Position numbers and translations under genes: made by a program. Below, piece by piece: positions 1 to 64,000 of a stretch of DNA of 64,000 nucleotides. The notes beneath the pieces were generated by a model. The model ran no database searches. It was given only the letters and a program-made list of their open reading frames with translations, and was not told where the DNA came from. Positions within the stretch are counted from its first letter, which is position 1. The number at the start of each line of letters is the position of its first letter. This DNA comes from a virus, in IMG/VR virus record IMGVR_UViG_3300045988_166613, positions 64,001-128,000 of that record; one strand, written 5' to 3'.

Positions 1-326
1 GAAAAGATAGTGAGACCACGGTTGATGTTGGGAGGATATTTAAATTAAGTAAAAGTTCTATAATAGATTATCTCAAAAATGGAACAAAGCTAGGCTGGTG
101 TAATTATAATCCTAAAGAAGAAATGAAGAAAATTGGATATAATTGCGGTAAGAAAGTTGAAATATTCAAAGATGGACAAAGTTTAGGAATATTCTCCTCA
201 TGTGCGGAGTTAGAAAGACAAAGTAAAAAATTATTTGGAGTTAGGTTATTTAATCAATGTATTTCAGATATTTGCAATGGTAAACAAAAACACCATAAAG
301 GATTTACTTTTAAATATGTAAGGTAA
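1..326 (+). CDS. Partial CDS (N-terminus left of window): C-terminal part of a Zn-ribbon-array endonuclease-like protein, paralog of 29675..31405
   Basis: Frame of ORF 123..326 stays open to the window edge (KDSETTVDVGRIFKLSKSSIIDYLKNGTKLGWCNYNPKEE..). The ~105 aa align colinearly with the C-terminus of 29675..31405 (GTELGWCEYNPKE; FKD..SLGIFSSCAELERQS.KLFG; KGFTFKY). Confidence 0.6.
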   Translation, partial: KDSETTVDVGRIFKLSKSSIIDYLKNGTKLGWCNYNPKEEMKKIGYNCGKKVEIFKDGQSLGIFSSCAELERQSKKLFGVRLFNQCISDICNGKQKHHKGFTFKYVR

Positions 327-335
327 TCATTAATC

Positions 336-603
336 AACTTGTACTTGGATTAACATTATAAATATTAATAAAAATAAATTATTTAAAAATCTACATATAT
401 GTCTAATAATTATTAAAAGTTAATTCAAGTACAAGTTAAACATTAGCTTTCATACCAAGTGTTTATAAATTTATTTTGGTGCTTTTATAATGATATATAA
501 TTATAGTGTTTTATTGTACTTGAATTAACATTAATTTTATATGGCAATATTTAAATACTTGAATTATCATAAAAATATTACGAAGTTAATTCAAGTACAA
601 TAA
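336..603. repeat. Iteron cluster A (TTGTACTTGAATTAACA-like, 3 direct + 2 inverted copies) downstream of rep
   Basis: Copies read at 336-358, 420-438 (inverted), 511-533, 553-570 (degenerate), 585-603 (inverted). Confidence 0.8.
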
Positions 604-638
604 AGTTTTACAATATATAATAAAATCTAATTTAAAAT

Positions 639-1880
639 CTATAAAAAATCTCTTACATCCCATTTAATATAATTGGGATTATTATTTATATTAAATGCAG
701 ATAAGAAATATTTTTTTAAATCCTTAATTGGTTCTTTTTTTACTTCTTGTTTGTATTTTATGCTTTTTAAGACACCAATCAAGTATTCTTCTGTTGTATA
801 CTTACTTAATTGAGACATTTCATCCCATTCTATACCCACTCGTCTTAATTCAGCCATTAGATCAAATTCATTTTTAATTAAATCTTTGTATTTTTTTAAA
901 TCAGTAACTCGTTTATTAAAAACAAGTTTTACACCTTCTCCCCTGGTTTTCTCATACCCATCTATGAAATCAATCTGTACCAATTCTTCTAATGCTTTGT
1001 TGATTTGACTAACAGCATATCTTCTTTCGGTAGATGTATCATAATCTAAACCAATGTAATCTACTAATGTTGCATATTTTAAAAATTTACTTTCTCCTTT
1101 TGACCATGTGCTAAGTATCAAAAAAATCTTTTTCGCTACCGAAGATTTAAGAGATTTATATTTTTCATAATCATATATTTTATAGTAATTATTACACATA
1201 TTTATTAAAAAGAAATCATCTATTTCAACATATTGCATTTCTTTAATTTCTCTTGGGTTTATTAGCTTGCCATATTGTCTTTTGTAATCCGCTTGACTAT
1301 AACTTGCATAATTTTTTAATATTCTACAACTTCTTTCCCCTTTAAACATTGATACATAATTTTTTTCTTCGGCATCATATATAGCAAAAGAATTATATAT
1401 GGTTGTTTCGTTTAATTTCTTTATTGATCTTTCGAGTAAAGTTTTTACTCTTCCACTAATTTCAGAGTATCCAACTTCATCTGATAATTCTTTGTAAGTA
1501 AAGTGTATTCTTGCTGGAATCTCTGTTTTGTTATCAATCTTATCCTTATAGAAGCCATTATTGTTATTTTTTAAATGAATACGAAATAGAGCTAACAATA
1601 CATCCAATTCAAAAATTTGAGGAACGCCAAATTCTGCACTTCCTACAACTTTAATACTTACGATTTCACCATTAGATTTTTTCCAACTTCTTTCTATAAT
1701 ATTTTCTCGCTTTCTTTTTAATGAAATAAATGGTAAAGTCATTAAATTTGTTTCATTAAAGCTATGATTCTTATTAATTTTAAAAAATGACATTTGTTCT
1801 TCGATAGGGTTTTCCACATAATTATCCACAGATAATTCGTTATTATTACTTATATTGACCATGTTTTCCACAATATCCAC
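639..1880 (-). CDS. Plasmid replication initiator (Rep; RPA/RepA-like, 'LPFISLKR' and 'FELDVLLAL' motifs)
   Basis: 413-aa ORF bracketed on both sides by the same iteron family. AGGAG RBS at 1884-1888. Start ambiguous (GTG 1880, GTG 1871 or ATG 1862). N-terminal motif pattern resembles replication initiator protein A families. Confidence 0.7.
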   Translation of the reverse strand: MDIVENMVNISNNNELSVDNYVENPIEEQMSFFKINKNHSFNETNLMTLPFISLKRKRENIIERSWKKSNGEIVSIKVVGSAEFGVPQIFELDVLLALFRIHLKNNNNGFYKDKIDNKTEIPARIHFTYKELSDEVGYSEISGRVKTLLERSIKKLNETTIYNSFAIYDAEEKNYVSMFKGERSCRILKNYASYSQADYKRQYGKLINPREIKEMQYVEIDDFFLINMCNNYYKIYDYEKYKSLKSSVAKKIFLILSTWSKGESKFLKYATLVDYIGLDYDTSTERRYAVSQINKALEELVQIDFIDGYEKTRGEGVKLVFNKRVTDLKKYKDLIKNEFDLMAELRRVGIEWDEMSQLSKYTTEEYLIGVLKSIKYKQEVKKEPIKDLKKYFLSAFNINNNPNYIKWDVRDFL

Positions 1881-2007
1881 AATCTCCTTGTCAACATTTT
1901 TATTCTCTACATAAAGAATTTTTAATTTTTATATACTTAAATTTAGTATATAAGCCGTTTTGATAGTTATTTATACAATATAAAACAGGTTTAATCCAAA
2001 CATATTA

Positions 2008-2127
2008 TTATTGTATTTCAATTAACATTATATTGTACTTGAATTAACAAATCAAGAAAAGTTATTGTATTTGAATTAACAAGTTATTGTACTTGAATTT
2101 TTTATTATTGTACTTGAATTGACATTT
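2008..2127 (+). repeat. Iteron cluster B: five tandem direct TTATTGTA(C/T)TTGAATTAACA repeats, ~22-bp period, upstream of rep (candidate oriV)
   Basis: Copies start at 2008, 2031, 2062, 2084, 2105. Confidence 0.85.
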
Positions 2128-2178
2128 AACCTTCTGTACCCTAGTTATATCAATAGTTATAGAACTCTAGTTACACTA

Positions 2179-2220
2179 TAGTATCATTATGTTATTAGTA
2201 TCATTATGTTATTAGTATCA
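2179..2220 (+). repeat. 17-bp tandem direct repeat TAGTATCATTATGTTAT x2.5
   Basis: Units at 2179-2195, 2196-2212, partial 2213-2220. Confidence 0.9.
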
Positions 2221-2340
2221 AGTGAGAGCTTCTTCCGATAAAATCGGACATACATCAACTTTATCCTTCCCTTTATTTAAGCTAAAATAATATATGATAT
2301 AATCAAGTCAACAAATGTTATATAAAGTCTTATTTTTTTT

Positions 2341-2383
2341 AAAACCTCTCAGAACGCCTTTAAATGACTTTCTAAGAGGTTTT
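2341..2383. terminator. Bidirectional-looking hairpin terminator after the TubY-like gene
   Basis: aaaacctctcagaa / ttctaagaggtttt (14-bp stem, 1 mismatch), T-run on one side and A-run on the other. Confidence 0.55.
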
Positions 2384-2466
2384 AATTTTAGACAACAATT
2401 TACATTACATAATATTTAAAATTGATTGTAGAGCATTCTAGGAATAATTTAATACTATATAACGCA

Positions 2467-3372
2467 TTAACCAAATATTCTTTTAAATAATCCCTTCTTT
2501 TCATTGACTTGTTGTTGAAGATTTTTTTGATTATCTAAAGATTCTTTTAATCTATTGCAAATATCAGTATCTCTTTTTTCTAATTGTTTAGTTAGGTTTT
2601 TAATTAGCTTTTCTTGAGATTTATTCTGTTCTTCTAGCCCTTTTAATATATCCGATGATAAATTACTTACCTCAGTTTTAGTAGCCTTTAAATCGTCTTC
2701 TAGGTGGTCTATATTAAAGCTATCTAAAAATTTTTCTTGCGATTTACTAATCAACTCACATTGTTGCTCTATTGTTTCTTTTGCTGTTTTGGATAAATCA
2801 TTTTGAGTATTAGATATAACTTTATTTATATTATCTAAAGCTGAATTTATACTATTTGTATTTTCTTGTAGTTTATCTATAACATCATTTGTTACATCTG
2901 TTGTTATTTGCACTACTAAATCTTTCTTATACTCCTCTTGGTATGTTATAAACTTTTCTAAAAAATCATTAAGCTTTTCTTCAATCTGTTCATTCATTTT
3001 AACCGTTAATTGAGTTGCTAACACTTCCATTCCTAATGGATCTTGAGGGTTTATTAATTCTGTTGCATTCTTGTAATCAGAATATTTTTCACCTCTTTTT
3101 TCATCTAATTCTTTAAAATATTTTTGAATTTGTATTTTAGAAAAATTATGTTCATCAACTAATAATTTTAATTGTTTAAATCTCTCTATAGATTCTTCAG
3201 AAAATTTTCTTCTACCAGATACTCTTTCTACCAAAAGTTCTTCACCAAATTCATTTCCCCAATACCTAGTTCTCTTTTCATCTTCGCCTATGATTTCAGC
3301 TATTTGAGGTATTGTGTAATATATTTTAGGTTTAACTTCTTCAAATTTTACATCTGTGAAATTATTACTCAT
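2467..3372 (-). CDS. MerR-type HTH + long coiled-coil protein with basic amphipathic C-terminus (TubY-like partition modulator candidate)
   Basis: N-terminus YYTIPQIAEIIGEDEKRTRYWGNEFG..GRRKFSEESIERFKQLKLL fits the MerR HTH pattern. The rest is heptad-like E/K/Q/L-rich and ends KKGLFKRIFG. Divergent from tubR-tubZ. Likely start ATG 3372 (GGAG 8 nt upstream). Confidence 0.45.
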   Translation of the reverse strand: MSNNFTDVKFEEVKPKIYYTIPQIAEIIGEDEKRTRYWGNEFGEELLVERVSGRRKFSEESIERFKQLKLLVDEHNFSKIQIQKYFKELDEKRGEKYSDYKNATELINPQDPLGMEVLATQLTVKMNEQIEEKLNDFLEKFITYQEEYKKDLVVQITTDVTNDVIDKLQENTNSINSALDNINKVISNTQNDLSKTAKETIEQQCELISKSQEKFLDSFNIDHLEDDLKATKTEVSNLSSDILKGLEEQNKSQEKLIKNLTKQLEKRDTDICNRLKESLDNQKNLQQQVNEKKGLFKRIFG

Positions 3373-3397
3373 ATTAACCATCTCCATAAATTTTTTA

Positions 3398-3659
3398 AAC
3401 TAAAGTAAAGTTAATTATATAATATTTTAAAAGTAAAGTAAAATAAAATTTTAGTATGAATAAAGTTGTGTTCTAAGTTTGGTTTAGTTAATAAAAATAT
3501 ATTTTTCACTTTACTTTAGTTTAATTATTTTAAAAATTAAGTATATTGTAACAGTTTTATGGCATTTATATAACACTTAAATAACAACTTGATAACAATA
3601 TTAAATCATTTATATATCATTTTAATGTTTTTATACAACAATTTAATAACAATTTGATA
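3398..3659. promoter_or_regulatory. Candidate partition centromere/operator (tubS/tubC-like) between the TubY-like gene and tubR
   Basis: AAACTAAAGTAAAGT at 3398-3412, its inverted copy at 3508-3522 and AAAAGTAAAGTAAAA at 3429-3443. A second word ACAA(C/T)TTGATA occurs at 3584-3594 and 3649-3659. Confidence 0.4.
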
Positions 3660-3720
3660 TTAAAGAACATCATTTAGTAAGCAATTATACATAATAAATA
3701 TATTTTAAAAATGTTTTATA

Positions 3721-3749
3721 TTGACATTTTGATAGAAATAGTTTAAGCT
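3721..3749 (+). promoter_or_regulatory. Possible tubR-tubZ promoter
   Basis: TTGACA at 3721-3726, 17-bp spacer, weak -10 TAAGCT. Confidence 0.35.
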
Positions 3750-3784
3750 TTTAATTGAAATTAAATGATATGGAGGTGACGTTT

Positions 3785-4090
3785 TTGGGACATAGATTAT
3801 TTAATGTGTCTGATTATGCAATTTTAGAAGTTTTTATACATTATGATTGTACCTCCCCCATAGCTGCTTTTACTAGAGAACAAATAATAGATAAAACAGG
3901 TTTTTCATTATCAAAAGTGAGAAATTCTTTATCTATGTTTTTGATGTTAAATATGATTAAAGAAGGAGCTAAGGATGGTAAGAAAAAGACTTACTACATT
4001 ACAGATGAGGGCATAGATAATTTTCAAGAAGCTTATAGATTAACCGATGAAGAATTAGATTTAGAGTTCGGTAAAGATTTAAATGATTAA
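3785..4090 (+). CDS. tubR: TubR-like winged-helix DNA-binding partition adaptor
   Basis: Small wHTH-like ORF (..FTREQIIDKTGFSLSKVRNSLSMFL..GAKDGKKKTYYITDEG) immediately upstream of tubZ. GGAGGTGA RBS favours TTG start at 3785 (ORF track starts at 3755). Confidence 0.6.
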   Translation: MGHRLFNVSDYAILEVFIHYDCTSPIAAFTREQIIDKTGFSLSKVRNSLSMFLMLNMIKEGAKDGKKKTYYITDEGIDNFQEAYRLTDEELDLEFGKDLND

Positions 4091-4107
4091 AAATGGAGGG
4101 ATTATAG

Positions 4108-5250
4108 ATGATAGGAGAGAATTCAGTATTTGTTGGAGTAGGACAATGTGGTGGTAATATAGCTTGGAGTATAGAGCAAAAGAGTGGATTAGCTTATTAT
4201 ATCAATACAGCTTCAGAAGATTTAGATTGTATTCAATCTGATGATGATAAGAAGTATCATATTCCAGGAGCTAAGGGTACAGCAAAAAATGAAGAAATAG
4301 CCAAAGAAATTTTATTTCAAGATGGAGTTATAGATTCTTTATGTAATAATATTCATTCAAGATACGCTAATAGCAAAATTGTAACTTTTGGTTATAGTGC
4401 TGGTGGTGGTACAGGTGGAACTATGGGTAACTATATAGTTGAAGCTATGAAAGAAATATATCCTGAAAAGATTATGAATGTTGTATTAGTATTACCTGAT
4501 AAAAATGAAGATGTAATAATACAATTAAATGCTTTAAGATGCTTAAAACATTTAAATAAGTTATATGAAGATGGTATAGTTAATAGTATTCAACTACTAG
4601 ATAATAATAAAGGAAACTATAAAGCTGTTAATGAAAATTTTTCAATGACTTATACAAGATTTTTAGATTTTGATAGCTTTGATAAAGATGGTAATTTAGA
4701 TAGTGAAGAACAAATAGATGTTGTTACTGCACCAGGATCAATGGCAATGTATGAGTTTTCATCTGATAAATCTTTTTTAGATGGATTAATGGAAGCTGTA
4801 AATAATAGTGTTTACTTTAGAATTCCTAAATTACCAGAAGTGTTAGGTATGATAGTAAGTGATAAGAATGATATGGAAGAAGCTTTATTATCAGCTAGAC
4901 AGGTAGTGGGTTTTGCAAAAATAACTCATAAATCAAAATGGGAAGAAGATTCTAATATAGTAATATCCTCTGGAGTGGATTTTGAAAAACAATTTATATT
5001 AGCTGAAAATCATTTAAAGAAACAAATTTCTGATATAGAAAATGAAAGACTTAAATCAGCAGAAGAAGCCTTGAATGAAATTAATGAGATACAAAAAGAA
5101 ACTAGTGTAGATATAGATGCTGTTAAAGCTAGTAGAAGAAGTAGAAGAACTTCTACAGTAACAACAACTAATAAACCTGTAGAAGATAATAGAAGAAGAC
5201 GTAGAAGAAGTAGTTCAATTGATTTAAGAGAAAAGTATAGAAATTTATAA
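4108..5250 (+). CDS. tubZ: TubZ-like tubulin/FtsZ-superfamily GTPase (plasmid/phage partition motor)
   Basis: N-terminal GVGQCGGNIA and tubulin signature SAGGGTGGTMG. Arg-rich C-terminal tail (SRRSRR..RRRRRRSSS). GGAGGG RBS. Confidence 0.8.
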   Translation: MIGENSVFVGVGQCGGNIAWSIEQKSGLAYYINTASEDLDCIQSDDDKKYHIPGAKGTAKNEEIAKEILFQDGVIDSLCNNIHSRYANSKIVTFGYSAGGGTGGTMGNYIVEAMKEIYPEKIMNVVLVLPDKNEDVIIQLNALRCLKHLNKLYEDGIVNSIQLLDNNKGNYKAVNENFSMTYTRFLDFDSFDKDGNLDSEEQIDVVTAPGSMAMYEFSSDKSFLDGLMEAVNNSVYFRIPKLPEVLGMIVSDKNDMEEALLSARQVVGFAKITHKSKWEEDSNIVISSGVDFEKQFILAENHLKKQISDIENERLKSAEEALNEINEIQKETSVDIDAVKASRRSRRTSTVTTTNKPVEDNRRRRRRSSSIDLREKYRNL

Positions 5251-5313
5251 CAATATATTATAAGAGTTACATAATTATTTGTAGCTCTTTTGTTTTAGGA
5301 AGGAGTAAAATAT

Positions 5314-5541
5314 ATGTTAAAACTTAGAATTACTTTTGTAGATAATGAAAATGGCAACAAAGAACTTCAAAAAGCTTTATCTAAAATTAATAATGATTTT
5401 GAAATTATAAACAAAACTGATATATACAAAGGTAGAAATGGTAGTAAGTATAGTAATATTTATTTAGATGTTGAGAATAAGACTATTAAGAAAATTACTA
5501 AAAAAGATATTGAAGATTTAATAAAAAATGCAGATTTATAG
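5314..5541 (+). CDS. Hypothetical 75-aa protein, last gene of the tubRZ operon
   Basis: GGAAGGAG RBS; followed by a strong terminator. Confidence 0.55.
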   Translation: MLKLRITFVDNENGNKELQKALSKINNDFEIINKTDIYKGRNGSKYSNIYLDVENKTIKKITKKDIEDLIKNADL

Positions 5542-5640
5542 GATTAGATATGTATAAAATTTATAATATTGGTTTATAATTAAGATAATCACTTTAATTT
5601 TAATTTATTTTTATAATTAAGCTCATTAAATAATATTTAA

Positions 5641-5677
5641 AGACTATATAAATTGATATATAGTCTCTTTTTTTTTG
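5641..5677 (+). terminator. Intrinsic terminator of the tubRZ operon
   Basis: agactatata / tatatagtct 10-bp stem followed by a T9 run. Confidence 0.8.
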
Positions 5678-5684
5678 TCTAAAT

Positions 5685-5891
5685 TTAATAATTATTACTT
5701 ATTTTATTCTGATTATTTATTATTTTAGCTATCTGGATATTAGTCAGGAAGGGATATTTATTTCTTAATTCTAGTGTTATGGCTTGATCTATATGTATTA
5801 ATTGCCTTAATTCTATAGAAAATACATGAGTTCCAAAGTATAAATAACCATTTTTATTATCAAAATTGTCTAAAAACATTCGTTTGCTCAT
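5685..5891 (-). CDS. Hypothetical 68-aa protein
   Basis: AAGGAGG RBS on the minus strand (5897-5903 region). Confidence 0.5.
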   Translation of the reverse strand: MSKRMFLDNFDNKNGYLYFGTHVFSIELRQLIHIDQAITLELRNKYPFLTNIQIAKIINNQNKISNNY

Positions 5892-5946
5892 CGTAAATCC
5901 TCCTTATTTACTATAATTATTGTCATTTTTATGATATTAAAACGTA

Positions 5947-5978
5947 CTTCGTGGTAATTTTTGTAGTGATTCCTGAAA
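5947..5978. repeat. 32-bp flanking repeat, copy L (abuts the IS right end)
   Basis: cttcgtggtaatttttgtagtgattcctgaaa; 26/32 identical to 8208-8239 in direct orientation. Confidence 0.7.
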
Positions 5979-6260
5979 CTCCCAAGCCTAAAGCATGGGG
6001 TTCTTAGGTACTATTTAACTTCCAATATACCTCGAAAGGTATAAGGATTAATTAACTTTCCTAAGACTTTTACTATCTATAAAATCAATGATTCTATTAA
6101 CAATAGTTTAAGGCTCGTTTCAAAACCTTATTAGAATTTATTTATATACCTATGCTACTTAAATTTTTAAAAGCACTAAGTCGACTTATTTCCTTATCAT
6201 GATTGATTTTAAATCTATTAAATTCATTCTTACACTTTTCATTATTAATTGTGTCTAAAT
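5979..6260 (-). ncRNA. Candidate omega (re)RNA of TnpB (3' end of tnpB plus IS right end)
   Basis: By analogy only: TnpB guide RNAs derive from the tnpB 3' end and RE. An ORF-free 160-nt RE containing a hairpin lies here. Boundaries not determined. Confidence 0.3.
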
Positions 6261-7665
6261 TTTCAACGTTCTTAATTAAAAATGCTGAATATAAATCTCT
6301 TTGTATTTTCACTTTTTTATTATTGTAGTTGAAGAAATTCCATCTCTGGCTTAATTTCTTCTTTTTGCATTCTTCATCAAAATGATTATATTGAGAAGCT
6401 TTAACTTTATAAGTATTAATTTCAATGAATAAACCACCTTTTGACTCCATTTTATTCTTTATTATCTCTAAAAGCATACTAGGAGCTTTATTTGCTAAAC
6501 TTTTGCCAAATCTTTTCTTTTTATTGAATTTACCTGTTTTTTCATTTATAGTAGTATTCTTAGTTCTCTTTTGAAGTCCTTTGAAATTCATAGTTTCAAC
6601 TTTTATTACATTTCCTTGATTTATAATTTCGTTAGCTATTATATTATGATCCATCTTTCTTATATCGCTTTGTTTTCTATATAAGTCTTTTAATCTATTC
6701 TTTGCTCTTGTATATCTATTACTATAAATCCAATGTAATTTAACTCCGCTTTTAACAGTTCCATCTTTGTTAAAATTATTAGGATTCATATTCCTTCTAC
6801 TTCTATCAAGATATCTTTGGACTCTACGCTTTTCGTTCTCTATATTCTGAACTCTAGGGGCTAACTCATATAATTTACAAGTGTAACTACTTACAAACGC
6901 TATAGTCTGAGTTCCTATGTCTATTCCAACATCTCCGACACCTATAGAATTAATTTCACCTGTATTCTTGTTAATTTTTTGAGATGGAATTCCCTCTAAT
7001 ACTAATTGTAAAGTGTACTTGTATCTTCCTCTAATAAATCTTCTAACTATTCTACAATAACAAATTTTATCCCTTAAAGCACTTGTTTCATAATCATTTA
7101 ATTTTGATTGAACATTTACTTTCAAACCATTCCATTCTAATGAATTTGATTCTAATTTATATTTAATTCCCGTTTTATTATTTTTTCCTTCTAAGGAATT
7201 TAAACCATTGTTAAAAGTTTTAAACTTAACTTTCTTACCATCTCCAAAAAGCAATTTATCATATGCTCTCCATACATTGGAAGCTATTTTTTGAGCAGTA
7301 AAGCTATCAATATTATTCTTGAAATGTTTTTGCATCAGCTTAACATCAGTATGAAGTGAGTATTCTGAAATACAAAACTCTTTCAACATAGATTTTTTAA
7401 TTTCGAAATATTGTTTAGCTAACTTATTTCTTAATTTTTCATCTTTTTCTACCCTATATATATTAGCTATATTCTCTTGGTTTTCTCGCCATCTTTTGGT
7501 TTTAATCATCTCTTTATATCTATTTAGCGACTTTCCTAAAACTGAATTGTATATTTGTCTTCCTATTTCAAATCTTTTAGATAGTATATCTTCTTGGTAT
7601 TTTTCAGTTTCTAATTTTAATGTTAAAATATATCTTTGTTTCTTTTCTTTCAAAATACTCACCAC
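6142..7665 (-). CDS. tnpB: TnpB (IS605 OrfB-type RuvC nuclease), long 507-aa form without the usual Zn-finger cysteines
   Basis: RuvC-like D (VGIDIGTQ), E (IKVETMNFKGLQ), D (IQRDLYSAF). The position of the usual CxxC..CxxC reads SQYNHFDEEC..FFNYNNKK. Confidence 0.8.
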   Translation of the reverse strand: MVSILKEKKQRYILTLKLETEKYQEDILSKRFEIGRQIYNSVLGKSLNRYKEMIKTKRWRENQENIANIYRVEKDEKLRNKLAKQYFEIKKSMLKEFCISEYSLHTDVKLMQKHFKNNIDSFTAQKIASNVWRAYDKLLFGDGKKVKFKTFNNGLNSLEGKNNKTGIKYKLESNSLEWNGLKVNVQSKLNDYETSALRDKICYCRIVRRFIRGRYKYTLQLVLEGIPSQKINKNTGEINSIGVGDVGIDIGTQTIAFVSSYTCKLYELAPRVQNIENEKRRVQRYLDRSRRNMNPNNFNKDGTVKSGVKLHWIYSNRYTRAKNRLKDLYRKQSDIRKMDHNIIANEIINQGNVIKVETMNFKGLQKRTKNTTINEKTGKFNKKKRFGKSLANKAPSMLLEIIKNKMESKGGLFIEINTYKVKASQYNHFDEECKKKKLSQRWNFFNYNNKKVKIQRDLYSAFLIKNVENLDTINNEKCKNEFNRFKINHDKEISRLSAFKNLSSIGI

Positions 7666-7670
7666 CTCTC

Positions 7671-8072
7671 CTAATATCTTGTTTTTTGACTTTCAACATA
7701 TTTTTTGATAGTTTCACTACATACATTTCCAGTAGTAGAAACAAAATAACTCCTAGTCCATAAACTAGGCATTTTTCTCAATTCTACAAATTCATCTCTT
7801 AATATCCTGCTTGTTATCCCTTTTATTTTTTGCATTATATCTGATGGTGCTAATGTTGGTAGACAGTTCAAAAACATATGAGTATGGTCTCTATCACATT
7901 CAATAGCAATTATCTCAATTTCCATCTCCTCACATATATAATTAACCAAATATTTAAAACGATTTTCAACATTAGGTATATCAAATATCTTTCTTCTATA
8001 TCTAGGACAAAAAATAAAATGATAATTTATTAAGCTTACAGTTGTTTTAGTTTTTCTATATTTATTTTTCAT
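7671..8072 (-). CDS. tnpA: IS200/IS605 TnpA (Y1 HUH transposase)
   Basis: DRDHTHMFL (HUH), ..LWTRSYFVSTTGNVCSETIKKYV (catalytic Y region), 133 aa. Confidence 0.9.
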   Translation of the reverse strand: MKNKYRKTKTTVSLINYHFIFCPRYRRKIFDIPNVENRFKYLVNYICEEMEIEIIAIECDRDHTHMFLNCLPTLAPSDIMQKIKGITSRILRDEFVELRKMPSLWTRSYFVSTTGNVCSETIKKYVESQKTRY

Positions 8073-8207
8073 GATTTAATTATAATACTTTTTGTGTATG
8101 TTGTAAATACTTTTATACACAGTTGTTTAAAAAAAATATCTGTTTAGAACTTTGTTCTTTTGGCGATTCATTCCACACCCAAAGGAGTGGGCTTTTTCTA
8201 AATGTTA

Positions 8208-8239
8208 GTTCGTAGTAAATTTTGTGGTGATTCGTGGAA
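8208..8239. repeat. 32-bp flanking repeat, copy R (abuts the IS left end)
   Basis: gttcgtagtaaattttgtggtgattcgtggaa; partial third copy tgtggtgattgatattggaa at 8786-8805. Confidence 0.7.
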
Positions 8240-9273
8240 TGTGTCAATTGAGTATAGAAAATAGTAGGGAATATCGAATAAAAATATATGTTTGATAGGC
8301 TAAAAATAGAGTTGGTTTTAGTTGTGATTAAGTCGAATTCGTTCTAAGCTAGTATTCATGCGTGTTTGAAGGGTATTGAGTAGGGTAAAATAGTAAAAAT
8401 AGAGTAAAGTGAAATAGGCTCTAAGCATTGGTATCACTAGGTTTGTACGAAACGCAGTACGAATAAAGATAGGTAGTTTATGAATAAAATGTTAATAATA
8501 TGTAAATAGAATGTTAATAAATAAGGGTAGAATTTAAGATAAAATTTTTTTTAAAGTTGGTGTGGAAGTTGAAGTGTTAGCACCCATTTTCTTCCAGTAA
8601 AACCCCTAAATATTGTAAAAATACCCCCCACCTGGCACTCTATAACTACCATAAAATGGCTATTATTCTGCGTAAAATACAGTTTTTGCGAATAAAAATT
8701 GGTAAAAATTAGGAAAATAGATAAATAATTAAATTATGCTGCTCTTAAACTGGAATTATATATAAATGTAAAATATAGGAAAATGTGGTGATTGATATTG
8801 GAAGAAATTCCCTTTTAATATGAATGCTTTTGACTGAAATTGAAAATTCGTGCATAAGTTAAAGGGCGAAAATTAGGACTTTATAACAGCACACAACACT
8901 AAAAAACAGATGCAAACACCACACAACCAAAACCAATCTACACAACAACTCTAATCTATCCATACACAACCTAACACTTACCTTACTAACAATACACATT
9001 AACCATTCTAACCCTTTTATAACCCTACACAACTATACCAACCAAACAACATTGCAGCACTATATAATAATGTAAGAACTCTTATAATCTAACTATATAG
9101 AAAAAATCTAATATAATACTAACTAAACTATAAACCTTCTCATTATATATAAATATAAACACGATTAACTTAATACTTGCATTACTATTATAATATTATC
9201 TACACAACCAGGAACACATTACACTACTTAATCTATATCTAATATAAAAATACTTATAAATAATAATAAAAAA
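8240..9273. other. 1.03-kb ORF-free spacer with inverted strand composition (C-poor then G-poor)
   Basis: No ORF >=60 aa in any frame. 8241-8420 has ~10 C in 180 nt. 8913-9053 contains no G at all. Confidence 0.8.
8891..9208 (+). repeat. Six dispersed ACACAAC words inside the G-free tract
   Basis: 8891, 8921, 8940, 8964, 9027, 9202. Confidence 0.7.
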
Positions 9274-9325
9274 GTTAAAATAAATTAAATAATCACTTGA
9301 AATATATCTTATTCTATAGTATAAT
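9274..9325 (+). promoter_or_regulatory. Class I promoter (AT-rich box + -35 + -10)
   Basis: gttaaaataaattaaataatcac-TTGAAA(9297)-17 bp-TATAAT(9320). Confidence 0.7.
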
Positions 9326-9372
9326 AATAAATGTAGAGAAGATATAAAATACATATTAAAGGAGTGGTCAAG

Positions 9373-10422
9373 ATGACTAAATTAGAAAATATTAAATTAA
9401 ACGAAAGATATACAATAGTGGCAAGTGATAGCAGCATCTTAGGATCTACTATGTGTCAAGTTATTAAATGTACTATAAAAGATATCCAATTAGTACAATA
9501 CGCACAATATAACAACGCTTTACAAATAAGATACAGAGCTTACAGAGGAAGAAAAGACAATATCTTAACAGTATTAAACCATGAATCTATATGTATACTA
9601 AAAGGATTACACGATATAAATAAGAGTATAGAAACACAAATAGATGATATTACATATGATCTTAAAGCAAATGATCCAGCGAACTATTTTGATAATACTG
9701 ATACAGTTTTCTTTAAAGCTGACAATGAAAGTATAATGATAAATACTAATTATGATTTATTAACTGATCTTGTTTGTGATTATGTAACAGATAGAATAGC
9801 AGCTGGTGAATCTAAAGAGGAAATTAAAGACAATAATTATTATAGTTTCTTAAAAGATCTTTTAGTTAAAAATAACTTTTCTTTAAACAATGACTTATAT
9901 GATTATTTAAAGAATGAAGGATATGAAAATTTTGTAAAAGAATTAGATTCTTTAAGATTTAGTGTTATGAACTTAGAAACTGTTAAGGAAATAGTTACTG
10001 ATGAGAATGATAATATAAAACCTGAAGATTTACAAGATCCAGAGAGTCTATATAACTTTATTAAAAATACTTTCTTTGAAGCTTCTAAAAATATAAGAAC
10101 ACATGAAAGTCATAAAGTTTTAAACAAATTTATTAATACATACTTAAAAGAAATATATATTAATTGTATAAAAATAGAACAGTTGGGCTTGAGAGCATTT
10201 AGGTTTATATTTACAGAGTGTAAAACCCTAAAGGATTTTAAAAAGGTTATGAACTTGATAGGTAAAGAATACAACGATAACAAATGTATTATTTCTACTT
10301 ACACTAATATGTTAGACGATTTAAAAGTATTTGAAGAGGACGGAGATATGGAAGAAGTAGAAGAGATTAAACAACAATTACAAACGTGTATTAAACTTAC
10401 AGATAACTTAATACTATATTAA
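9373..10422 (+). CDS. Hypothetical acidic protein (349 aa)
   Basis: AAGGAG RBS then ATG 9373 (track start 9364 is GTG inside the RBS). Confidence 0.6.
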   Translation: MTKLENIKLNERYTIVASDSSILGSTMCQVIKCTIKDIQLVQYAQYNNALQIRYRAYRGRKDNILTVLNHESICILKGLHDINKSIETQIDDITYDLKANDPANYFDNTDTVFFKADNESIMINTNYDLLTDLVCDYVTDRIAAGESKEEIKDNNYYSFLKDLLVKNNFSLNNDLYDYLKNEGYENFVKELDSLRFSVMNLETVKEIVTDENDNIKPEDLQDPESLYNFIKNTFFEASKNIRTHESHKVLNKFINTYLKEIYINCIKIEQLGLRAFRFIFTECKTLKDFKKVMNLIGKEYNDNKCIISTYTNMLDDLKVFEEDGDMEEVEEIKQQLQTCIKLTDNLILY

Positions 10423-10426
10423 AAAT

Positions 10427-10478
10427 GTTTAAATAAATTAAATAAATGGTTGATTTATTAAACTGTTCATGTTATAAT
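10427..10478 (+). promoter_or_regulatory. Class I promoter
   Basis: gtttaaataaattaaataaatgg-TTGATT(10450)-17 bp-TATAAT(10473). Confidence 0.7.
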
Positions 10479-10488
10479 AATAAATGTA

Positions 10489-10531
10489 AGGAGGAGGTAT
10501 GAAAGATCATCCTCCTAAATACATAAATTAA
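10489..10531 (+). promoter_or_regulatory. Leader hairpin sequestering an SD, plus a 10-codon mini-ORF (MKDHPPKYIN)
   Basis: AGGAGGA (10489-10495) pairs with TCCTCCT (10510-10516), which are the Pro-Pro codons. ATG at 10499. Stop 10529-10531 overlaps the next RBS. Confidence 0.35.
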
Positions 10532-10543
10532 GGAGTGTTAGAA

Positions 10544-10699
10544 ATGTTAAAAGAGAATTTAATTGATGAAATTGTTGAGGAGTTATTAAAAATATTAGAG
10601 GAATATGATCCAATTGGAGATGCTATGGAAGAGGTTTTAAGAATCTTAAATGATCATTCTTTAAAAAATTATTGTTTAGCAACAGAAAACAATTTATAA
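10544..10699 (+). CDS. Hypothetical 51-aa acidic protein (below the ORF-track cutoff)
   Basis: AAGGAG RBS then ATG 10544; MLKENLIDEIVEELLKILEEYDPIGDAMEEV.. Confidence 0.5.
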   Translation: MLKENLIDEIVEELLKILEEYDPIGDAMEEVLRILNDHSLKNYCLATENNL

Positions 10700-10801
10700 A
10701 ATATAAAATATAATTTATATGACTTGCATGTTTTAGCATTTACTTTTAGTAATAAGTAAAGGGGATTAAAACCTTATAAATTATAAAGATATAATATCTA
10801 T

Positions 10802-10853
10802 GTTTAAATAAATTAAATAAATGATTGATTTATAGTTTAGAATCTGTTATAAT
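10802..10853 (+). promoter_or_regulatory. Class I promoter
   Basis: gtttaaataaattaaataaatga-TTGATT(10825)-17 bp-TATAAT(10848); 5' hairpin gaggg/ccctc at 10866-10880. Confidence 0.7.
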
Positions 10854-10905
10854 TAATATTGTCAAGAGGGGTTTACCCTCCAAATAATAAAAAGGAGTGT
10901 TGAAA

Positions 10906-11190
10906 ATGTTAAAAGAAAAGATCAGAGCGTGTTTACTAGATGACATAAAGGTAGAAGGTTTAAAATTTAAAAAGGAAGAAACTATAGAGAAGTTTGTTAA
11001 TTACATAATTGAAAATTACATTGAAGATAATGACGATCTTGATTGTGTAGGTTTATATGTAGAAGACTTTATGGAATGCGAATTTCAAGAGTACCATAAT
11101 TTTAATAAAGATGAATTTGAGGAAACTGAATTCTTTAATATGAGTGATTCTGAATTGCATTATTTAAATACCTTTAAAGCATATATTTAA
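10906..11190 (+). CDS. Hypothetical small, strongly acidic protein (94 aa)
   Basis: AAGGAG RBS, ATG 10906; D/E-rich (..IEDNDDLDCVGLYVEDFMECEFQEYHNFNKDEFEETEFF..). Confidence 0.6.
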   Translation: MLKEKIRACLLDDIKVEGLKFKKEETIEKFVNYIIENYIEDNDDLDCVGLYVEDFMECEFQEYHNFNKDEFEETEFFNMSDSELHYLNTFKAYI

Positions 11191-11191
11191 A

Positions 11192-11216
11192 GTTGATATA
11201 AATTAAATAATTAAAG
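11192..11216 (+). promoter_or_regulatory. AT-rich box, class II (no -35/-10)
   Basis: gttgatataaattaaataattaaag. Confidence 0.5.
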
Positions 11217-11269
11217 GGAATTAGGTTTAAACTTTAACCAGCAAGATACAACAAAGGAGATTATAAAAA

Positions 11270-11911
11270 ATGAATAAATTAAAATTAACAAGAAATATAT
11301 TAACAAGTGTTTTATTAATAGTAATAGGAATTATAATTGGTATGCTAATAAGCAACCATATGCAAAGCGTTAAAGCTAATACAAAGGATACAGTAGCAAT
11401 ACAACAAGAACAAAGTAATAACCAACCTGTAAGACTTACAAAGGTATTAACACAAAGTACAGAGGATGTTAAGCTAGATAAGAATGAAGTCTATAGAGAA
11501 CTTTCTGATAACTCATATAGCTTAGAAAACGATACTACAAAGGAATATACATTCCAACCAACTTGTATGGGAGATTGGGACATAACTGCAAACAGTAAAG
11601 AAGAATTAAACAATATGATATCAACTTACATAGAGAATACAAACAACTTAAATAAGATGGTTAAAAAGCCTTTAAGAATTACTAAAGTATTAACAGAATC
11701 AACTGACGAGGTAAGAATTTCTAAAGATGAAATATACACTGAATATTCTACTAATGCGTGGACTATAGAAGATAATAAGAATAATAAATATGAACTTAGT
11801 ATTCCAGAACTTGGCGATTATACTTATATTTTTAACAATAGAAAAGATTTTGATAATTGTCTACAGACTTATATAGACAATTATAATAATAGTGAAAACT
11901 TATCTATATAG
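11270..11911 (+). CDS. Membrane-anchored protein with an internal ~75-aa tandem duplication
   Basis: N-terminal TM (ILTSVLLIVIGIIIGMLI). PVRLTKVLTQSTEDVKLDKNEVY.. is repeated as PLRITKVLTESTDEVRISKDEIY.. Confidence 0.6.
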   Translation: MNKLKLTRNILTSVLLIVIGIIIGMLISNHMQSVKANTKDTVAIQQEQSNNQPVRLTKVLTQSTEDVKLDKNEVYRELSDNSYSLENDTTKEYTFQPTCMGDWDITANSKEELNNMISTYIENTNNLNKMVKKPLRITKVLTESTDEVRISKDEIYTEYSTNAWTIEDNKNNKYELSIPELGDYTYIFNNRKDFDNCLQTYIDNYNNSENLSI

Positions 11912-11961
11912 AATATAAATTATAAATTTACAATTTTAATTAAATAAGAGGAGTGCTTAAA

Positions 11962-13038
11962 ATGATTAAGTTAAAAAGTGATTTAGGATATTTAGAAGGG
12001 TTTACAAATTTACAAAGAGGGAGAATTGTAAAACAATTTGACAAAATAGTGAGATATAATAATGATCTTTACAATTACAAAGATTATATAGTTGTAAGAA
12101 TCTTAGAAGGATTTAACACTATTAAAATAAAAGAAAATTATACATATTATAAGAGGAATGGAGAAATAAGCAAACCTAAAACTTTATATTTATTAGAAAA
12201 TAGTAGTGAAAATAGTTATATAGAATTAAATAAAACTTTGTTTGACTTTGCAGCATGGCTAATAAACAATAATTTTACTACTAAAGAAAAAATAAATGAA
12301 ATTGATAATATAGCTTTTAAAAAACTTGAACAAATAAAAATAGATGAAGAAAGAAAAGAAGCTGAGGAAATAGCAAAGAAAAATGAATTTAAAAAGCTTG
12401 AAGAGAATTTTAAAAAAGAATTAGAACAAAAAGTTATAGACTATAATAACAAAGAAAAATTAGAATTAGCTAAAAATATACATATAAATGAATATGGAGA
12501 ATTTTATTTAAGAAGTGCAAAATTAATATTAGTATTAATAGAAAACTTTGATAAAAAATTATATAAAGATGAAATAAAGAATATGTTACATTTAGACAAT
12601 AAAGCAAGTAGAAAAATTTTTGAATGTGTAACTGGTTTAAAATTACCTAAGACTTTAAAGGGTACAAGAGAATTTTTAGAAAGTATTACAAGTAAAAACT
12701 TTAAAGGTATGAAAGAATTTAAAGCTAGAAATAACAATAAAGAGAGTGTTAAACTTGAAAAGTTTATTATAAGAAAAGGATTTGATGGTTCTAATTTAGA
12801 GGTAGTTGAAGGTGAGAAATTAGATTATTTAGGATTTACTTTTTATATTAATAAAGATAAGGATGATAAATATTCTATTACTGAGAAATTAACAGGGTTG
12901 CAAATTGTGGATGATACTAACAAAACAAGGTTATTGAAAAAATTAAAAGATAGAATAAATATTAATAATATAAATATGATTAAGAATTCTATTGAAGGAA
13001 TAGTAAACAATTATGGGGAATTACCAGAAGAAATATAG
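11962..13038 (+). CDS. Hypothetical protein (358 aa) with central K/E coiled-coil
   Basis: GAGGAG RBS, ATG 11962. Confidence 0.6.
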   Translation: MIKLKSDLGYLEGFTNLQRGRIVKQFDKIVRYNNDLYNYKDYIVVRILEGFNTIKIKENYTYYKRNGEISKPKTLYLLENSSENSYIELNKTLFDFAAWLINNNFTTKEKINEIDNIAFKKLEQIKIDEERKEAEEIAKKNEFKKLEENFKKELEQKVIDYNNKEKLELAKNIHINEYGEFYLRSAKLILVLIENFDKKLYKDEIKNMLHLDNKASRKIFECVTGLKLPKTLKGTREFLESITSKNFKGMKEFKARNNNKESVKLEKFIIRKGFDGSNLEVVEGEKLDYLGFTFYINKDKDDKYSITEKLTGLQIVDDTNKTRLLKKLKDRININNINMIKNSIEGIVNNYGELPEEI

Positions 13039-13054
13039 AGGAGAATCTGAAAAA

Positions 13055-13243
13055 ATGAAAATATATGATATGTATTTAGTTGACTTTAAAGAAACAGTTA
13101 AAAGCTGGATCGGTGAAAATGATTTTAGATTAATGGAACAAAAGTTAAAATTGAATGAAATTCTATTAAATGCAAATGGAGTTAAAGAATATAAAACAAA
13201 GGTATGGAACTATTTAGTAGAAAATAGATTTATAGCATTTTAA
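13055..13243 (+). CDS. Hypothetical 62-aa protein
   Basis: GAGGAG RBS then ATG 13055. Confidence 0.5.
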   Translation: MKIYDMYLVDFKETVKSWIGENDFRLMEQKLKLNEILLNANGVKEYKTKVWNYLVENRFIAF

Positions 13244-13267
13244 TTAAATAAGAGGAGGATCTGAAAA

Positions 13268-13453
13268 ATGTATAAAAACATTAAAACAGTTTTAGAGAAT
13301 AGTAACTATGTATTAGTAGAGTTAGAAGGGAATAAATGCCCTTATCAAATCAATTTTAACGTTCCTATAGAATCTAAGGATTGGTTTTGCGTTGGTGCAT
13401 GGGACAAGCTAGAAGATGCTAAAAGAGTATTTAAAGCTAAATATAATAATTAG
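13268..13453 (+). CDS. Hypothetical 61-aa protein
   Basis: GAGGAGG RBS. Confidence 0.5.
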   Translation: MYKNIKTVLENSNYVLVELEGNKCPYQINFNVPIESKDWFCVGAWDKLEDAKRVFKAKYNN

Positions 13454-13461
13454 TTTTAAAT

Positions 13462-13485
13462 GTTTAAATAAATTAAAGAATTAAT
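13462..13485 (+). promoter_or_regulatory. AT-rich box, class II
   Basis: gtttaaataaattaaagaattaat. Confidence 0.5.
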
Positions 13486-13508
13486 GTAAAAAGGAGATGT
13501 TTTTTATT

Positions 13509-13997
13509 ATGGGAAAATTAAATGAAAGTATGTTTAGTAGTAAAGATCAAACATGGGAGACACCAAAGGAATTATTTAACAAGTTAGATAATGTATTTAA
13601 TTTTAAACTTGATGTTTGTGCAGTACCAGAAACAGCAAAATGTGAGAAGTATTTTACACCTGAGACTAATGGGTTAGAACAAGATTGGAAAGGAATTTGC
13701 TGGATGAATCCACCGTATGGCAGAGAACAAGTTAAATGGATAACTAAAGCTAAAGATGAGGCAATAAAACATAATTCAACCATAGCATGTTTAATACCAG
13801 CAAGACCAGACACAAAGGTATGGCATGATGTTATTTTAAAAAATGCTAATCAGATATGTTTTATAAAAGGTCGTTTAAAGTTTGGTAATAGTAAAGATTC
13901 TGCACCTTTTCCAAGTGCATTGGTTATATTTGGAGATATAAATAATAAACAAAAAGAAATTTTAAATAGTTTGGGAATGACTTTTAAGGTTGCTTAA
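13509..13997 (+). CDS. Phage Dam-like DNA N6-adenine methyltransferase
   Basis: WETPKELF.., catalytic WMNPPYG, ..LIPARPDTKVWHD.., KGRLKF; ~160 aa, typical of small phage Dam-type enzymes. Confidence 0.75.
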   Translation: MGKLNESMFSSKDQTWETPKELFNKLDNVFNFKLDVCAVPETAKCEKYFTPETNGLEQDWKGICWMNPPYGREQVKWITKAKDEAIKHNSTIACLIPARPDTKVWHDVILKNANQICFIKGRLKFGNSKDSAPFPSALVIFGDINNKQKEILNSLGMTFKVA

Positions 13998-14017
13998 AAA
14001 TATATAATATACATATT

Positions 14018-14041
14018 GTTTAAATAAATTAAAGAATTAAT
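14018..14041 (+). promoter_or_regulatory. AT-rich box, class II
   Basis: gtttaaataaattaaagaattaat, followed by hairpin aggtgg/ccacct at 14057-14075. Confidence 0.5.
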
Positions 14042-14187
14042 CTATAATAAGCTTTTAGGTGGTATTTTGCCACCTTTTAGGCGTTTATATAAATATCAAG
14101 TGCAATAATATTAGGAGGTGATTACATTGCAGCAATAAACTTATAAGAGTAAATAAAGATATATTAGAAAGGAATGATTAAGTAATT

Positions 14188-15414
14188 ATGTGTAAAGTAA
14201 AAATAGTTGATAGTATTCCAGGATCAGGCAAAACAAGTGCAATAATTAATAAAATAAATGAAAGTAGTAAGGAGGATAAATATATATACATAACTCCGTT
14301 TTTAACTGAGGTTGAGAGAGTAAAGAAAAGTTGTAAAAATAAAAAATTTAAAGAACCTAAATTTAATAAATATGGTAATAAGTTTGATAACCTCAACAAG
14401 CTTATAGGAGAAGGAAAGAACGTTGTAAGCACACACAGTTTATTCCATAAGGCGAATATGGGAACAGTAGAGCTTATACAAAGCAAAGATTATATATTAG
14501 TATTAGATGAAGTCTTTAGTGTAGTTAAGCTGTTACAGGATGAAATTGGTGAAAATGTAAGTATGCAAGATATAGACATGTTAATAAGTGAGGGTTATGC
14601 ATATATAGAAAATGGCTTTTTATTATGGAATGAAGAAAAGGAGTATTCAGGTAAGTTTGAAAATATTCAGTATCTAGCTATGAATAGAAGTATATTAATA
14701 TATGGAGATAAAATTTTTATATGGACATTTCCAGTAGAAATATTTAAGGCTTTTAAAGAGGTTTATATTTTAACATACATGTTTGAAGCTCAAGAGCAAT
14801 GTTATTACTATAATATGCATAATGTTAAATATGAGTATTTATATGCAGCTAAAGAAAATGATATTTACATATTAAAAAATAAAGATAATACATATTCTGA
14901 AAGAGAAATAAAAGATAAATTAAAAAGATTGATAACTATTATTGATGATGAAAAAATAAATTTAATAGGTAGTAAAAATTTTGATCTTAGTCATGGGTGG
15001 TATAGAAATGAATGCAATAAAGAACTTATTAAACAATTAAAGAATAATGTAGTTAATTTCTTTATTAATAAGACTAAAAGTAAATCAAATGAATTGTTAT
15101 GGACAACTTATAAAGATCAAAAGGATAAACTAAAAGGGAAAGGATATACCAAAGGCTTTATATCAATTAACATAAGAGCTACAAACGATTATTCTGACAG
15201 ATTCAATTTAGCTTATTTAGTTAATATTTTTACTAAACCTATTATAAGCAATTTCTTTGTGTCTAAGGGTGTTACAGTAAATCAAGATTTATACGCTTTA
15301 AGTGAATTGATACAATGGATATGGAGAAGTAGAGTGAGAAAGGGTGAACCAATTAATTTATTTATACCTTCAAAAAGAATGAGAAATTTATTAATAGATT
15401 GGTTAAATAATTAG
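14188..15414 (+). CDS. P-loop NTPase, helicase-like
   Basis: Walker A PGSGKTS, DEVF (Walker B/DExx), C-terminal QWIWRSRVRKG resembling helicase motif VI. Confidence 0.45.
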   Translation: MCKVKIVDSIPGSGKTSAIINKINESSKEDKYIYITPFLTEVERVKKSCKNKKFKEPKFNKYGNKFDNLNKLIGEGKNVVSTHSLFHKANMGTVELIQSKDYILVLDEVFSVVKLLQDEIGENVSMQDIDMLISEGYAYIENGFLLWNEEKEYSGKFENIQYLAMNRSILIYGDKIFIWTFPVEIFKAFKEVYILTYMFEAQEQCYYYNMHNVKYEYLYAAKENDIYILKNKDNTYSEREIKDKLKRLITIIDDEKINLIGSKNFDLSHGWYRNECNKELIKQLKNNVVNFFINKTKSKSNELLWTTYKDQKDKLKGKGYTKGFISINIRATNDYSDRFNLAYLVNIFTKPIISNFFVSKGVTVNQDLYALSELIQWIWRSRVRKGEPINLFIPSKRMRNLLIDWLNN

Positions 15415-15858
15415 TTTATAACCTATTTTTTTAAAAAAGTTATAATAAATTAAATATACATAAAGAATATAGGGTATTTCTATTTCTATACTCAAAAAAT
15501 AATTAAACAAAAAAGATGTTAAAAGTTATAAAATTTAAAAAGAATGGCTCTATTACTAGGGTTCAGAGGTTGTCCCTTAAAGAAAAGATATAAATAAGTA
15601 ATATATAATATATGTAGAATATAAAAGCTTAACAGCGTATTTTCCTTCGGAACGCTTACGCTAAATACTTGTTTTCTTCACAACTAACGTTGTTCAGAAT
15701 TATTTGATTAAATCTGATATTTTATAGGCTTATTATACTTCTATATACTCTTAAAAGCCTTCAGAATCAATTCTAAGCGTTTTATATATATTATAGTATA
15801 TTTACATCTTTATAAATTAAATAGTCTTATAATCGCAAATTAAAGAATCATAAAAATT

Positions 15859-15910
15859 ATTGAAATAAATTAAATAAACACTTGAAATTCATGCTATAAT
15901 AGAGTAATAT
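15859..15910 (+). promoter_or_regulatory. Class I promoter (first of a tandem pair)
   Basis: attgaaataaattaaataaacac-TTGAAA(15882)-17 bp-TAATAT(15905). Confidence 0.55.
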
Positions 15911-15971
15911 AATAAGTGTAGAGGGGATACACCTTCTAAAGATCTTAAATCTTAATTATAAATCAAAAAAA

Positions 15972-16023
15972 CTCAAAATAAATCAAAGAATTGGTTGACA
16001 TTTAGGGATCAAAGGTTTATAAT
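15972..16023 (+). promoter_or_regulatory. Class I promoter (variant box with C)
   Basis: ctcaaaataaatcaaagaattgg-TTGACA(15995)-17 bp-TATAAT(16018). Confidence 0.7.
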
Positions 16024-16070
16024 TAAGATAGTGAAAGAGATAAAAATACATATAAAGGAGATTGATAGTT

Positions 16071-16292
16071 ATGAGTAAATTAGTAGGAAAAAGATGGGGA
16101 GAACTTAGCGAAGAAAAGAGAGATGATCTTTTAACATTTGCAAATTGTGTCGATGGAGAAACTGGAGATCAAGCAAGAGAAGGAGAATGTATAGTGGATC
16201 TAACTGATACACTTTCAATAGCTGGTTTTCTTACAGATGAGGGCGACATTGTGATAGATAATGAGGCTGTTATATATAGTCCAATAGCTTAA
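16071..16292 (+). CDS. Hypothetical 73-aa acidic protein
   Basis: AAGGAG RBS, ATG 16071. Confidence 0.55.
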   Translation: MSKLVGKRWGELSEEKRDDLLTFANCVDGETGDQAREGECIVDLTDTLSIAGFLTDEGDIVIDNEAVIYSPIA

Positions 16293-16341
16293 TAGTAAAA
16301 AGGTTCTAGGAAGTTAATCCTTAAAGCTTCCTTCCATAAAA

Positions 16342-16393
16342 GTTAAAATAAATTAAATAATTATTTGATTTATCATCTTACATATGTTATAAT
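16342..16393 (+). promoter_or_regulatory. Class I promoter
   Basis: gttaaaataaattaaataattat-TTGATT(16365)-17 bp-TATAAT(16388). Confidence 0.7.
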
Positions 16394-16446
16394 AAAGACA
16401 TAAAAAAGAGATAAATAAAATTTATAATAAAAGGAGTTTGATTGAT

Positions 16447-16602
16447 ATGAAAAATTACAAAGTAATCTACAGAGAAAAAGGAAATAAAGAAGGTCAATTA
16501 TATGAAACTATGACTTCAGCAGATAACTTAAAAGAAGCTAGAGTATATAGTAAACTTGATCTAATAGATTATACAATCGTTAGTATAAAATTAGATAGAT
16601 AA
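16447..16602 (+). CDS. Hypothetical 51-aa protein (below the ORF-track cutoff)
   Basis: AAGGAG RBS; MKNYKVIYREKGNKEGQLYETMTSADNLKEARVYS..; hairpin ggttgg/ccaacc follows. Confidence 0.5.
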   Translation: MKNYKVIYREKGNKEGQLYETMTSADNLKEARVYSKLDLIDYTIVSIKLDR

Positions 16603-16755
16603 AATGGTTGGGTGATCCAACCGCCTTAATGCAGCCTAACAAGAGTTAGAGAGTTACAAGCCTCTATAAATGCAGAGTAGGGCAATACATATCTAAGAGT
16701 TAAAATCTTAACTCTATAAAAGCTTTAGTCTTTAAGTTTCCTACTTATAAAGCTT

Positions 16756-16779
16756 GTTAAAATAAATTAAATAATTAAT
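16756..16779 (+). promoter_or_regulatory. AT-rich box, class II
   Basis: gttaaaataaattaaataattaat. Confidence 0.5.
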
Positions 16780-16824
16780 GGATTATAAAATAAGTAATTT
16801 AATTGGATATTGGAGGAATAGAAA

Positions 16825-16998
16825 ATGATTAGTGTAAGAACAGAAAACTTATTAAAAAGAATAGGAGAAAAGTTAAATACAATAACTTTTCAAGAATTAA
16901 AAAGCATAGACGGAATGACTAAAAACTCTTTAAGAGAAATAATTCTTGTATCTGATAGAAAGGATTTAATGAGATCATATTTGTTAAATATTGAGTAG
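16825..16998 (+). CDS. 57-aa helix-hairpin-helix protein resembling the RNA polymerase alpha C-terminal domain
   Basis: TGGAGG RBS. MISVRTENLLKRIGEKLNTITFQELKSIDGMTKNSLREII compared by eye with the alpha-CTD pattern SVRs.NcLKraGi.tv.eL....l..i.nlGkKSl.EI. Confidence 0.35.
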   Translation: MISVRTENLLKRIGEKLNTITFQELKSIDGMTKNSLREIILVSDRKDLMRSYLLNIE

Positions 16999-17022
16999 GC
17001 TAATTAAGGCTTACTCAATATT
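16987..17022 (+). terminator. Strong hairpin overlapping the stop codon of 16825..16998
   Basis: aatattgagtaggc / gcttactcaatatt, 14 bp with one G-U. Confidence 0.6.
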
Positions 17023-17036
17023 GTTATAAAATCAAT

Positions 17037-17090
17037 CATTTATTCATTCTTTAGATTAGAAAAAAATCTAGTTTAAAGAGTGAATAAATG
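17037..17090 (+). other. 23-bp-stem RNA hairpin (RNase III-like substrate or insulator)
   Basis: catttattcattctttagattag / ctagtttaaagagtgaataaatg. All 3 non-Watson-Crick positions are G-U on the + strand only. Confidence 0.6.
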
Positions 17091-17173
17091 TTAAAATATA
17101 ATTATAATATTATTATACTTGTTTTATATTAACTATGTGGAAAAAAATTATAAGACAAGGAGAGAAAAAAATA

Positions 17174-17845
17174 ATGACTCAAAGAAAAAATTTAATAGGT
17201 CAAAAATTTGGATTGTTAACAGTTTTGGAGAAAAAATCTGAAAAGAAAGCTGGAAGCAATAGGATTTATTATTTATGTCAATGTGAATGTGGTAATAAAA
17301 AATGGATAAGGTCTGATGCTTTAAAAAGTGGTAATGCTAAAAGCTGTGGTTGTAGAGGAGATAGAGATTTAATAGGTAAAAAATTTGGAAAACTTACAGT
17401 TATTAATAAAATTGAAGGTAAGTCTAAACGTAGAAAAAAAGAATATTTGTGTAAATGTGAGTGCGGTAATGAAAAGATAGTTTGTAGAGATGATTTAATA
17501 AGCAGTCATACAAAGTCATGCGGTTGTTTACATAAAGAAAAAAGTGCTATAAATAGTAAAAAAGCTTTTAATTTTTTAAAAGAAAACGATTGGATAGAAG
17601 GAACTTCTATAACACAATTACAAAGAGAAAAACCAATAAGAACTAATACAAGTGGTGCAACAGGGGTTACATTTGAGAATAGAAAAGGTAAATGGAGAGC
17701 TTATTTGGAATTTAAAGGAAAAAGATATAATTTAGGTTCTTTTGAAGATAAAAACGAAGCAATAAACGCCAGGAAGGAAGCTGAAGAAAAAATAATTAAA
17801 CCATTTTTAGAGAGTTTAAAAGAAAATAAGGAAGGAGATGAGTAA
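17174..17845 (+). CDS. AP2-domain DNA-binding protein with two Cys-rich (CxCxCG...CGC) repeats; no nuclease domain seen
   Basis: LIGQKFGLLTV..YLCQCECGNKKWIRSDALKSGNAKSCGC is repeated as LIGKKFGKLTV..YLCKCECGNEKIV..SCGC. C-terminal TSGATGVTFENRKGKWRAYLEFKGKRYNLGSFEDKNEAINARKEAE fits the AP2 pattern. Confidence 0.7.
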   Translation: MTQRKNLIGQKFGLLTVLEKKSEKKAGSNRIYYLCQCECGNKKWIRSDALKSGNAKSCGCRGDRDLIGKKFGKLTVINKIEGKSKRRKKEYLCKCECGNEKIVCRDDLISSHTKSCGCLHKEKSAINSKKAFNFLKENDWIEGTSITQLQREKPIRTNTSGATGVTFENRKGKWRAYLEFKGKRYNLGSFEDKNEAINARKEAEEKIIKPFLESLKENKEGDE

Positions 17846-18200
17846 AAAAATGGATGTTTATTTTATAAGAAATAATAAGGTGTATAATGGTAAAATTATT
17901 AAAACTAATAAAAAGGGTACGGCAGCTATAATAGACAGTAATATTTCAAGTAAAAATATATTAGTATCTTTGAGTAATTGCTTTAAGAATAAATCAGAAG
18001 CTATTGAGGAACTTAATAGACGTAGACAGATAGAGGAGAATGAAAGGATTAAATTTGCAGTCGAACAAAAAGAAATTGACAATATTTTAGAAAAAATCCA
18101 TAGAGAATTTGGTTTAGAAATTAGAATGTTAGATAGACCAGTTTTATTAGAAGATGCTGAAGAACTATATAATAAGATTAAGAGACAAAAAGAAAAATAA
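17838..18200 (+). CDS. Hypothetical protein (120 aa; start may be ATG 17850)
   Basis: Overlaps the previous stop; GGAAGGAG upstream. Confidence 0.5.
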   Translation: MSKKMDVYFIRNNKVYNGKIIKTNKKGTAAIIDSNISSKNILVSLSNCFKNKSEAIEELNRRRQIEENERIKFAVEQKEIDNILEKIHREFGLEIRMLDRPVLLEDAEELYNKIKRQKEK

Positions 18201-18214
18201 GGAGAGTAATTATT

Positions 18215-18616
18215 ATGATATATGTATTGAATACAAATTTTTTAGATGAGAATGAAATAAAAGAGATAACTGATAATATAAAGGGAGATTATATATTTGC
18301 AGATGATTTAATTCTTTCATTAAATAATTTTAAGGATAGTCAAGAGCTTACAGATTTTCTGAAAATTGTTTATGAGATGAATGAGTATGGCGTAGATAAA
18401 AATAACACTGTACAAATAAAAGATATAGTCGAATATATGAAAACTTTGGATAATAAATACTTTACTAAACTTTATAATGAGATTAAGATAACTTTGGCAA
18501 GATCTCCATATGATATTTTAGAAAATAATATAAAAATATTAGCTAAGGCATTTTTGATTAAAAAATTGTATAATGAAATTGAAAAAGTTGAAAATAATAA
18601 AATAGAAATATGGTAA
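18215..18616 (+). CDS. Hypothetical protein (133 aa)
   Basis: AAGGAG RBS. Confidence 0.55.
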   Translation: MIYVLNTNFLDENEIKEITDNIKGDYIFADDLILSLNNFKDSQELTDFLKIVYEMNEYGVDKNNTVQIKDIVEYMKTLDNKYFTKLYNEIKITLARSPYDILENNIKILAKAFLIKKLYNEIEKVENNKIEIW

Positions 18617-18666
18617 TAATTAGTTAAAAACCGAATTTTAAGCAATTATAAAAGGGAGAGATAACA

Positions 18667-19134
18667 ATGAAAAGAAGCGAATTAAATATGTTAGAATCAT
18701 ATAAAAGAAATGAGTTAATAGATAGATTAAAACCAATAAAAGATTGGGATAGTATTAATAAAGGCGAATTAATATGGAACGATAACAGTGATAGTATATT
18801 TGGATATGATAAGTTTGAGGGTTTAAATCCAACTGATGAAGAAATTATAATTTATAGAAATCAAGCAGATGTACAATATACTTATAGTAAAACGGGTTGG
18901 TATTATTATGATGAGAATATTGCTGATGAAGTAGATAAAATGTGGACACCTAAATTATATGGAGTAACAGATAAAAATAATTATACTCTATATTTAGTAG
19001 CTTGTAATACAGATCACGCATGGAAATCTTTTAATGAAGAATATAATTATGATGTTTTATGGTTAGATTTTAAGGAGAATTACATTTTATTTGAACTCGA
19101 TAAATGTGGTGATTTTGATATAATTGTTAGATAA
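18667..19134 (+). CDS. Hypothetical protein (155 aa)
   Basis: AGGGAG RBS. Confidence 0.55.
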   Translation: MKRSELNMLESYKRNELIDRLKPIKDWDSINKGELIWNDNSDSIFGYDKFEGLNPTDEEIIIYRNQADVQYTYSKTGWYYYDENIADEVDKMWTPKLYGVTDKNNYTLYLVACNTDHAWKSFNEEYNYDVLWLDFKENYILFELDKCGDFDIIVR

Positions 19135-19167
19135 AAAAAATAAAAATATATAAGATGGGGGATAGAT

Positions 19168-19554
19168 ATGGATAGAAAATTAAATTTTAAAAAAGGCGAT
19201 ATTTGCATAATGGCAATTATACCAATGAGTGATGCCTCAAGAAGAATAGATATGAGCTTAGATAATATTAACGAATGGACTGAATATGTAGAAGTTATAT
19301 CTGTTGGTAGGAAATATATAACAGTTAAAAGATGTAGTAAATTTGAACATAAATTTGATGTAGAAAATGATTATTGTGAAAAAAGCAAGTATTCACCTAA
19401 TTACAAATTATACGAGGGTATTCAAGAAATATACAATGAGAGAGAAGCTGAAAGAATAAATGATTATATTAGAGATAAGATTGGTCAATATGGGAGTGCT
19501 AGATTTAGCTTGGATAAACTAAAAAGGATTAAGGAAATCATAGATGAAGAGTAA
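19168..19554 (+). CDS. Hypothetical protein (128 aa)
   Basis: GGGGGA RBS-like. Confidence 0.55.
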   Translation: MDRKLNFKKGDICIMAIIPMSDASRRIDMSLDNINEWTEYVEVISVGRKYITVKRCSKFEHKFDVENDYCEKSKYSPNYKLYEGIQEIYNEREAERINDYIRDKIGQYGSARFSLDKLKRIKEIIDEE

Positions 19555-19593
19555 TTATTTAATAAATGTATAATTTTAAGGAAAGTGGTATTA

Positions 19594-19818
19594 ATGGATA
19601 AAAATTTAATAATAGAAGATATTGAAAAACAATTAGAGAAGAGATTTTACTTTATAGATTTTAATTTTAGGAATGTTAGATTAGACTTAGAGAAAAAAGA
19701 AATGACATTTACTAAGGATGATAAAAGAGTAATCGTAAAATTTAAGATTATAGATGATGTTGTTGAAATTAAAGAGATTTATAATTTGTTAGATCCAAAA
19801 GAACCATATATATTTTAA
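19594..19818 (+). CDS. Hypothetical protein (74 aa)
   Basis: AAGGAAAG then ATG 19594. Confidence 0.5.
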   Translation: MDKNLIIEDIEKQLEKRFYFIDFNFRNVRLDLEKKEMTFTKDDKRVIVKFKIIDDVVEIKEIYNLLDPKEPYIF

Positions 19819-19848
19819 AAGCTGCCTAAAGGTGGCTTTTATTTTTTT
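19817..19848 (+). terminator. Intrinsic terminator
   Basis: aagctgcc/ggtggctt stem (2 G-U) followed by ttatttttttag. Confidence 0.7.
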
Positions 19849-19895
19849 AGAAAAATCTACGTGTATAGCTTCTTAAATTGCACATTTTAATAAAT

Positions 19896-19950
19896 GTTGA
19901 AATAAATTAAATAATTGATTGACTTAGTATATTATTTATGATATTATAAT
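19896..19950 (+). promoter_or_regulatory. Class I promoter
   Basis: gttgaaataaattaaataattga-TTGACT(19919)-17 bp-TATTAT or 20 bp-TATAAT(19945). Confidence 0.65.
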
Positions 19951-20020
19951 ATTGTAAGAAGGGTTAGCCCTAAAAGTATTATAAAAGTGGTTTTGAGGAT
20001 CACTAAGGAGGTTTATACAT

Positions 20021-21949
20021 ATGAACAAGAGAATTGAAAAAATAGTATTAAAAGCTAAAGAAAGTAAGAATAATTTAACTACACCTAGAAGAGATCAAAT
20101 AAAAAAGGCTGTAGAAGAAAAAGCTTTTGATTATATGATATATAAAGGATATGATGAAGTTTATGATATTGAACCAGTTAGAATGGCTGCTGTATTAGAA
20201 AATATAGAAAATTATTGGTTAACAGATGGTACTATGTGGGCAAGTGTTGACGATGATGTTTTAAAAGTTACAATTAAGTATGGTTATAGTTATTTAACTC
20301 TATATGCAGATTTAAAAGAAAATGAAGAACAATCTTTAAATACCGTAGAATCTAAAGAAGTAGAAATTACATACAATAAAGAGAAAAACGGCATAGAAGT
20401 TAAATTTAATACTAAACCAGCTCAAGAAGTAATTAACGATTTAAAAGTTAATGGTTTTAGATGGCATAGAGTTAAAAAAGTATGGTATGCTAAACAAACA
20501 GAAGAGAGAATTAATTATATTAATACTACTTTTAAAATAAATCAAATAAATGATGGAAAAGAGGTAAATAATATTATAGAACTAAATGATTATAGAAACG
20601 AATCTGAAGATATAAAAGATATCGTTATAAATCCAGATGTTGTGGAAGTTAAAGAACAAGATCAATATTTCATAAAATCAGTTAAATTCGCAAACTTAAA
20701 TAAAAGAAATACAATAAAAGAGTATGAAAAAGAAATTGTAAAAGGTGATTATCTTTTTCAAGATGTAAAAATTACAAGAGAGTTATATTTTAATAATATA
20801 GAAGAGTTAGAAAGTTTCAATAATAGTTTAATGTTAGATTTTGATTTTATTAACGGAACTGGTGGAAGTTGCACAGATGACGAAAGAATAAATGATATAA
20901 AAGATTATTGGAATATGAGTGATGAAGAAAGAGACACCGTGGAGTGGTATTTAAAAGGAATAGCAGTATATTTTAATAATGAATTACAATATATTATTGA
21001 TGCTCAAGGTTATTCTTATGCTAGATATGTAGGGTTAGTATGGGAACATACAAAGAATGAGAAAAAAGTTATTGAAGAAGTTGAGGAGGAAAAAATCGAA
21101 ATGGAAATGAATTTTGATGATATTTTAGAAAGTTTTGAAAATGTTGAAATAAAAAATGAAAATAGGTTATGTAGTGAAGATTTAGAAATAATACAAGAGA
21201 AAAAAAACAACCTTGAAAAAATGAAAGAATCTTTTAATACTTATTTAGAGTTTTATAAAAATAATAAATTATTAGGATATGATGGTGAAATTAATAATAT
21301 GATTTATAATTTTAAAAAAGATCAAATTATACCGAATTTTCAATACTTGATAAGTGATGTCTATAATTATTTTAATAAAAAATATAGTTTAAATATTGAA
21401 AAATTAAATACAAAAGAATTAATAAAAAACTATAACAAATTTAAAAGATACAATACTTATGAAAGGGATTTTGAATGGTATATGAATGTCTTTAATATTG
21501 ATATGTTGATTGATGATATTTTTAATAAATTAAATGGTATCAGTTTTAAAGAAATGGAAATTAAGCTGTTAAAAGAAAAAATATTAAATTACAGTTGGGG
21601 TGTAAATGTTAAAGGTAAAAAAGTTAATTTAAAAGAAATATTAAATTTCAATGAGTATCAAATTCAAAGTAATAATAATTATATATTATCAGGATCAGAA
21701 AGAATTGAAAATATATTTAAATTATTAACATATGCGGAATGTAATAATTTTAAAAATGATTGTTTTGTAAATGTAAAAGAATTAATAAAAAATGCAAAAG
21801 AAAATATTACAAATACATATGAATTAGAAGGAGAAAAAATACAGTCGATAAAAATATTTAAAAATGGATCTATACAAATAACATTCAATTCTGGTTTAAA
21901 TGCTTTGGAGTTCGCACAGGAATATTTAAATTATAAAGAAGTAGCTTAA
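20021..21949 (+). CDS. Large hypothetical protein (642 aa), upstream partner of the methyltransferase-helicase
   Basis: AAGGAGG RBS. Contains LKVNGFRWHRVKKVWYAKQTEE-type module. No catalytic motif recognised. Confidence 0.6.
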   Translation: MNKRIEKIVLKAKESKNNLTTPRRDQIKKAVEEKAFDYMIYKGYDEVYDIEPVRMAAVLENIENYWLTDGTMWASVDDDVLKVTIKYGYSYLTLYADLKENEEQSLNTVESKEVEITYNKEKNGIEVKFNTKPAQEVINDLKVNGFRWHRVKKVWYAKQTEERINYINTTFKINQINDGKEVNNIIELNDYRNESEDIKDIVINPDVVEVKEQDQYFIKSVKFANLNKRNTIKEYEKEIVKGDYLFQDVKITRELYFNNIEELESFNNSLMLDFDFINGTGGSCTDDERINDIKDYWNMSDEERDTVEWYLKGIAVYFNNELQYIIDAQGYSYARYVGLVWEHTKNEKKVIEEVEEEKIEMEMNFDDILESFENVEIKNENRLCSEDLEIIQEKKNNLEKMKESFNTYLEFYKNNKLLGYDGEINNMIYNFKKDQIIPNFQYLISDVYNYFNKKYSLNIEKLNTKELIKNYNKFKRYNTYERDFEWYMNVFNIDMLIDDIFNKLNGISFKEMEIKLLKEKILNYSWGVNVKGKKVNLKEILNFNEYQIQSNNNYILSGSERIENIFKLLTYAECNNFKNDCFVNVKELIKNAKENITNTYELEGEKIQSIKIFKNGSIQITFNSGLNALEFAQEYLNYKEVA

Positions 21950-21961
21950 TACATAATAAAA

Positions 21962-21999
21962 TTCTCTATATATGTTTTTAATAAAGTGTATATAGAGAA
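21962..21999 (+). other. 11-bp perfect hairpin between 20021 and 22021 genes
   Basis: ttctctatata / tatatagagaa; no U-run. Confidence 0.5.
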
Positions 22000-22020
22000 A
22001 AAATATAATAACGACTAGAG

Positions 22021-24912
22021 GTGAGTAGGTTGGAATATATAGCAAGATATAAAGATATGAGAAAAGTAGTACCACATGAGAAGAGAAAAGAAATAAATGA
22101 TAAAATAATTTATATGATTGATAATAATTTAGTTAATCAATATAAATTCACACCAGAAATAATTTTTAATTTTTATACAGGGGATGGGGGAACTTTTGAC
22201 GTAAAGTTTAAAGATTATAATTCTTTTTATGAATATAGTCAAGAAAAAAAGTCACTTGAAAATGGTCAATTTTTTACAGGACAAAATGAATCTAAAAAGT
22301 TAATTGATATATTACAAGTCAATAATGATGAATTAGTAGGAGAGTTAAGTTGCGGATCAGGTGCATTACTTAACCACTTACCTAATATGAATAATGTTTA
22401 TTGTAATGAATTAGATATAAAGGCTTATAAAGTATGTAAATATCTATTTCCAGAGGTTACAATAAAACATGGAGACATGAGAGATTATAATTTAACTCAT
22501 AAATTAGATGTTATTATTGGTAATCCACCTTTTAATTTAAGAATGAAATATGAAGGTATAGATCAATACAGCCAAATGATTTATGTTAAAAAGGCAAATG
22601 AATTAATGAATACAAGTGCTATTATGGGTTTAATTGTCCCTTATAGCTTCTTAAACGATGAATTTAGTAATAAGAGTGATATTGAATATATGAATGAACA
22701 TTTTAATTTTATAGGGCAATTTGAGCTTAGTAAAGGGGCTTTTGATCATGTTGGAGTAGATTCTAATTTTAGAATTAAAATGATGTTTTTTGCTAAGAAA
22801 TCTCAATATTTACAAGAAAAAATGTATATAAATGAGTTTACAACAGAGAAAAAAATCAAAGAAGATATAGCAAAGATTAGGCAAATAAAAGAAAAAAATC
22901 GTGCTAGTATCAAATTAGAAAACATGAAAAATTATACTGATGAGGATCAGGATTTTGAGCAAAAAGTTACTAAGATATTATTTGATATTAAAAGAAGTAA
23001 GCATGTAAAACATTTATATAATGAGTGTTTTAATTATTATCAGTTATATTATAATGAGAGTCAGCCTAGTACGTTATCAAACGAAGAATGGCAAAAGATA
23101 AGAATTACTAAAGAAAAGGTAATTAAAAAATTAAAAGACACTTTAAGTAGTCAACACAAGAGAAAAACTGTTAAAAGTGAGAATCTTGAAAAGACTATGA
23201 GAAAAAAATTAAGAGAAAAAAATCGACAAGATATACCATTTGAAGAAATGAAAATTGATGAAAACATTGATAAATGGTTAAGTGAAAAAAGTCTATATAA
23301 TGAAGTAGAAAATGTAGAAACTAAATTAAACAACTTACAAAAATATGATTTAAACAAAGTTTTGAGAAAAAAATATTCAATTCTTCAATGGGAGATGGGA
23401 TCTGGTAAAAGTTATTCAAGTTTATATTATGGTTTATATAGGATGGAAGAAAATCTATGTAAAAATATATTTGTAGTTGCTCCAGCTATAGCAATCAAAA
23501 ATACTTATGTTGATATGTTAGAAAATTTTAATTTACCTTATAGAATTCTAAATAATAAAGAAGATATAGGAAAAATTAAAAAAGGAGAGTTTTTATTATT
23601 AACCTTTAATATGGTTATTAAAAATCAAAGATGGCTAAAAAGATTTTTCAGATTTAATGGAAAAAAATTCGCTTTAATACTTGATGAAGCTGATAGTATT
23701 AGCAATATTAATTCCAAACGTTGCAAAGCTGTATTAAATTGTTTTAAAACTAATGTTAAATATAAGGTATTATTAACAGGTACAAGCGTTAGAAATTCAA
23801 TAAATGAAATATATACACAGATTGAATTATTATATAACAACAGTTTAAATATGCTTTGTGAAAATGAATATATATATGCTGAAGACAAGGAACAGAAAAA
23901 AATTAAAAAAGAAGTAAATGAGTATTATAATAAACAATATCCACCTTATAAACAAGGGTATGAATTGTTTACAAAATCTCATATTCCTAAAAAAGTAAGT
24001 ACATTTGGTGTAGCAAAATTTGAGCAGCATGTATATAACAAAGATAGTTTGAAAAAAATAATAGATAAAACAATTATAACAAGAACTTTAGAAGATGTTA
24101 TAGGAAAAAAACTATATAACATCCATCAAGTTACATGTGATTTTACAGAATCAGAAAAGAATTTATATAATCAAATACTAAATGATTTTTATAAAATGAG
24201 TGCTGAGTATCATATACATACTGGAAATAGTAGAAAGGATGCTATGTTTAAGATATTAGCACAGTTAAATACTTTGTTAAAATCATGTAGTACACCACAT
24301 AAATTTAAAGAGTATGAAGGTAAAAATATAAGTAGTAAAATATTAAAAGTATGTGATATGGTAGAAAAATTTAAAAATGAAAGAGTTGCTATAGGTTGCA
24401 CCAGGATAAAAACTGTAAATGTATATGCACATATATTAGCAGAAAAATTCCCAAATAGAAAAATATTTGTTATTACAGGGCAAGATACAACTTTAAAGCA
24501 AAGAAAAGAAATGGTTGAGGAAATGAAAAAATACAATGATTGTATAATATTATCTACTCAACAAGCTTTATCATGCAGTATGAATATAGGATTTGTTAAT
24601 AAAGTCATTATTCCAGAAATGCAATGGAATGAATCAGGTTGTAGCCAATATAAAGCTAGATTTTCAAGAATGAATTCAGAAAAAATAACAGAAATATATA
24701 ATGTATTTTACAAAAATAGTATTGAGGTTAATTTATTAAAACTTAATATGGCAAAAGATAAATTATGTTCATTAATGAAAAATGAAGATTTAATGGATGA
24801 AGAAATATACGAAAAATTTAATATTGATCCAATAGTATTAGAAGGATTAATGGTTAAAGAAGAAACAGAAAATGGAATCAATATTACATGGGGTAATCAA
24901 AAAATTAGTTAA
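22021..24912 (+). CDS. Fusion protein: N6-adenine DNA methyltransferase (gamma-type NPPF) + SNF2/DEAD-like helicase
   Basis: N-terminus ELSCGSGALLN (motif I) and IIGNPPFN (motif IV). C-terminal half WEMGSGKS (Walker A), ILDEADS (DEAD-like), LLTGTSVRNS (motif III), helicase-C-like end. Confidence 0.75.
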   Translation: MSRLEYIARYKDMRKVVPHEKRKEINDKIIYMIDNNLVNQYKFTPEIIFNFYTGDGGTFDVKFKDYNSFYEYSQEKKSLENGQFFTGQNESKKLIDILQVNNDELVGELSCGSGALLNHLPNMNNVYCNELDIKAYKVCKYLFPEVTIKHGDMRDYNLTHKLDVIIGNPPFNLRMKYEGIDQYSQMIYVKKANELMNTSAIMGLIVPYSFLNDEFSNKSDIEYMNEHFNFIGQFELSKGAFDHVGVDSNFRIKMMFFAKKSQYLQEKMYINEFTTEKKIKEDIAKIRQIKEKNRASIKLENMKNYTDEDQDFEQKVTKILFDIKRSKHVKHLYNECFNYYQLYYNESQPSTLSNEEWQKIRITKEKVIKKLKDTLSSQHKRKTVKSENLEKTMRKKLREKNRQDIPFEEMKIDENIDKWLSEKSLYNEVENVETKLNNLQKYDLNKVLRKKYSILQWEMGSGKSYSSLYYGLYRMEENLCKNIFVVAPAIAIKNTYVDMLENFNLPYRILNNKEDIGKIKKGEFLLLTFNMVIKNQRWLKRFFRFNGKKFALILDEADSISNINSKRCKAVLNCFKTNVKYKVLLTGTSVRNSINEIYTQIELLYNNSLNMLCENEYIYAEDKEQKKIKKEVNEYYNKQYPPYKQGYELFTKSHIPKKVSTFGVAKFEQHVYNKDSLKKIIDKTIITRTLEDVIGKKLYNIHQVTCDFTESEKNLYNQILNDFYKMSAEYHIHTGNSRKDAMFKILAQLNTLLKSCSTPHKFKEYEGKNISSKILKVCDMVEKFKNERVAIGCTRIKTVNVYAHILAEKFPNRKIFVITGQDTTLKQRKEMVEEMKKYNDCIILSTQQALSCSMNIGFVNKVIIPEMQWNESGCSQYKARFSRMNSEKITEIYNVFYKNSIEVNLLKLNMAKDKLCSLMKNEDLMDEEIYEKFNIDPIVLEGLMVKEETENGINITWGNQKIS

Positions 24913-25120
24913 AATATTTCTTTTAAGGAAAAATTAAATAAGAATAAAATAACAATAAAAATATATACCATAAAATGTTAAACATAAATATTTTGTGGAA
25001 AAAAAGCGAATATTTTTTAAATTTAACAATGGTTTTAACAAAAAGAAAATGATATACTTATTTTGTTCAATAGATGTTAATTAAATTCAAATTATTTTTA
25101 AAGGAAAGGTTAGGGAGAAG

Positions 25121-25366
25121 ATGGAAAAAATTAAAGAATTCATGGAGGAAAATTTATACGAGGAGGTAATTTATGAAAATGTAAGGGGAAACATTACAGT
25201 CGGTTGCGTAGAGGATTATACTATATATCCAAATGCAGTACGAGTTGTATTAGATACTTTAGAAATAACAGTGGACAATATTATTAAACATCTAACTTGT
25301 TTATTAGAGTTTGGGGAGCTATGTATAAATAGCAAAGAGGGGATACATAAGTTTTATATAATCTAA
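25121..25366 (+). CDS. Hypothetical protein (81 aa)
   Basis: GGGAGAAG RBS-like; own terminator. Confidence 0.5.
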   Translation: MEKIKEFMEENLYEEVIYENVRGNITVGCVEDYTIYPNAVRVVLDTLEITVDNIIKHLTCLLEFGELCINSKEGIHKFYII

Positions 25367-25380
25367 TTAATATATAATAG

Positions 25381-25415
25381 ATAGAACCTTATTATGGTGG
25401 TGAGGTTCTATCTTA
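25381..25415 (+). terminator. Hairpin terminator
   Basis: atagaacct / aggttctat 9-bp stem. Confidence 0.6.
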
Positions 25416-25459
25416 AAATAATAAATGTAATTGATTTAAATTATATAAGATGATATAAT
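25411..25459 (+). promoter_or_regulatory. Class I-like promoter with degenerate box
   Basis: tcttaaaataataaatgtaa-TTGATT(25431)-17 bp-TATAAT(25454). Confidence 0.6.
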
Positions 25460-25515
25460 AAAAACATATTAAACGACATAAAAGGACAAAATAAATAAAA
25501 AGGTAGGTGTTACAA

Positions 25516-26871
25516 ATGAATAGTAAAGTTCAAAAATTTGAATCTGATGTATATAAATACATGGGATCTATAGATTTTAATGAAACAAAGAAAATTTATA
25601 GATCCGTAAAAAATGAATTAATAAAGAAAAAATTAGCCCCTTTTGTTTTTAATGAAGTAATGAACGAAGAAAACGGGTTAAATATAAGTGATTTGGAAAC
25701 AAACGAACAAATAGCAATTGCAAAGGGGTTATATAATTATGGCTTAGAACAATTTAAACCAAGTAGCTATTTTAATACAAATGAACTAGGAGCATATGAA
25801 ACTTATGTTAATCTTAAAGAAGATGATAGTATGGTTTTAGTTTTTGACAATGTAGATGAATATAGTGATGATTTTTATTGTTGTACTTACTGGCAACCTC
25901 ACGAACAATATAGGGCTAGAAAAGAAAGGTTAGTAAGATATAATTTTGCTACTCAAAGAGAAGCAACTATAACAAGAACCAACTACGGGGCAATAAGAAA
26001 AGAAATAACATTGAATAGACCAAACGTAGAAGGAATAAAAAAAATGATTAAAGAAGGAGATTATTTTCCTCCTGACGTATTAAGTTTGAATATTTTACTT
26101 TTAGAAGACAAAGTAGCAAACGTAGAATATGATAAAAATAAAAGACAACTGAGAATAAGAATAAATTATGATATAGATGCAGTAGATTATACCGTGGTTG
26201 ACTTTACTGACGGATGGCATAGAGATACTGCTATCTATGAGTTATATAATGAAGGGTATGACGTAGAAAAAAGTTTCAAAGGCTTTCCCGTAAATATTTC
26301 TATTATTACACCAGAGCGAGCAGCAAAATTTGTTGGAAGACAAATGTTAGCAAATGTATCTAGTAAACAATATATAAAAGCTATACAAGATAATAATTAT
26401 AATACTTTTATTAAGAAGGTTAATGCCAGTAAAGGTGTTCTACATGACCAAATAGCAAAAACAAGAAATGAATTTATAGAAATGGGAAAACTAACCCACT
26501 ATGAAGTTTTTGAAAAAGGATTAAGGTATGTAGAAAAAAATGAGAGAATAAAAATTGAAGGTAGAAATATAATGATTTTTGGTGTTGAAAACTATGTGAG
26601 AATTGTAAATACCATATTTGAGATATTAGAAGATAAAAAAGTAGATAGCAAAACAATGGAAATATTTAAAAGTGAAAATATTTGGCTAGGATATTTTGCA
26701 ATATGGAGTTATTTACGAAAAAATAAATTAGATGACCTTGAAGAGTATGAATTAATTAAAAATGTGATTAATAACGCCATAATATTAAAAGATGAAATGA
26801 AAGAATTAAAAGTAAATTATAAAAGCTTTATTATTAGTGATATTTATAATTTCTTTAGAGATTTAATATAA
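25516..26871 (+). CDS. ParB/sulfiredoxin-fold DGQHR-like (DndB-like) protein
   Basis: ..ATQREATITRTNYGAIRKEITLNRPNVEGIKKMIKEGDYFPPDVLSLNI.. then VVDFTDGWHRDTAIYEL, resembling the QR...DGQHR pattern. Confidence 0.4.
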   Translation: MNSKVQKFESDVYKYMGSIDFNETKKIYRSVKNELIKKKLAPFVFNEVMNEENGLNISDLETNEQIAIAKGLYNYGLEQFKPSSYFNTNELGAYETYVNLKEDDSMVLVFDNVDEYSDDFYCCTYWQPHEQYRARKERLVRYNFATQREATITRTNYGAIRKEITLNRPNVEGIKKMIKEGDYFPPDVLSLNILLLEDKVANVEYDKNKRQLRIRINYDIDAVDYTVVDFTDGWHRDTAIYELYNEGYDVEKSFKGFPVNISIITPERAAKFVGRQMLANVSSKQYIKAIQDNNYNTFIKKVNASKGVLHDQIAKTRNEFIEMGKLTHYEVFEKGLRYVEKNERIKIEGRNIMIFGVENYVRIVNTIFEILEDKKVDSKTMEIFKSENIWLGYFAIWSYLRKNKLDDLEEYELIKNVINNAIILKDEMKELKVNYKSFIISDIYNFFRDLI

Positions 26872-26891
26872 AATTCAAAGGAGGATTATTT

Positions 26892-27962
26892 ATGTTTTCT
26901 AATTATATTGTAGATTATAATAGAGCATTAAAAGAAATAAATAATTTAGATACTTTTTCAAAAAATAAGATAAAATTCTTAGAAGAACAAGGGTACGCAG
27001 ATACTACAAAACAAAATTATTGGAGTATGTTTAATAATCATATACATGATCTTGAAGTTATGTACGATAAAGATTTGGCGATGTTTAATGAGATGGAAGC
27101 ATTAAGCATAATAAAAACAAGGATGACAACAGATTTAAGTACAATAGCTTCATTAAAAAGCTTAATCAATGGCTATGAAGAATGGGCATTAGAAACGGGT
27201 TTAAATCCCACCTATAACCCTTGCATAAATTGGAACACAAGAGAAATAGCAATTATCAACGAGGAAAAAATAAGAAAAAACTATATTTCTTTAGATGATT
27301 TATTTGCTTTATGGGATAAAACAAAAGATAGGGCAGAAATTATTACGGTACATGAATTTGCAATTGTACTTTTAGCAAGGTTGGGGCTAAAAGGATCTAA
27401 GTATAAAGAATTAAGATATCTTAAAATGCAAGATATAGATTTAGATAGTTACATTATCAATGTAACTGATAGAGACGAAAATAATTTAGAAGATATTAAA
27501 GTAGTTAAGAAAATTAATATAGATAAAAGAATTTTAGATGTTTTAGTTCAAGCTGATAAGCAAGAATATATGCGTAAAAAAGCTTACCATAAAATATCTG
27601 AAGAAGAATTTATAGACACAGAGTATATATTAAAATCTACAAAGGGTAAAGTAATAGATTTGATGGCTATAAGAAAAGGTATAATAGACTTTTTTACAGA
27701 AGTTGATAGGGAATATATACCTGCCAAAGATTTATTTAGAAACGCAGAAATAGATACACTTATAAAAATAAAAAGAACTAAAAAATGGAACAAATTAGAT
27801 ATGAAAGATTTTATAGAAGTCATAGAAGAGTATGAATTAAAAAAATCCTACAATATAGCCTTAAAATTAAAAGATCTATATATAAAAATTACAAATGATG
27901 ATGATATTATATATGGGAAATATAACTACGATGAAAATGGAAATAGAATAATATTAGACTGA
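26892..27962 (+). CDS. Tyrosine-recombinase-like protein with degenerate catalytic signature
   Basis: SAM-like N-domain wording (TTKQNYWSMFNNHI). Box-I-like LLARLGLKGSKYKELRYLKMQDIDL (K where R is expected). No HxxR / terminal Y context recognised. Confidence 0.3.
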   Translation: MFSNYIVDYNRALKEINNLDTFSKNKIKFLEEQGYADTTKQNYWSMFNNHIHDLEVMYDKDLAMFNEMEALSIIKTRMTTDLSTIASLKSLINGYEEWALETGLNPTYNPCINWNTREIAIINEEKIRKNYISLDDLFALWDKTKDRAEIITVHEFAIVLLARLGLKGSKYKELRYLKMQDIDLDSYIINVTDRDENNLEDIKVVKKINIDKRILDVLVQADKQEYMRKKAYHKISEEEFIDTEYILKSTKGKVIDLMAIRKGIIDFFTEVDREYIPAKDLFRNAEIDTLIKIKRTKKWNKLDMKDFIEVIEEYELKKSYNIALKLKDLYIKITNDDDIIYGKYNYDENGNRIILD

Positions 27963-27996
27963 TGGGAAATAAAATTCCTATCAGTCTTTTTTATTA
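27958..27996 (+). terminator. Intrinsic terminator
   Basis: actgatgggaa / ttcctatcagt 11-bp stem then cttttttatt. Confidence 0.75.
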
Positions 27997-28003
27997 TTAA
28001 ATT

Positions 28004-28055
28004 GTTGAAATAAATTAAATAATTACTTGATTTATAGTGATATTTGTGTTAATAT
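28004..28055 (+). promoter_or_regulatory. Class I promoter
   Basis: gttgaaataaattaaataattac-TTGATT(28027)-17 bp-TAATAT(28050). Confidence 0.65.
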
Positions 28056-28077
28056 ATAATCAAAGGAGATGATAAAT

Positions 28078-28215
28078 ATGGAATTGATGAGAGATAAAAC
28101 CAAAGAAAATATAATAGATAGATTAACAACAGTTATAGCGATATTGGGAGTTGTTATAATATATTTGTTGGGAACAATAACCACATCACTTATAGGTGCT
28201 TATTTATTACATATA
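28078..28215 (+). CDS. 45-aa hydrophobic peptide (single TM)
   Basis: AAGGAG RBS; MELMRDKTKENIIDRLTTVIAILGVVIIYLLGTITTSLIGAIYYI. Confidence 0.45.
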
Positions 28216-28231
28216 ATTTACGATAGATAAA

Positions 28232-28283
28232 AGTTAAAATAAATTAAAGAATTGATTGACAAATAATATTATCTATTGTATAA
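28232..28283 (+). promoter_or_regulatory. Class I promoter
   Basis: gttaaaataaattaaagaattga-TTGACA(28255)-17 bp-TATAAT(28278). Confidence 0.75.
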
Positions 28284-28344
28284 TAAAGACATAAGATAAA
28301 GAGATTAATACAACAAAGAATAATATAAAAAGGAGCGATTTTAA

Positions 28345-28971
28345 ATGGAAACAATGATTAAAAATTGTCAAAGAGGAGATGTATTTTATGCTAATCTTGG
28401 AGAAAAACCAGAAGGAGTTCAAGATTGCGAACAATATGGGATGAGACCAGTTGTAATAATTCAAAATAATAAAGGAAACAGATATAGTCCTACTACAATA
28501 ATTGCACCAATAACAACAAAGATAAACAAAAATAAGATTCCTACACACGTAAAACTAGACGGGGAATACATAGGTTTACCAAAAGAAAGTATGGCAATGT
28601 TAGAACAAATTAGAGTTTTAGATAAAAGAAAACTAAAAGAAAAAATAGGGGAAATAAGCCCAAAAGATAGAAAGAAAATAAATGTTGCAGCGGCATTATC
28701 TTTAAATCTATTATCTATAGAAGAAAAGAATTTAGAAATAATAGAAGAGAAAGTTAATGAAATTGAAAGAATAGATTCACACATAAGATATGCGATCAAA
28801 AATGGAGTAGATATAGAAAATTTCTTTGAAGGTTTAATAGAAGAAAGAGAGGCTGTTATGGAGGATTTAGAAGCTTTTTGTAAAGCTAATGGATTAAATC
28901 ATAATGATTTTTTGAAAGGGTGTAACAAAAGAAAAATAAGTAAAAAAAGCAACAAAATAGGGGTGTGTTAA
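28345..28971 (+). CDS. MazF/PemK-family toxin domain fused to a ~95-aa C-terminal extension
   Basis: RGDVFYANLG..GMRPVVIIQNNKGNRYSPTTIIAPITTK..IPTHV..ESMAMLEQIRVLDKRKL is a classical MazF/PemK pattern. Protein is 208 aa versus ~110 typical. Confidence 0.75.
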   Translation: METMIKNCQRGDVFYANLGEKPEGVQDCEQYGMRPVVIIQNNKGNRYSPTTIIAPITTKINKNKIPTHVKLDGEYIGLPKESMAMLEQIRVLDKRKLKEKIGEISPKDRKKINVAAALSLNLLSIEEKNLEIIEEKVNEIERIDSHIRYAIKNGVDIENFFEGLIEEREAVMEDLEAFCKANGLNHNDFLKGCNKRKISKKSNKIGVC

Positions 28972-28974
28972 AAT

Positions 28975-29514
28975 ATGGCTATCGTTAAAATATTGGGGGA
29001 CTATAAGAGTAAAAAAAATAAGAATAATTTAGATAATTTTATAGTAAAAAAGCTTAGTTGTAATATAGATAAAGAGTTTAGTCAAGAGCTTTTTATGGAA
29101 AATTTTTTGATTGAAAAAACAATAGCTAAAAATGAATCAAAAAGTGTTATTCAACAAAGGTTAAAAAATTTAGAAGATATAAAAAAGAAATATTTTATAT
29201 CTAGTGATAGTTTAGAAAATAAGATTACATTGTTAACCTGTTTTACCAAGTTATCTAATAAATATAATTCACAATTAATAGAATTTATTGAAGATAATTT
29301 AGTGGAAATATTAGAAAGGTATAAACTAAATTGGACAATAAGTATATTAAATCAAATCAAAAGATACGATGAAGAAATAGTTAAATATATAGTCTATCTA
29401 AAAGAATTAAAGTCAGAAATGATCAAACTTGATTATGGAGGGACTATTCCCTCCTATAGAGATATTCAAGATAGTATCTCTATAGGAGGCGAGTACAACT
29501 TCCAAAAAGCATAA
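28975..29514 (+). CDS. Hypothetical protein (179 aa), co-transcribed with the MazF-like gene
   Basis: 4-nt gap after the MazF-like stop. Confidence 0.5.
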   Translation: MAIVKILGDYKSKKNKNNLDNFIVKKLSCNIDKEFSQELFMENFLIEKTIAKNESKSVIQQRLKNLEDIKKKYFISSDSLENKITLLTCFTKLSNKYNSQLIEFIEDNLVEILERYKLNWTISILNQIKRYDEEIVKYIVYLKELKSEMIKLDYGGTIPSYRDIQDSISIGGEYNFQKA

Positions 29515-29674
29515 TTTACAGTACATAATTAAAAATAAAATAGAAACGTAGTAAAATACGGATTATAAGTAGTCTATAATCTTCCTACTTTAGAAAAGAA
29601 GATGTTTTTTATAAATGGGAAATTTTAACCAGAATTAAATACATAATATTATACATATAAGAAGGTGAGATAGG

Positions 29675-31405
29675 ATGCCAAGAAAGAAAACACATGAAGA
29701 GTTTGTTAAAGAGATTAAAGATAAATATGGGAATGAGTATGAGATATTAGGCAAGTATGTTAATGCGAAAAATAAAATTAAAGTTAGACACAACTGTAAT
29801 AAATGTAGTAATTACGAGTGGGAAGTTACGCCTGATAGTTTATTAAGAGGAACTAGATGTCCTATATGCAATGGTGGAGTTAAAAAGACACATAAAGAGT
29901 TTATTGAGAGAATTAGAAAAAAATATAATGGAGAATACGAGATTTTAGGAAAATATATAAATGCAAAAACTAAAATATTGGTAAGACATAATTGTGATAA
30001 ATGTGATTTTCACAAATGGAATATTACGCCAAGTAATTTATTGAGAGGATATGGTTGCCCAAAGTGTGCGGGGAATATTAAAAAAACTACAGAAGAATTT
30101 AAACAAGAAGTTTATGATAAATATAAAGATGAATACATTGTTTTAGGAGAATATAAAAATACCAATTCTAAGATATTGATTGAACATAATTGTAAAGAAT
30201 GTCATTATCATCAATGGGAAATAACCCCTAGCAAACTATTATGCGGTAGAGGTTGTCCTGTATGTGGAGGTACTAAGAAGAAGACGCATGAGGAATTTAT
30301 TCAAGAAATTAAAGATAAATATGGTAATGATTATGAGGTTTTGGGAGAATATGTAAGCAATGATAAAAAAGTATTAATAAGACATAATTCCGATAAGTGT
30401 AATTATCATGAGTGGAAAACATTACCTAATAATTTGTTAAAAGGACATGGTTGCCCAGTTTGTGGTGGTAGAGAAGCCAAATTAGGTATTAACACTATAT
30501 GGGATACCGACAGATGGATGTGTAATTTAGGTGTTTCTGAGGAAGATGCAAAGAAATATAGCAGAGGCAGTAGTAGAAAAATCACTGTAACATGTCCCGA
30601 TTGTGGGAGAAAAAAGAAAATCGAACCTCATGCTATATTACAACATAAAACCATATTTTGTTCATGTGGTGATGGAAAGAGTTACCCTGAGAAATTTATT
30701 ATGAATTTCTTAGAACAATTAGGTTTAGAGTTTGAAACAGAGTATAAACCACAATGGATCGATAACAAAAGATACGATTTTCATATTAAAGATAATAGTT
30801 GTATTATTGAAACTCATGGCGAACAGCATTATAAACAAACATCAAGAAGAGGGGAGAGATCAAGAACACTTGAAGAAGAACAAGAAAACGATAAGTACAA
30901 GAGAGAAATGGCATTAAAGAATGGAATTAAGTATTACGTTGAATTAGACTGTAGAGAATCTAATATGGAGTGGATAAAAAAATCAATAATCAACTCTGAA
31001 TTAAATAAGTTATTTGATTTATCAAATATAGATTGGACAAGCTGTGAAGAGTTTGCTAATAAAAATATAGTTAAGGAAGTATGTGATTATTGGAATCATA
31101 AAAGAGAAGATGAGACAACAAGCGATTTAATGAGAAGATTTGTTTTGGCGAGAATAACGATAATAAGGTATCTTAAAAAAGGAACAGAGCTTGGTTGGTG
31201 TGAATATAATCCTAAAGAACATTATAAGAAAGTAGAAGTATTTAAAGATAATAAAAGCTTAGGAATATTCTCATCTTGTGCCGAACTCGAAAGACAAAGT
31301 GAGAAGTTATTTGGGATAAAATTATTAAATCAAAGTATTTCAGATGTTTGTAATAGCAAAAAATCTCAATATAAAGGATTTACTTTTAAATATATAATAA
31401 ATTAG
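29675..31405 (+). CDS. Zn-ribbon-array protein with restriction-endonuclease-like core and C-terminal DNA-binding module (free-standing homing-endonuclease-like)
   Basis: Four ~66-aa repeats (THEEF..KYGNEYEILG.Y.N...KI.VRHN.C....W...P..LL.G.GCP.C.G). YPEKFIMNFLEQLGLEFETEY..RYDFHI..CIIETHGEQHY (Vsr/PD-ExK-like). Tail ..LGIFSSCAELERQSEKLFG..KGFTFKY. Confidence 0.5.
   Translation: MPRKKTHEEFVKEIKDKYGNEYEILGKYVNAKNKIKVRHNCNKCSNYEWEVTPDSLLRGTRCPICNGGVKKTHKEFIERIRKKYNGEYEILGKYINAKTKILVRHNCDKCDFHKWNITPSNLLRGYGCPKCAGNIKKTTEEFKQEVYDKYKDEYIVLGEYKNTNSKILIEHNCKECHYHQWEITPSKLLCGRGCPVCGGTKKKTHEEFIQEIKDKYGNDYEVLGEYVSNDKKVLIRHNSDKCNYHEWKTLPNNLLKGHGCPVCGGREAKLGINTIWDTDRWMCNLGVSEEDAKKYSRGSSRKITVTCPDCGRKKKIEPHAILQHKTIFCSCGDGKSYPEKFIMNFLEQLGLEFETEYKPQWIDNKRYDFHIKDNSCIIETHGEQHYKQTSRRGERSRTLEEEQENDKYKREMALKNGIKYYVELDCRESNMEWIKKSIINSELNKLFDLSNIDWTSCEEFANKNIVKEVCDYWNHKREDETTSDLMRRFVLARITIIRYLKKGTELGWCEYNPKEHYKKVEVFKDNKSLGIFSSCAELERQSEKLFGIKLLNQSISDVCNSKKSQYKGFTFKYIIN
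29681..30472 (+). repeat. Four in-frame tandem ~200-bp coding repeats (Zn-ribbon units)
   Basis: Repeat units begin near aa 3, 72, 137, 203 of the 576-aa ORF. Confidence 0.7.
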
Positions 31406-31485
31406 AATTTTTAATTGGAAATAAATGAGATGAAATGATAAAATAGTAATTGAAATAATTATTTTTTTATATGGGAGGGTTCATT

Positions 31486-31929
31486 ATGTGTTATAAAGCT
31501 GCTTTAGAAAATGCTATGTGTCATGAGTTAAAAAAAGGTACTAATCCAACAGAAGATATGTATAAAAATGTGTTTGATAATAACAGATTAGCTTTTTGTT
31601 TTTATGCATACGAAGACGAACTTGAAATATATTGTAAGGTACGCCATAGATTTGAATATTTTAGCGAGGATTATAATGAATATGGGGATTCAAATCTATC
31701 TTCAAATATGTCCAATGTAATATTAACTTTTAAAGCTAATTCTAATGATAAAATTGTATTCGATGAAATATATGATCCAACATTTGAGGAAATAAAAGAT
31801 TTTATAACAGAACTTAGCGTACTGTTTAAGGTTAGATATTTATTTCTTTCAATCGATAATACTGCTATCGGATATATAGAAAATGGAGAAGCCTTTGAAT
31901 ATAGAGCCAACAAATTAAATATATCTTAA
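31486..31929 (+). CDS. Hypothetical protein (147 aa)
   Basis: GGGAGGG RBS then ATG 31486. Confidence 0.55.
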   Translation: MCYKAALENAMCHELKKGTNPTEDMYKNVFDNNRLAFCFYAYEDELEIYCKVRHRFEYFSEDYNEYGDSNLSSNMSNVILTFKANSNDKIVFDEIYDPTFEEIKDFITELSVLFKVRYLFLSIDNTAIGYIENGEAFEYRANKLNIS

Positions 31930-31942
31930 AATTTAATATTTA

Positions 31943-31983
31943 CTTTAAAGAGGAAATGGATAGTTGTTCCTTCCTCTTTAAAG
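31943..31983 (+). terminator. 13-bp perfect hairpin (no U-run)
   Basis: ctttaaagaggaa / ttcctctttaaag. Confidence 0.55.
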
Positions 31984-31998
31984 AATAGGGGGTGGATA

Positions 31999-32328
31999 AT
32001 GAATACAAGGCAGTTCGTTAATTTAGTGGAAAATAAACACATACAAGTAAAAATTAAATTAAAGGAATTAAGTTCTATATATGAAGCATTTGGAGTAGAA
32101 GTTAGAGAATATAATGGTGAAGAAAAAGAAATTTGGTGCGAGATAGAATCAATAAATAGTTTTAGCTCATTATCATATAAAGTATTTTGTAAACCTATAG
32201 AGAATAAATATAAAGGAAAAGAGTTTTATACAATAGATTTATTAAGATTAATAGATAGTGAGATCATAAAGATAAGAGCTTTATATGATGAAGAATATAA
32301 TGATAAAATAATAAGGAAGGAATATTGA
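31999..32328 (+). CDS. Hypothetical protein (109 aa)
   Basis: GGGGGTGG RBS-like. Confidence 0.55.
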   Translation: MNTRQFVNLVENKHIQVKIKLKELSSIYEAFGVEVREYNGEEKEIWCEIESINSFSSLSYKVFCKPIENKYKGKEFYTIDLLRLIDSEIIKIRALYDEEYNDKIIRKEY

Positions 32329-32330
32329 TT

Positions 32331-32774
32331 ATGGAAGTACATAGAATAAATGATTTTAAAGAAGGCAAATATTATCATCAACTAGGTAAGTTTGGAGAAA
32401 AACTTGATATTATTAATACAAATTCTATATTTTTTATTAAAAATAATAAAATTTTTAGGAAATATAGTTCAGGGAAAATAAGTGAATGTTTAGAACCTTA
32501 TAATATTATTATAAATGCTAAATTCACTTTGGCTGATACATTTATAGATTTTAAATTTCTTAAACATGGTGAGAAGGTTAAAGCTAAAATAAATGGTGTA
32601 TGGAGAGATAGATATTATATATCAAGCAAAAAAGATTTATTCCTTGATGGTAAAAGAGAATTAATAGTTTCTCTAGTAAATCCACTAATAGAAAAAGAAG
32701 AAAGATATTATGAATTAGCAGAAGCAATAATGCTCGAAAATGATTGTGTTGAATGTATTAATTGGCGTATTTAA
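32331..32774 (+). CDS. Hypothetical protein (147 aa)
   Basis: AAGGAAGGAA upstream; ATG 32331. Confidence 0.55.
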   Translation: MEVHRINDFKEGKYYHQLGKFGEKLDIINTNSIFFIKNNKIFRKYSSGKISECLEPYNIIINAKFTLADTFIDFKFLKHGEKVKAKINGVWRDRYYISSKKDLFLDGKRELIVSLVNPLIEKEERYYELAEAIMLENDCVECINWRI

Positions 32775-32815
32775 ACATAATTATAGAAAAATAGATATAA
32801 AGAGAGGATATTTAG

Positions 32816-33016
32816 ATGAAATTTGATGTTTTAGCATTGTATAGAAAAGGTTCAACTTCCTATACAATAAATCCCGTTTGGAGAATTGATTCACCATTTT
32901 TTAATGAAGATGAATGGTTTTTGAAAAATGAAGAAACAAAATCAACAGTTTTCATAGGAACTAAAAAAGAAATATTTGATAAGATGAGAGAATTGGGAAT
33001 AGAAAAGGTGTTTTAA
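32816..33016 (+). CDS. Hypothetical protein (66 aa)
   Basis: AGAGAGGA RBS. Confidence 0.5.
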   Translation: MKFDVLALYRKGSTSYTINPVWRIDSPFFNEDEWFLKNEETKSTVFIGTKKEIFDKMRELGIEKVF

Positions 33017-33025
33017 GGTGATAAC

Positions 33026-33199
33026 ATGAGAAGAATAATTTTTGAAGGAAGGAACTTTGATGTCATTAAGAAAGGTAATAATTATTTTGGTATAGAAAGA
33101 AATGGTAAAGAGTTTACTTCAGCAGATACATATTCTAAAGCTATAAAGAGAGTTAAATTAATGGATAGAGTATATGATTTAGGTTATTCTCAAGGTTGA
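33026..33199 (+). CDS. Hypothetical 57-aa protein (below the ORF-track cutoff)
   Basis: AAGGTG then ATG 33026; MRRIIFEGRNFDVIKKGNNYFGIERNGKEF.. Confidence 0.45.
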   Translation: MRRIIFEGRNFDVIKKGNNYFGIERNGKEFTSADTYSKAIKRVKLMDRVYDLGYSQG

Positions 33200-33236
33200 T
33201 GGGATAGCTACTAACAAAAGAATAGGAGGAAATAAT

Positions 33237-33455
33237 GTGAAAGATAATTTTACAATAATAAATAATGGATTAGAACAATTTTCTGATGAGACAAGTAGAG
33301 ATGTAGATAAATTTACAAAATCAATATATCCTTTTTATAAAGAACTAATCAATAAGGGGTATTCACATTTACAGATACAAAATATATTATTCTGTACATG
33401 TCTTAAATTAAAAATAGATATAGAATTCAATAATGAAGATAAATATATAAAATAG
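33237..33455 (+). CDS. Hypothetical protein (72 aa, GTG start)
   Basis: AGGAGGAA RBS. Confidence 0.5.
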   Translation: MKDNFTIINNGLEQFSDETSRDVDKFTKSIYPFYKELINKGYSHLQIQNILFCTCLKLKIDIEFNNEDKYIK

Positions 33456-33467
33456 GAGAAATAAAAA

Positions 33468-33737
33468 ATGAAATTAAAAGATAATGTAGACTTTAAAGAA
33501 TTAGAGAAATATGATTTTATAGAAGATCCAGATAATTGTGAAGAAGGAGAACATTATTACGGAGAAAATAATTACTATTATGAATTTAAAAGTTGTTATA
33601 GTGCAGAATTTAGATTGGTAGTCAATATACATACTAGAAAATTTGAAATATTAGCTATGGCTAAAAACACAGGTTTATTGCAACTATGTGATTTAGATAT
33701 AATGGTGAAATTGATGAAAGATGGATTAATAGAATAA
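33468..33737 (+). CDS. Hypothetical protein (89 aa)
   Basis: TAGGAG RBS. Confidence 0.5.
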   Translation: MKLKDNVDFKELEKYDFIEDPDNCEEGEHYYGENNYYYEFKSCYSAEFRLVVNIHTRKFEILAMAKNTGLLQLCDLDIMVKLMKDGLIE

Positions 33738-33772
33738 TAACAAAAGAAGTTTATAAATTGCTTGTTTTAAAT

Positions 33773-33793
33773 AAAAATAAATTAAAGAATAAT
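33773..33793 (+). promoter_or_regulatory. AT-rich box, class II
   Basis: aaaaataaattaaagaataat. Confidence 0.45.
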
Positions 33794-33809
33794 CAAGAGG
33801 TGATATTTG

Positions 33810-34016
33810 ATGTATAAAGTTAGCAGTTGTTCAAGATGTGGTAAGGAATTAGGAGAAAATGAGATTTGTTCATGTAATGATAGAGGTAAGTGTCTAGGTT
33901 ATACTGACGAAGAGTGTATTAATTGTGGAAGACTAAGAGTTGAATTATTTGAAAATGGTGATGAAATATGCGAAAGATGTAAGTTTAATCAACTTACTGA
34001 AGAATTTGAATTTTAG
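33810..34016 (+). CDS. Cys-rich (multi CxxC) small protein
   Basis: CSRCGKE..CSC..C..CINCG..CERC; AGAGGTG RBS. Confidence 0.55.
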   Translation: MYKVSSCSRCGKELGENEICSCNDRGKCLGYTDEECINCGRLRVELFENGDEICERCKFNQLTEEFEF

Positions 34017-34028
34017 GTGGTGATATAG

Positions 34029-34445
34029 ATGAAGGTTAGAACTTTCAAAGAGGTATATGATGATTTAGTTGACATTGACTTTGATACCAACAATGAGGGA
34101 GTCGTTACTGGTGAAGAATACGAAAAATGGGTTAAAGAACGATTTAGGAATTTAACAAGTGAGGAAGAACAGGCTTACGTTAAATGTTTAGATAATATAT
34201 CGCAAGATACTGAAATAGTATTATTTGAAGGAGAAAGCCATATGAAGGATGATTTATTAAAACTTAAAAAGTATTTAGAAAGAAGAATATCTATGAAAGA
34301 AATCGAAGTTGACAATTTAAATAAGAAAAACTTGAGCGATACTGGTCATTGGAGTAAGGGGTATTGGGAAGGTAATATAGCTGCTATGGATTTTGTGATT
34401 GGTAAAATAGATGAAATATTGGATAAGGAGAATATTAATGAGTAG
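34029..34445 (+). CDS. Hypothetical protein (138 aa)
   Basis: AGGTGGTG RBS-like. Confidence 0.55.
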   Translation: MKVRTFKEVYDDLVDIDFDTNNEGVVTGEEYEKWVKERFRNLTSEEEQAYVKCLDNISQDTEIVLFEGESHMKDDLLKLKKYLERRISMKEIEVDNLNKKNLSDTGHWSKGYWEGNIAAMDFVIGKIDEILDKENINE

Positions 34446-34701
34446 AGGAAACAAATTACAAAGCTTATCAGAATTTCAAAGGTATAATGATGATTTATCT
34501 GATTATGAATTAAAACAAATATTAGATATTTATAAAAAGGTTATTTATAGAATAAAAAATAGAAGCAATAAATATAAATGCCCTTATTGTGGAGAATATT
34601 TAATTAAGGATTATGAGTATATATATGACAATGGTACAAAAATAGAAGAATATAAATGTTTTCAGCATTATTATACTTACCAAACAACAATTAAACAATA
34701 A
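34438..34701 (+). CDS. Small Zn-finger-like protein (87 aa)
   Basis: AAGGAG RBS then ATG 34438; CPYCGEY.. Confidence 0.5.
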   Translation: MSRGNKLQSLSEFQRYNDDLSDYELKQILDIYKKVIYRIKNRSNKYKCPYCGEYLIKDYEYIYDNGTKIEEYKCFQHYYTYQTTIKQ

Positions 34702-34714
34702 AAAGGATTAAAAG

Positions 34715-34939
34715 ATGAAAGTTAAAACAATGCTTGTAATTATTGATATTTGTTTATTTATATTGGGCGTGTTGTGTATCTTTAATAATAATGTTAATGA
34801 CTTAAAACATTTAATAATTTTATTATTAATAAGTAATGCTTATTTTATAAATCGAACCTTTGATAATTATAAAGATAAGAGTATAAATATAGATCTTGTT
34901 GATATTTTAAAAAATATAGAAAATAAATTAAAGAAATAA
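34715..34939 (+). CDS. Small membrane protein (74 aa)
   Basis: Two hydrophobic segments (MLVIIDICLFILGVLCIF; LIILLLISNAYFI). Confidence 0.5.
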   Translation: MKVKTMLVIIDICLFILGVLCIFNNNVNDLKHLIILLLISNAYFINRTFDNYKDKSINIDLVDILKNIENKLKK

Positions 34940-34955
34940 AGGAGAATTAACAATT

Positions 34956-35258
34956 ATGATAGTTAAATTAATAGAAAATCCTTGGGTTAGCGATACGTTT
35001 CCAGAGGGATTAACATTAGGAAATACCTATAAATGTACCGAAATATTTAATTCTAATCCATATGATGAATACTTTAGAATAGTTAATGATAATGGTGAAG
35101 AAGATGCTTGGAATAGTTGTTGCTTTGAAGTAGTAAAAGGAGAAAATAAAGAAAAACATAATGGTATGTTAAAAGAAATGAAAAAGATTGATGAATTTTT
35201 TGAAAAATATAAAGATGAAATTAATGAAATTTATGAAAAAGTTTATAAGGAGAAATAG
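34956..35258 (+). CDS. Hypothetical protein (100 aa)
   Basis: AAGGAG RBS. Confidence 0.55.
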   Translation: MIVKLIENPWVSDTFPEGLTLGNTYKCTEIFNSNPYDEYFRIVNDNGEEDAWNSCCFEVVKGENKEKHNGMLKEMKKIDEFFEKYKDEINEIYEKVYKEK

Positions 35259-35263
35259 CAAAT

Positions 35264-35437
35264 ATGGAGTTTAAAATTTCCAATAGAGATAGAGATAAGT
35301 GTAAAAATTGTAAATGGAGCAGTTATTTACAATGTGTTCATGTAAAATTAAACGGAGTCTGTAGTTTAACTGGAGTAAAGGTTGCAAAAGATTATACCTA
35401 TGGGAGAAGTTTAATGGATTCAGTCGTTCATAAATAA
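35264..35437 (+). CDS. Hypothetical 57-aa Cys-containing protein (below the ORF-track cutoff)
   Basis: MEFKISNRDRDKCKNCKWSSYLQCVHV..; AAGGAG 14 nt upstream. Confidence 0.4.
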   Translation: MEFKISNRDRDKCKNCKWSSYLQCVHVKLNGVCSLTGVKVAKDYTYGRSLMDSVVHK

Positions 35438-35464
35438 TCTTTTAAAATGATAGTTTTATAAAAT

Positions 35465-35516
35465 GTTGAAATAAATTAAAGTTTCAATTGACATTTAGTA
35501 TAATTGGTATTATACT
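35465..35516 (+). promoter_or_regulatory. Class I promoter
   Basis: gttgaaataaattaaagtttcaa-TTGACA(35488)-17 bp-TATACT(35511). Confidence 0.65.
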
Positions 35517-35569
35517 AATAATTGTTAAGAGAAATAAAAAATATATTACATATAGAGGGAGAGAATATT

Positions 35570-35692
35570 ATGATACATAAACCATTTGAAGAAATGAGTA
35601 ATGAAGAGGTTAAACAATACCTTAGAGGAAAAGCTGAGCGTAAGGTTAAAAGAAAAATGATGAATAAATTTGCACTCAGAAAGTTTAAATAA
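35570..35692 (+). CDS. Hypothetical 40-aa basic peptide
   Basis: GAGGGAGAG RBS; MIHKPFEEMSNEEVKQYLRGKAERKVKRKMMNKFALRKFK; stop lies inside the next AT-rich box. Confidence 0.4.
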   Translation: MIHKPFEEMSNEEVKQYLRGKAERKVKRKMMNKFALRKFK

Positions 35693-35706
35693 ATTAAATA
35701 ATTAAT
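35683..35706 (+). promoter_or_regulatory. AT-rich box, class II
   Basis: gtttaaataaattaaataattaat. Confidence 0.5.
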
Positions 35707-35728
35707 ACATATAAGGAGATGTTTTATT

Positions 35729-36040
35729 ATGAGAACTAATTTATTAAAAATAGACAAAGGAATAATTCACAAGTACAGAACATATGTAAAAGGAAACGAA
35801 ACCAAAAGCATATTGGAAATTAGAAAGCTTTTGACTAGAAATTTTATCCTAGGGGAAGAGATATGGACAGATAATGTAGAAAATGTACAAGCAAGAATGT
35901 TTGGTAATTTAAAAATAATAGTTGATATGGAAGATTACCAGGTAAAGAATATTTATAATAATTTAGATAAAAGAAGAAATATTTACATAAATCAATTAGA
36001 GAAAGAAAATTTAAATAAAGTTTTAGAAATAGCTGCATAA
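35729..36040 (+). CDS. Hypothetical protein (103 aa)
   Basis: AAGGAG RBS. Confidence 0.55.
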   Translation: MRTNLLKIDKGIIHKYRTYVKGNETKSILEIRKLLTRNFILGEEIWTDNVENVQARMFGNLKIIVDMEDYQVKNIYNNLDKRRNIYINQLEKENLNKVLEIAA

Positions 36041-36054
36041 AGGGAGTGTTACAT

Positions 36055-36567
36055 ATGAAAAAAGAATTATTTCTTGTTATCGGAGAGTCTGGATGTGGAA
36101 AAGACTATTCTATTGATAGACTTTGTAAAGAGTTTAAGAAGGGAAAAGTGGTTTCAAGAACCACTAGAGCAAGAAGACCTAATGAAAAAGGTACGCATCT
36201 ATTCGTTGATAGTGAACAAGCAGATAAAGAATTTGATAAAGCAATAGCAAAAACAATAATTAATAATAATAGATATTATGTATTAGAAGAAGATTTAATC
36301 GATAAAACATTTTATGTGATTGATTTTAAGGGTGTACATAATATGAAGGATAAAGATAAATACAATACTATAACAGTTTATATAGATGTAAATCCTTTTA
36401 AAAGAGCTTATAGAATGTTTAAAAGGAGAGATAAAATAAAAGATATTATATATAGATTAAAACATGATGGAAAAGAGTTAAGAGGATTTAAAGCTGATTT
36501 AACATTTAAGAATAATAATGAGTTTTATGATTATTTTAAGGAGAAGTTTGAAAGTGAAAGAGTATAA
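36055..36567 (+). CDS. Guanylate-kinase-like nucleoside monophosphate kinase
   Basis: P-loop GESGCGKD and SRTTRARRPNEKGTHLFV resembling the Gmk TTR..R.gE..G..Y.F signature. Confidence 0.55.
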   Translation: MKKELFLVIGESGCGKDYSIDRLCKEFKKGKVVSRTTRARRPNEKGTHLFVDSEQADKEFDKAIAKTIINNNRYYVLEEDLIDKTFYVIDFKGVHNMKDKDKYNTITVYIDVNPFKRAYRMFKRRDKIKDIIYRLKHDGKELRGFKADLTFKNNNEFYDYFKEKFESERV

Positions 36568-36754
36568 AATATTAGAAGTTGTAGCAGAACTAATAACAAA
36601 TCCAAAAGTAGAGTTTAAAAGAGTAAATGATGAAGATTTTATAGTTTTCAGAGGAGATAGAGGGGCATTAATGTATAAAATAAAAGGTAGTAAATTTGCT
36701 AATCAAATGCAACTTTTTAATTATACACAAGATTTATTTACTAAATGCGAATAA
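36554..36754 (+). CDS. Hypothetical protein (66 aa, GTG start)
   Basis: AAGGAG 8 nt before GTG 36554; overlaps the previous stop. Confidence 0.45.
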   Translation: MKEYKILEVVAELITNPKVEFKRVNDEDFIVFRGDRGALMYKIKGSKFANQMQLFNYTQDLFTKCE

Positions 36755-36802
36755 TTACGACAAAATATTTTTAATATATATGTATTTTGGTTTAAATTAC
36801 CA

Positions 36803-36861
36803 TATTTTTTTCTGAAAAATAATGATATAATAAAAAGAATATTAAAATGAATTTAATTCAT
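36803..36861 (+). promoter_or_regulatory. Extended -10 promoter plus 15-bp palindromic operator candidate upstream of the XRE gene
   Basis: TGATATAAT (36823-36831). Perfect palindrome ATGAATT-T-AATTCAT at 36847-36861. Confidence 0.5.
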
Positions 36862-36880
36862 ATAGGAGATGAATTTTATT

Positions 36881-37177
36881 ATGGGTAATTGTAAAATCAG
36901 TTTTAAAAATATAAAGATGTATAGAAAAATGAAACATTATTCCCAATCAAGATTGGCTGAAGAAATTGGGACTAGCATTACCAAAATATCAAGGTTGGAA
37001 AATGATAAAGAAAAATTTCCTAGACTTGATGTCGTAGAGAAAATAGGTGATGTTTTAGAAGTATGTCCTTTTGATTTAATGACTTGTCATTGTGTGCATA
37101 AGAAGAAAAATGGTTGTATGCATTGTGGTAAGAAATGCGAAAGAGTTAAAGAAATTGATAAAAGAAAGGAAGAGTGA
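36881..37177 (+). CDS. XRE/Cro-CI-type HTH regulator with Cys/His-rich C-terminal tail
   Basis: YSQSRLAEEIGTSITKISRLENDKE..P.LDVVEKIGDVLEV then CHCVHKKKNGCMHCGKKC. Confidence 0.7.
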   Translation: MGNCKISFKNIKMYRKMKHYSQSRLAEEIGTSITKISRLENDKEKFPRLDVVEKIGDVLEVCPFDLMTCHCVHKKKNGCMHCGKKCERVKEIDKRKEE

Positions 37178-37178
37178 G

Positions 37179-39149
37179 ATGGAAAGTTATAGAAGTGAAT
37201 CTAAGATAAAAGAAATGAAAAGTTTAATATCTGAATTGAATACTGCTAGTGATATGTATTATAATACTTCAAATACTATTATGAGTGATAAAGAATGGGA
37301 TATTAAACTTGATAGATTAAAAGAATTAGAAAAAGAAACTGGAATAGTTTTAAATAACTCGCCTTCTGTTAATGTTGGATATGAAGTTAAAAGTAAACTA
37401 GAAAAAGTTAAGCATGAATATGTTTTAAGATCATTAGGTAAAACTCAAGATATAGATGAATTAAATAGCTTTATTGGTAATAAAAAAGCCGTAGGAATGC
37501 TTAAATTAGATGGTTTAACAACAGATATTATATACGAAGATGGTAAATTAATAAAAGGAAGTACAAGAGGAAATGGAGAAATAGGGGAAAATATCACACA
37601 CAATGTAAAAACTTATGTTAATGTTCCTCAAGAGATTAGATATAAAGGAAAAGTACATATAGTAGGAGAATCAATAGCAACGTATGATGTATTTAATGAA
37701 GTTAATTCTAAAATATTAAAGAAAGAAGATAGATTTAAGAATGCAAGAGGTTTAGCTATAGGAAGTGTAAGACAATTAGATAACAGTGTATGTAAAGAAA
37801 GAAAAATTCTATTCTTAGCTTATAATGTTTTTGGTAAAGATTTTATAAGTAAAGAAGGAGAATTAAAGTGGTTATCAGAACAAGGATTTGAAGTAGTCGA
37901 TCATAGGATAGTAAATAATCTTAATGAAGATATTGAAGAATTAAAAAATATAGCTGCTAACAAGCAAATCCCAATAGACGGATTAGTTTTCACTTATGAT
38001 GATAAACTATACGGGGAGTCATTAGGTAATACAGCTCATCACCCTAATCATTCAATGGCATTCAAGTTTTATGACGAAGAAGAAGAAACAGTATTAAGAG
38101 AAGTTCAATGGCAAGTAGGAAGAACAGGGGTAATAACTCCAGTTGCGATATTTGAACCTGTAGAATTAGATGGTACGGAAGTAACTAAAGCAACTTTACA
38201 TAATGTTAGTACAATGAAGAAATTTAAACTAGGTTTAGGAGACAAAATCACAGTTTATAAAGCAAATCAAATAATACCTCAAATCAGAGAAAATCTAACT
38301 CAATCAGACACATTAGAAATACCTAGTAAATGTCCAGTATGTGGTCATAATACCAATATAAAAATAAGTGATAATGCTGAGTTCTTAATGTGTGAAAATC
38401 CTAATTGTAAAGCTCAATTAGTTCAAAAAATTAAGCATTATTGTAGTAGAAATGCTATGAATATTGAAGGTTTAAGTGAAAAGACAATAGAAAAATTTAT
38501 TGAAAAAGGATATCTAAGTAGTATCGGAGATATTTATAAATTACAAGATAAAACAGAAATTAAAAGATTAGAAGGTTTTGGTATTAAATCATTTAATAAT
38601 CTAGTTAAAAATATAGAAAAATCTAAGAAATGTAAATTAGAAAATTTTATATATGCTTTAGGTATTCCAAACGTAGGTAAAACAACAGCAAAAACATTTA
38701 TAGAATTTATAAAAGGAGGTAATCCATATATTAAGCTATGTAATATTGAATTTTTAACGGTAGATGATTTGTTGAAAATGAAGGATTGTGGAGAAATAGT
38801 TGCTAATAGTATAATAGACTGGTTTCACAATAAAGATAATATAAATCTAGTTAGTAGTTTTATAGATGAAATAGATTTTATAATAGAAGAAAAAGTAGAA
38901 GTTATAGCTAAAGAAAATCCATTAAAAGGTATGAAAGTTTATCCAACAGGAAAATTTACATTAAAGAAAAGTGAGTTAAAAACTAAATTAGAAGAATTAG
39001 GAGCTATAGTTGAAAGTGGATATAAAAAATCACTAGATTATTTAATATTAGCTAATGATTCTAGTAAAAGTAGTAAAAAAGATAAAGCTATTAAAGATGG
39101 TGTTAAATTATTTACCGAAGAAGAGTTAATGAAACTATTGGAGGAATAA
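37179..39149 (+). CDS. ligA: NAD-dependent DNA ligase (LigA)
   Basis: Adenylation motif MLKLDGLT, four-Cys Zn finger CPVCGH..CENPNC, HhH region, BRCT-like end. Start ATG 37179 is 1 nt after the XRE stop (track start 37092 is an upstream extension). Confidence 0.9.
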   Translation: MESYRSESKIKEMKSLISELNTASDMYYNTSNTIMSDKEWDIKLDRLKELEKETGIVLNNSPSVNVGYEVKSKLEKVKHEYVLRSLGKTQDIDELNSFIGNKKAVGMLKLDGLTTDIIYEDGKLIKGSTRGNGEIGENITHNVKTYVNVPQEIRYKGKVHIVGESIATYDVFNEVNSKILKKEDRFKNARGLAIGSVRQLDNSVCKERKILFLAYNVFGKDFISKEGELKWLSEQGFEVVDHRIVNNLNEDIEELKNIAANKQIPIDGLVFTYDDKLYGESLGNTAHHPNHSMAFKFYDEEEETVLREVQWQVGRTGVITPVAIFEPVELDGTEVTKATLHNVSTMKKFKLGLGDKITVYKANQIIPQIRENLTQSDTLEIPSKCPVCGHNTNIKISDNAEFLMCENPNCKAQLVQKIKHYCSRNAMNIEGLSEKTIEKFIEKGYLSSIGDIYKLQDKTEIKRLEGFGIKSFNNLVKNIEKSKKCKLENFIYALGIPNVGKTTAKTFIEFIKGGNPYIKLCNIEFLTVDDLLKMKDCGEIVANSIIDWFHNKDNINLVSSFIDEIDFIIEEKVEVIAKENPLKGMKVYPTGKFTLKKSELKTKLEELGAIVESGYKKSLDYLILANDSSKSSKKDKAIKDGVKLFTEEELMKLLEE

Positions 39150-39151
39150 TT

Positions 39152-39373
39152 ATGAATAATGATAAAATATATGATAGTTTAACTAAAATAAAAGATGAAA
39201 TAAAGGATTTTAAAAAATACAATATTAACAATTATCATCATGAAAGATATTTTACTCAATCTGAGGGATTACAAATTTGTGATTTTATGGTTGATATAAT
39301 TGAAAATATTCATGAATTAATTGATAATATTGAAGATAATACAAAGGAAAATGATAGTGGTTTGTTTGATTAA
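39152..39373 (+). CDS. Hypothetical protein (73 aa)
   Basis: TGGAGGAA RBS. Confidence 0.5.
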   Translation: MNNDKIYDSLTKIKDEIKDFKKYNINNYHHERYFTQSEGLQICDFMVDIIENIHELIDNIEDNTKENDSGLFD

Positions 39374-39392
39374 AAAGTTAGTTTTAATTAAT

Positions 39393-39416
39393 ATTAAAAT
39401 AAATTAAATAATTAAT
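39393..39416 (+). promoter_or_regulatory. AT-rich box, class II
   Basis: attaaaataaattaaataattaat. Confidence 0.5.
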
Positions 39417-39432
39417 AAAGGAGTAGATATAA

Positions 39433-39615
39433 ATGGAATTAGATATCGATACATGGATAAAAATGTTAACATCAATAATTGAATTAGGTAGAAAGAATGG
39501 TTTTGAAATATATAATCAAAGCTATAGTGATGATTTTCATGTTTTTAACGAAATTTGTAAATCTGATAAGTATTATAACACAGTATTTTTTAGTTATGAT
39601 AAAAGAAATGATTAA
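39433..39615 (+). CDS. Hypothetical protein (60 aa)
   Basis: AAGGAG RBS. Confidence 0.5.
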   Translation: MELDIDTWIKMLTSIIELGRKNGFEIYNQSYSDDFHVFNEICKSDKYYNTVFFSYDKRND

Positions 39616-39650
39616 AAATAGAATATTAATTGGTAGAAAGGTTGTTTTAT

Positions 39651-40100
39651 ATGAAGATTTGGCAAATATTAAAGAAAGAAAACATAGGAAAGATATATGA
39701 AAGTGATTCTAAACCATCTATAAAAATAGTCATAAGAGAAGGAGAATTTGATAATAAAAAAGAAATAACGGCTATGACTATGACAGAATATGGAGAACAA
39801 CAAACTTATTTTTCTATAAATACTTCAAGTTTAAATATAGAATTTAATGAATGTAACAAAAGAAGAAAGAATAACGAAATTCCCGTTTTACAACTTAGAA
39901 GAAGAAAATCAAGAGAAAATAAAGAGTTTGTTATTACATATATAATTGATTATGGATTTAGAGGTTGTTATGAATCAAAAATTAATACACAAATAGAAAA
40001 ATATACACATGAAGAAGATGCTTATGATAGATATTATTTATTAAGAAGACAGCCATATGTTCGTAATATTAAAATAGAAGAAAGAGAAGGTGTATTATAA
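39651..40100 (+). CDS. Hypothetical protein (149 aa)
   Basis: GAAAGG then ATG 39651. Confidence 0.5.
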   Translation: MKIWQILKKENIGKIYESDSKPSIKIVIREGEFDNKKEITAMTMTEYGEQQTYFSINTSSLNIEFNECNKRRKNNEIPVLQLRRRKSRENKEFVITYIIDYGFRGCYESKINTQIEKYTHEEDAYDRYYLLRRQPYVRNIKIEEREGVL

Positions 40101-40103
40101 AGT

Positions 40104-40481
40104 ATGAAAAAAGATTTTTTAGTTTTTGGAGTAAAAAGTTTCACTGATATGTTTGGTGGTGCAAAAGGATATATAGGACAATTTAATAATATAGACGAGT
40201 TAATAGAATTAATAGAAAAGAAAAAAGAATGGATTTTTGAAGAAAGGATAGAAGGATTTAACTTTATAGATTTAAAAGCTGATGAAATTATTACTGATAA
40301 TAATGAATATGAGGAATGGAATTTATTTTCAGAGCTTATAAGTTGGGAATATAAGGATTATACTTTTGACAAAGATGTATTAACAGAATTAGATGATATT
40401 TTAAAAAGAAGACAATCTCCGTGGTATTATTTTGTAAAAGATGTTGTAGAAAGAGAGGAACATAAAGATGAATACAGATAA
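40104..40481 (+). CDS. Hypothetical protein (125 aa)
   Basis: GAAGGTG RBS-like. Confidence 0.55.
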   Translation: MKKDFLVFGVKSFTDMFGGAKGYIGQFNNIDELIELIEKKKEWIFEERIEGFNFIDLKADEIITDNNEYEEWNLFSELISWEYKDYTFDKDVLTELDDILKRRQSPWYYFVKDVVEREEHKDEYR

Positions 40482-41007
40482 AACATTAACTAAAAAGTTT
40501 TGTGAAAAAATAGATGACAGAGATTTATCATATAGTTTCACAACTAAAAAATTAGAGGAAGTAACTATAGATTATGTTATCAATAGATTGTTGCTAGATA
40601 GTTTCATGGTAGAGATAGATGGTGATAGATATGATATTACATATGGTAAAAATAAAAAAGGAGAAATAGGATTCTCTCAAAGATATTATCCTAATGTTGT
40701 ATCAAGATGTTCATTTGAAGTGACAAGAGATGCATTTGCTAAAGGTAAATGGTTTATAGTTACCGATGAAGATTTAACCCAAGAAGAACAAAAAGAAAAA
40801 TTAGAAGAATTAGAGAAGATGAAAGATAGAGAAGAATTATCAACTAGAAGGGATTGGATAGAAAGAATATTGGATCTTTTATTAAAAACAGATAAACAAA
40901 AAGCAAATAGGAAATCTTATGAAGAAGAACTCATGAATATGAGCAGGGAAGAATTTATGGATTTTTTAGGAGATTTATTTGGAGGGGAAAGAAAAAATGA
41001 AGGTTAA
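40468..41007 (+). CDS. Hypothetical protein (179 aa)
   Basis: AGAGAGGAA RBS. Confidence 0.55.
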   Translation: MNTDKTLTKKFCEKIDDRDLSYSFTTKKLEEVTIDYVINRLLLDSFMVEIDGDRYDITYGKNKKGEIGFSQRYYPNVVSRCSFEVTRDAFAKGKWFIVTDEDLTQEEQKEKLEELEKMKDREELSTRRDWIERILDLLLKTDKQKANRKSYEEELMNMSREEFMDFLGDLFGGERKNEG

Positions 41008-41143
41008 AGAATTGATTAAAGAGTTGCAGCAGCTAGATTAAGATAAAGAAATTAATATATATGATTATTCTTATGGAGAATCAAATCCAATTGGTTCAAC
41101 TTATAAAAGCAAAGAAGAATATATTATATATGCGACTGTATAA
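40997..41143 (+). pseudogene. Small gene interrupted by one in-frame TAA (41039-41041)
   Basis: GGAGGGGA RBS. MKVKELIKELQQLD-stop-DKEINIYDYSYGESNPIGSTYKSKEEYIIYATV, both halves in the same frame. Confidence 0.5.
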
Positions 41144-41176
41144 AAGATTAATTTTAAAGAAAGCGAGGATTTATAA

Positions 41177-41692
41177 TTGAATATTGAGAAAATCAAAAGA
41201 AATAGACAAAGAAAAGATAAGTTAAAAAGACAATGGTATAAATTAATGTCGCCAATAGCTAATTATTTGGATGTAAGAGATCATGAAAAATGTAAAAATA
41301 ATCAGAAATCCGCAGAGGAGTTGACAGATAAAGAAGTGATTAATTTAGTTGTCAAAGGTGTTATCAAAAAAATAAAGAAAACTGGAAAATTAGACGAGAA
41401 AATAACAGTATGTCAAAAATTTATAGATTATGAATATAAATATCAAGGAATTTATGGATTTATCAATTCTATGAACACTTATTGGATAAAAAACAAAGTA
41501 TTGAATTATTGGTGTTGGAATAATGATAGAAATGAGAATATGGAAGATATATTAAAATTAACATCGCTTTTAAAAGAAGCATTGAAAAATAAAATAACAG
41601 GAATACAAATAGAAGAGTACGTAGATGAATATAGTTCTAAGTGTTATTGGAGATATGAAAATTATCAAAAAACTATAAAAATAAGTATATAA
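41177..41692 (+). CDS. Hypothetical protein (171 aa, TTG start)
   Basis: GCGAGGA RBS-like. Confidence 0.5.
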   Translation: MNIEKIKRNRQRKDKLKRQWYKLMSPIANYLDVRDHEKCKNNQKSAEELTDKEVINLVVKGVIKKIKKTGKLDEKITVCQKFIDYEYKYQGIYGFINSMNTYWIKNKVLNYWCWNNDRNENMEDILKLTSLLKEALKNKITGIQIEEYVDEYSSKCYWRYENYQKTIKISI

Positions 41693-41707
41693 GGAGGATG
41701 ATATAAA

Positions 41708-41905
41708 ATGTTGCTTAGAGAAATACAAAGTATAATATTAACATTTGATGATGGAAAAGAAGCACTAAAGAAATATCAAGAAATATTAGAGGACTATACA
41801 GTTATCGAACATAAAATGTATAAGGATTATTCAGAAATATTTGAAAAATGGGTTTATAAAATATATTATGAAAAAGATACTTTGAAATTAAACAAAAACT
41901 ATTAA
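41708..41905 (+). CDS. Hypothetical protein (65 aa)
   Basis: AAGGAGGA RBS. Confidence 0.55.
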   Translation: MLLREIQSIILTFDDGKEALKKYQEILEDYTVIEHKMYKDYSEIFEKWVYKIYYEKDTLKLNKNY

Positions 41906-41924
41906 ATGCAAAGGAGAATTAATA

Positions 41925-42095
41925 ATGGATGAAATAGAATTTATAGAACAATTTTTAGGTATGAAGTTAAAATTCTATCAAAAAATACTTTTAAAAAAGT
42001 ATAACTTTGATATAAAAATACCAAGACATAATAATGAAAAGGCGATTAGGTTGTTAATAGATAAAATATTGAACGGAGAGAATAATAATGAATAA
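41925..42095 (+). CDS. Hypothetical 56-aa protein (below the ORF-track cutoff)
   Basis: AAGGAG RBS; MDEIEFIEQFLGMKLKFYQKILLKKYNF..; stop overlaps the next start. Confidence 0.5.
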   Translation: MDEIEFIEQFLGMKLKFYQKILLKKYNFDIKIPRHNNEKAIRLLIDKILNGENNNE

Positions 42096-42366
42096 GAATA
42101 AAATATTAGATTGGCATAGATGGTATGAAGATGATAATTATGTAATAATTGAAAATTTATATGAAGAAAATGGTATTATTAAATCTGAATTTATGTTAGG
42201 TATATATAAAGGGGATAAATGCACTTCAAAATATAAATATAAATTTAATACCGAATCCATAGGAAGATCAACCTTTATAAAATTAAAAAATATAAAGTCA
42301 GATTATGAAATACAAAAATATATATATTATTTAATTAAGAAAACTGAATGTTTAACAAAAATATAA
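42088..42366 (+). CDS. Hypothetical protein (92 aa)
   Basis: ACGGAGAG RBS. Confidence 0.55.
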   Translation: MNKNKILDWHRWYEDDNYVIIENLYEENGIIKSEFMLGIYKGDKCTSKYKYKFNTESIGRSTFIKLKNIKSDYEIQKYIYYLIKKTECLTKI

Positions 42367-42437
42367 ATTTCAAATATTTATATTTTAGAAGTAAATAAAA
42401 TCATACTTTTAAAGAAATGAGAGGAGGAGATGTTTTG

Positions 42438-42683
42438 ATGGAAATAACAAAAAATGATTTTGCTTATTTAAAAGAAAAAATAGAATTTGGGGATTTAAGA
42501 ATTAAAGATTATGGGGAAATAAAATATAACTATTGTCCTAAATATTGGGGATTAAAAGATTACTCAACTAATCCTAATAGAAGTTGTAATCAAGACATAG
42601 AAGACTGTTTCTTGTGTTGGGAAGAAAAATTAACAAAAAAGGAATTAAGAAAATATAATAAATTAAAGTTAGAGGTGAAATAA
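42438..42683 (+). CDS. Hypothetical protein (81 aa)
   Basis: GGAGGAGA RBS 7 nt before ATG 42438. Confidence 0.55.
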   Translation: MEITKNDFAYLKEKIEFGDLRIKDYGEIKYNYCPKYWGLKDYSTNPNRSCNQDIEDCFLCWEEKLTKKELRKYNKLKLEVK

Positions 42684-43366
42684 TGTTAATACATAATAAT
42701 TCAATTGAATATTTAAAAGAGATGAAGGAGTGTAGCGTTGATTTAATAGTTACAGATCCTCCATACAAAACTATAACTGGAGGAAATAGTGATGGAGCTA
42801 ACTCTAAAAGACCTCAAGGTATGTTAGATGGGAATAGAAAATTATTCAAACATCAAAAATTAAAAATATCAGATTGGATGGGTGACATATATAGAGTTTT
42901 AAAAGAAGGTTCTCATTGTTATATAATGACAAATAGTTTAAATATGGAGGAAATGTTAACTGAAAGTAGGAAAGCAGGTTTTAAACTTCACAATATTCTA
43001 GTGTGGGAGAAAAATAATTGCACACCATCTCAATTTTATATGAAGAATTGTGAATATACTTTATTCCTAAGAAAAGGGAAAGCTAAATGGATAAATGATA
43101 TAGGTGGAAGCAAAACAGTACATAAATACAATAATATAATAGGAAAGAAAACACATCCATGTGAAAAGCCAGTAGAATTAATGGAGTTTTATATCAAAAA
43201 TTCATCGAATGAAGGAGATGTTGTACTAGATCCATTTATGGGAACTGGTAGTGTTGGAGTAGCTTGTTTAAATACCAATAGGAAGTTTATAGGAATAGAA
43301 TTAGATGATAAATATTTTGATATAGCGAAAGAAAGAATAGAAATGATAAATAAGGAAGCATGTTAA
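42683..43366 (+). CDS. Beta-class DNA methyltransferase (N6-adenine or N4-cytosine)
   Basis: Motif IV TDPPY near the N-terminus and motif I DPFMGTGS near the C-terminus (IV-before-I order). Confidence 0.85.
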   Translation: MLIHNNSIEYLKEMKECSVDLIVTDPPYKTITGGNSDGANSKRPQGMLDGNRKLFKHQKLKISDWMGDIYRVLKEGSHCYIMTNSLNMEEMLTESRKAGFKLHNILVWEKNNCTPSQFYMKNCEYTLFLRKGKAKWINDIGGSKTVHKYNNIIGKKTHPCEKPVELMEFYIKNSSNEGDVVLDPFMGTGSVGVACLNTNRKFIGIELDDKYFDIAKERIEMINKEAC

Positions 43367-43367
43367 A

Positions 43368-43574
43368 ATGGTAGAAATAACTTATGATTTGAACGGATCA
43401 AATATTAAATACATATTTTATGATGATAGAGGTAAAGAAGAATACTATATAGATAATAATTTAGTAGAGGTAAGTTATCTTAATGAAAGCATAGATGAAT
43501 ACATTAGAGAAATGAAAGAAGGTTTAGAGATATTAAAATTAGTAAATAATATAACAAATGTTGAAATAAATTAA
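43368..43574 (+). CDS. Hypothetical protein (68 aa); stop lies inside the next AT-rich box
   Basis: AAGGAAG upstream. Confidence 0.5.
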   Translation: MVEITYDLNGSNIKYIFYDDRGKEEYYIDNNLVEVSYLNESIDEYIREMKEGLEILKLVNNITNVEIN

Positions 43575-43610
43575 ATAATTGATTGACATTTGTTATAATG
43601 AGAGTATAAT
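43560..43610 (+). promoter_or_regulatory. Class I promoter
   Basis: gttgaaataaattaaataattga-TTGACA(43583)-16 bp-TATAAT(43605). Confidence 0.7.
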
Positions 43611-43640
43611 AGTAGATGTTAAGAGAATTTTAACACATAT

Positions 43641-43662
43641 TTAAAAATAAATCAAAGAATAG
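43641..43662 (+). promoter_or_regulatory. AT-rich box, class II variant, in the 5' UTR of the preceding promoter
   Basis: ttaaaaataaatcaaagaatag. Confidence 0.45.
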
Positions 43663-43674
43663 AGAGGAATATAT

Positions 43675-44331
43675 ATGAAAGTAGAAATATTAAAAGTTAG
43701 TGGAATCAACGAAGCGTTATTTGGCATGAGAAACCCACTTAATAGCTGGGGTTTAAGTGATACAAAAGATGATATAATAGGTGAAAAAGATTTAAAGCTA
43801 GCTCAAAGATTAATAGATGGTGGAACAGAACATTGTAAATTTATGAGACAAATTCAAGTGTGGTTAAATATAACTGCACCGAGATATTGGTGGTCAGAGT
43901 TTGATACATATAAAATAGGAACGAGCGCTAATAGTACAAGCACAATGCATAAATTATTTGATAAGAAAACCGAAATAAAAGTTAATATGTTTGAAGTACA
44001 TAGTGATTTTGAGAGGAAAATAATAAATGAATTAATTAAAGAGTTAAATGTATTAAGAGATAGTTATTTTAAAGCAACAACTCAACAAGAAAAGGATTTA
44101 ATATTGGTTACAGCTAAGAGAATACTTTCAGAAAGTTATTTAAATCTTAGAACAGTAAATTTAAACTATGCAGTATTAAGAAATATCATAATTCAAAGAA
44201 AGAATCATAGGTTAAAATATGAGTGGCAAGAATGTTTTTGTAGAGAAATAACTAAGCTGCCTTATGCTAAACAACTTATATTCTATGGTATAGAAGAAGA
44301 TTATGAGAGATTAAAAGGAGAAAATAACTAA
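43675..44331 (+). CDS. Divergent ThyX (Thy1)-like protein lacking the canonical RHR...S..R signature
   Basis: GGTEHCKFMRQIQVWLNITAPRYWWSEFDTYKIGTSANSTSTMHKL aligns by eye to the ThyX core (..H.s..F.I.giSR....qlvRHRi.S.sqqSqRY), with TYK and NSTSTMH at the catalytic positions. Confidence 0.4.
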   Translation: MKVEILKVSGINEALFGMRNPLNSWGLSDTKDDIIGEKDLKLAQRLIDGGTEHCKFMRQIQVWLNITAPRYWWSEFDTYKIGTSANSTSTMHKLFDKKTEIKVNMFEVHSDFERKIINELIKELNVLRDSYFKATTQQEKDLILVTAKRILSESYLNLRTVNLNYAVLRNIIIQRKNHRLKYEWQECFCREITKLPYAKQLIFYGIEEDYERLKGENN

Positions 44332-45188
44332 TGATAATAGATTGTAAAAAGATAAGAGAAGAAATAAAACAAGAATTGAAGAAAAAGGATTTAAGCAAGA
44401 TAAAAGGAGTTTTTATTCAGATAGGAGATAATCAAGCTAGTAACTTATATGTTAATAACAAATGTAAGTTATGCAAGGAATTAGGAATAGATTATGAATA
44501 TATTAAACTAGATGAGAATATATCTGAAGAGGAATTATTAAATATAATAGATATGTTAAACAAAACTAAATGTGTAACGGGGATAATGGTACAATTGCCA
44601 TTACCAAAGCATATAAGTGAGGAAAAAGTTATAAATGCTATAGATCCTAATAAAGATATAGATGGATTTACTAATGTGAACAAAGGTAAATTAATGATAG
44701 GAGATGAAACTGGAATTATTCCATGCACTCCGCAAGGAATAATAACAACCTTAGAACATGAAAATATAGATGTTGAAGGTAAAAATGTAGTTATAGTAGG
44801 AAGAAGTAATATAGTAGGTAAACCACTAGCACAATTATTAATAAATAAAGGGGCTACGGTAACCGTTTGTAACAGTAAAACTGATAGAGAAGTATTAAAA
44901 CAACAAATCATTCTTTCTGATATATTTATCAGTGCTATAGGACAACCTAATTACTTTAATAAAAGCTTTTTCATGGAAAATGATAATAATTTTTATCCAG
45001 AATTTTTAGAAAATATAATAGCAATAGATGTGGGAATAAATAGAGATAAGAATAATAAGTTATGTGGGGATATTTCAAAAGATATTTATGATTATTTTGA
45101 TAGTGTAACGCCAGTTCCTGGAGGCGTTGGTGTAATGACTGTCTTAGAGCTTGTAAGAAATCTAATAAAGTGTGGTGAGAATAATTAA
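44331..45188 (+). CDS. folD: Bifunctional methylene-THF dehydrogenase/methenyl-THF cyclohydrolase (FolD)
   Basis: ..IQIGDNQASNLYVNNK.., VQLPLPKHI.., IDPNKDIDGF, VVIVGRSNIVGKPLAQLL, PVPGGVGVMTV. Confidence 0.85.
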   Translation: MIIDCKKIREEIKQELKKKDLSKIKGVFIQIGDNQASNLYVNNKCKLCKELGIDYEYIKLDENISEEELLNIIDMLNKTKCVTGIMVQLPLPKHISEEKVINAIDPNKDIDGFTNVNKGKLMIGDETGIIPCTPQGIITTLEHENIDVEGKNVVIVGRSNIVGKPLAQLLINKGATVTVCNSKTDREVLKQQIILSDIFISAIGQPNYFNKSFFMENDNNFYPEFLENIIAIDVGINRDKNNKLCGDISKDIYDYFDSVTPVPGGVGVMTVLELVRNLIKCGENN

Positions 45189-45483
45189 TACAAATGAAAT
45201 TAAAGAGCTTAGAGGGGTATTCCCTCATGAGCTTAATAAAAATAAATTAAAGAATTACTTATACTTACACAGTGATGATGTTAAAGAAGGTTTTATAAAT
45301 GAAACTTTAGTTTGGTATAAGAATAATACTTATAATAGAGAGATTTTCAAAGAGGATAAGGTAGAAAGAGAAGATATAATTACTAAAGTTAAACTTAAAG
45401 GAAGAGAGTTTGAAAAAGAGATTATACATAAGATAAAAACTGGAATAATAAAAGATTGGTATCAACTAGCATTAGTTTTATAA
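45172..45483 (+). CDS. Doubtful ORF (no ATG anywhere, GTG start, no RBS); 5' third looks like an intergenic cassette
   Basis: Contains hairpin gaggg/ccctc (45211-45225 region) and a class II box at 45237. Confidence 0.3.
   Translation: MVRIINTNEIKELRGVFPHELNKNKLKNYLYLHSDDVKEGFINETLVWYKNNTYNREIFKEDKVEREDIITKVKLKGREFEKEIIHKIKTGIIKDWYQLALVL
45237..45257 (+). promoter_or_regulatory. AT-rich box, class II
   Basis: taaaaataaattaaagaatta. Confidence 0.4.
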
Positions 45484-45503
45484 AATTTATTTAATGGATA
45501 TAG

Positions 45504-45532
45504 TTGCAAATAAAACGGAAAATAGGTATAAT
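45504..45532 (+). promoter_or_regulatory. Sigma-A-type promoter without AT-rich box
   Basis: TTGCAA(45504)-17 bp-TATAAT(45527). Confidence 0.65.
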
Positions 45533-45538
45533 CAAATA

Positions 45539-45552
45539 AGAACATATGTTCG
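45539..45552. promoter_or_regulatory. SOS (LexA/Cheo) box
   Basis: AGAACATATGTTCG, 13/14 to the Gram-positive consensus CGAACATATGTTCG, 7 nt downstream of the -10. Confidence 0.7.
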
Positions 45553-45726
45553 CACTTAAAGGTATATAATTTCATAGTGCCTCTGTAATTATATTAATAT
45601 TAGATTACCTATACAAGGTTATAAGTAACTTAAAATTAGTATTAAGTAATTTATTTTTAGAAAATGGTAATTTAATATTGAAATTAGTAAATATATGTAG
45701 TATATTAAATATGAGGAGGAGATATT

Positions 45727-46551
45727 ATGAAATATGAAAGCAAACCGAAGCCAAACAGTCAAGGATTAAGTATGAAAACATCCAAACCAGCTATGTATTG
45801 CATAGATTCCGTAGCAGAGGGAGCTAATAGAATAGGAGTTTCCATAGGAGAAAATTTCAATTGTACTAAAGCTTCAATAATTAGAGATATGATTGAGGCA
45901 GCGATAATATCTAATGCTAATATATTAACCATAGAAGATAGAACTTTTTCTATAAGAGAACTTATAGAGATTGAAAACCCAGATATGAACAATATAACAA
46001 ACATTATGGATATTGTATTGGATAGTAAAAAGGATTATATAGAAATAAAAGAAAATTTCAAAAATTTTATATTAAAAACAACTTATGAAATTTTTTATGA
46101 GATGAAAGAAGATATAAAAGATGAATTGGAACTAAATAAAGAAGACATTGAAAATTATGATTCAATTATTAATGATTTTAATTTCATAATTGAATCTTAT
46201 AGAAGCACTAGAGAGAAAAGAGAATTTGAGGAGATCTATTTAAAAGACTTCACGGAATCTGTAGACGAGGTCATTTGTAGAATTGATGATTTAGAAGATT
46301 TTGTGTCTGAAAATGATTTGCTTTGTGATGATTTTGAAAAAAGATTTAAAGACAAGATTAAATCCTTACCAAGATATAATCAAATTAAACCATTATATTT
46401 TTATGATAAATTTAGATATAAAAACATAACTACACAACTAAAATATACTGTAAAGTTGTGGTACAGATACTTACATTTTTATTCTGTTGGAAGAAATGAA
46501 GAACTTACTTATGGTGATTTTGAAGAACAAATATTTAATTTTATAAAATAA
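45727..46551 (+). CDS. Hypothetical protein (274 aa), possible N-terminal ribbon-helix-helix; candidate SOS-controlled gene
   Basis: GAGGAGGAG RBS; ..IGVSIGENFNCTKASIIRDMIEAAI.. is RHH-like by eye. Confidence 0.55.
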   Translation: MKYESKPKPNSQGLSMKTSKPAMYCIDSVAEGANRIGVSIGENFNCTKASIIRDMIEAAIISNANILTIEDRTFSIRELIEIENPDMNNITNIMDIVLDSKKDYIEIKENFKNFILKTTYEIFYEMKEDIKDELELNKEDIENYDSIINDFNFIIESYRSTREKREFEEIYLKDFTESVDEVICRIDDLEDFVSENDLLCDDFEKRFKDKIKSLPRYNQIKPLYFYDKFRYKNITTQLKYTVKLWYRYLHFYSVGRNEELTYGDFEEQIFNFIK

Positions 46552-46560
46552 TTATTATAA

Positions 46561-46585
46561 AAGGGAGTATCTCTTTTACTCCCTT
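46561..46585 (+). terminator. Hairpin terminator
   Basis: aagggagta / tactccctt. Confidence 0.55.
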
Positions 46586-46613
46586 AATTATAAAGTGGGA
46601 GAGGGAGATACAT

Positions 46614-46916
46614 ATGACAAACTTAAATTTTAAAATTTACGATGAGATATTTATAGATCCAGAGGAATTCTTTAGTAAGACTAAAAATAAAGAACTTAAT
46701 TTAGAAAGATTTATCTATGATAATGAATCTGTTTATCTAAAACAAAGCATGAACGGATATGATTTTAGATGTTTATTAAGTGGAATTATGGAAGATGTTG
46801 AAGCTGAGAAAGAATACATAGTAATAGCTAAAGTGAATGATGGAATTATGATAAGACATAAGGTTAGAGATGAGTTTGAGGATGAGTTTATTAATGAGTG
46901 GTTCTTAAAGTGTTAA
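46614..46916 (+). CDS. Hypothetical protein (100 aa)
   Basis: GGGAGAGGGAG RBS. Confidence 0.55.
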   Translation: MTNLNFKIYDEIFIDPEEFFSKTKNKELNLERFIYDNESVYLKQSMNGYDFRCLLSGIMEDVEAEKEYIVIAKVNDGIMIRHKVRDEFEDEFINEWFLKC

Positions 46917-46923
46917 TAGATAG

Positions 46924-46985
46924 TAAGTAATTGGTTTCAGTTTAAATAATTATTTGGTTAATATTAAACTAAAGCTAATTACTTA
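46924..46985 (+). other. 22-bp-stem RNA hairpin
   Basis: taagtaattggtttcagtttaa / ttaaactaaagctaattactta; 1 mismatch and 2 G-U pairs that only work on the + strand. Confidence 0.6.
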
Positions 46986-47010
46986 TAAATAAATAGTAAT
47001 CTTATAATAA

Positions 47011-47298
47011 ATGAAAGAAGTGATAATACATATGGTAAAATTAAATGAAAAATCAAGAAAAGAATTATGGGAAGATATGAACAATATTGAGTTCAGAATA
47101 AACAGTTTAAAGAGTATTTTTCAAAATGAAATACCAATAGAAAAACAAATGTTGAATGATTTTATAAGTGAAAAAGAAGATATAATAGATAGATTAAAAG
47201 AGATAGAATATAAATTTAAAACACAAATTAAAGCTGAAGAATTATATCAAAAGATAATTAAAGATTTAAAAATTGGAAAAGAAGTGGTTAGAAGATAA
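47011..47298 (+). CDS. Hypothetical coiled-coil protein (95 aa; start may be ATG 47032)
   Basis: ORF in the gene train. Confidence 0.45.
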   Translation: MKEVIIHMVKLNEKSRKELWEDMNNIEFRINSLKSIFQNEIPIEKQMLNDFISEKEDIIDRLKEIEYKFKTQIKAEELYQKIIKDLKIGKEVVRR

Positions 47299-47322
47299 AA
47301 GAGTGAAATATATTTGTAATAA

Positions 47323-47685
47323 ATGAAAGGAATGAAGCCGTTGGATAATAAAAATATTTGGACAGTAGAAGATTTTGTAAAAAATATTTATATTAGAAAA
47401 GGTGTAGATAATTTAAATTTTGGAACACTAGCAAGTCGATTAAAAATCAATATGGAAGACATCATTTATATTTGTTCTATATTAGAAAAGAAAGGCAAAA
47501 TCAATTATCAATATGATGTCAGAGATAATCAAAAGAAGTTATTACATAAAGATGAAAGTTTAAGAGATGCAATATTTAAAGCTAAAGAATTGTTAGGGGA
47601 AAGAGAGAATTTTCTTGATAATGTGTATATATCAATTAAACTTACAAAAGAATATAAAAACTTCTTAGATGATATGAAGAAATAA
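47323..47685 (+). CDS. Hypothetical protein, possible winged-helix (120 aa)
   Basis: ..FGTLASRLKINMEDIIYICSILEKKGKI.. Confidence 0.45.
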   Translation: MKGMKPLDNKNIWTVEDFVKNIYIRKGVDNLNFGTLASRLKINMEDIIYICSILEKKGKINYQYDVRDNQKKLLHKDESLRDAIFKAKELLGERENFLDNVYISIKLTKEYKNFLDDMKK

Positions 47686-47700
47686 ACAATAAATTGGAAA

Positions 47701-47724
47701 TTTTAAATAAATCAAATAATTAAT
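47701..47724 (+). promoter_or_regulatory. AT-rich box, class II variant
   Basis: ttttaaataaatcaaataattaat. Confidence 0.45.
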
Positions 47725-47742
47725 ACATAAGGAGAGATTATA

Positions 47743-47925
47743 ATGGAATATAAAGCAATATGTATCAAGGGAACTAGAGAAAAGATACTTCTTACAAAAA
47801 ATAAAATTTACAATATCAAAATACAAGACGATGATTTAAAATGGTGTTTTGTAATATGTAATGATGGAGTCGAAAGAGGGTTTTTACAAAATAGGTTTAA
47901 AATAGTAGGTGAAGATAATGATTAG
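47743..47925 (+). CDS. Hypothetical protein (60 aa)
   Basis: AAGGAGAG RBS. Confidence 0.5.
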   Translation: MEYKAICIKGTREKILLTKNKIYNIKIQDDDLKWCFVICNDGVERGFLQNRFKIVGEDND

Positions 47926-48178
47926 TAAGAAATATTGGAATAGTAGTAATTTAAGTAATAGTACAACCGAAGAATTTAAATATTTAGATAGAATAGATAG
48001 CTTAGAATATGAGATTTCAGAAGCAAAAGATAATTTAAGTAGAATAAATATGTATGAATATTACAATATAAAAAATAATAAAGAAAGAATTGAAATAGAT
48101 TTTAGTGAAATACAAAATAAACTTGAAGAAGTTTCTAAATTAATCAAGGTCAAATTAAAAGAAATAAAACAAAGATAG
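47909..48178 (+). CDS. Hypothetical protein (89 aa)
   Basis: TAGGTGAAG upstream; overlaps the previous stop. Confidence 0.5.
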   Translation: MKIMISKKYWNSSNLSNSTTEEFKYLDRIDSLEYEISEAKDNLSRINMYEYYNIKNNKERIEIDFSEIQNKLEEVSKLIKVKLKEIKQR

Positions 48179-48186
48179 GAGTATGA

Positions 48187-48429
48187 ATGAATAGAGTATA
48201 TACAGGGATAAAAGATTGTAATGGAAAACCAATATATAGTGATGATAAAGTTAAATATACATATTTAAGATGTGGCAAAGTCAGTTTTGAAAATATTTGT
48301 AGTGTTGAATGGGGATATGATGATGTAGAACAAAAAGAAGGATGGATGATTGGAGGAGATTTATTAAGTACAATAGGTGAATATGACACAAAGAAAAGTA
48401 AAGAGATAGTAGAAGTTATAATAAATTAA
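48187..48429 (+). CDS. YopX-like small phage protein
   Basis: YTGIKDCNGKPIYSDDKV.. resembles the YopX N-terminal pattern. Confidence 0.35.
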   Translation: MNRVYTGIKDCNGKPIYSDDKVKYTYLRCGKVSFENICSVEWGYDDVEQKEGWMIGGDLLSTIGEYDTKKSKEIVEVIIN

Positions 48430-48459
48430 AGGATTAATTAAAAAGATAGGAGAAATAAA

Positions 48460-49041
48460 ATGTATAATAAAATTTATTTTAAATATGGAACAATGTTTAG
48501 TGGTAAAAGTTTAAACTTAATTTCTACTGCAAAAACCTATAAATTTAATGGTAATAATGTTTTTATTATAAAAGCAAAGCAAGATAGTAGAGATTGTGGA
48601 ATTATAAAGTCGAGAATGTCCAATGAAGAGTTGAAGTGTTACATAGTTGATAAGGATATGGATGATCTTAGTTTAATATTTAAAGATAAGTCAAATTTAG
48701 ACTTAGACATAATTTTAATTGATGAAGTTCAATTTTTAACAGTAAAACAAATAGAATCTTTAGTTAAATTATCTGAAATAGCACCTATAATTTGCTATGG
48801 ATTAAAAAGTAGTTACACAGGGGATTTATTCCCTTCCATAGCAAAACTATTATCTATTGCAGAGGATATTCAAGAAATCAAAACTACTTGTGGATATTGT
48901 AATAAGAAAGCTACACATAATTTATTATTAAGAAATGGAAAACCAGTTCATAACGGTGATATGGTAAACGTAGAAGGTAGCAATGTTAATGAAGAATATC
49001 AGCAAGTATGTAGATACCATTTTTATAATTTAGGTAAATAA
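48460..49041 (+). CDS. tdk: Thymidine kinase (TK1 type)
   Basis: P-loop YGTMFSGKS, IDEVQF, Zn ligands CGYCNKKA..VCRYH. Confidence 0.9.
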   Translation: MYNKIYFKYGTMFSGKSLNLISTAKTYKFNGNNVFIIKAKQDSRDCGIIKSRMSNEELKCYIVDKDMDDLSLIFKDKSNLDLDIILIDEVQFLTVKQIESLVKLSEIAPIICYGLKSSYTGDLFPSIAKLLSIAEDIQEIKTTCGYCNKKATHNLLLRNGKPVHNGDMVNVEGSNVNEEYQQVCRYHFYNLGK

Positions 49042-49054
49042 GAGGTGATTTCTT

Positions 49055-49258
49055 ATGAAGAGAAAATTAAAAGAAGATTTAATATCAACTGGTAAATTTA
49101 GCATTATGTTGTTATCTGGTATATTTGCAATCATATTAATGTATTTAGTTAAAGATTGGACTATAAATAATAATTCTATTTGGAGTGGTATTATTGCATG
49201 TGTAACAATAGTCGGATTGAATGTAGGATTGTTTATATTAGGTAAAATATTGGAATAA
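49055..49258 (+). CDS. Small 2-TM membrane protein
   Basis: FSIMLLSGIFAIILMYLV and IWSGIIACVTIVGLNVGLFILG. Confidence 0.55.
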   Translation: MKRKLKEDLISTGKFSIMLLSGIFAIILMYLVKDWTINNNSIWSGIIACVTIVGLNVGLFILGKILE

Positions 49259-49261
49259 GAG

Positions 49262-49501
49262 GTGGTTATTATAGATAGAATAGCAAGAATTAAAAATGAT
49301 ATTAAAAAGGCAATGAGAAGTTTATGTGAATGGGTAGGATTATTTTTCTTTGTTAGTATAGGAGTAGATTTTGTTTTATGGCTTAACCAATTTGAAGTCT
49401 ATAAGAGTAATTCTATATTAAAAATAATAATAGCTGTAGCGTTATGGATACATATAAATAAGGAGGAAAAAAGAATAAATGAGTACATATGTTATGAGTG
49501 A
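49262..49501 (+). CDS. Small 2-TM membrane protein (start uncertain)
   Basis: WVGLFFFVSIGVDFVLWL, ILKIIIAVALWIHI. Confidence 0.45.
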   Translation: MVIIDRIARIKNDIKKAMRSLCEWVGLFFFVSIGVDFVLWLNQFEVYKSNSILKIIIAVALWIHINKEEKRINEYICYE

Positions 49502-50147
49502 TATTCATGGGAATTATACTAAGTTTTTAAAGATGTTAAAACTTATTGATTTTCAAAATGATGATGAATTATATATTTTAGGAGATATATTTGATAGAGG
49601 TAAACAACCATTTAATATATTGGGGTATATATTAAAACATAAAAATATACATCTATTACAAGGAAATCATGAAGGATTTTTAATAGACTATGTGGATGGG
49701 TTTGAAGATGGGTATAGTTGGCATTGTAATGGAGGATTTAAAACCTATACACAATTCAATATGAAAACTCCAAAGCAACAACAATTTATTTATCAATATC
49801 TAAAAAGCAGACCTAAATATGTAATATTAGAAGATAAATATATATTATCTCATGCTGGAATTTATATTCCTCCTAATGGTGATAGTTATGAATTAGAAAC
49901 ATTGGTTGATGTATTAGGTGATAATTTTTTATGGCATAGATACACAATAGGTAAAGAAAAATCTTATAGACATTATATTCAAATATGCGGTCATAATAGG
50001 GTTCAATCTATAGAAGAAGGTAGAAATACTATATTGCATAGAAAGGGGACAATTTATATAGATTGTGGAATAGATGTTAAAGGTGGACAACTTGGTTGTT
50101 TAAGATTAGATGAAGATTTAACTGAGTATTATGTTTGGGAGGAATAA
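49479..50147 (+). CDS. Metallophosphoesterase (lambda-type Ser/Thr phosphatase / ApaH-like)
   Basis: MSDIHGN, LGDIFDRG, GNHE motifs. Confidence 0.8.
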   Translation: MSTYVMSDIHGNYTKFLKMLKLIDFQNDDELYILGDIFDRGKQPFNILGYILKHKNIHLLQGNHEGFLIDYVDGFEDGYSWHCNGGFKTYTQFNMKTPKQQQFIYQYLKSRPKYVILEDKYILSHAGIYIPPNGDSYELETLVDVLGDNFLWHRYTIGKEKSYRHYIQICGHNRVQSIEEGRNTILHRKGTIYIDCGIDVKGGQLGCLRLDEDLTEYYVWEE

Positions 50148-50150
50148 TAA

Positions 50151-52043
50151 ATGGTAGAAATGAAACAGCAATATGATGAATCAAATATAGAGATATTAGA
50201 AGGATTAGATCCGGTAAGAAAAAGACCAGGAATGTATATAGGTTCTACTGATACTAGAGGTTTACATCATTGTGTTTATGAAATTGTTGATAATAGTATT
50301 GATGAGGCTTTAACAGGGAATTGTAGTTTAATATATGTATCAATTAATGAAGATAATTCAATAACAGTTAAAGATAATGGGAGAGGAATTCCATGTGGTA
50401 TCCATCCTAAAAAGAATAAATCAACATTAGAAGTAATACTTACGGTTCTACATGCTGGAGGTAAATTTAATGGTAAAGGATATAAGGTATCTGGTGGTTT
50501 ACATGGTGTAGGTTCTTCAGTAGTTAATGCTTTATCTAAACACATGATAGCAACAGTACATAGAGACGGGAATATATATAGACAAGAATATAAATGTGGT
50601 AAACCTATAACAAGCGTTGATATTATAGGTAATTGTGAAGATACAGGAACAGAAATTACTTTTTTACCTGATGATACAATATTTGAAACTACTATTTTTA
50701 ACTATAATACTTTAATGAATAGATTTAGAGAAAGTGCATTTTTAAATAAATCTATATCTATAACATTAGAAGATAAAAGAAAGGGTAGAGAACAATTAAA
50801 GGAATTCCATTTTGAAGGTGGTTTAAAAGAATTTATAGAATATGTGGATAGTGATAAAGAAGTTCTTCATGATGTAATATACATAGAAAAATTTAATAAT
50901 AAGAATAATTTCGGTATAGAATGTGCTTTTCAATATATTAATGATTATGTTAAATCTATATATACCTACGCTAATAACATTAATACAATTGAAGGTGGTA
51001 CACATTTAAGTGGTTTTAAAGAGGGATTTTTAAAAGCAATTAACACTATTGGTAAGGATATGGAGTTAATCAAAAAAGATTTTATAACAAGTGACATGGA
51101 AGAGGGATTGTCATTAGTTGTATCTGTAAAATTACAAGAACCCCAATTTGAAGGACAAACTAAAACCAAGTTAGGAAGTAGTTTTGCTAGAAGCTTAACT
51201 TCCGAAATGGTATCGGATTATTTAGAAATATTCTTCAAAGAGAATGAAGAAACAACAAGGGTTATAGTAGAGAAATTATTACAAACTCAAAAATTTAGAG
51301 AGAATATGAAGAAAAATAAGGATTTAGAAAAGAAAAAACAATCTTTAAATAGAAATAAATTACCAGGTAAACTTGCTGATTGTTCATCAAAAGATCCAAA
51401 GAAATGTGAAATACATATAGTTGAAGGTGATTCTGCTGGTGGTTCTGCAAAACAAGGAAGGGATAGAAAATTCCAAGCTATATTATCTTCAAAGGGTAAA
51501 ATAATAAACTGTGAAAAAACAACATTAAATAGATTATTAGATTCAGAAGAAATTAAAGCATTTATTGCAGCAATAGGTACTGGAATAGGAGAAGATTTTG
51601 ATATTAGTAAATTAAGATATGAAAGAATACATTTACTACAAGATGCAGACAGTGACGGGGTGGGGCATATAAGAGTTTTATGGCTAACGTTTATATATAG
51701 ACATATGAGAGAGTTAATAGAGCAAGGGCATGTTTATTTTGATGTTCCTCCTTTATACAAGAATGTAATAGGAAAAGAAATACACTATACTTATTCAGAA
51801 AATGAACAATTAAAGTTTTTAGATGAACATAAAAAAGTAGGGAATATTCAACGTTTTAAAGGGCTTGGAGAAATGAGTGCCGACCAATTATGGGAAACAA
51901 CTCTAAATCCTGATACAAGAATATTACAACAGGTAACAATAGAAGATGCAATAGAATGTGATAAAATGATAAGTTTATTAATGGGACAAGAAGTAAAACC
52001 TAGAAAAGATTTTATTAAAAAGTTCTTACAGGAGGAAAAATAA
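50151..52043 (+). CDS. Type IIA DNA topoisomerase subunit B (GyrB/ParE-like)
   Basis: GHKL ATPase N-terminus ([24 protein letters not shown]), Toprim [26 protein letters not shown]. Confidence 0.9.
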
Positions 52044-52044
52044 T

Positions 52045-54351
52045 ATGAATAATAGAATAGAAGTAGTGAATTTAGCAGAAATAATGCCTAAAAATTATGT
52101 TGAATATGCAGTAGAGGTTATTGTCAATAGAGCATTACCAGATGTTAGAGATGGTTTAAAACCAGTCCTAAGAAGAATTATATATGGTATGTATGAATTA
52201 AAGATGTTTCCAGAAACACCATATAAAAAATGTGCCAGAATAGTTGGGGAAGTTTTAGGTAAGTATCATCCGCACGGTGATTCATCGGTTTATGAGGCAT
52301 TGGTTAGAATGGCTCAAGACTTTTCTTTAAGATACACATTAGTTGACGGACATGGTAACTTTGGGTCTGTTGATGGAGACTCAGCAGCGGCTATGAGGTA
52401 CACAGAATCTAAAATGAAAGCAATAGCTTTAGAATTAATTAGAGATATTGATAAAAATACAGTTGATTTTATTCCTAACTTTGATGGTGAAGAAACAGAA
52501 CCATCAGTTTTACCTTCTAAATTCCCCAATTTATTAGTCAATGGTGCAACTGGAATAGCTGTTGGTTTTGCTAGTAATATGCCACCACATAATTTATGTG
52601 AAGTCATAGATGCAATTAAATATAGATTAAATAATAAGGAGTGCAGTTTAGAAGAAATAATGCAATTTATAAAAGCACCCGATTTTCCAACTGGAGGAAT
52701 TATTGTTAATCCAAAAGATATGAAGAATATATATAAACAAGGTATAGGAAAGGTTATTATGCGTGGTAAACATCATGTGGAATATTTAAAAAATGATAAA
52801 AGCAAAGAAATAGAAGCTATTGTTATTACAGAATTACCATATCAAGTCAATAAAGCCAAATTAATAGAAAAGATATATGAATTATCAAACGATCAAGAAA
52901 AGGTTGAAAAGGGTAAAAAAATAAAAATAAAAGCTAAAATACCTGAGATTACTGATATACGAGATGAATCTGATAGAGAAGGTATGAGAATAGTTATAGA
53001 ATTAAAAAATAAAGGTACATATAAAAGAGTATTACAATTATTATATAAAGAATCTAATCTACAGTGTAATTTTAATGTTAATAATGTTGCTTTGGTAAAT
53101 GGATTACCTGAAGACAATCTATCATTAATAAAACTAATAGATTATTATATAGCTCATCAAAAGGATGTTATGATTAGAAAAACTCATTTTGATAAAGAGA
53201 AATTTTCAAGTAAGTTACATATATTAGAGGGATTAACTATAGCTTTAGATAAAATGGATTTTACAATATCATTAATAAGGAAATCAAAAACAAAGGTTGA
53301 GGCAAAAGAATATTTAAAGCAAGAACTAAGTATAGATGATGTACAAGCTGATGCTATCTTACAAATGCAATTACAAAGGTTAACTAATCTTGAGAAAGAT
53401 GGTATATATAAACAAGTAGAAAAATTGAATGATGATATAAAGTTTTTAAATTCAATATTAGAGAATGAAAATGTATTAATAGAAGAATTAATTAAAGACT
53501 TAAACGTGATAAAAGATAAATTTGGTGATGAAAGAAGAACTCAATTAATTGAGGGAGAAGTTATAAATAATGATATGCTAATAGAACAATATAACACAAT
53601 AATTCAGCTAACAGATGAAGGATATATAAAGAAATTAAGAGCAACATCAGTTAAAAGTACAAATAAAAATAGATTAAAAGATGGAGATTTTATAATTAAA
53701 GAAATAAAAGGAACAAATAAAGATACTATATTATTGTTCTCAGATAAGGGAAATGCGTATCAAATTAAAGCAAAAGATTTAAAAGAGTTGAAGCCAGGAG
53801 AATTGGGAGAATTAATCAGTAGTTATCATGATTTAGATAAAGATGAGCAGATCAAGTTTATAGTATCTACACAATTTAATAAAAATGAATATATGATAAG
53901 TGTTTTTGATAATAGCAAGATAGCAAAAGTTGATATTCAAGCTTACAATATGACTACTAAAAAGTTTAAATATAATAACATAGGTTTAATGGATATTAAA
54001 AATATACAAGGGGATAAGGATATTTTCTTATTAAGTTCTGAAGGTAAGGCGTTAATATGCAACACTGATAAAATAGGTGTTAAATCAAATAGAAATGTAT
54101 TAGGTAATATAGGAATTAAACTTAATGAAGGATTTAAAGTTGTAGCAGCCATTATTAATGTTACCAAAGATGATAGATTTACAATACATACAGAAAAAGG
54201 CAAAGAGATATTTATTATGTTAGATGATGTGTCTAGTAATGAATCTAAGAATTGGTTCAACCATCTACAAGGTCGTGCAGGAAACCAAGGAAGTTTTCTT
54301 TATAATACAAGATCCAAGAATGATTTAATAACTAATGTAGAGGTGGATTAA
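52045..54351 (+). CDS. Type IIA DNA topoisomerase subunit A (GyrA/ParC-like)
   Basis: [32 protein letters not shown], active-site AAMRYTE. Confidence 0.9.
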
Positions 54352-54352
54352 C

Positions 54353-54625
54353 ATGAGAAGATATTTAAGAGCTATAAGAAAGAGTATTAATTGTAATATA
54401 AAAAATTTCTTTGAGAATTTAGGAATAATATTAATGGTATTATCACTTCCTTTTCTGATAATAGATTTATTTTCTCCTAATATATTATTAATAATCATAG
54501 CATTATTATTAGCTATACCTGGTTTTATAATATTATTTATAATATTGACCATAGATTTAATAATCTCATTTAAGGTATGGCTTAGAGATTTTATAGATAG
54601 AGTTAAATCAAACTTAGAGGAGTAA
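54353..54625 (+). CDS. Small membrane protein (90 aa)
   Basis: Long hydrophobic core LGIILMVLSLPFLIIDLF..IIIALLLAIPGFIILFIILTIDLII. Confidence 0.55.
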   Translation: MRRYLRAIRKSINCNIKNFFENLGIILMVLSLPFLIIDLFSPNILLIIIALLLAIPGFIILFIILTIDLIISFKVWLRDFIDRVKSNLEE

Positions 54626-54729
54626 GATATGAGAATGTTTATATTAATGTTATTAATAGTAATAGGATTAGAATGGTTATTTTACGAATGGTGGTTATGT
54701 TAAAACTGCAATTTTAAAGAAAATTAAAA

Positions 54730-54753
54730 GTTGAAATAAATTAAAGAATTAAT
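54730..54753 (+). promoter_or_regulatory. AT-rich box, class II
   Basis: gttgaaataaattaaagaattaat, followed by hairpin atggtggtc/gactaccat. Confidence 0.5.
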
Positions 54754-54805
54754 TAAAATGGTGGTCGAATTAACGTTTGACTACCATTAAGAAAGGATGA
54801 TTTGA

Positions 54806-55237
54806 ATGAGATTTTTAACAATATTTTTTATGTTGGTTTATGGGTGGAGATTACTAAATAAACAGCAAAATACTATTTCCTTATGGAATAAAAAATGTGC
54901 CAATAAAACAGGAGAAGAAATAGACAATGAAATTAAAGCAGGTATCAAAACAAATAATAAAGATGTTTTATTATTATCTTTTATAGCGATCTGTTCAATC
55001 ATAATAATGATTATTCAAATATTTTATGTGTTATTTGCGTTTAAGTATTCAAATATGACTGTATGGATTATTTATGTAATAATTATGATAGTGAATAAGA
55101 TAATAAATAGTATTAAAAACAGGATAAATAAAAAGTCTTATTATAAAATATGGAAATATACAGCTAGAACTTTCTTAATACATAGTATAAATTTAGTTTT
55201 CTTTGTTTATATGTTCTTTATATTATTTATATTTTAA
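54806..55237 (+). CDS. Multi-pass membrane protein (143 aa)
   Basis: At least 3 hydrophobic segments. Confidence 0.55.
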   Translation: MRFLTIFFMLVYGWRLLNKQQNTISLWNKKCANKTGEEIDNEIKAGIKTNNKDVLLLSFIAICSIIIMIIQIFYVLFAFKYSNMTVWIIYVIIMIVNKIINSIKNRINKKSYYKIWKYTARTFLIHSINLVFFVYMFFILFIF

Positions 55238-55254
55238 AATGAAAGGATGATTAT

Positions 55255-55770
55255 ATGGCTAAAAGTAGTACAGCTAATAGAGGTTTAAAATTTGAAGAGG
55301 AAATACAAAAGAGATGCGATTATTTGAGAAAAGAGGGTATAGCTTTAATTTCTAAAGTTCCTACGGATTGGAAAGTATTGAGGAAATATAGTCCAGCAAA
55401 GAAGAGAACTGAGATATATTCAGCATTTCCGACATCTACCTCACGCTTTATAGACTTTGTAGGGATTTTCAAGGGAAAAGCTATAGGTATAGAAGCTAAG
55501 GAAACTTTAAACAAGACAAGCTTTCCATTCAATAATATCAAAGATACACAAATAGAGTTTTTAAAAGAGTGGGTAGAATTAGGTGGTTTAGGATATTATA
55601 TGGTTAGATTTAAAACAAATGAGAAGGTGTTTTTAGTTCCTAGTAAAGTTATGCACGAATGTATGGACACTATAGGTAGGAAATCTGCTCCTTACCAATG
55701 GTTTATAGATAATGCAGAAATACAAGAGGTAGATTACAAACTATTAGACTTTGAAAAAAAGTTAAAATAA
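55255..55770 (+). CDS. recU: RecU-type Holliday junction resolvase
   Basis: ..NRGLKFEEEI.., IDFVGIFKGKAIGIEAKET..FPFNNIKDTQIEFL matches the RecU catalytic core pattern. Confidence 0.75.
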   Translation: MAKSSTANRGLKFEEEIQKRCDYLRKEGIALISKVPTDWKVLRKYSPAKKRTEIYSAFPTSTSRFIDFVGIFKGKAIGIEAKETLNKTSFPFNNIKDTQIEFLKEWVELGGLGYYMVRFKTNEKVFLVPSKVMHECMDTIGRKSAPYQWFIDNAEIQEVDYKLLDFEKKLK

Positions 55771-55812
55771 ATTAAAGTTTTAGTTGACATGATATAAATA
55801 TGGTACTATAAT
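55761..55812 (+). promoter_or_regulatory. Class I promoter (box overlaps the recU stop)
   Basis: gttaaaataaattaaagttttag-TTGACA(55784)-17 bp-TATAAT(55807). Confidence 0.75.
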
Positions 55813-55829
55813 AATAAATGTAGACAGAA

Positions 55830-55853
55830 GTTAAAATAAATTAAAGAATTAAT
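55830..55853 (+). promoter_or_regulatory. AT-rich box, class II, 18 nt downstream of the preceding -10
   Basis: gttaaaataaattaaagaattaat. Confidence 0.5.
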
Positions 55854-55877
55854 TAAAAAGAAAGAGGTTGAATACAT

Positions 55878-56075
55878 ATGATTAACATGGATATTTGGAA
55901 TAAGTCTTACAACCAAGATTGGTTAGAAATGAGAGAAGATCTAAAAGAAGATGAGGTAATATTATTAGTACCAACAAAAGTTAAATTTGATAAGAATGGA
56001 ATAGTAATGAGCAATAGAACAGGTAGTACACTTGATAATTATAAAAAAGAAATTGAAAAAGGAGGAGTACAATGA
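55878..56075 (+). CDS. Hypothetical protein (65 aa)
   Basis: AAGAGG RBS. Confidence 0.5.
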   Translation: MINMDIWNKSYNQDWLEMREDLKEDEVILLVPTKVKFDKNGIVMSNRTGSTLDNYKKEIEKGGVQ

Positions 56076-56917
56076 AAGATTATATTTACATGAATGAGAA
56101 AAGGGTATGTAACTATTTTGCCCAAATAGATAAAAGAGGTATGTTAAATAGCTCAAAAGAAACAATTTCAAATGAAAGCGATGAAACAAAAGGGAAGAAA
56201 GGAGAAATACAACTTAAAGCAAAAATAAAAGGTATTTTTGGAATAGAAGGAAAAGGAGAAATAACGAAAGAAAATAAGAATAAATTCAATTCCTGTTGTG
56301 AACAATTGTATGAACAAAAATCTGTTAATATGTGTAATTTATTAGAGCAACATTTTAAAGAGAATATTGATAGTTTTAAAATAGGAGAAGTTTGCAAAAT
56401 TAGTAATTGTGATATTTATTTTATTGATTTTCAACAAATAACATATGATTATAGACATTTGTTTGACAATTTAAAATTGTTTCATAAAATGCAAGGTAAA
56501 ATGAGCATAAATGAATTCAAAGAAATGGCTAAAATAAATAATTTGAACGTTACAAAACAACAATTAATTAGTTTTGCTAAATTCATAGAAGATACATATG
56601 GAGATAATATATATATGGTTATTGTTGCAAATGGAAAAAGATTTGTTGGTTTACTTGATAGATCTAATTTAATGGTTGGTAATATAGAATTTAAAAGAAT
56701 CATCAAAGAGGGGCTTAGGGGAACTGTTCTTTTTAAGATATTACGTAAGCCAATAAATGATGGTAATAACAAAAAATATTATAAACCTAAAAAAGATGAT
56801 GAGGGCATTTTGAATGATATTGCTCAATTAAATGATACACTAAATGAATATAATAGTTTAATGTCTTTAGTAAAAGAAGGAGACATCTCTATATTACCGA
56901 TGGCTATATATGTTTAA
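56072..56917 (+). CDS. Hypothetical protein (281 aa) with K/G-rich segment
   Basis: AGGAGGAG RBS; 4-nt start/stop overlap with 55878..56075. Confidence 0.6.
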   Translation: MKDYIYMNEKRVCNYFAQIDKRGMLNSSKETISNESDETKGKKGEIQLKAKIKGIFGIEGKGEITKENKNKFNSCCEQLYEQKSVNMCNLLEQHFKENIDSFKIGEVCKISNCDIYFIDFQQITYDYRHLFDNLKLFHKMQGKMSINEFKEMAKINNLNVTKQQLISFAKFIEDTYGDNIYMVIVANGKRFVGLLDRSNLMVGNIEFKRIIKEGLRGTVLFKILRKPINDGNNKKYYKPKKDDEGILNDIAQLNDTLNEYNSLMSLVKEGDISILPMAIYV

Positions 56918-56937
56918 AACTTAACATTTAACCAAAT

Positions 56938-56960
56938 TTAAAATAAATTAAAGAATTAAA
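56938..56960 (+). promoter_or_regulatory. AT-rich box, class II
   Basis: tttaaaataaattaaagaattaa. Confidence 0.5.
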
Positions 56961-56976
56961 AGAGGTTGGTGAGATC

Positions 56977-57165
56977 GTGGAAATAAAAGGAATGTATATG
57001 ATAGTAAATTCAGATGTAGAAGATTTCTACAGAGATTTAATAGAAAAGGTAAATATATTACAAGAAGACAAACAAGAAGTAGAGATACAATATCAAATAA
57101 ATAATAACGAATTCTTTTCAGCTTTGGTTATGGGGAGACAAAAACATGATAAAGAAAATATTTAG
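56977..57165 (+). CDS. Hypothetical protein (62 aa, GTG start)
   Basis: AGAGGTTGGTG upstream. Confidence 0.45.
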   Translation: MEIKGMYMIVNSDVEDFYRDLIEKVNILQEDKQEVEIQYQINNNEFFSALVMGRQKHDKENI

Positions 57166-57255
57166 CAATAGTAAATATGGATTAATAGAAACAGTAATTA
57201 TAGGATTTACTTTAATAATCTTAGGGTTAGTATTATAAGAATGGAGAGATACATA

Positions 57256-57780
57256 ATGGAAAGAGCATTTATAGTAACAAAGAATAGCGACTATTATAAA
57301 GCATTAAATGATTATTTAAAACATGATGAAATTAATAGAAGTTTTATTAAACATTTCTTTGAAGAAGCGGGTATAGAATCTACACAATATTGTTTAGAGA
57401 AAGATGGTTTTAATCAATCAGATATTTATTTAGATATAATACCCACAAAAAATGATGAGGTTAAATTTGGTGAAATATTAAATAAACCCACTTCAGAAAG
57501 GTTAAGGTATTTTAAGAAAAGAAGTAAGTTTTTAAAGGATTTTCAACAAAAGTGTATGGATAATAAAATAAAAATTATTAATTATGAGCCTAATTTGAGA
57601 AATTATTTTCAATCTTTAGATCTTTGTAGCTTTAGTTATTGTCATATACCTTGCGAAGAAGGTTATTATTTACAGCTTGAAAGTAAAGTATTGAAGGAAG
57701 ATGATGTTCCTAAAGGTATGATACCTATTAAGATGAGTGAATTTTATAAATATAAAGAAGAATATAAAGAGGGGAGATAA
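57256..57780 (+). CDS. Hypothetical protein (174 aa)
   Basis: TGGAGAG then ATG 57256. Confidence 0.55.
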   Translation: MERAFIVTKNSDYYKALNDYLKHDEINRSFIKHFFEEAGIESTQYCLEKDGFNQSDIYLDIIPTKNDEVKFGEILNKPTSERLRYFKKRSKFLKDFQQKCMDNKIKIINYEPNLRNYFQSLDLCSFSYCHIPCEEGYYLQLESKVLKEDDVPKGMIPIKMSEFYKYKEEYKEGR

Positions 57781-57783
57781 ATA

Positions 57784-58191
57784 ATGGAAAATATTAAAAA
57801 AGACGAATGGTTATATGAAGAGTTTGGGATAAAAGTAGATAATAGATACCTATGTACACCAAAGATAGGTAAAACAATTTCAGGTAAAATATTAAATTTT
57901 AGCCCAAGTAATAACATAGTTATTAAAGCTGAAGATGGATTACATATATTACCTTATAAAGAAATACTGGAGTTAAAACCGTTGCCAATTGAAGAAGAAA
58001 GATTTAAAGTGGGAGATTATTTCGAATTAAAACAAGAATGTATTGTCGGTGATTTAGTAGTTAATAATATTATAGCTACAACAATATTTTATAAAGGTAT
58101 AAATGGAATTATATACCATGTGGATAATGATTATATATACGTAAATGGCAATAAATATGGAAAGTTTAGAATAGAGAAAAGAAGATTATAG
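57784..58191 (+). CDS. Hypothetical protein (135 aa)
   Basis: GGGGAG RBS. Confidence 0.55.
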   Translation: MENIKKDEWLYEEFGIKVDNRYLCTPKIGKTISGKILNFSPSNNIVIKAEDGLHILPYKEILELKPLPIEEERFKVGDYFELKQECIVGDLVVNNIIATTIFYKGINGIIYHVDNDYIYVNGNKYGKFRIEKRRL

Positions 58192-58205
58192 AAAGGATTG
58201 ATATT

Positions 58206-58655
58206 ATGATTAAATATTTTATAAATAAATGGGATAAAAACAAAAATAAGTTAGAGGAATATATAAGAACACATAAACAAGAAGAATATGCTAATAGCTA
58301 TGAAGATTTATTAAAACAGGTGATTGAAATAGTGTTAAATGAAGATAATAGAGTAGGTAGACCTTTTAACACAGATATTCAAACAATAGATTTCGGAGAT
58401 TATCAAGGAACTCTTATATTGACTTTTTCAACATGTGCGTATCAACCTAGCGAAGATGAAACATTTTATACTGTAGTAGATTATGGTTCTTGTAGTGGTT
58501 GCGACACTTTATTATCTATCAGCTCATATGAAGAAGATAAGTTACCCGATGAAGATCAGATTAAAGACTATATGACTTTATGTTTACATATGATTCAAAA
58601 AATAAAATGTTTCGGAGAAGTAGATGAATGGGCATTGGAGAATTATTATAGTTAA
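58206..58655 (+). CDS. Hypothetical protein (149 aa) with YGSCSGCD motif
   Basis: GAAAGGA RBS. Confidence 0.55.
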   Translation: MIKYFINKWDKNKNKLEEYIRTHKQEEYANSYEDLLKQVIEIVLNEDNRVGRPFNTDIQTIDFGDYQGTLILTFSTCAYQPSEDETFYTVVDYGSCSGCDTLLSISSYEEDKLPDEDQIKDYMTLCLHMIQKIKCFGEVDEWALENYYS

Positions 58656-58701
58656 AATTAACTTTTTATCAAAAATAGAAAAATGACAAGAGGGAGTTAA
58701 A

Positions 58702-59148
58702 ATGATATATATAAATGAGTTTATGGAAGAAACAATATATTTAAAAGATCTTAAATCTAAAACACCTACATATTTAAGAAAGTTCTTAGAATGTTATAAA
58801 GAATATAAAAGTTTATTATCTGAAATAAATAAAAAGATACAAGCTATAGTTATCAGTAAAAGGGGATGTAAATTAAAAGATATAAAAGTAAGAGTAGAAT
58901 ATTTTGATTATCTATCATACGGTTCTAGATTTACAACAACAGATGAACCATTATATATATCTAGAGAAGAACCACTTATTGATATATTCGAAGAAATAGA
59001 TGATGATATGAAAAAGATATATGCTAGAGCTATGTATGAAGAGATGAAGAATATAAGACAAGAGTATGTAGATATAATAAAAGATATGGAAAGCTTTATG
59101 AAGAGTGAGGAGCCGTTATCTGAAAAAGTAAAGGAGATTATATTCTGA
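58702..59148 (+). CDS. Hypothetical protein (148 aa)
   Basis: AGGGAG RBS. Confidence 0.55.
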   Translation: MIYINEFMEETIYLKDLKSKTPTYLRKFLECYKEYKSLLSEINKKIQAIVISKRGCKLKDIKVRVEYFDYLSYGSRFTTTDEPLYISREEPLIDIFEEIDDDMKKIYARAMYEEMKNIRQEYVDIIKDMESFMKSEEPLSEKVKEIIF

Positions 59149-59468
59149 TGAAAAATATTGAAGATATAGAAAAGAAATTATATAGAATAGAAGAGTTAAA
59201 AAAGAAAATAGTTCGGTTGAAATCTGATGACTTTTATAATAAGAAAGAATATAGGGAAGGAGATAAAACATATAATGTAAAAGCAGATTTATTATTTATC
59301 ACCAATAATAAATCGAGAGAAAAAGAAAGGTTATTATTTAACGATAAAGAAAATGAAGCCGAAAGAATATATATGGCATTAATAAAAGCAAGAAACAAGA
59401 TAATAGATAAACAACTAACAAATTATAATAATGAAATAAATAACATAAAGAAAGAATTAAATATGTGA
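59148..59468 (+). CDS. Hypothetical coiled-coil protein (106 aa)
   Basis: AAGGAG RBS; start overlaps the previous stop. Confidence 0.55.
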   Translation: MKNIEDIEKKLYRIEELKKKIVRLKSDDFYNKKEYREGDKTYNVKADLLFITNNKSREKERLLFNDKENEAERIYMALIKARNKIIDKQLTNYNNEINNIKKELNM

Positions 59469-59498
59469 ATCTATTTAGGATGATAGGAGATTTAAAAG

Positions 59499-59756
59499 AT
59501 GAATAATTTTAAAATCAAACAAAGAATAAGAGAATTAATCAAAATAATTTACAACAAATATAGTTGTGTTGGTGGACAATTACATATTGTATTAGATGAT
59601 GGAAATATAGAAAATGGTCATATAGAATACTGTTTACAATGTATAGATAAAATCGAAAATCAAGAAGAAAGAAACATATATAAAGAATGTGCAGAATTAT
59701 TATTAAAGCTATCATGTTCTGCTAGAAAAAGATTGTTGAAGGAGAGAATTGTTTAA
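59499..59756 (+). CDS. Hypothetical protein (85 aa) with GGQLHIVLDDGN motif
   Basis: TAGGAG RBS. Confidence 0.55.
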   Translation: MNNFKIKQRIRELIKIIYNKYSCVGGQLHIVLDDGNIENGHIEYCLQCIDKIENQEERNIYKECAELLLKLSCSARKRLLKERIV

Positions 59757-60004
59757 TGAGATTTAATGTAGTTTTAGATAAAGAGCAACTAGAAGAAATA
59801 GCAAGTATGACAGCAGATAAAGTATTGGCTACAGTTGAATATTGTAAGAATGAAAAAGAGATATATGAGAGGCAAATGGAGGATTATAAACTTGCAATTC
59901 AACAAAGAGATAGTATGTTAGTAAATAAAGACTTTATAATAGATAGATTAAAAAATAGAATTAAAGAGTTAAGAGAGGAGAATAAAAGATATGAAAGCAA
60001 ATAA
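59756..60004 (+). CDS. Hypothetical protein (82 aa)
   Basis: AAGGAGAG RBS. Confidence 0.55.
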   Translation: MRFNVVLDKEQLEEIASMTADKVLATVEYCKNEKEIYERQMEDYKLAIQQRDSMLVNKDFIIDRLKNRIKELREENKRYESK

Positions 60005-60287
60005 AAAAACTTTAATGGCAGTTAAAAATTATTTAAAAAATGAAGAAGGATATGATTTAGATGAAGTAATATCAGACATAGTTTCAGAAACAAATATGTT
60101 AAAAGCAAAAGAAATGGGAGATGCTACTTTAAGTTTAGATGAGTGTAGTATAAACTGGGGAGAAGATGAAGTTTGTGTACTTGAAGACTTTATAAACGAT
60201 TATACTAATAAGTTTATAGATAAGATTTGCAATGTATTAGATTCTTTTGTTGGTGAAGATATAGATTGGTATTTAGAGGAGGAATAG
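59991..60287 (+). CDS. Hypothetical acidic protein (98 aa)
   Basis: GAGGAG RBS. Confidence 0.55.
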   Translation: MKANKKTLMAVKNYLKNEEGYDLDEVISDIVSETNMLKAKEMGDATLSLDECSINWGEDEVCVLEDFINDYTNKFIDKICNVLDSFVGEDIDWYLEEE

Positions 60288-60289
60288 TA

Positions 60290-60535
60290 ATGGAAAAGTT
60301 AAATAATCATAAACATTTAAAATTAGCAGATGAAATATGTACTGCATATACAAAAATGTGTAACAATCATTGTTGTGGTGAATGCAAATATGCTTTCTTA
60401 CCAAATTGTAAAATATTGTTTACATTAGATTATTTAGATGATAAGGCAATAAAAGATTATGGATTAACTATGGCAGTTGGTTCAACTAAGCATAAGATAA
60501 TAAAATGTGATGAATTTCATTTTGATAATGTTTAG
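60290..60535 (+). CDS. Hypothetical Cys-rich protein (81 aa)
   Basis: GAGGAGGAA RBS then ATG 60290. Confidence 0.5.
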   Translation: MEKLNNHKHLKLADEICTAYTKMCNNHCCGECKYAFLPNCKILFTLDYLDDKAIKDYGLTMAVGSTKHKIIKCDEFHFDNV

Positions 60536-60545
60536 GAGGTTTTAT

Positions 60546-60743
60546 ATGGTTAATAAATTAGGTGGAAGAATAATATTAGCAGCTTTAATATTTAATGGAA
60601 TTATAGGAGGATTATCAGTAGATTACATAGCATCATGGTTTGGTAAGAATATACCCATGCTTTATGATATATTAATCGGATTAGTGTTTGCTGAATTCAC
60701 TATACCAATAGCAATTTTAGGTTGGTTAATAAAATTATTCTAA
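60546..60743 (+). CDS. Small 2-TM membrane protein (65 aa)
   Basis: TAGGAGG RBS then ATG 60546. Confidence 0.5.
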   Translation: MVNKLGGRIILAALIFNGIIGGLSVDYIASWFGKNIPMLYDILIGLVFAEFTIPIAILGWLIKLF

Positions 60744-60817
60744 ACATAACACAACATATAGTGTTTATAATAATACATATATACAATATAATGTGATTTA
60801 ATTTGCTTAAATCTAAG

Positions 60818-60842
60818 ATTTTAAATAAATTAAATAATTGAT
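60818..60842 (+). promoter_or_regulatory. AT-rich box, class II
   Basis: attttaaataaattaaataattgat. Confidence 0.45.
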
Positions 60843-60864
60843 GAATACAAAGGAGAGATGAAAG

Positions 60865-61437
60865 ATGAAAATAGAAGATTTAAAAGTAGGAACAAAATTA
60901 CAGGTTATTAAGAATTATAAAGGAAACGGGATTATGCTCAGACAAGGAGAAGTTATAAAAATTAAGAAGGTTTTAGAGGGTGAAACTTATTCTGTTTCAA
61001 CTCCATATTATTATTCACCTATAGTTGTACCTAAAGAAGCTTTATTAGAATGTTGTGTGAGAATTGGATTTATAAAATGTGATGATGGATGGCGTGAAGA
61101 AATTTATGGAGCTATTTTTAATAAAGAAGCACGTAACAATGTCATTGGAAAAACTGTACCATTATCAGACAGACTATGTACAGACCAAGTACATGCTAAC
61201 AGCATATCATCTAAGAAAACCATTAATAGATCGAAATACAAAATTGAAATAAGCATTACTTTTGATGGTAAGAAATATACTATTGGTGATTTTGTAAGGG
61301 TTAAAGTCAATGAAGCTAATTATTATGGTAAAATTAAAGAAATTAATACTACAACTATACAATTAGCTAAATTATCTTCAAAGGGTAAATATACTATAGA
61401 ATTAGATGGAATAGCTGAAATGGAGAATATAGGCTAG
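60865..61437 (+). CDS. Hypothetical protein (190 aa)
   Basis: AAGGAGAG RBS. Confidence 0.55.
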   Translation: MKIEDLKVGTKLQVIKNYKGNGIMLRQGEVIKIKKVLEGETYSVSTPYYYSPIVVPKEALLECCVRIGFIKCDDGWREEIYGAIFNKEARNNVIGKTVPLSDRLCTDQVHANSISSKKTINRSKYKIEISITFDGKKYTIGDFVRVKVNEANYYGKIKEINTTTIQLAKLSSKGKYTIELDGIAEMENIG

Positions 61438-61485
61438 TTTGAGGACTATTATACCAAGGATAAATAATTCATTTACAAAAAAAAT

Positions 61486-61537
61486 GTTAAAATAAATTAA
61501 ATAATTGATTGACAAGTTAAACTAAAAGTAATATAAT
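61486..61537 (+). promoter_or_regulatory. Class I promoter
   Basis: gttaaaataaattaaataattga-TTGACA(61509)-17 bp-TATAAT(61532). Confidence 0.75.
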
Positions 61538-61629
61538 TAATATTGTCGAAGGACATAAGATAAAAACCTTAAAAAAGAAAGGTGTGGTTATCTTGATTGT
61601 ATGAGAGATAATTTAAAACAAAAACTTAT

Positions 61630-61654
61630 CTTAAAATAAATTAAAGAATTAAAC
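61630..61654 (+). promoter_or_regulatory. AT-rich box, class II (part of a 33-nt leader duplicated at 62681)
   Basis: cttaaaataaattaaagaattaaac. Confidence 0.5.
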
Positions 61655-61689
61655 AAAGAAATAAAAGATTAAAAGGAGCGATTTTTATT

Positions 61690-62637
61690 ATGGAAAACAG
61701 AACAGCAATGAACAAGGTAGAATTAGTAGGAGTAGTTAAAGAACATCAATTAAAAGAAGGTAAAAGTGATAATGGAAAATACATAAATGGATCATTAGTA
61801 GTAGCTTGTGGAGAAGCTGAAGTAAAATTAAAAGTTTATGTTGGTGAAAAAACAAAAGAAGGAAAAGTAAAAAAATCTTATGAAACATTAAATAAATTTA
61901 TAAAAGAAGAATACCTAACAATGGCTAAAGATAAAGATGAAGCAGCAGTAATAAGAGTATATGGATCAGGAGATTTCACACCACAATTTAGAGAGGAGCT
62001 ATTTGTTCCAGAGAACGGAAAAGAGTGTAAATCAGTTATCTCAGTAGACTTAGGTTTTGGAAATATTTATGTTGATGAAAACAACAAAATAAAAGAAGAA
62101 GATTATAAAGCAACATTTGATATAGAAATGTATGTTCAAGAAATAGAAGAAGAAGTTAAGAAAAATGGTGATGATGAAGAAGAAACAGGAAGAGTTAAGA
62201 TTAAAGGATGTGTACCTTGCTATGGAGGTAAAGCTTTCCCAATAACTTTAATAGCTGGTACAGTGGTAGATGAAGAAGGTGAGTTCGATTTTGCAGAACA
62301 AATCAGAGAAAATGTTAGCGAAGGAGATTCAATGAATTTCTGGGGAGATATAAATTACATAAGCATATTAGAAAAGAAAAAGAAGGGTGGTTCATTAGGT
62401 AGAGCCAAAGTCGAAGAAAAAAGAACTACAATACATGAGCTTGTTGCTACAGGTGGGGAAGTCTTAGATGATGAAAAAGAATGGGAAGAAGAAGCAATAG
62501 AAAAAGCATTAAAAGAAAGAGCAATAGATATAAAAGAAAAAGAGGACAAGGCTAAACAAGAAAGTTCAAAAGGAACAGGATTAAGAGGTGGAAAAGATAA
62601 AGCAGAAAAGACTGAAAGAAGAAGACCTAAATTCTAA
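61690..62637 (+). CDS. Putative single-stranded DNA-binding protein (non-canonical)
   Basis: N-terminus MNKVELVGVVKEHQLKEG.. is OB-fold-like wording. Position next to a Sak4-like ATPase. Charged C-terminal third. Weak call. Confidence 0.3.
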   Translation: MENRTAMNKVELVGVVKEHQLKEGKSDNGKYINGSLVVACGEAEVKLKVYVGEKTKEGKVKKSYETLNKFIKEEYLTMAKDKDEAAVIRVYGSGDFTPQFREELFVPENGKECKSVISVDLGFGNIYVDENNKIKEEDYKATFDIEMYVQEIEEEVKKNGDDEEETGRVKIKGCVPCYGGKAFPITLIAGTVVDEEGEFDFAEQIRENVSEGDSMNFWGDINYISILEKKKKGGSLGRAKVEEKRTTIHELVATGGEVLDDEKEWEEEAIEKALKERAIDIKEKEDKAKQESSKGTGLRGGKDKAEKTERRRPKF

Positions 62638-62654
62638 TAAATACATAAAATAGT

Positions 62655-62685
62655 ATAAGGAAGGTTTTAATATCTCCTTCCTTAT
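62655..62685 (+). terminator. 10-bp perfect hairpin between the SSB-like and Sak4-like genes
   Basis: ataaggaagg / ccttccttat; 3' arm runs into the class II box. Confidence 0.5.
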
Positions 62686-62710
62686 CTTAAAATAAATTAA
62701 AGAATTAAAC
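62686..62710 (+). promoter_or_regulatory. AT-rich box, class II
   Basis: cttaaaataaattaaagaattaaac. Confidence 0.5.
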
Positions 62711-62750
62711 AAAATTTAAAAATATATAAGATTAAAGGAGAGAAATACAT

Positions 62751-63776
62751 ATGTTATCAAATGAATTACAAACATTATTTAATAAAGAATTTAAAGGTGA
62801 AGCAAAAGTTTCTAAACTGTCAGCAGATTTAAGAGGAAAAGTTATAGTAGTCTATGGAAGTAATAACTTAGGAAAAACTTTACAAGCTTCAAGAATGAAA
62901 AACCCAGTATTTATGCCATTTGAAAAAGGAATGAACGGTGTACATGGTGCTATGGTGTTAACCACTAGAAGTTGGAGTCAAGCGAGAAAACATGCTAAAA
63001 AGTTAGCAGGTAAAAACTTTGTAAAATTACTACAACAGGGCGAACAAATTACCCTTATTATTGATGGTATAGAAAATGTCGGAAGATATTGTAGAGAATA
63101 TGTAGCTAGTAAATATGATGCTAGAGACATAGCAAGTGCTAAGGGCGGATATGGTGCTTGGCAACCATATGAAGATGAAATGCACAGTTGGGTAGATAGT
63201 ATTATTTCTCTTGGATATACAGTTATGTTCTTAGGTCATGAATCTTATGATAAAGATAAAGATAAATACACTATAAAAGGAGATAAAAGAAACATTGATC
63301 CAATTAAAGATAATGCTGATATAGTTATTTACCTACAATCAAATGGTGTAGATGAAAATGGAAATGAGATACCTTCAAGTGGATATTTAGCAGAAACAAA
63401 AGATTTCTTTGCTAGAAGTAGATTTACATGTATGGATACAGTTATTCCAGAATATACAGCAGAGAATCTTGAAAAAGTAATTGTAGAAGGGATTCAAAGA
63501 GAGATAGATGAAAAAGGATTAGAAAGTGTGTCTTTTGATGAACAACAAGAAATATATGAAACAGAAGATATGTCACTAGAAGAGATCAAGGAAGCAATAA
63601 AAGAGAAATACTTAGCTTTAGAAGAAATAGGGGAAGAAGAATTAGATAAATACGGTGAAATTGTAGAAGAACATTTAGGAGATGTTACTGTTAGTGAAGC
63701 TACAAGCAAGCAATTAGAAGCATTAAAGTGTATATTAGATGATCTTGAGGATTTATTAGAGGAATTAGAAGAATAG
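62751..63776 (+). CDS. Sak4-like (AAA_24 / RecA-core) phage recombination ATPase with acidic C-terminal tail
   Basis: Walker A VIVVYGSNNLGKT, Walker B-like TLIIDGIE, MFLGHE; D/E-rich end. Confidence 0.5.
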   Translation: MLSNELQTLFNKEFKGEAKVSKLSADLRGKVIVVYGSNNLGKTLQASRMKNPVFMPFEKGMNGVHGAMVLTTRSWSQARKHAKKLAGKNFVKLLQQGEQITLIIDGIENVGRYCREYVASKYDARDIASAKGGYGAWQPYEDEMHSWVDSIISLGYTVMFLGHESYDKDKDKYTIKGDKRNIDPIKDNADIVIYLQSNGVDENGNEIPSSGYLAETKDFFARSRFTCMDTVIPEYTAENLEKVIVEGIQREIDEKGLESVSFDEQQEIYETEDMSLEEIKEAIKEKYLALEEIGEEELDKYGEIVEEHLGDVTVSEATSKQLEALKCILDDLEDLLEELEE

Positions 63777-63779
63777 GTG

Positions 63780-63806
63780 ATAGGGGCTATTTAGCCTCTA
63801 TTTCAT
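63780..63806 (+). terminator. Hairpin terminator
   Basis: ataggggct / agcctctat then ttcatt. Confidence 0.5.
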
Positions 63807-63824
63807 TAAAAAGGGGAGAGAAGA

Positions 63825-64000
63825 TTGAGCTTAGTAAAATGTCCAAAATGTGGTACTAAAAATGAAAAAGAAAATACAATAAAACATGGTAAAAGTTATT
63901 ATTGCTTAAAATGTTTTGAAGATTTAGAGGAATATAAAGATTTAATATCAACAATATGTGAAATTTATAGAATTAAATCTCCTACTAGTCAAATGGTGAG
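63825..64000 (+). CDS. Partial CDS (runs off the right edge), Zn-ribbon N-terminus, TTG start
   Basis: GGGGAGAG RBS; LSLVKCPKCGTKNEKENTIKHGKSYYCLKCFEDL.. Confidence 0.4.
   Translation, partial: MSLVKCPKCGTKNEKENTIKHGKSYYCLKCFEDLEEYKDLISTICEIYRIKSPTSQMV

Follow-up and report, generated by a model that had tools for sequence, protein, structure and literature searches.

A co-oriented box in the early gene region

The 64,000-nt stretch of viral DNA analyzed here (the window) carries a repeated AT-rich box, which is the sole dispersed repeat family that a repeat search found in it. With GTTRAAATAAATTAAAKAATTRAT as the query and up to three mismatches allowed, a search of both strands returned 27 matches, all 27 on the + strand, against 0.09 (sd 0.29) expected from dinucleotide shuffles, none of which ever reached 27. 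A weight matrix derived from these matches recovers 30 sites on the + strand and 0 on the – strand at a cut-off of 14 bits, and 38 and 1, respectively, at 8 bits. The boxes are confined to positions 9274-62709, at a density of about 33 in 55 kb, and no + strand site of at least 8 bits lies in region 1-9200. The AT-rich repeated box is real, and its restriction to one strand and its absence from region 1-9200 agree with a first-pass annotation of this DNA, whose box coordinates were recovered within 2 nt (28233 rather than 28232, 33771 rather than 33773, and 45236, 56937 and 60819), except for the copy at 25411. All features described below lie on the + strand.

Two classes of sites, recognized in that annotation, share a core of approximately TTRAAATAAATTAAAK; box positions 17-23 are variable in class I and better conserved in class II. 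In class I, the box and a -35 hexamer share one nucleotide, the T that ends the former and begins the latter; after the hexamer come 16-17 nt and then TATAAT or TAATAT. The boxes span about -59 to -37 and the proposed operator core about -57 to -42. The + strand of 9-64 kb has five perfect (12/12) sigma-70-type promoters, each of them with a box: four have TTGACA-17-TATAAT, at 15972..16023 (20.8 bits), 28233..28284 (31.3 bits; 5' of a PemK/MazF-like gene), 55761..55812 (22.8 bits; the box lies over the stop codon of a RecU-like gene, at 55770) and 61486..61537 (30.1 bits; at the entry of a yorF/yorG-like replication module), and the fifth has TTGACA-16-TATAAT, at 43560..43610 (30.5 bits; the box overlaps the stop codon, at 43574, of the preceding gene). 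TTGATT-17-TGnTATAAT follows the boxes at 10427..10478 (24.8 bits), 10802..10853 (26.3 bits) and 16342..16393 (25.9 bits). The remaining units are 9274..9325 (box 9274-9297, 26.9 bits; TTGAAA-17-TATAAT, promoter 11/12), 35465..35516 (22.9 bits; TTGACA-17-TATACT), 19896..19947 (30.5 bits; TTGACT-17-TATTAT), directly preceded by an intrinsic terminator at 19816..19841, and two assigned by sequence inspection, 15859..15910 (19.9 bits; TTGAAA-17-TAATAT) and 28004..28055 (29.1 bits; TTGATT-17-TAATAT).

Class II copies (n = 18) lack a -35, end in AATTAAT or AATTAAA, and lie between the upstream stop codon and the next Shine-Dalgarno sequence (SD); in 11 of the 18, 11-25 nt separate the box from the start codon. 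Strong matches are found at 11192..11215 (23.6 bits), 13462..13485 (30.0 bits; 12 nt 5' of the start codon of a Dam-like gene), 16756..16779 (29.7 bits), 35683..35706 (28.8 bits; over the upstream stop codon at 35692), 47701..47724 (23.3 bits), 60819..60842 (25.5 bits) and 62686..62709 (25.6 bits; 5' of a yorG (Sak4)-like gene), and at 39393..39416 (25.2 bits) and 56937..56960 (24.9 bits), both adjoining an SD. The copies at 14018..14041 (30.0 bits) and 54730..54753 (31.4 bits) are followed by strong hairpins (z -3.7 and -5.9, respectively) and may form the -35 and spacer of a promoter themselves (TTTAAA-18-TATAAT and TTGAAA-17-TAAAAT). Three class II boxes stand in tandem with class I, as first described: the weak 43641..43664 (12.0 bits) is 31 nt 3' of the -10 of 43560, 55830..55853 (31.0 bits) is 18 nt 3' of that of 55761, and 61630..61653 (25.6 bits), 5' of a yorF-like gene (homology E 4e-22), is 93 nt 3' of that of 61486. 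The box at 33771..33794 (8.8 bits) is weak, and the class II-like box at 45236..45259 (21.3 bits) falls in the 5' part of an ORF, 45172-45483, with an uncertain start. The scan added five sites to the earlier list: 48415..48438 (24.4 bits; class II, 5' of a thymidine kinase gene), 34917..34940 (12.2 bits; weak class II, over the upstream stop codon), and box-like sites at 47001..47024 (16.0 bits; weak, 5' of gene 47011), 15439..15462 (11.4 bits; weak, just 3' of the gene ending at 15414) and 20531..20554 (21.8 bits; within ORF 20021-21949).

A repressor of the MrpR/YopR/SroF family

The gene at 26892..27962 encodes a 356-aa protein which, by sequence profile and predicted structure, is an MrpR/SroF homologue, an integrase-fold repressor and the proposed reader of the box. 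It matches Pfam MrpR_N_CB with an E-value of 2.8e-9 (37.9 bits against a curated cut-off of 27), PHROG 5830 at 8e-24 and SPbeta YopR with 94% probability (E 1e-7, hhalign), and its PDB sequence matches are YopR/MrpR only. The best Foldseek match of its AF2 model (pLDDT 85) is the phi3T SroF-DNA structure 9rd5 (1.7e-12), with YopR/MrpR (8bj6/8a0a) at 7e-12; the top seven are all SroF, YopR or MrpR (1e-12 to 2e-8), and true recombinases score 3e-5 or worse. All homologues of the protein contain PF22822 and PF22823. Directly 5' lies a yopQ (sroE)-like gene (25507..26871; BLASTP E 4e-12 to SPbeta YopQ, PHROG 5732 E 3e-34). The operon is preceded by a TTGATT-17-TATAAT promoter with a degenerate box remnant (25412..25459), the copy listed at 25411, in which the core is rearranged, the score is below 8 bits and the resemblance was seen by sequence inspection only; it is closed by an intrinsic terminator with a 13-bp stem and a T run (27956..27987), just 5' of the class I box at 28004. 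The first-pass annotation had proposed five other DNA binders as readers and missed this gene; one of the five (17135-17845) is HNH homing-endonuclease-like.

Members of this family keep Bacillus phages SPbeta and phi3T dormant. They are catalytically dead proteins of the tyrosine-recombinase fold that clamp around DNA as monomers, at a long (about 24 bp), asymmetric, A-tract-rich target. MrpR, a monomer that binds in EMSA, gives ChAP-seq peaks on its element, SPBRE, at 10 promoter regions and represses PaimR and PyosX 5-fold (PMC10516654). SroF of phi3T, also a monomer, closes around a 26-bp box, of which it reads 24 bp, two A-tracts included (10.1101/2025.11.27.690993). Recognition by such a monomeric clamp would account for the features of the window box: a length of about 24 nt, no palindrome, richness in A and T, and a strict orientation.

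Shared architecture of the repeated elements

Scanning SPbeta revealed 11 SPBRE copies, each oriented like the gene that follows it; none lies outside the early region at 64-130 kb. SPBRE lies 5' of the -35 at aimR and yonX, inside TAGACA-17-TATAAT promoters at others, where it supplies the -35 and spacer, as the window boxes 14018 and 54730 may do, and directly 5' of the SD at yopM, yopV and a second yonX copy. In phi3T, 17 copies were found against 0.08 expected, again all co-oriented; five adjoin a -35 within 0-1 nt (58066, 68771, 70527, 76028 and 90120), several are directly 5' of an SD (59975, 82232, 87231 and 90559), and one pair, 58066/58155, forms a class I and class II tandem. SPBRE, Phi3TRE and the window box are alike in co-orientation, in having -35-adjoining and SD-adjoining classes, and in the occurrence of class I and class II tandems. 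Gene order is also SPbeta-like: the yopQ-like gene and the terminator directly flank the repressor gene, genes of the yorF and yorG type come after window boxes 61486, 61630 and 62686, and class I box 61486 occupies the same position as the yorE SPBRE and phi3T box 90120. In sequence, neither SPBRE nor Phi3TRE is significantly similar to the window box: with the -35 hexamers aligned, 11 of 23 positions agree between Phi3TRE and the box, and the common core is only A-tract-T-A-tract-TTA. Site density in the window is 3-5 times that of SPbeta, and no arbitrium genes were found in the window.

In 596 Gb of genomes from bacteria and archaea, the exact 23-nt box pattern is nearly missing, with 14 unrelated singletons as its only occurrences; the box is not a common element of unrelated genomes. 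In metagenomes, the exact pattern clusters in known relatives only. The yopQ-like and repressor gene pair is present in all relatives; those with a repressor 91% identical have the same box as the window, those with repressors 58, 48, 43 and 40% identical have differing variants, and each variant is present in both class I and class II contexts.

These data bear on the possibility that the box is merely a highly conserved UP element for the host alpha-CTD, its promoter cassette spread by duplication and class II copies being decayed promoters. The position and A-tract richness of class I boxes, their presence at all the best sigma-70-type promoters and the repetition of a complete 75-nt promoter as a unit (repeat families D1 and D2) fit this account, and class I copies may act as UP elements in addition. 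As the whole explanation it is very unlikely: the 18 promoter-less copies are conserved at least as well as class I, and better in the 3' half, each relative's lineage-specific variant is common to both classes, alpha-CTD requires neither the G/T positions nor near-identity over 24 nt, host-type genomes lack the pattern, and the homologous elements of SPbeta and phi3T serve as repressor sites. A dedicated reader, favored over a plain UP element from the start, has a candidate in the MrpR/SroF-family repressor encoded in the window.

Contiguous conservation over about 24 nt, strict co-orientation and placement directly 5' of genes could also denote a promoter for a phage sigma factor or RNA polymerase, class I sites then being tandem host and phage promoters. 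SPbeta-type phages encode the YonO polymerase, and yonO is annotated in the SPbeta genome. YonO serves late genes, but the box region holds early and replication genes, and no sigma or RNAP domain was found among 60 window proteins scanned with Pfam. Boxes 39393 and 56937 end 2-3 nt 5' of the SD, leaving no room for a start site and leader, and terminators are very few, so that genes behind class II boxes do not depend on dedicated promoters. This reading has hardly any probability.

Class II boxes might instead act in RNA: in processing, in enhancing translation or, within the 5' UTR, as a binding site for the phage's ProQ-like or MazF-like protein. They are strictly co-oriented, SD-adjacent and transcribed within long operons, and genes for both a ProQ-C-like protein (19168-19554) and a MazF/PemK-like endoribonuclease (28345-28971) are present in the window. 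Against this, class I copies lie 5' of their own start sites and two come after terminators, the box has no Rfam match and no structure-forming potential, and the SD-adjacent SPBRE copies at yopM and yopV coincide with MrpR binding to DNA in ChAP-seq (PMC10516654). A single element with a single reader is the simpler account, and a role in RNA is highly improbable.

The box could, finally, be an operator for another window- or phage-encoded DNA binder, such as an activator or timing factor. Several candidates are present in the window, among them the HTH_3 protein 36869-37177, which may be an alternative reader, and box type and repressor identity are not one-to-one: in P0007, the repressor is 40% identical to all others, yet the box is near the L027 type. 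This alternative is unlikely, since MrpR and SroF bind the element of the same architecture in SPbeta and phi3T (PMC10516654; 10.1101/2025.11.27.690993), the window contains no other dispersed repeat that could give the MrpR homologue a multi-site operator, and a small dimeric HTH protein fits a long asymmetric site worse than a monomeric clamp.

A proposed model for prophage silencing

The box is most probably a many-copy operator read by the product of 26892-27962, the prophage master repressor, and as such a clostridial equivalent of SPBRE and Phi3TRE; the putative pairing of protein and box is inferred from homology and architecture. Of the readings first offered, a dedicated reader and an operator through which a global repressor silences the plasmid-prophage are supported, with the same two-class, co-oriented anatomy in the MrpR/SroF operators of SPbeta and phi3T (PMC10516654; bioRxiv 10.1101/2025.11.27.690993), and a phage sigma factor or RNAP and an RNA signal find no support as primary explanations, though at class II each keeps a slight probability. 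A repressor acting on DNA does not call for strict co-orientation where there is no promoter, and this feature counts against the operator reading.

While the phage persists as a plasmid-prophage, some 30 sites across the 55-kb early and replication gene train would carry bound repressor. At class I sites, where the operator core abuts the -35 of the strongest sigma-A promoters, a clamp in place would keep the promoter shut, probably because it obstructs contact between alpha-CTD and the UP region or access of sigma region 4. Class II sites most likely serve as extra occupancy sites that would block read-through transcription, possibly as roadblocks; alternatively, they may make the repression at flanking promoters more stable, as in the class I and class II tandems. 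With the box at its promoter degenerate, the repressor operon could stay expressed in the lysogen.

A box-less promoter, TTGCAA-17-TATAAT (45504..45551), has a perfect LexA (Cheo) box, GAACATATGTTC, just 3' of its -10 and is a candidate SOS entry point of the switch. Downstream, 45727..46916 encodes two acidic proteins (274 aa, pI 4.8, and 100 aa, pI 4.6), tentative antirepressor candidates, which have no match in Pfam or PHROG and no sequence similarity to phi3T Sar; no Sar homologue is recognizable in the window.

The dormancy system of SPbeta and phi3T is most likely met here in a Clostridium-type phage-plasmid, and the window system would be a further member of an already known kind of repressor and operator.

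An oriented array of two classes of box

The AT-rich box of about 24 nt that recurs between positions 9274 and 62710 is very probably an operator array of the SPBRE/Phi3TRE type, read by an SroF/MrpR master repressor and carried by a clostridial phage-plasmid. The repeat is genuine: 27 matches to its consensus with at most 3 mismatches are found, all on the + strand, compared to 0.09 in dinucleotide-preserving shuffles, and a weight matrix built from these 27 matches retrieves 30 sites of at least 14 bits on the + strand and 0 on the − strand, in line with the strand exclusivity claimed by the first-pass annotation. The region 1-9200, described there as box-free, has no + strand site of 8 bits or more. 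All copies listed in that annotation were recovered within 2 nt of their reported positions except the one at 25411, which scores below 8 bits and is recognized as a remnant solely by reading the sequence. Sites beyond that list include a strong one at 48415, weaker ones at 34917, 47001 and 15439, and an intragenic one (20531-20554, +, 21.8 bits) inside ORF 20021-21949; this ORF encodes 642 aa and its homologues in relatives about 835 aa, and the box there may be an internal operator or else point to a rearrangement of the ORF. No other dispersed repeat family is found in the window; the box is long, asymmetric, AT-rich, present in many copies and confined to the early region.

The division of the box into two classes holds as described. 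In class I (13 copies and the remnant near 25412), the box overlaps the hexamer TTGACA, TTGATT or TTGAAA by one T, its own last base, and a −10 hexamer follows after 16-17 nt; each of the five perfect (12/12) sigma-70-type promoters found on the + strand between 9 and 64 kb is box-linked. Class II (18 copies) ends in AATTAAT or AATTAAA, lacks a −35 hexamer and precedes a gene closely: the distance from box end to start codon is 11-25 nt in 11 of the 18 copies, and the distance to the SD is 2-6 nt at several sites. Both classes share a core of approximately TTRAAATAAATTAAAK, and the 3' part of the box is variable in class I and better kept in class II. TAA occurs in all three frames of the box (positions 3, 8, 13 and again 21; e.g., 55830-55853), ending any ORF that runs into it, and this is why the stop codons of upstream ORFs overlap the box, which would work as a junction combining stop, operator and SD.

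Class I promoters have a conserved start region resembling AATAAATGTAGAGA, and several predicted transcripts open with short hairpins rich in GC (z −2.5 to −5.9), possibly acting as 5' stabilizers; one such hairpin sequesters an SD and ATG. The stretches concerned are 10485-10525, 15916-15956, 10860-10900, 14042-14090 and 54754-54800.

Class II boxes were also considered as promoters in their own right. A usable −10 for host sigma-A follows the box only at 14018 and 54730, where the −10-like hexamer comes right after the box and is followed by strong hairpins; at these two sites the box may itself double as −35 and spacer, a role that SPBRE has in SPbeta. Promoters of the sigma-H, -E, -K, -D and TcdR types show no consistent match to the box (compared by eye). 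That the box is the promoter of a phage sigma factor or RNA polymerase, as the first-pass annotation had proposed among other options, is extremely improbable: no sigma or RNAP domain is found in the 60 window proteins scanned, the class II boxes that lie 2-6 nt from the SD leave no room for a start site and leader, and the genes concerned are early genes. A signal read at the RNA level, another of these options, is highly improbable, with class I copies lying upstream of their own start sites, two copies following terminators, no match to an Rfam family anywhere in the window, and SD-adjacent SPBREs being bound on DNA in SPbeta.

The box changes with the phage lineage

The box is not a feature of host genomes. 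A search of 596 Gb of bacterial and archaeal genomes yields 14 instances of its exact 23-nt pattern, all unrelated singletons, and matches in JGI metagenomes are almost always singletons too. Clusters are restricted to a small number of IMG/VR contigs that are related to the window as mosaics (75-97% identity), and in these the box is again co-oriented and present in both classes. The refutation foreseen in the first-pass annotation, a similar density in unrelated AT-rich Clostridium intergenic DNA, is thus not borne out. A megablast search of 21 kb against phage and plasmid collections gave no match and no near-identical record. One unrelated metagenome contig of 21% GC, L084 (Ga0209717_1000893), has four exact matches within about 155 nt (1-160), three of them 31 nt apart and the fourth 70 nt on, which looks like a tandem repeat, not a dispersed operator. 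A role as a recombination or mosaic boundary, like PeSL in T4-type phages, was rejected: 12 of 49 homology breakpoints against the relatives lie within 40 nt of a box, compared to 33% of random intergenic positions, so that breakpoints are not enriched beyond the intergenic expectation.

More distant relatives replace the box. The window's box is retained in contigs whose repressor is 91% identical to that of the window, and is absent from four related contigs, L028, L027, L026 and L097, whose repressors are 58%, 48%, 43% and 40% identical, respectively. These carry repeated variants of their own, AAAATAAAATAAAWTA, AAATAAATTTAAAATAT, AATTAATTAAATAAA and AATAAATTTAAAMAAAT, each on the transcribed strand and each found both abutting TTGACA and before an SD. 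The variants were identified by repeat-family and promoter-anchored searches; de novo k-mer counts were dominated by A-rich words of low complexity. In each lineage the copies of both classes change together, which argues for a single lineage-specific reader and against host alpha-CTD. The mapping of box to repressor is not one-to-one, since the L097 box resembles the L027 type while the proteins are 40% identical.

This co-variation bears on the reading of the box as nothing more than an UP element. Such an element occupies about −40 to −60 of a sigma-70-type promoter and is rich in A/T. Class I boxes, and they only, have this placement (−59 to −37) and are rich in A-tracts. However, UP elements are degenerate, read by host alpha-CTD and tied to promoters, whereas the box is near-identical over about 24 nt, lineage-specific and, in 18 copies, promoter-less; its information content likewise speaks against an UP element, making this reading very unlikely on its own. 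A secondary UP role of class I boxes is possible. Behind the class II box at 16756, a gene for a 57-aa protein (16825-16998) has a weak Pfam match to the RNAP alpha C-terminal domain (E 0.0095, below cut-off), a match of interest only if the box doubles as an UP element.

A candidate master repressor

The candidate reader is encoded by ORF 26892-27962 (+), whose 356-aa product is a member of the MrpR/YopR/SroF family with an integrase fold. It matches Pfam MrpR_N_CB (E 2.8e-9, above the curated cut-off) and PHROG 5830 (E 8e-24), and its only matches among PDB sequences, although weak, are to YopR/MrpR. A profile of the protein and seven database homologues, all seven of which contain PF22822 and PF22823, matches SPbeta YopR with 94% probability (E 1e-7). 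The AlphaFold2 model (mean pLDDT 85) has as its best Foldseek matches 9rd5, 'Phi3T SroF bound to DNA' (1.7e-12), YopR/MrpR (7e-12) and the SroF-Sar complex, while genuine tyrosine recombinases trail at 3e-5 or worse.

The neighborhood is that of SPbeta: a yopQ-like gene (25507-26871, E 4e-12) lies directly 5' of the repressor gene and a terminator lies 3'. Only the last two genes of an sro-type operon are recognizable in the window. In the promoter of the yopQ-like/repressor operon the sigma-A hexamers are kept and the box is rearranged, a combination that fits expression in the lysogen. The gene order from the yopQ-like gene through the repressor to a PemK/MazF-like gene is kept in all relatives found, among them L027, L028, L097 and a further contig, L098. 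This last gene (28345-28971), two genes after the repressor gene and served by a class I promoter, encodes a PemK/MazF-like endoribonuclease of 208 aa with a C-terminal extension. SPbeta-family phages interact with host MazEF, and a phage-borne MazF at this position deserves attention for that reason.

Binding of the box by the 26892-27962 protein is inferred from this family assignment and from the architecture of the sites; that a different DNA binder reads the box is unlikely.

Dispersed operators in SPbeta, phi3T and beyond

MrpR (YopR), the SPbeta master repressor, is a monomeric protein that adopts the tyrosine-recombinase fold but does not function as a recombinase (Kohm et al. 2023, PMC10516654). 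In ChAP-seq it peaks at ten promoter regions, on copies of the SPbeta repeated element (SPBRE); it also shifts SPBRE DNA and lowers PaimR and PyosX about five-fold (PMC10516654). The phi3T repressor SroF is a monomer that nearly encircles its 26-bp box, CAGTAATTTTATTTTTATTCTTAATG, and reads 24 of the 26 bp, two consecutive A-tracts included; it is released by the SOS-controlled antirepressor Sar, and phages carry specific SroF-Sar pairs (bioRxiv 10.1101/2025.11.27.690993; PDB 9rd5).

A scan of SPbeta located 11 SPBRE copies (consensus CAAATACAAAWAATATGTATA, which differs from the window box), all in the 64-130 kb early region and none in the late or left-arm regions, each oriented as the gene downstream. 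SPBRE lies just upstream of the −35 at aimR and the first yonX copy, inside a TAGACA-17-TATAAT promoter at yorE, yorM, yorZ, yosX and yonP, and directly before the SD, promoter-less, at yopM, yopV and the second yonX copy, the yonX pair being a tandem. In phi3T, the 50 kb scanned contain 17 matches to the published box with at most 6 mismatches, where 0.08 are expected, and all 17 are co-oriented with transcription. Five abut a −35 within 0-1 nt (58066, 68771, 70527, 76028 and 90120), several are pressed against an SD (59975, 82232, 87231 and 90559), and 58066/58155 form a tandem of class I and class II. Sites in phi3T precede homologues of yorE and yorF, as the boxes at 61486 and 61630 do in the window. 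Since the same anatomy is found in both phages, SroF/MrpR operators as a family are characterized by the two classes, by tandems and by strict orientation.

The window thus resembles SPbeta in having a master repressor, a dispersed operator, a yopQ-yopR pair followed by a terminator, and operators upstream of the −35, before the SD and in tandem. By contrast, half of the SPbeta copies lie inside the promoter, whereas promoter-linked copies in the window are mostly upstream of the −35, and the array is three to five times as dense (about 33 copies in 55 kb, compared to 11 in 66 kb). The likeness to phi3T extends to the form of the box: Phi3TRE is also long, asymmetric and AT-rich, with consecutive A-tracts and many early-region copies, which are co-oriented, abut the −35 or the SD and form tandems, with a site at the entrance to the yorE-yorG replication module. 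The phi3T and window repressors share a fold (SroF being the best Foldseek match) but are only about 19% identical, so similarity between their boxes, or to SPBRE, is not expected; indeed, the sequences differ, with 11 of 23 positions matching Phi3TRE when aligned by eye in the −35 register, and only an AAAA-T-AAA-TTA-like A-tract core in common. Unlike phi3T, the element in the window is clostridial and plasmid-prophage-like, and neither arbitrium genes nor a Sar homologue is recognized in the window. What differs from the Bacillus cases is the box sequence, the site density and the lack of a recognized arbitrium module in the window.

Oriented, non-palindromic operators scattered over a plasmid-prophage have a precedent in P1, whose monomeric C1 repressor binds asymmetric 17-bp oriented operators dispersed over the genome and controls many separate promoters. 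C1 belongs to an unrelated protein family, and its operator is shorter than the window box.

How the array may act

The length of the box (about 24 nt), its lack of palindromic symmetry, its A-tracts and its orientation are all explained by a monomeric clamp reading a long asymmetric site. At class I sites, the operator core would lie at about −57 to −42, and the bound repressor could act by excluding alpha-CTD/UP contacts or by hindering sigma region 4; in SPbeta, MrpR represses PaimR, where an SPBRE is placed in this way. At class II sites, a bound clamp would stop transcription that reads through from upstream, or cooperate with a neighboring class I site. The gene train has very few terminators: two lie in 9-29 kb, and the sole further + strand terminator-like match (49-64 kb) is intragenic, at 51201-51217; class II genes would thus need no promoters of their own, and control of read-through would matter.

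A more specific, and tentative, proposal is that the train may be silenced by class II boxes acting as polar elongation roadblocks together with UP occlusion at class I, and not by classical promoter occlusion. Clamps that nearly encircle the DNA would then stand in one orientation between almost every few genes of a 55-kb train, and at class I the repressor would compete with alpha-CTD for an operator that doubles as an UP element. The box, with TAA in all frames, could in addition serve as a portable gene-cassette junction, supplying stop, operator and SD.

A candidate entry point for SOS signals lies within the train. A box-less sigma-A-type promoter (TTGCAA-17-TATAAT) at 45504-45551 runs straight into a perfect LexA box of the Firmicute type, GAACATATGTTC (45540-45551), upstream of two genes, 45727-46551 and 46614-46916, whose products are acidic (pI 4.8 and 4.6) and have no family match. 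These products could be an SOS-controlled antirepressor of the switch. A BLASTP search found no homologue of phi3T Sar, and both acidic proteins are without similarity to it.

A probable TubZ/RepA phage-plasmid

The element appears to be a plasmid-prophage of the TubZ/RepA type rather than an integrated prophage. The window has about 25% GC and carries a single long + strand gene train from 9.3 kb onward; the region 1-9200 encodes a RepA-like initiator, a MerR regulator, a TubZ-like tubulin and an IS200/IS605 pair. This pair (6142-8072, −), made up of the Y1 transposase TnpA and a 507-aa OrfB/TnpB-like protein, separates the maintenance module from the phage gene train. A 45-nt inverted repeat (3387-3431 / 3488-3532, 78% complementary) with TAAAGTAAAG-type words precedes both a small ORF (3755-4090) and the TubZ-like gene (4108-5250), and may be a partition site or TubR operator.

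The train encodes gyrase A and B, an NAD-dependent ligase, FolD, thymidine kinase, methyltransferases, an SNF2-methylase, RecU and a Sak4-like AAA_24 protein. By tblastn, the last of these matches yorG of SPbeta-like Bacillus phages best (42% identity), and the gene before it is yorF-like (E 4e-22). AimR-type arbitrium proteins have no match among the window proteins scanned, and the aimR-aimP-aimX module may lie outside the window or be absent. The early region also includes an HNH/AP2-type homing-endonuclease-like gene (17135-17845; PHROG 374, E 1e-50) and a gene for a phage ProQ-C-like RNA-binding protein (19168-19554). ORF 29675-31405 contains four 198-nt tandem units (29774-30464), which encode repeated DUF4379 zinc-ribbon modules, and its 3' end (31225-31397) is duplicated at 149-321 with 80% identity.

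Implications

Integrase-fold SroF/MrpR repressors and their dispersed operators have been described so far only in Bacillus SPbeta-like arbitrium phages. The comparison brings out a feature common to SPbeta, phi3T and the window: strictly oriented, promoter-less operators pressed against the ribosome-binding site. The natural operator variants, paired with diverged repressors, would be useful for working out the recognition code of the monomeric clamp, and the repressor gene, the operator consensus and the candidate SOS entry point would together offer a handle for inducing or curing Clostridium phage-plasmids. If the assignment is right, an SroF/MrpR switch runs a clostridial TubZ-type phage-plasmid, with a new operator sequence and a much denser array.
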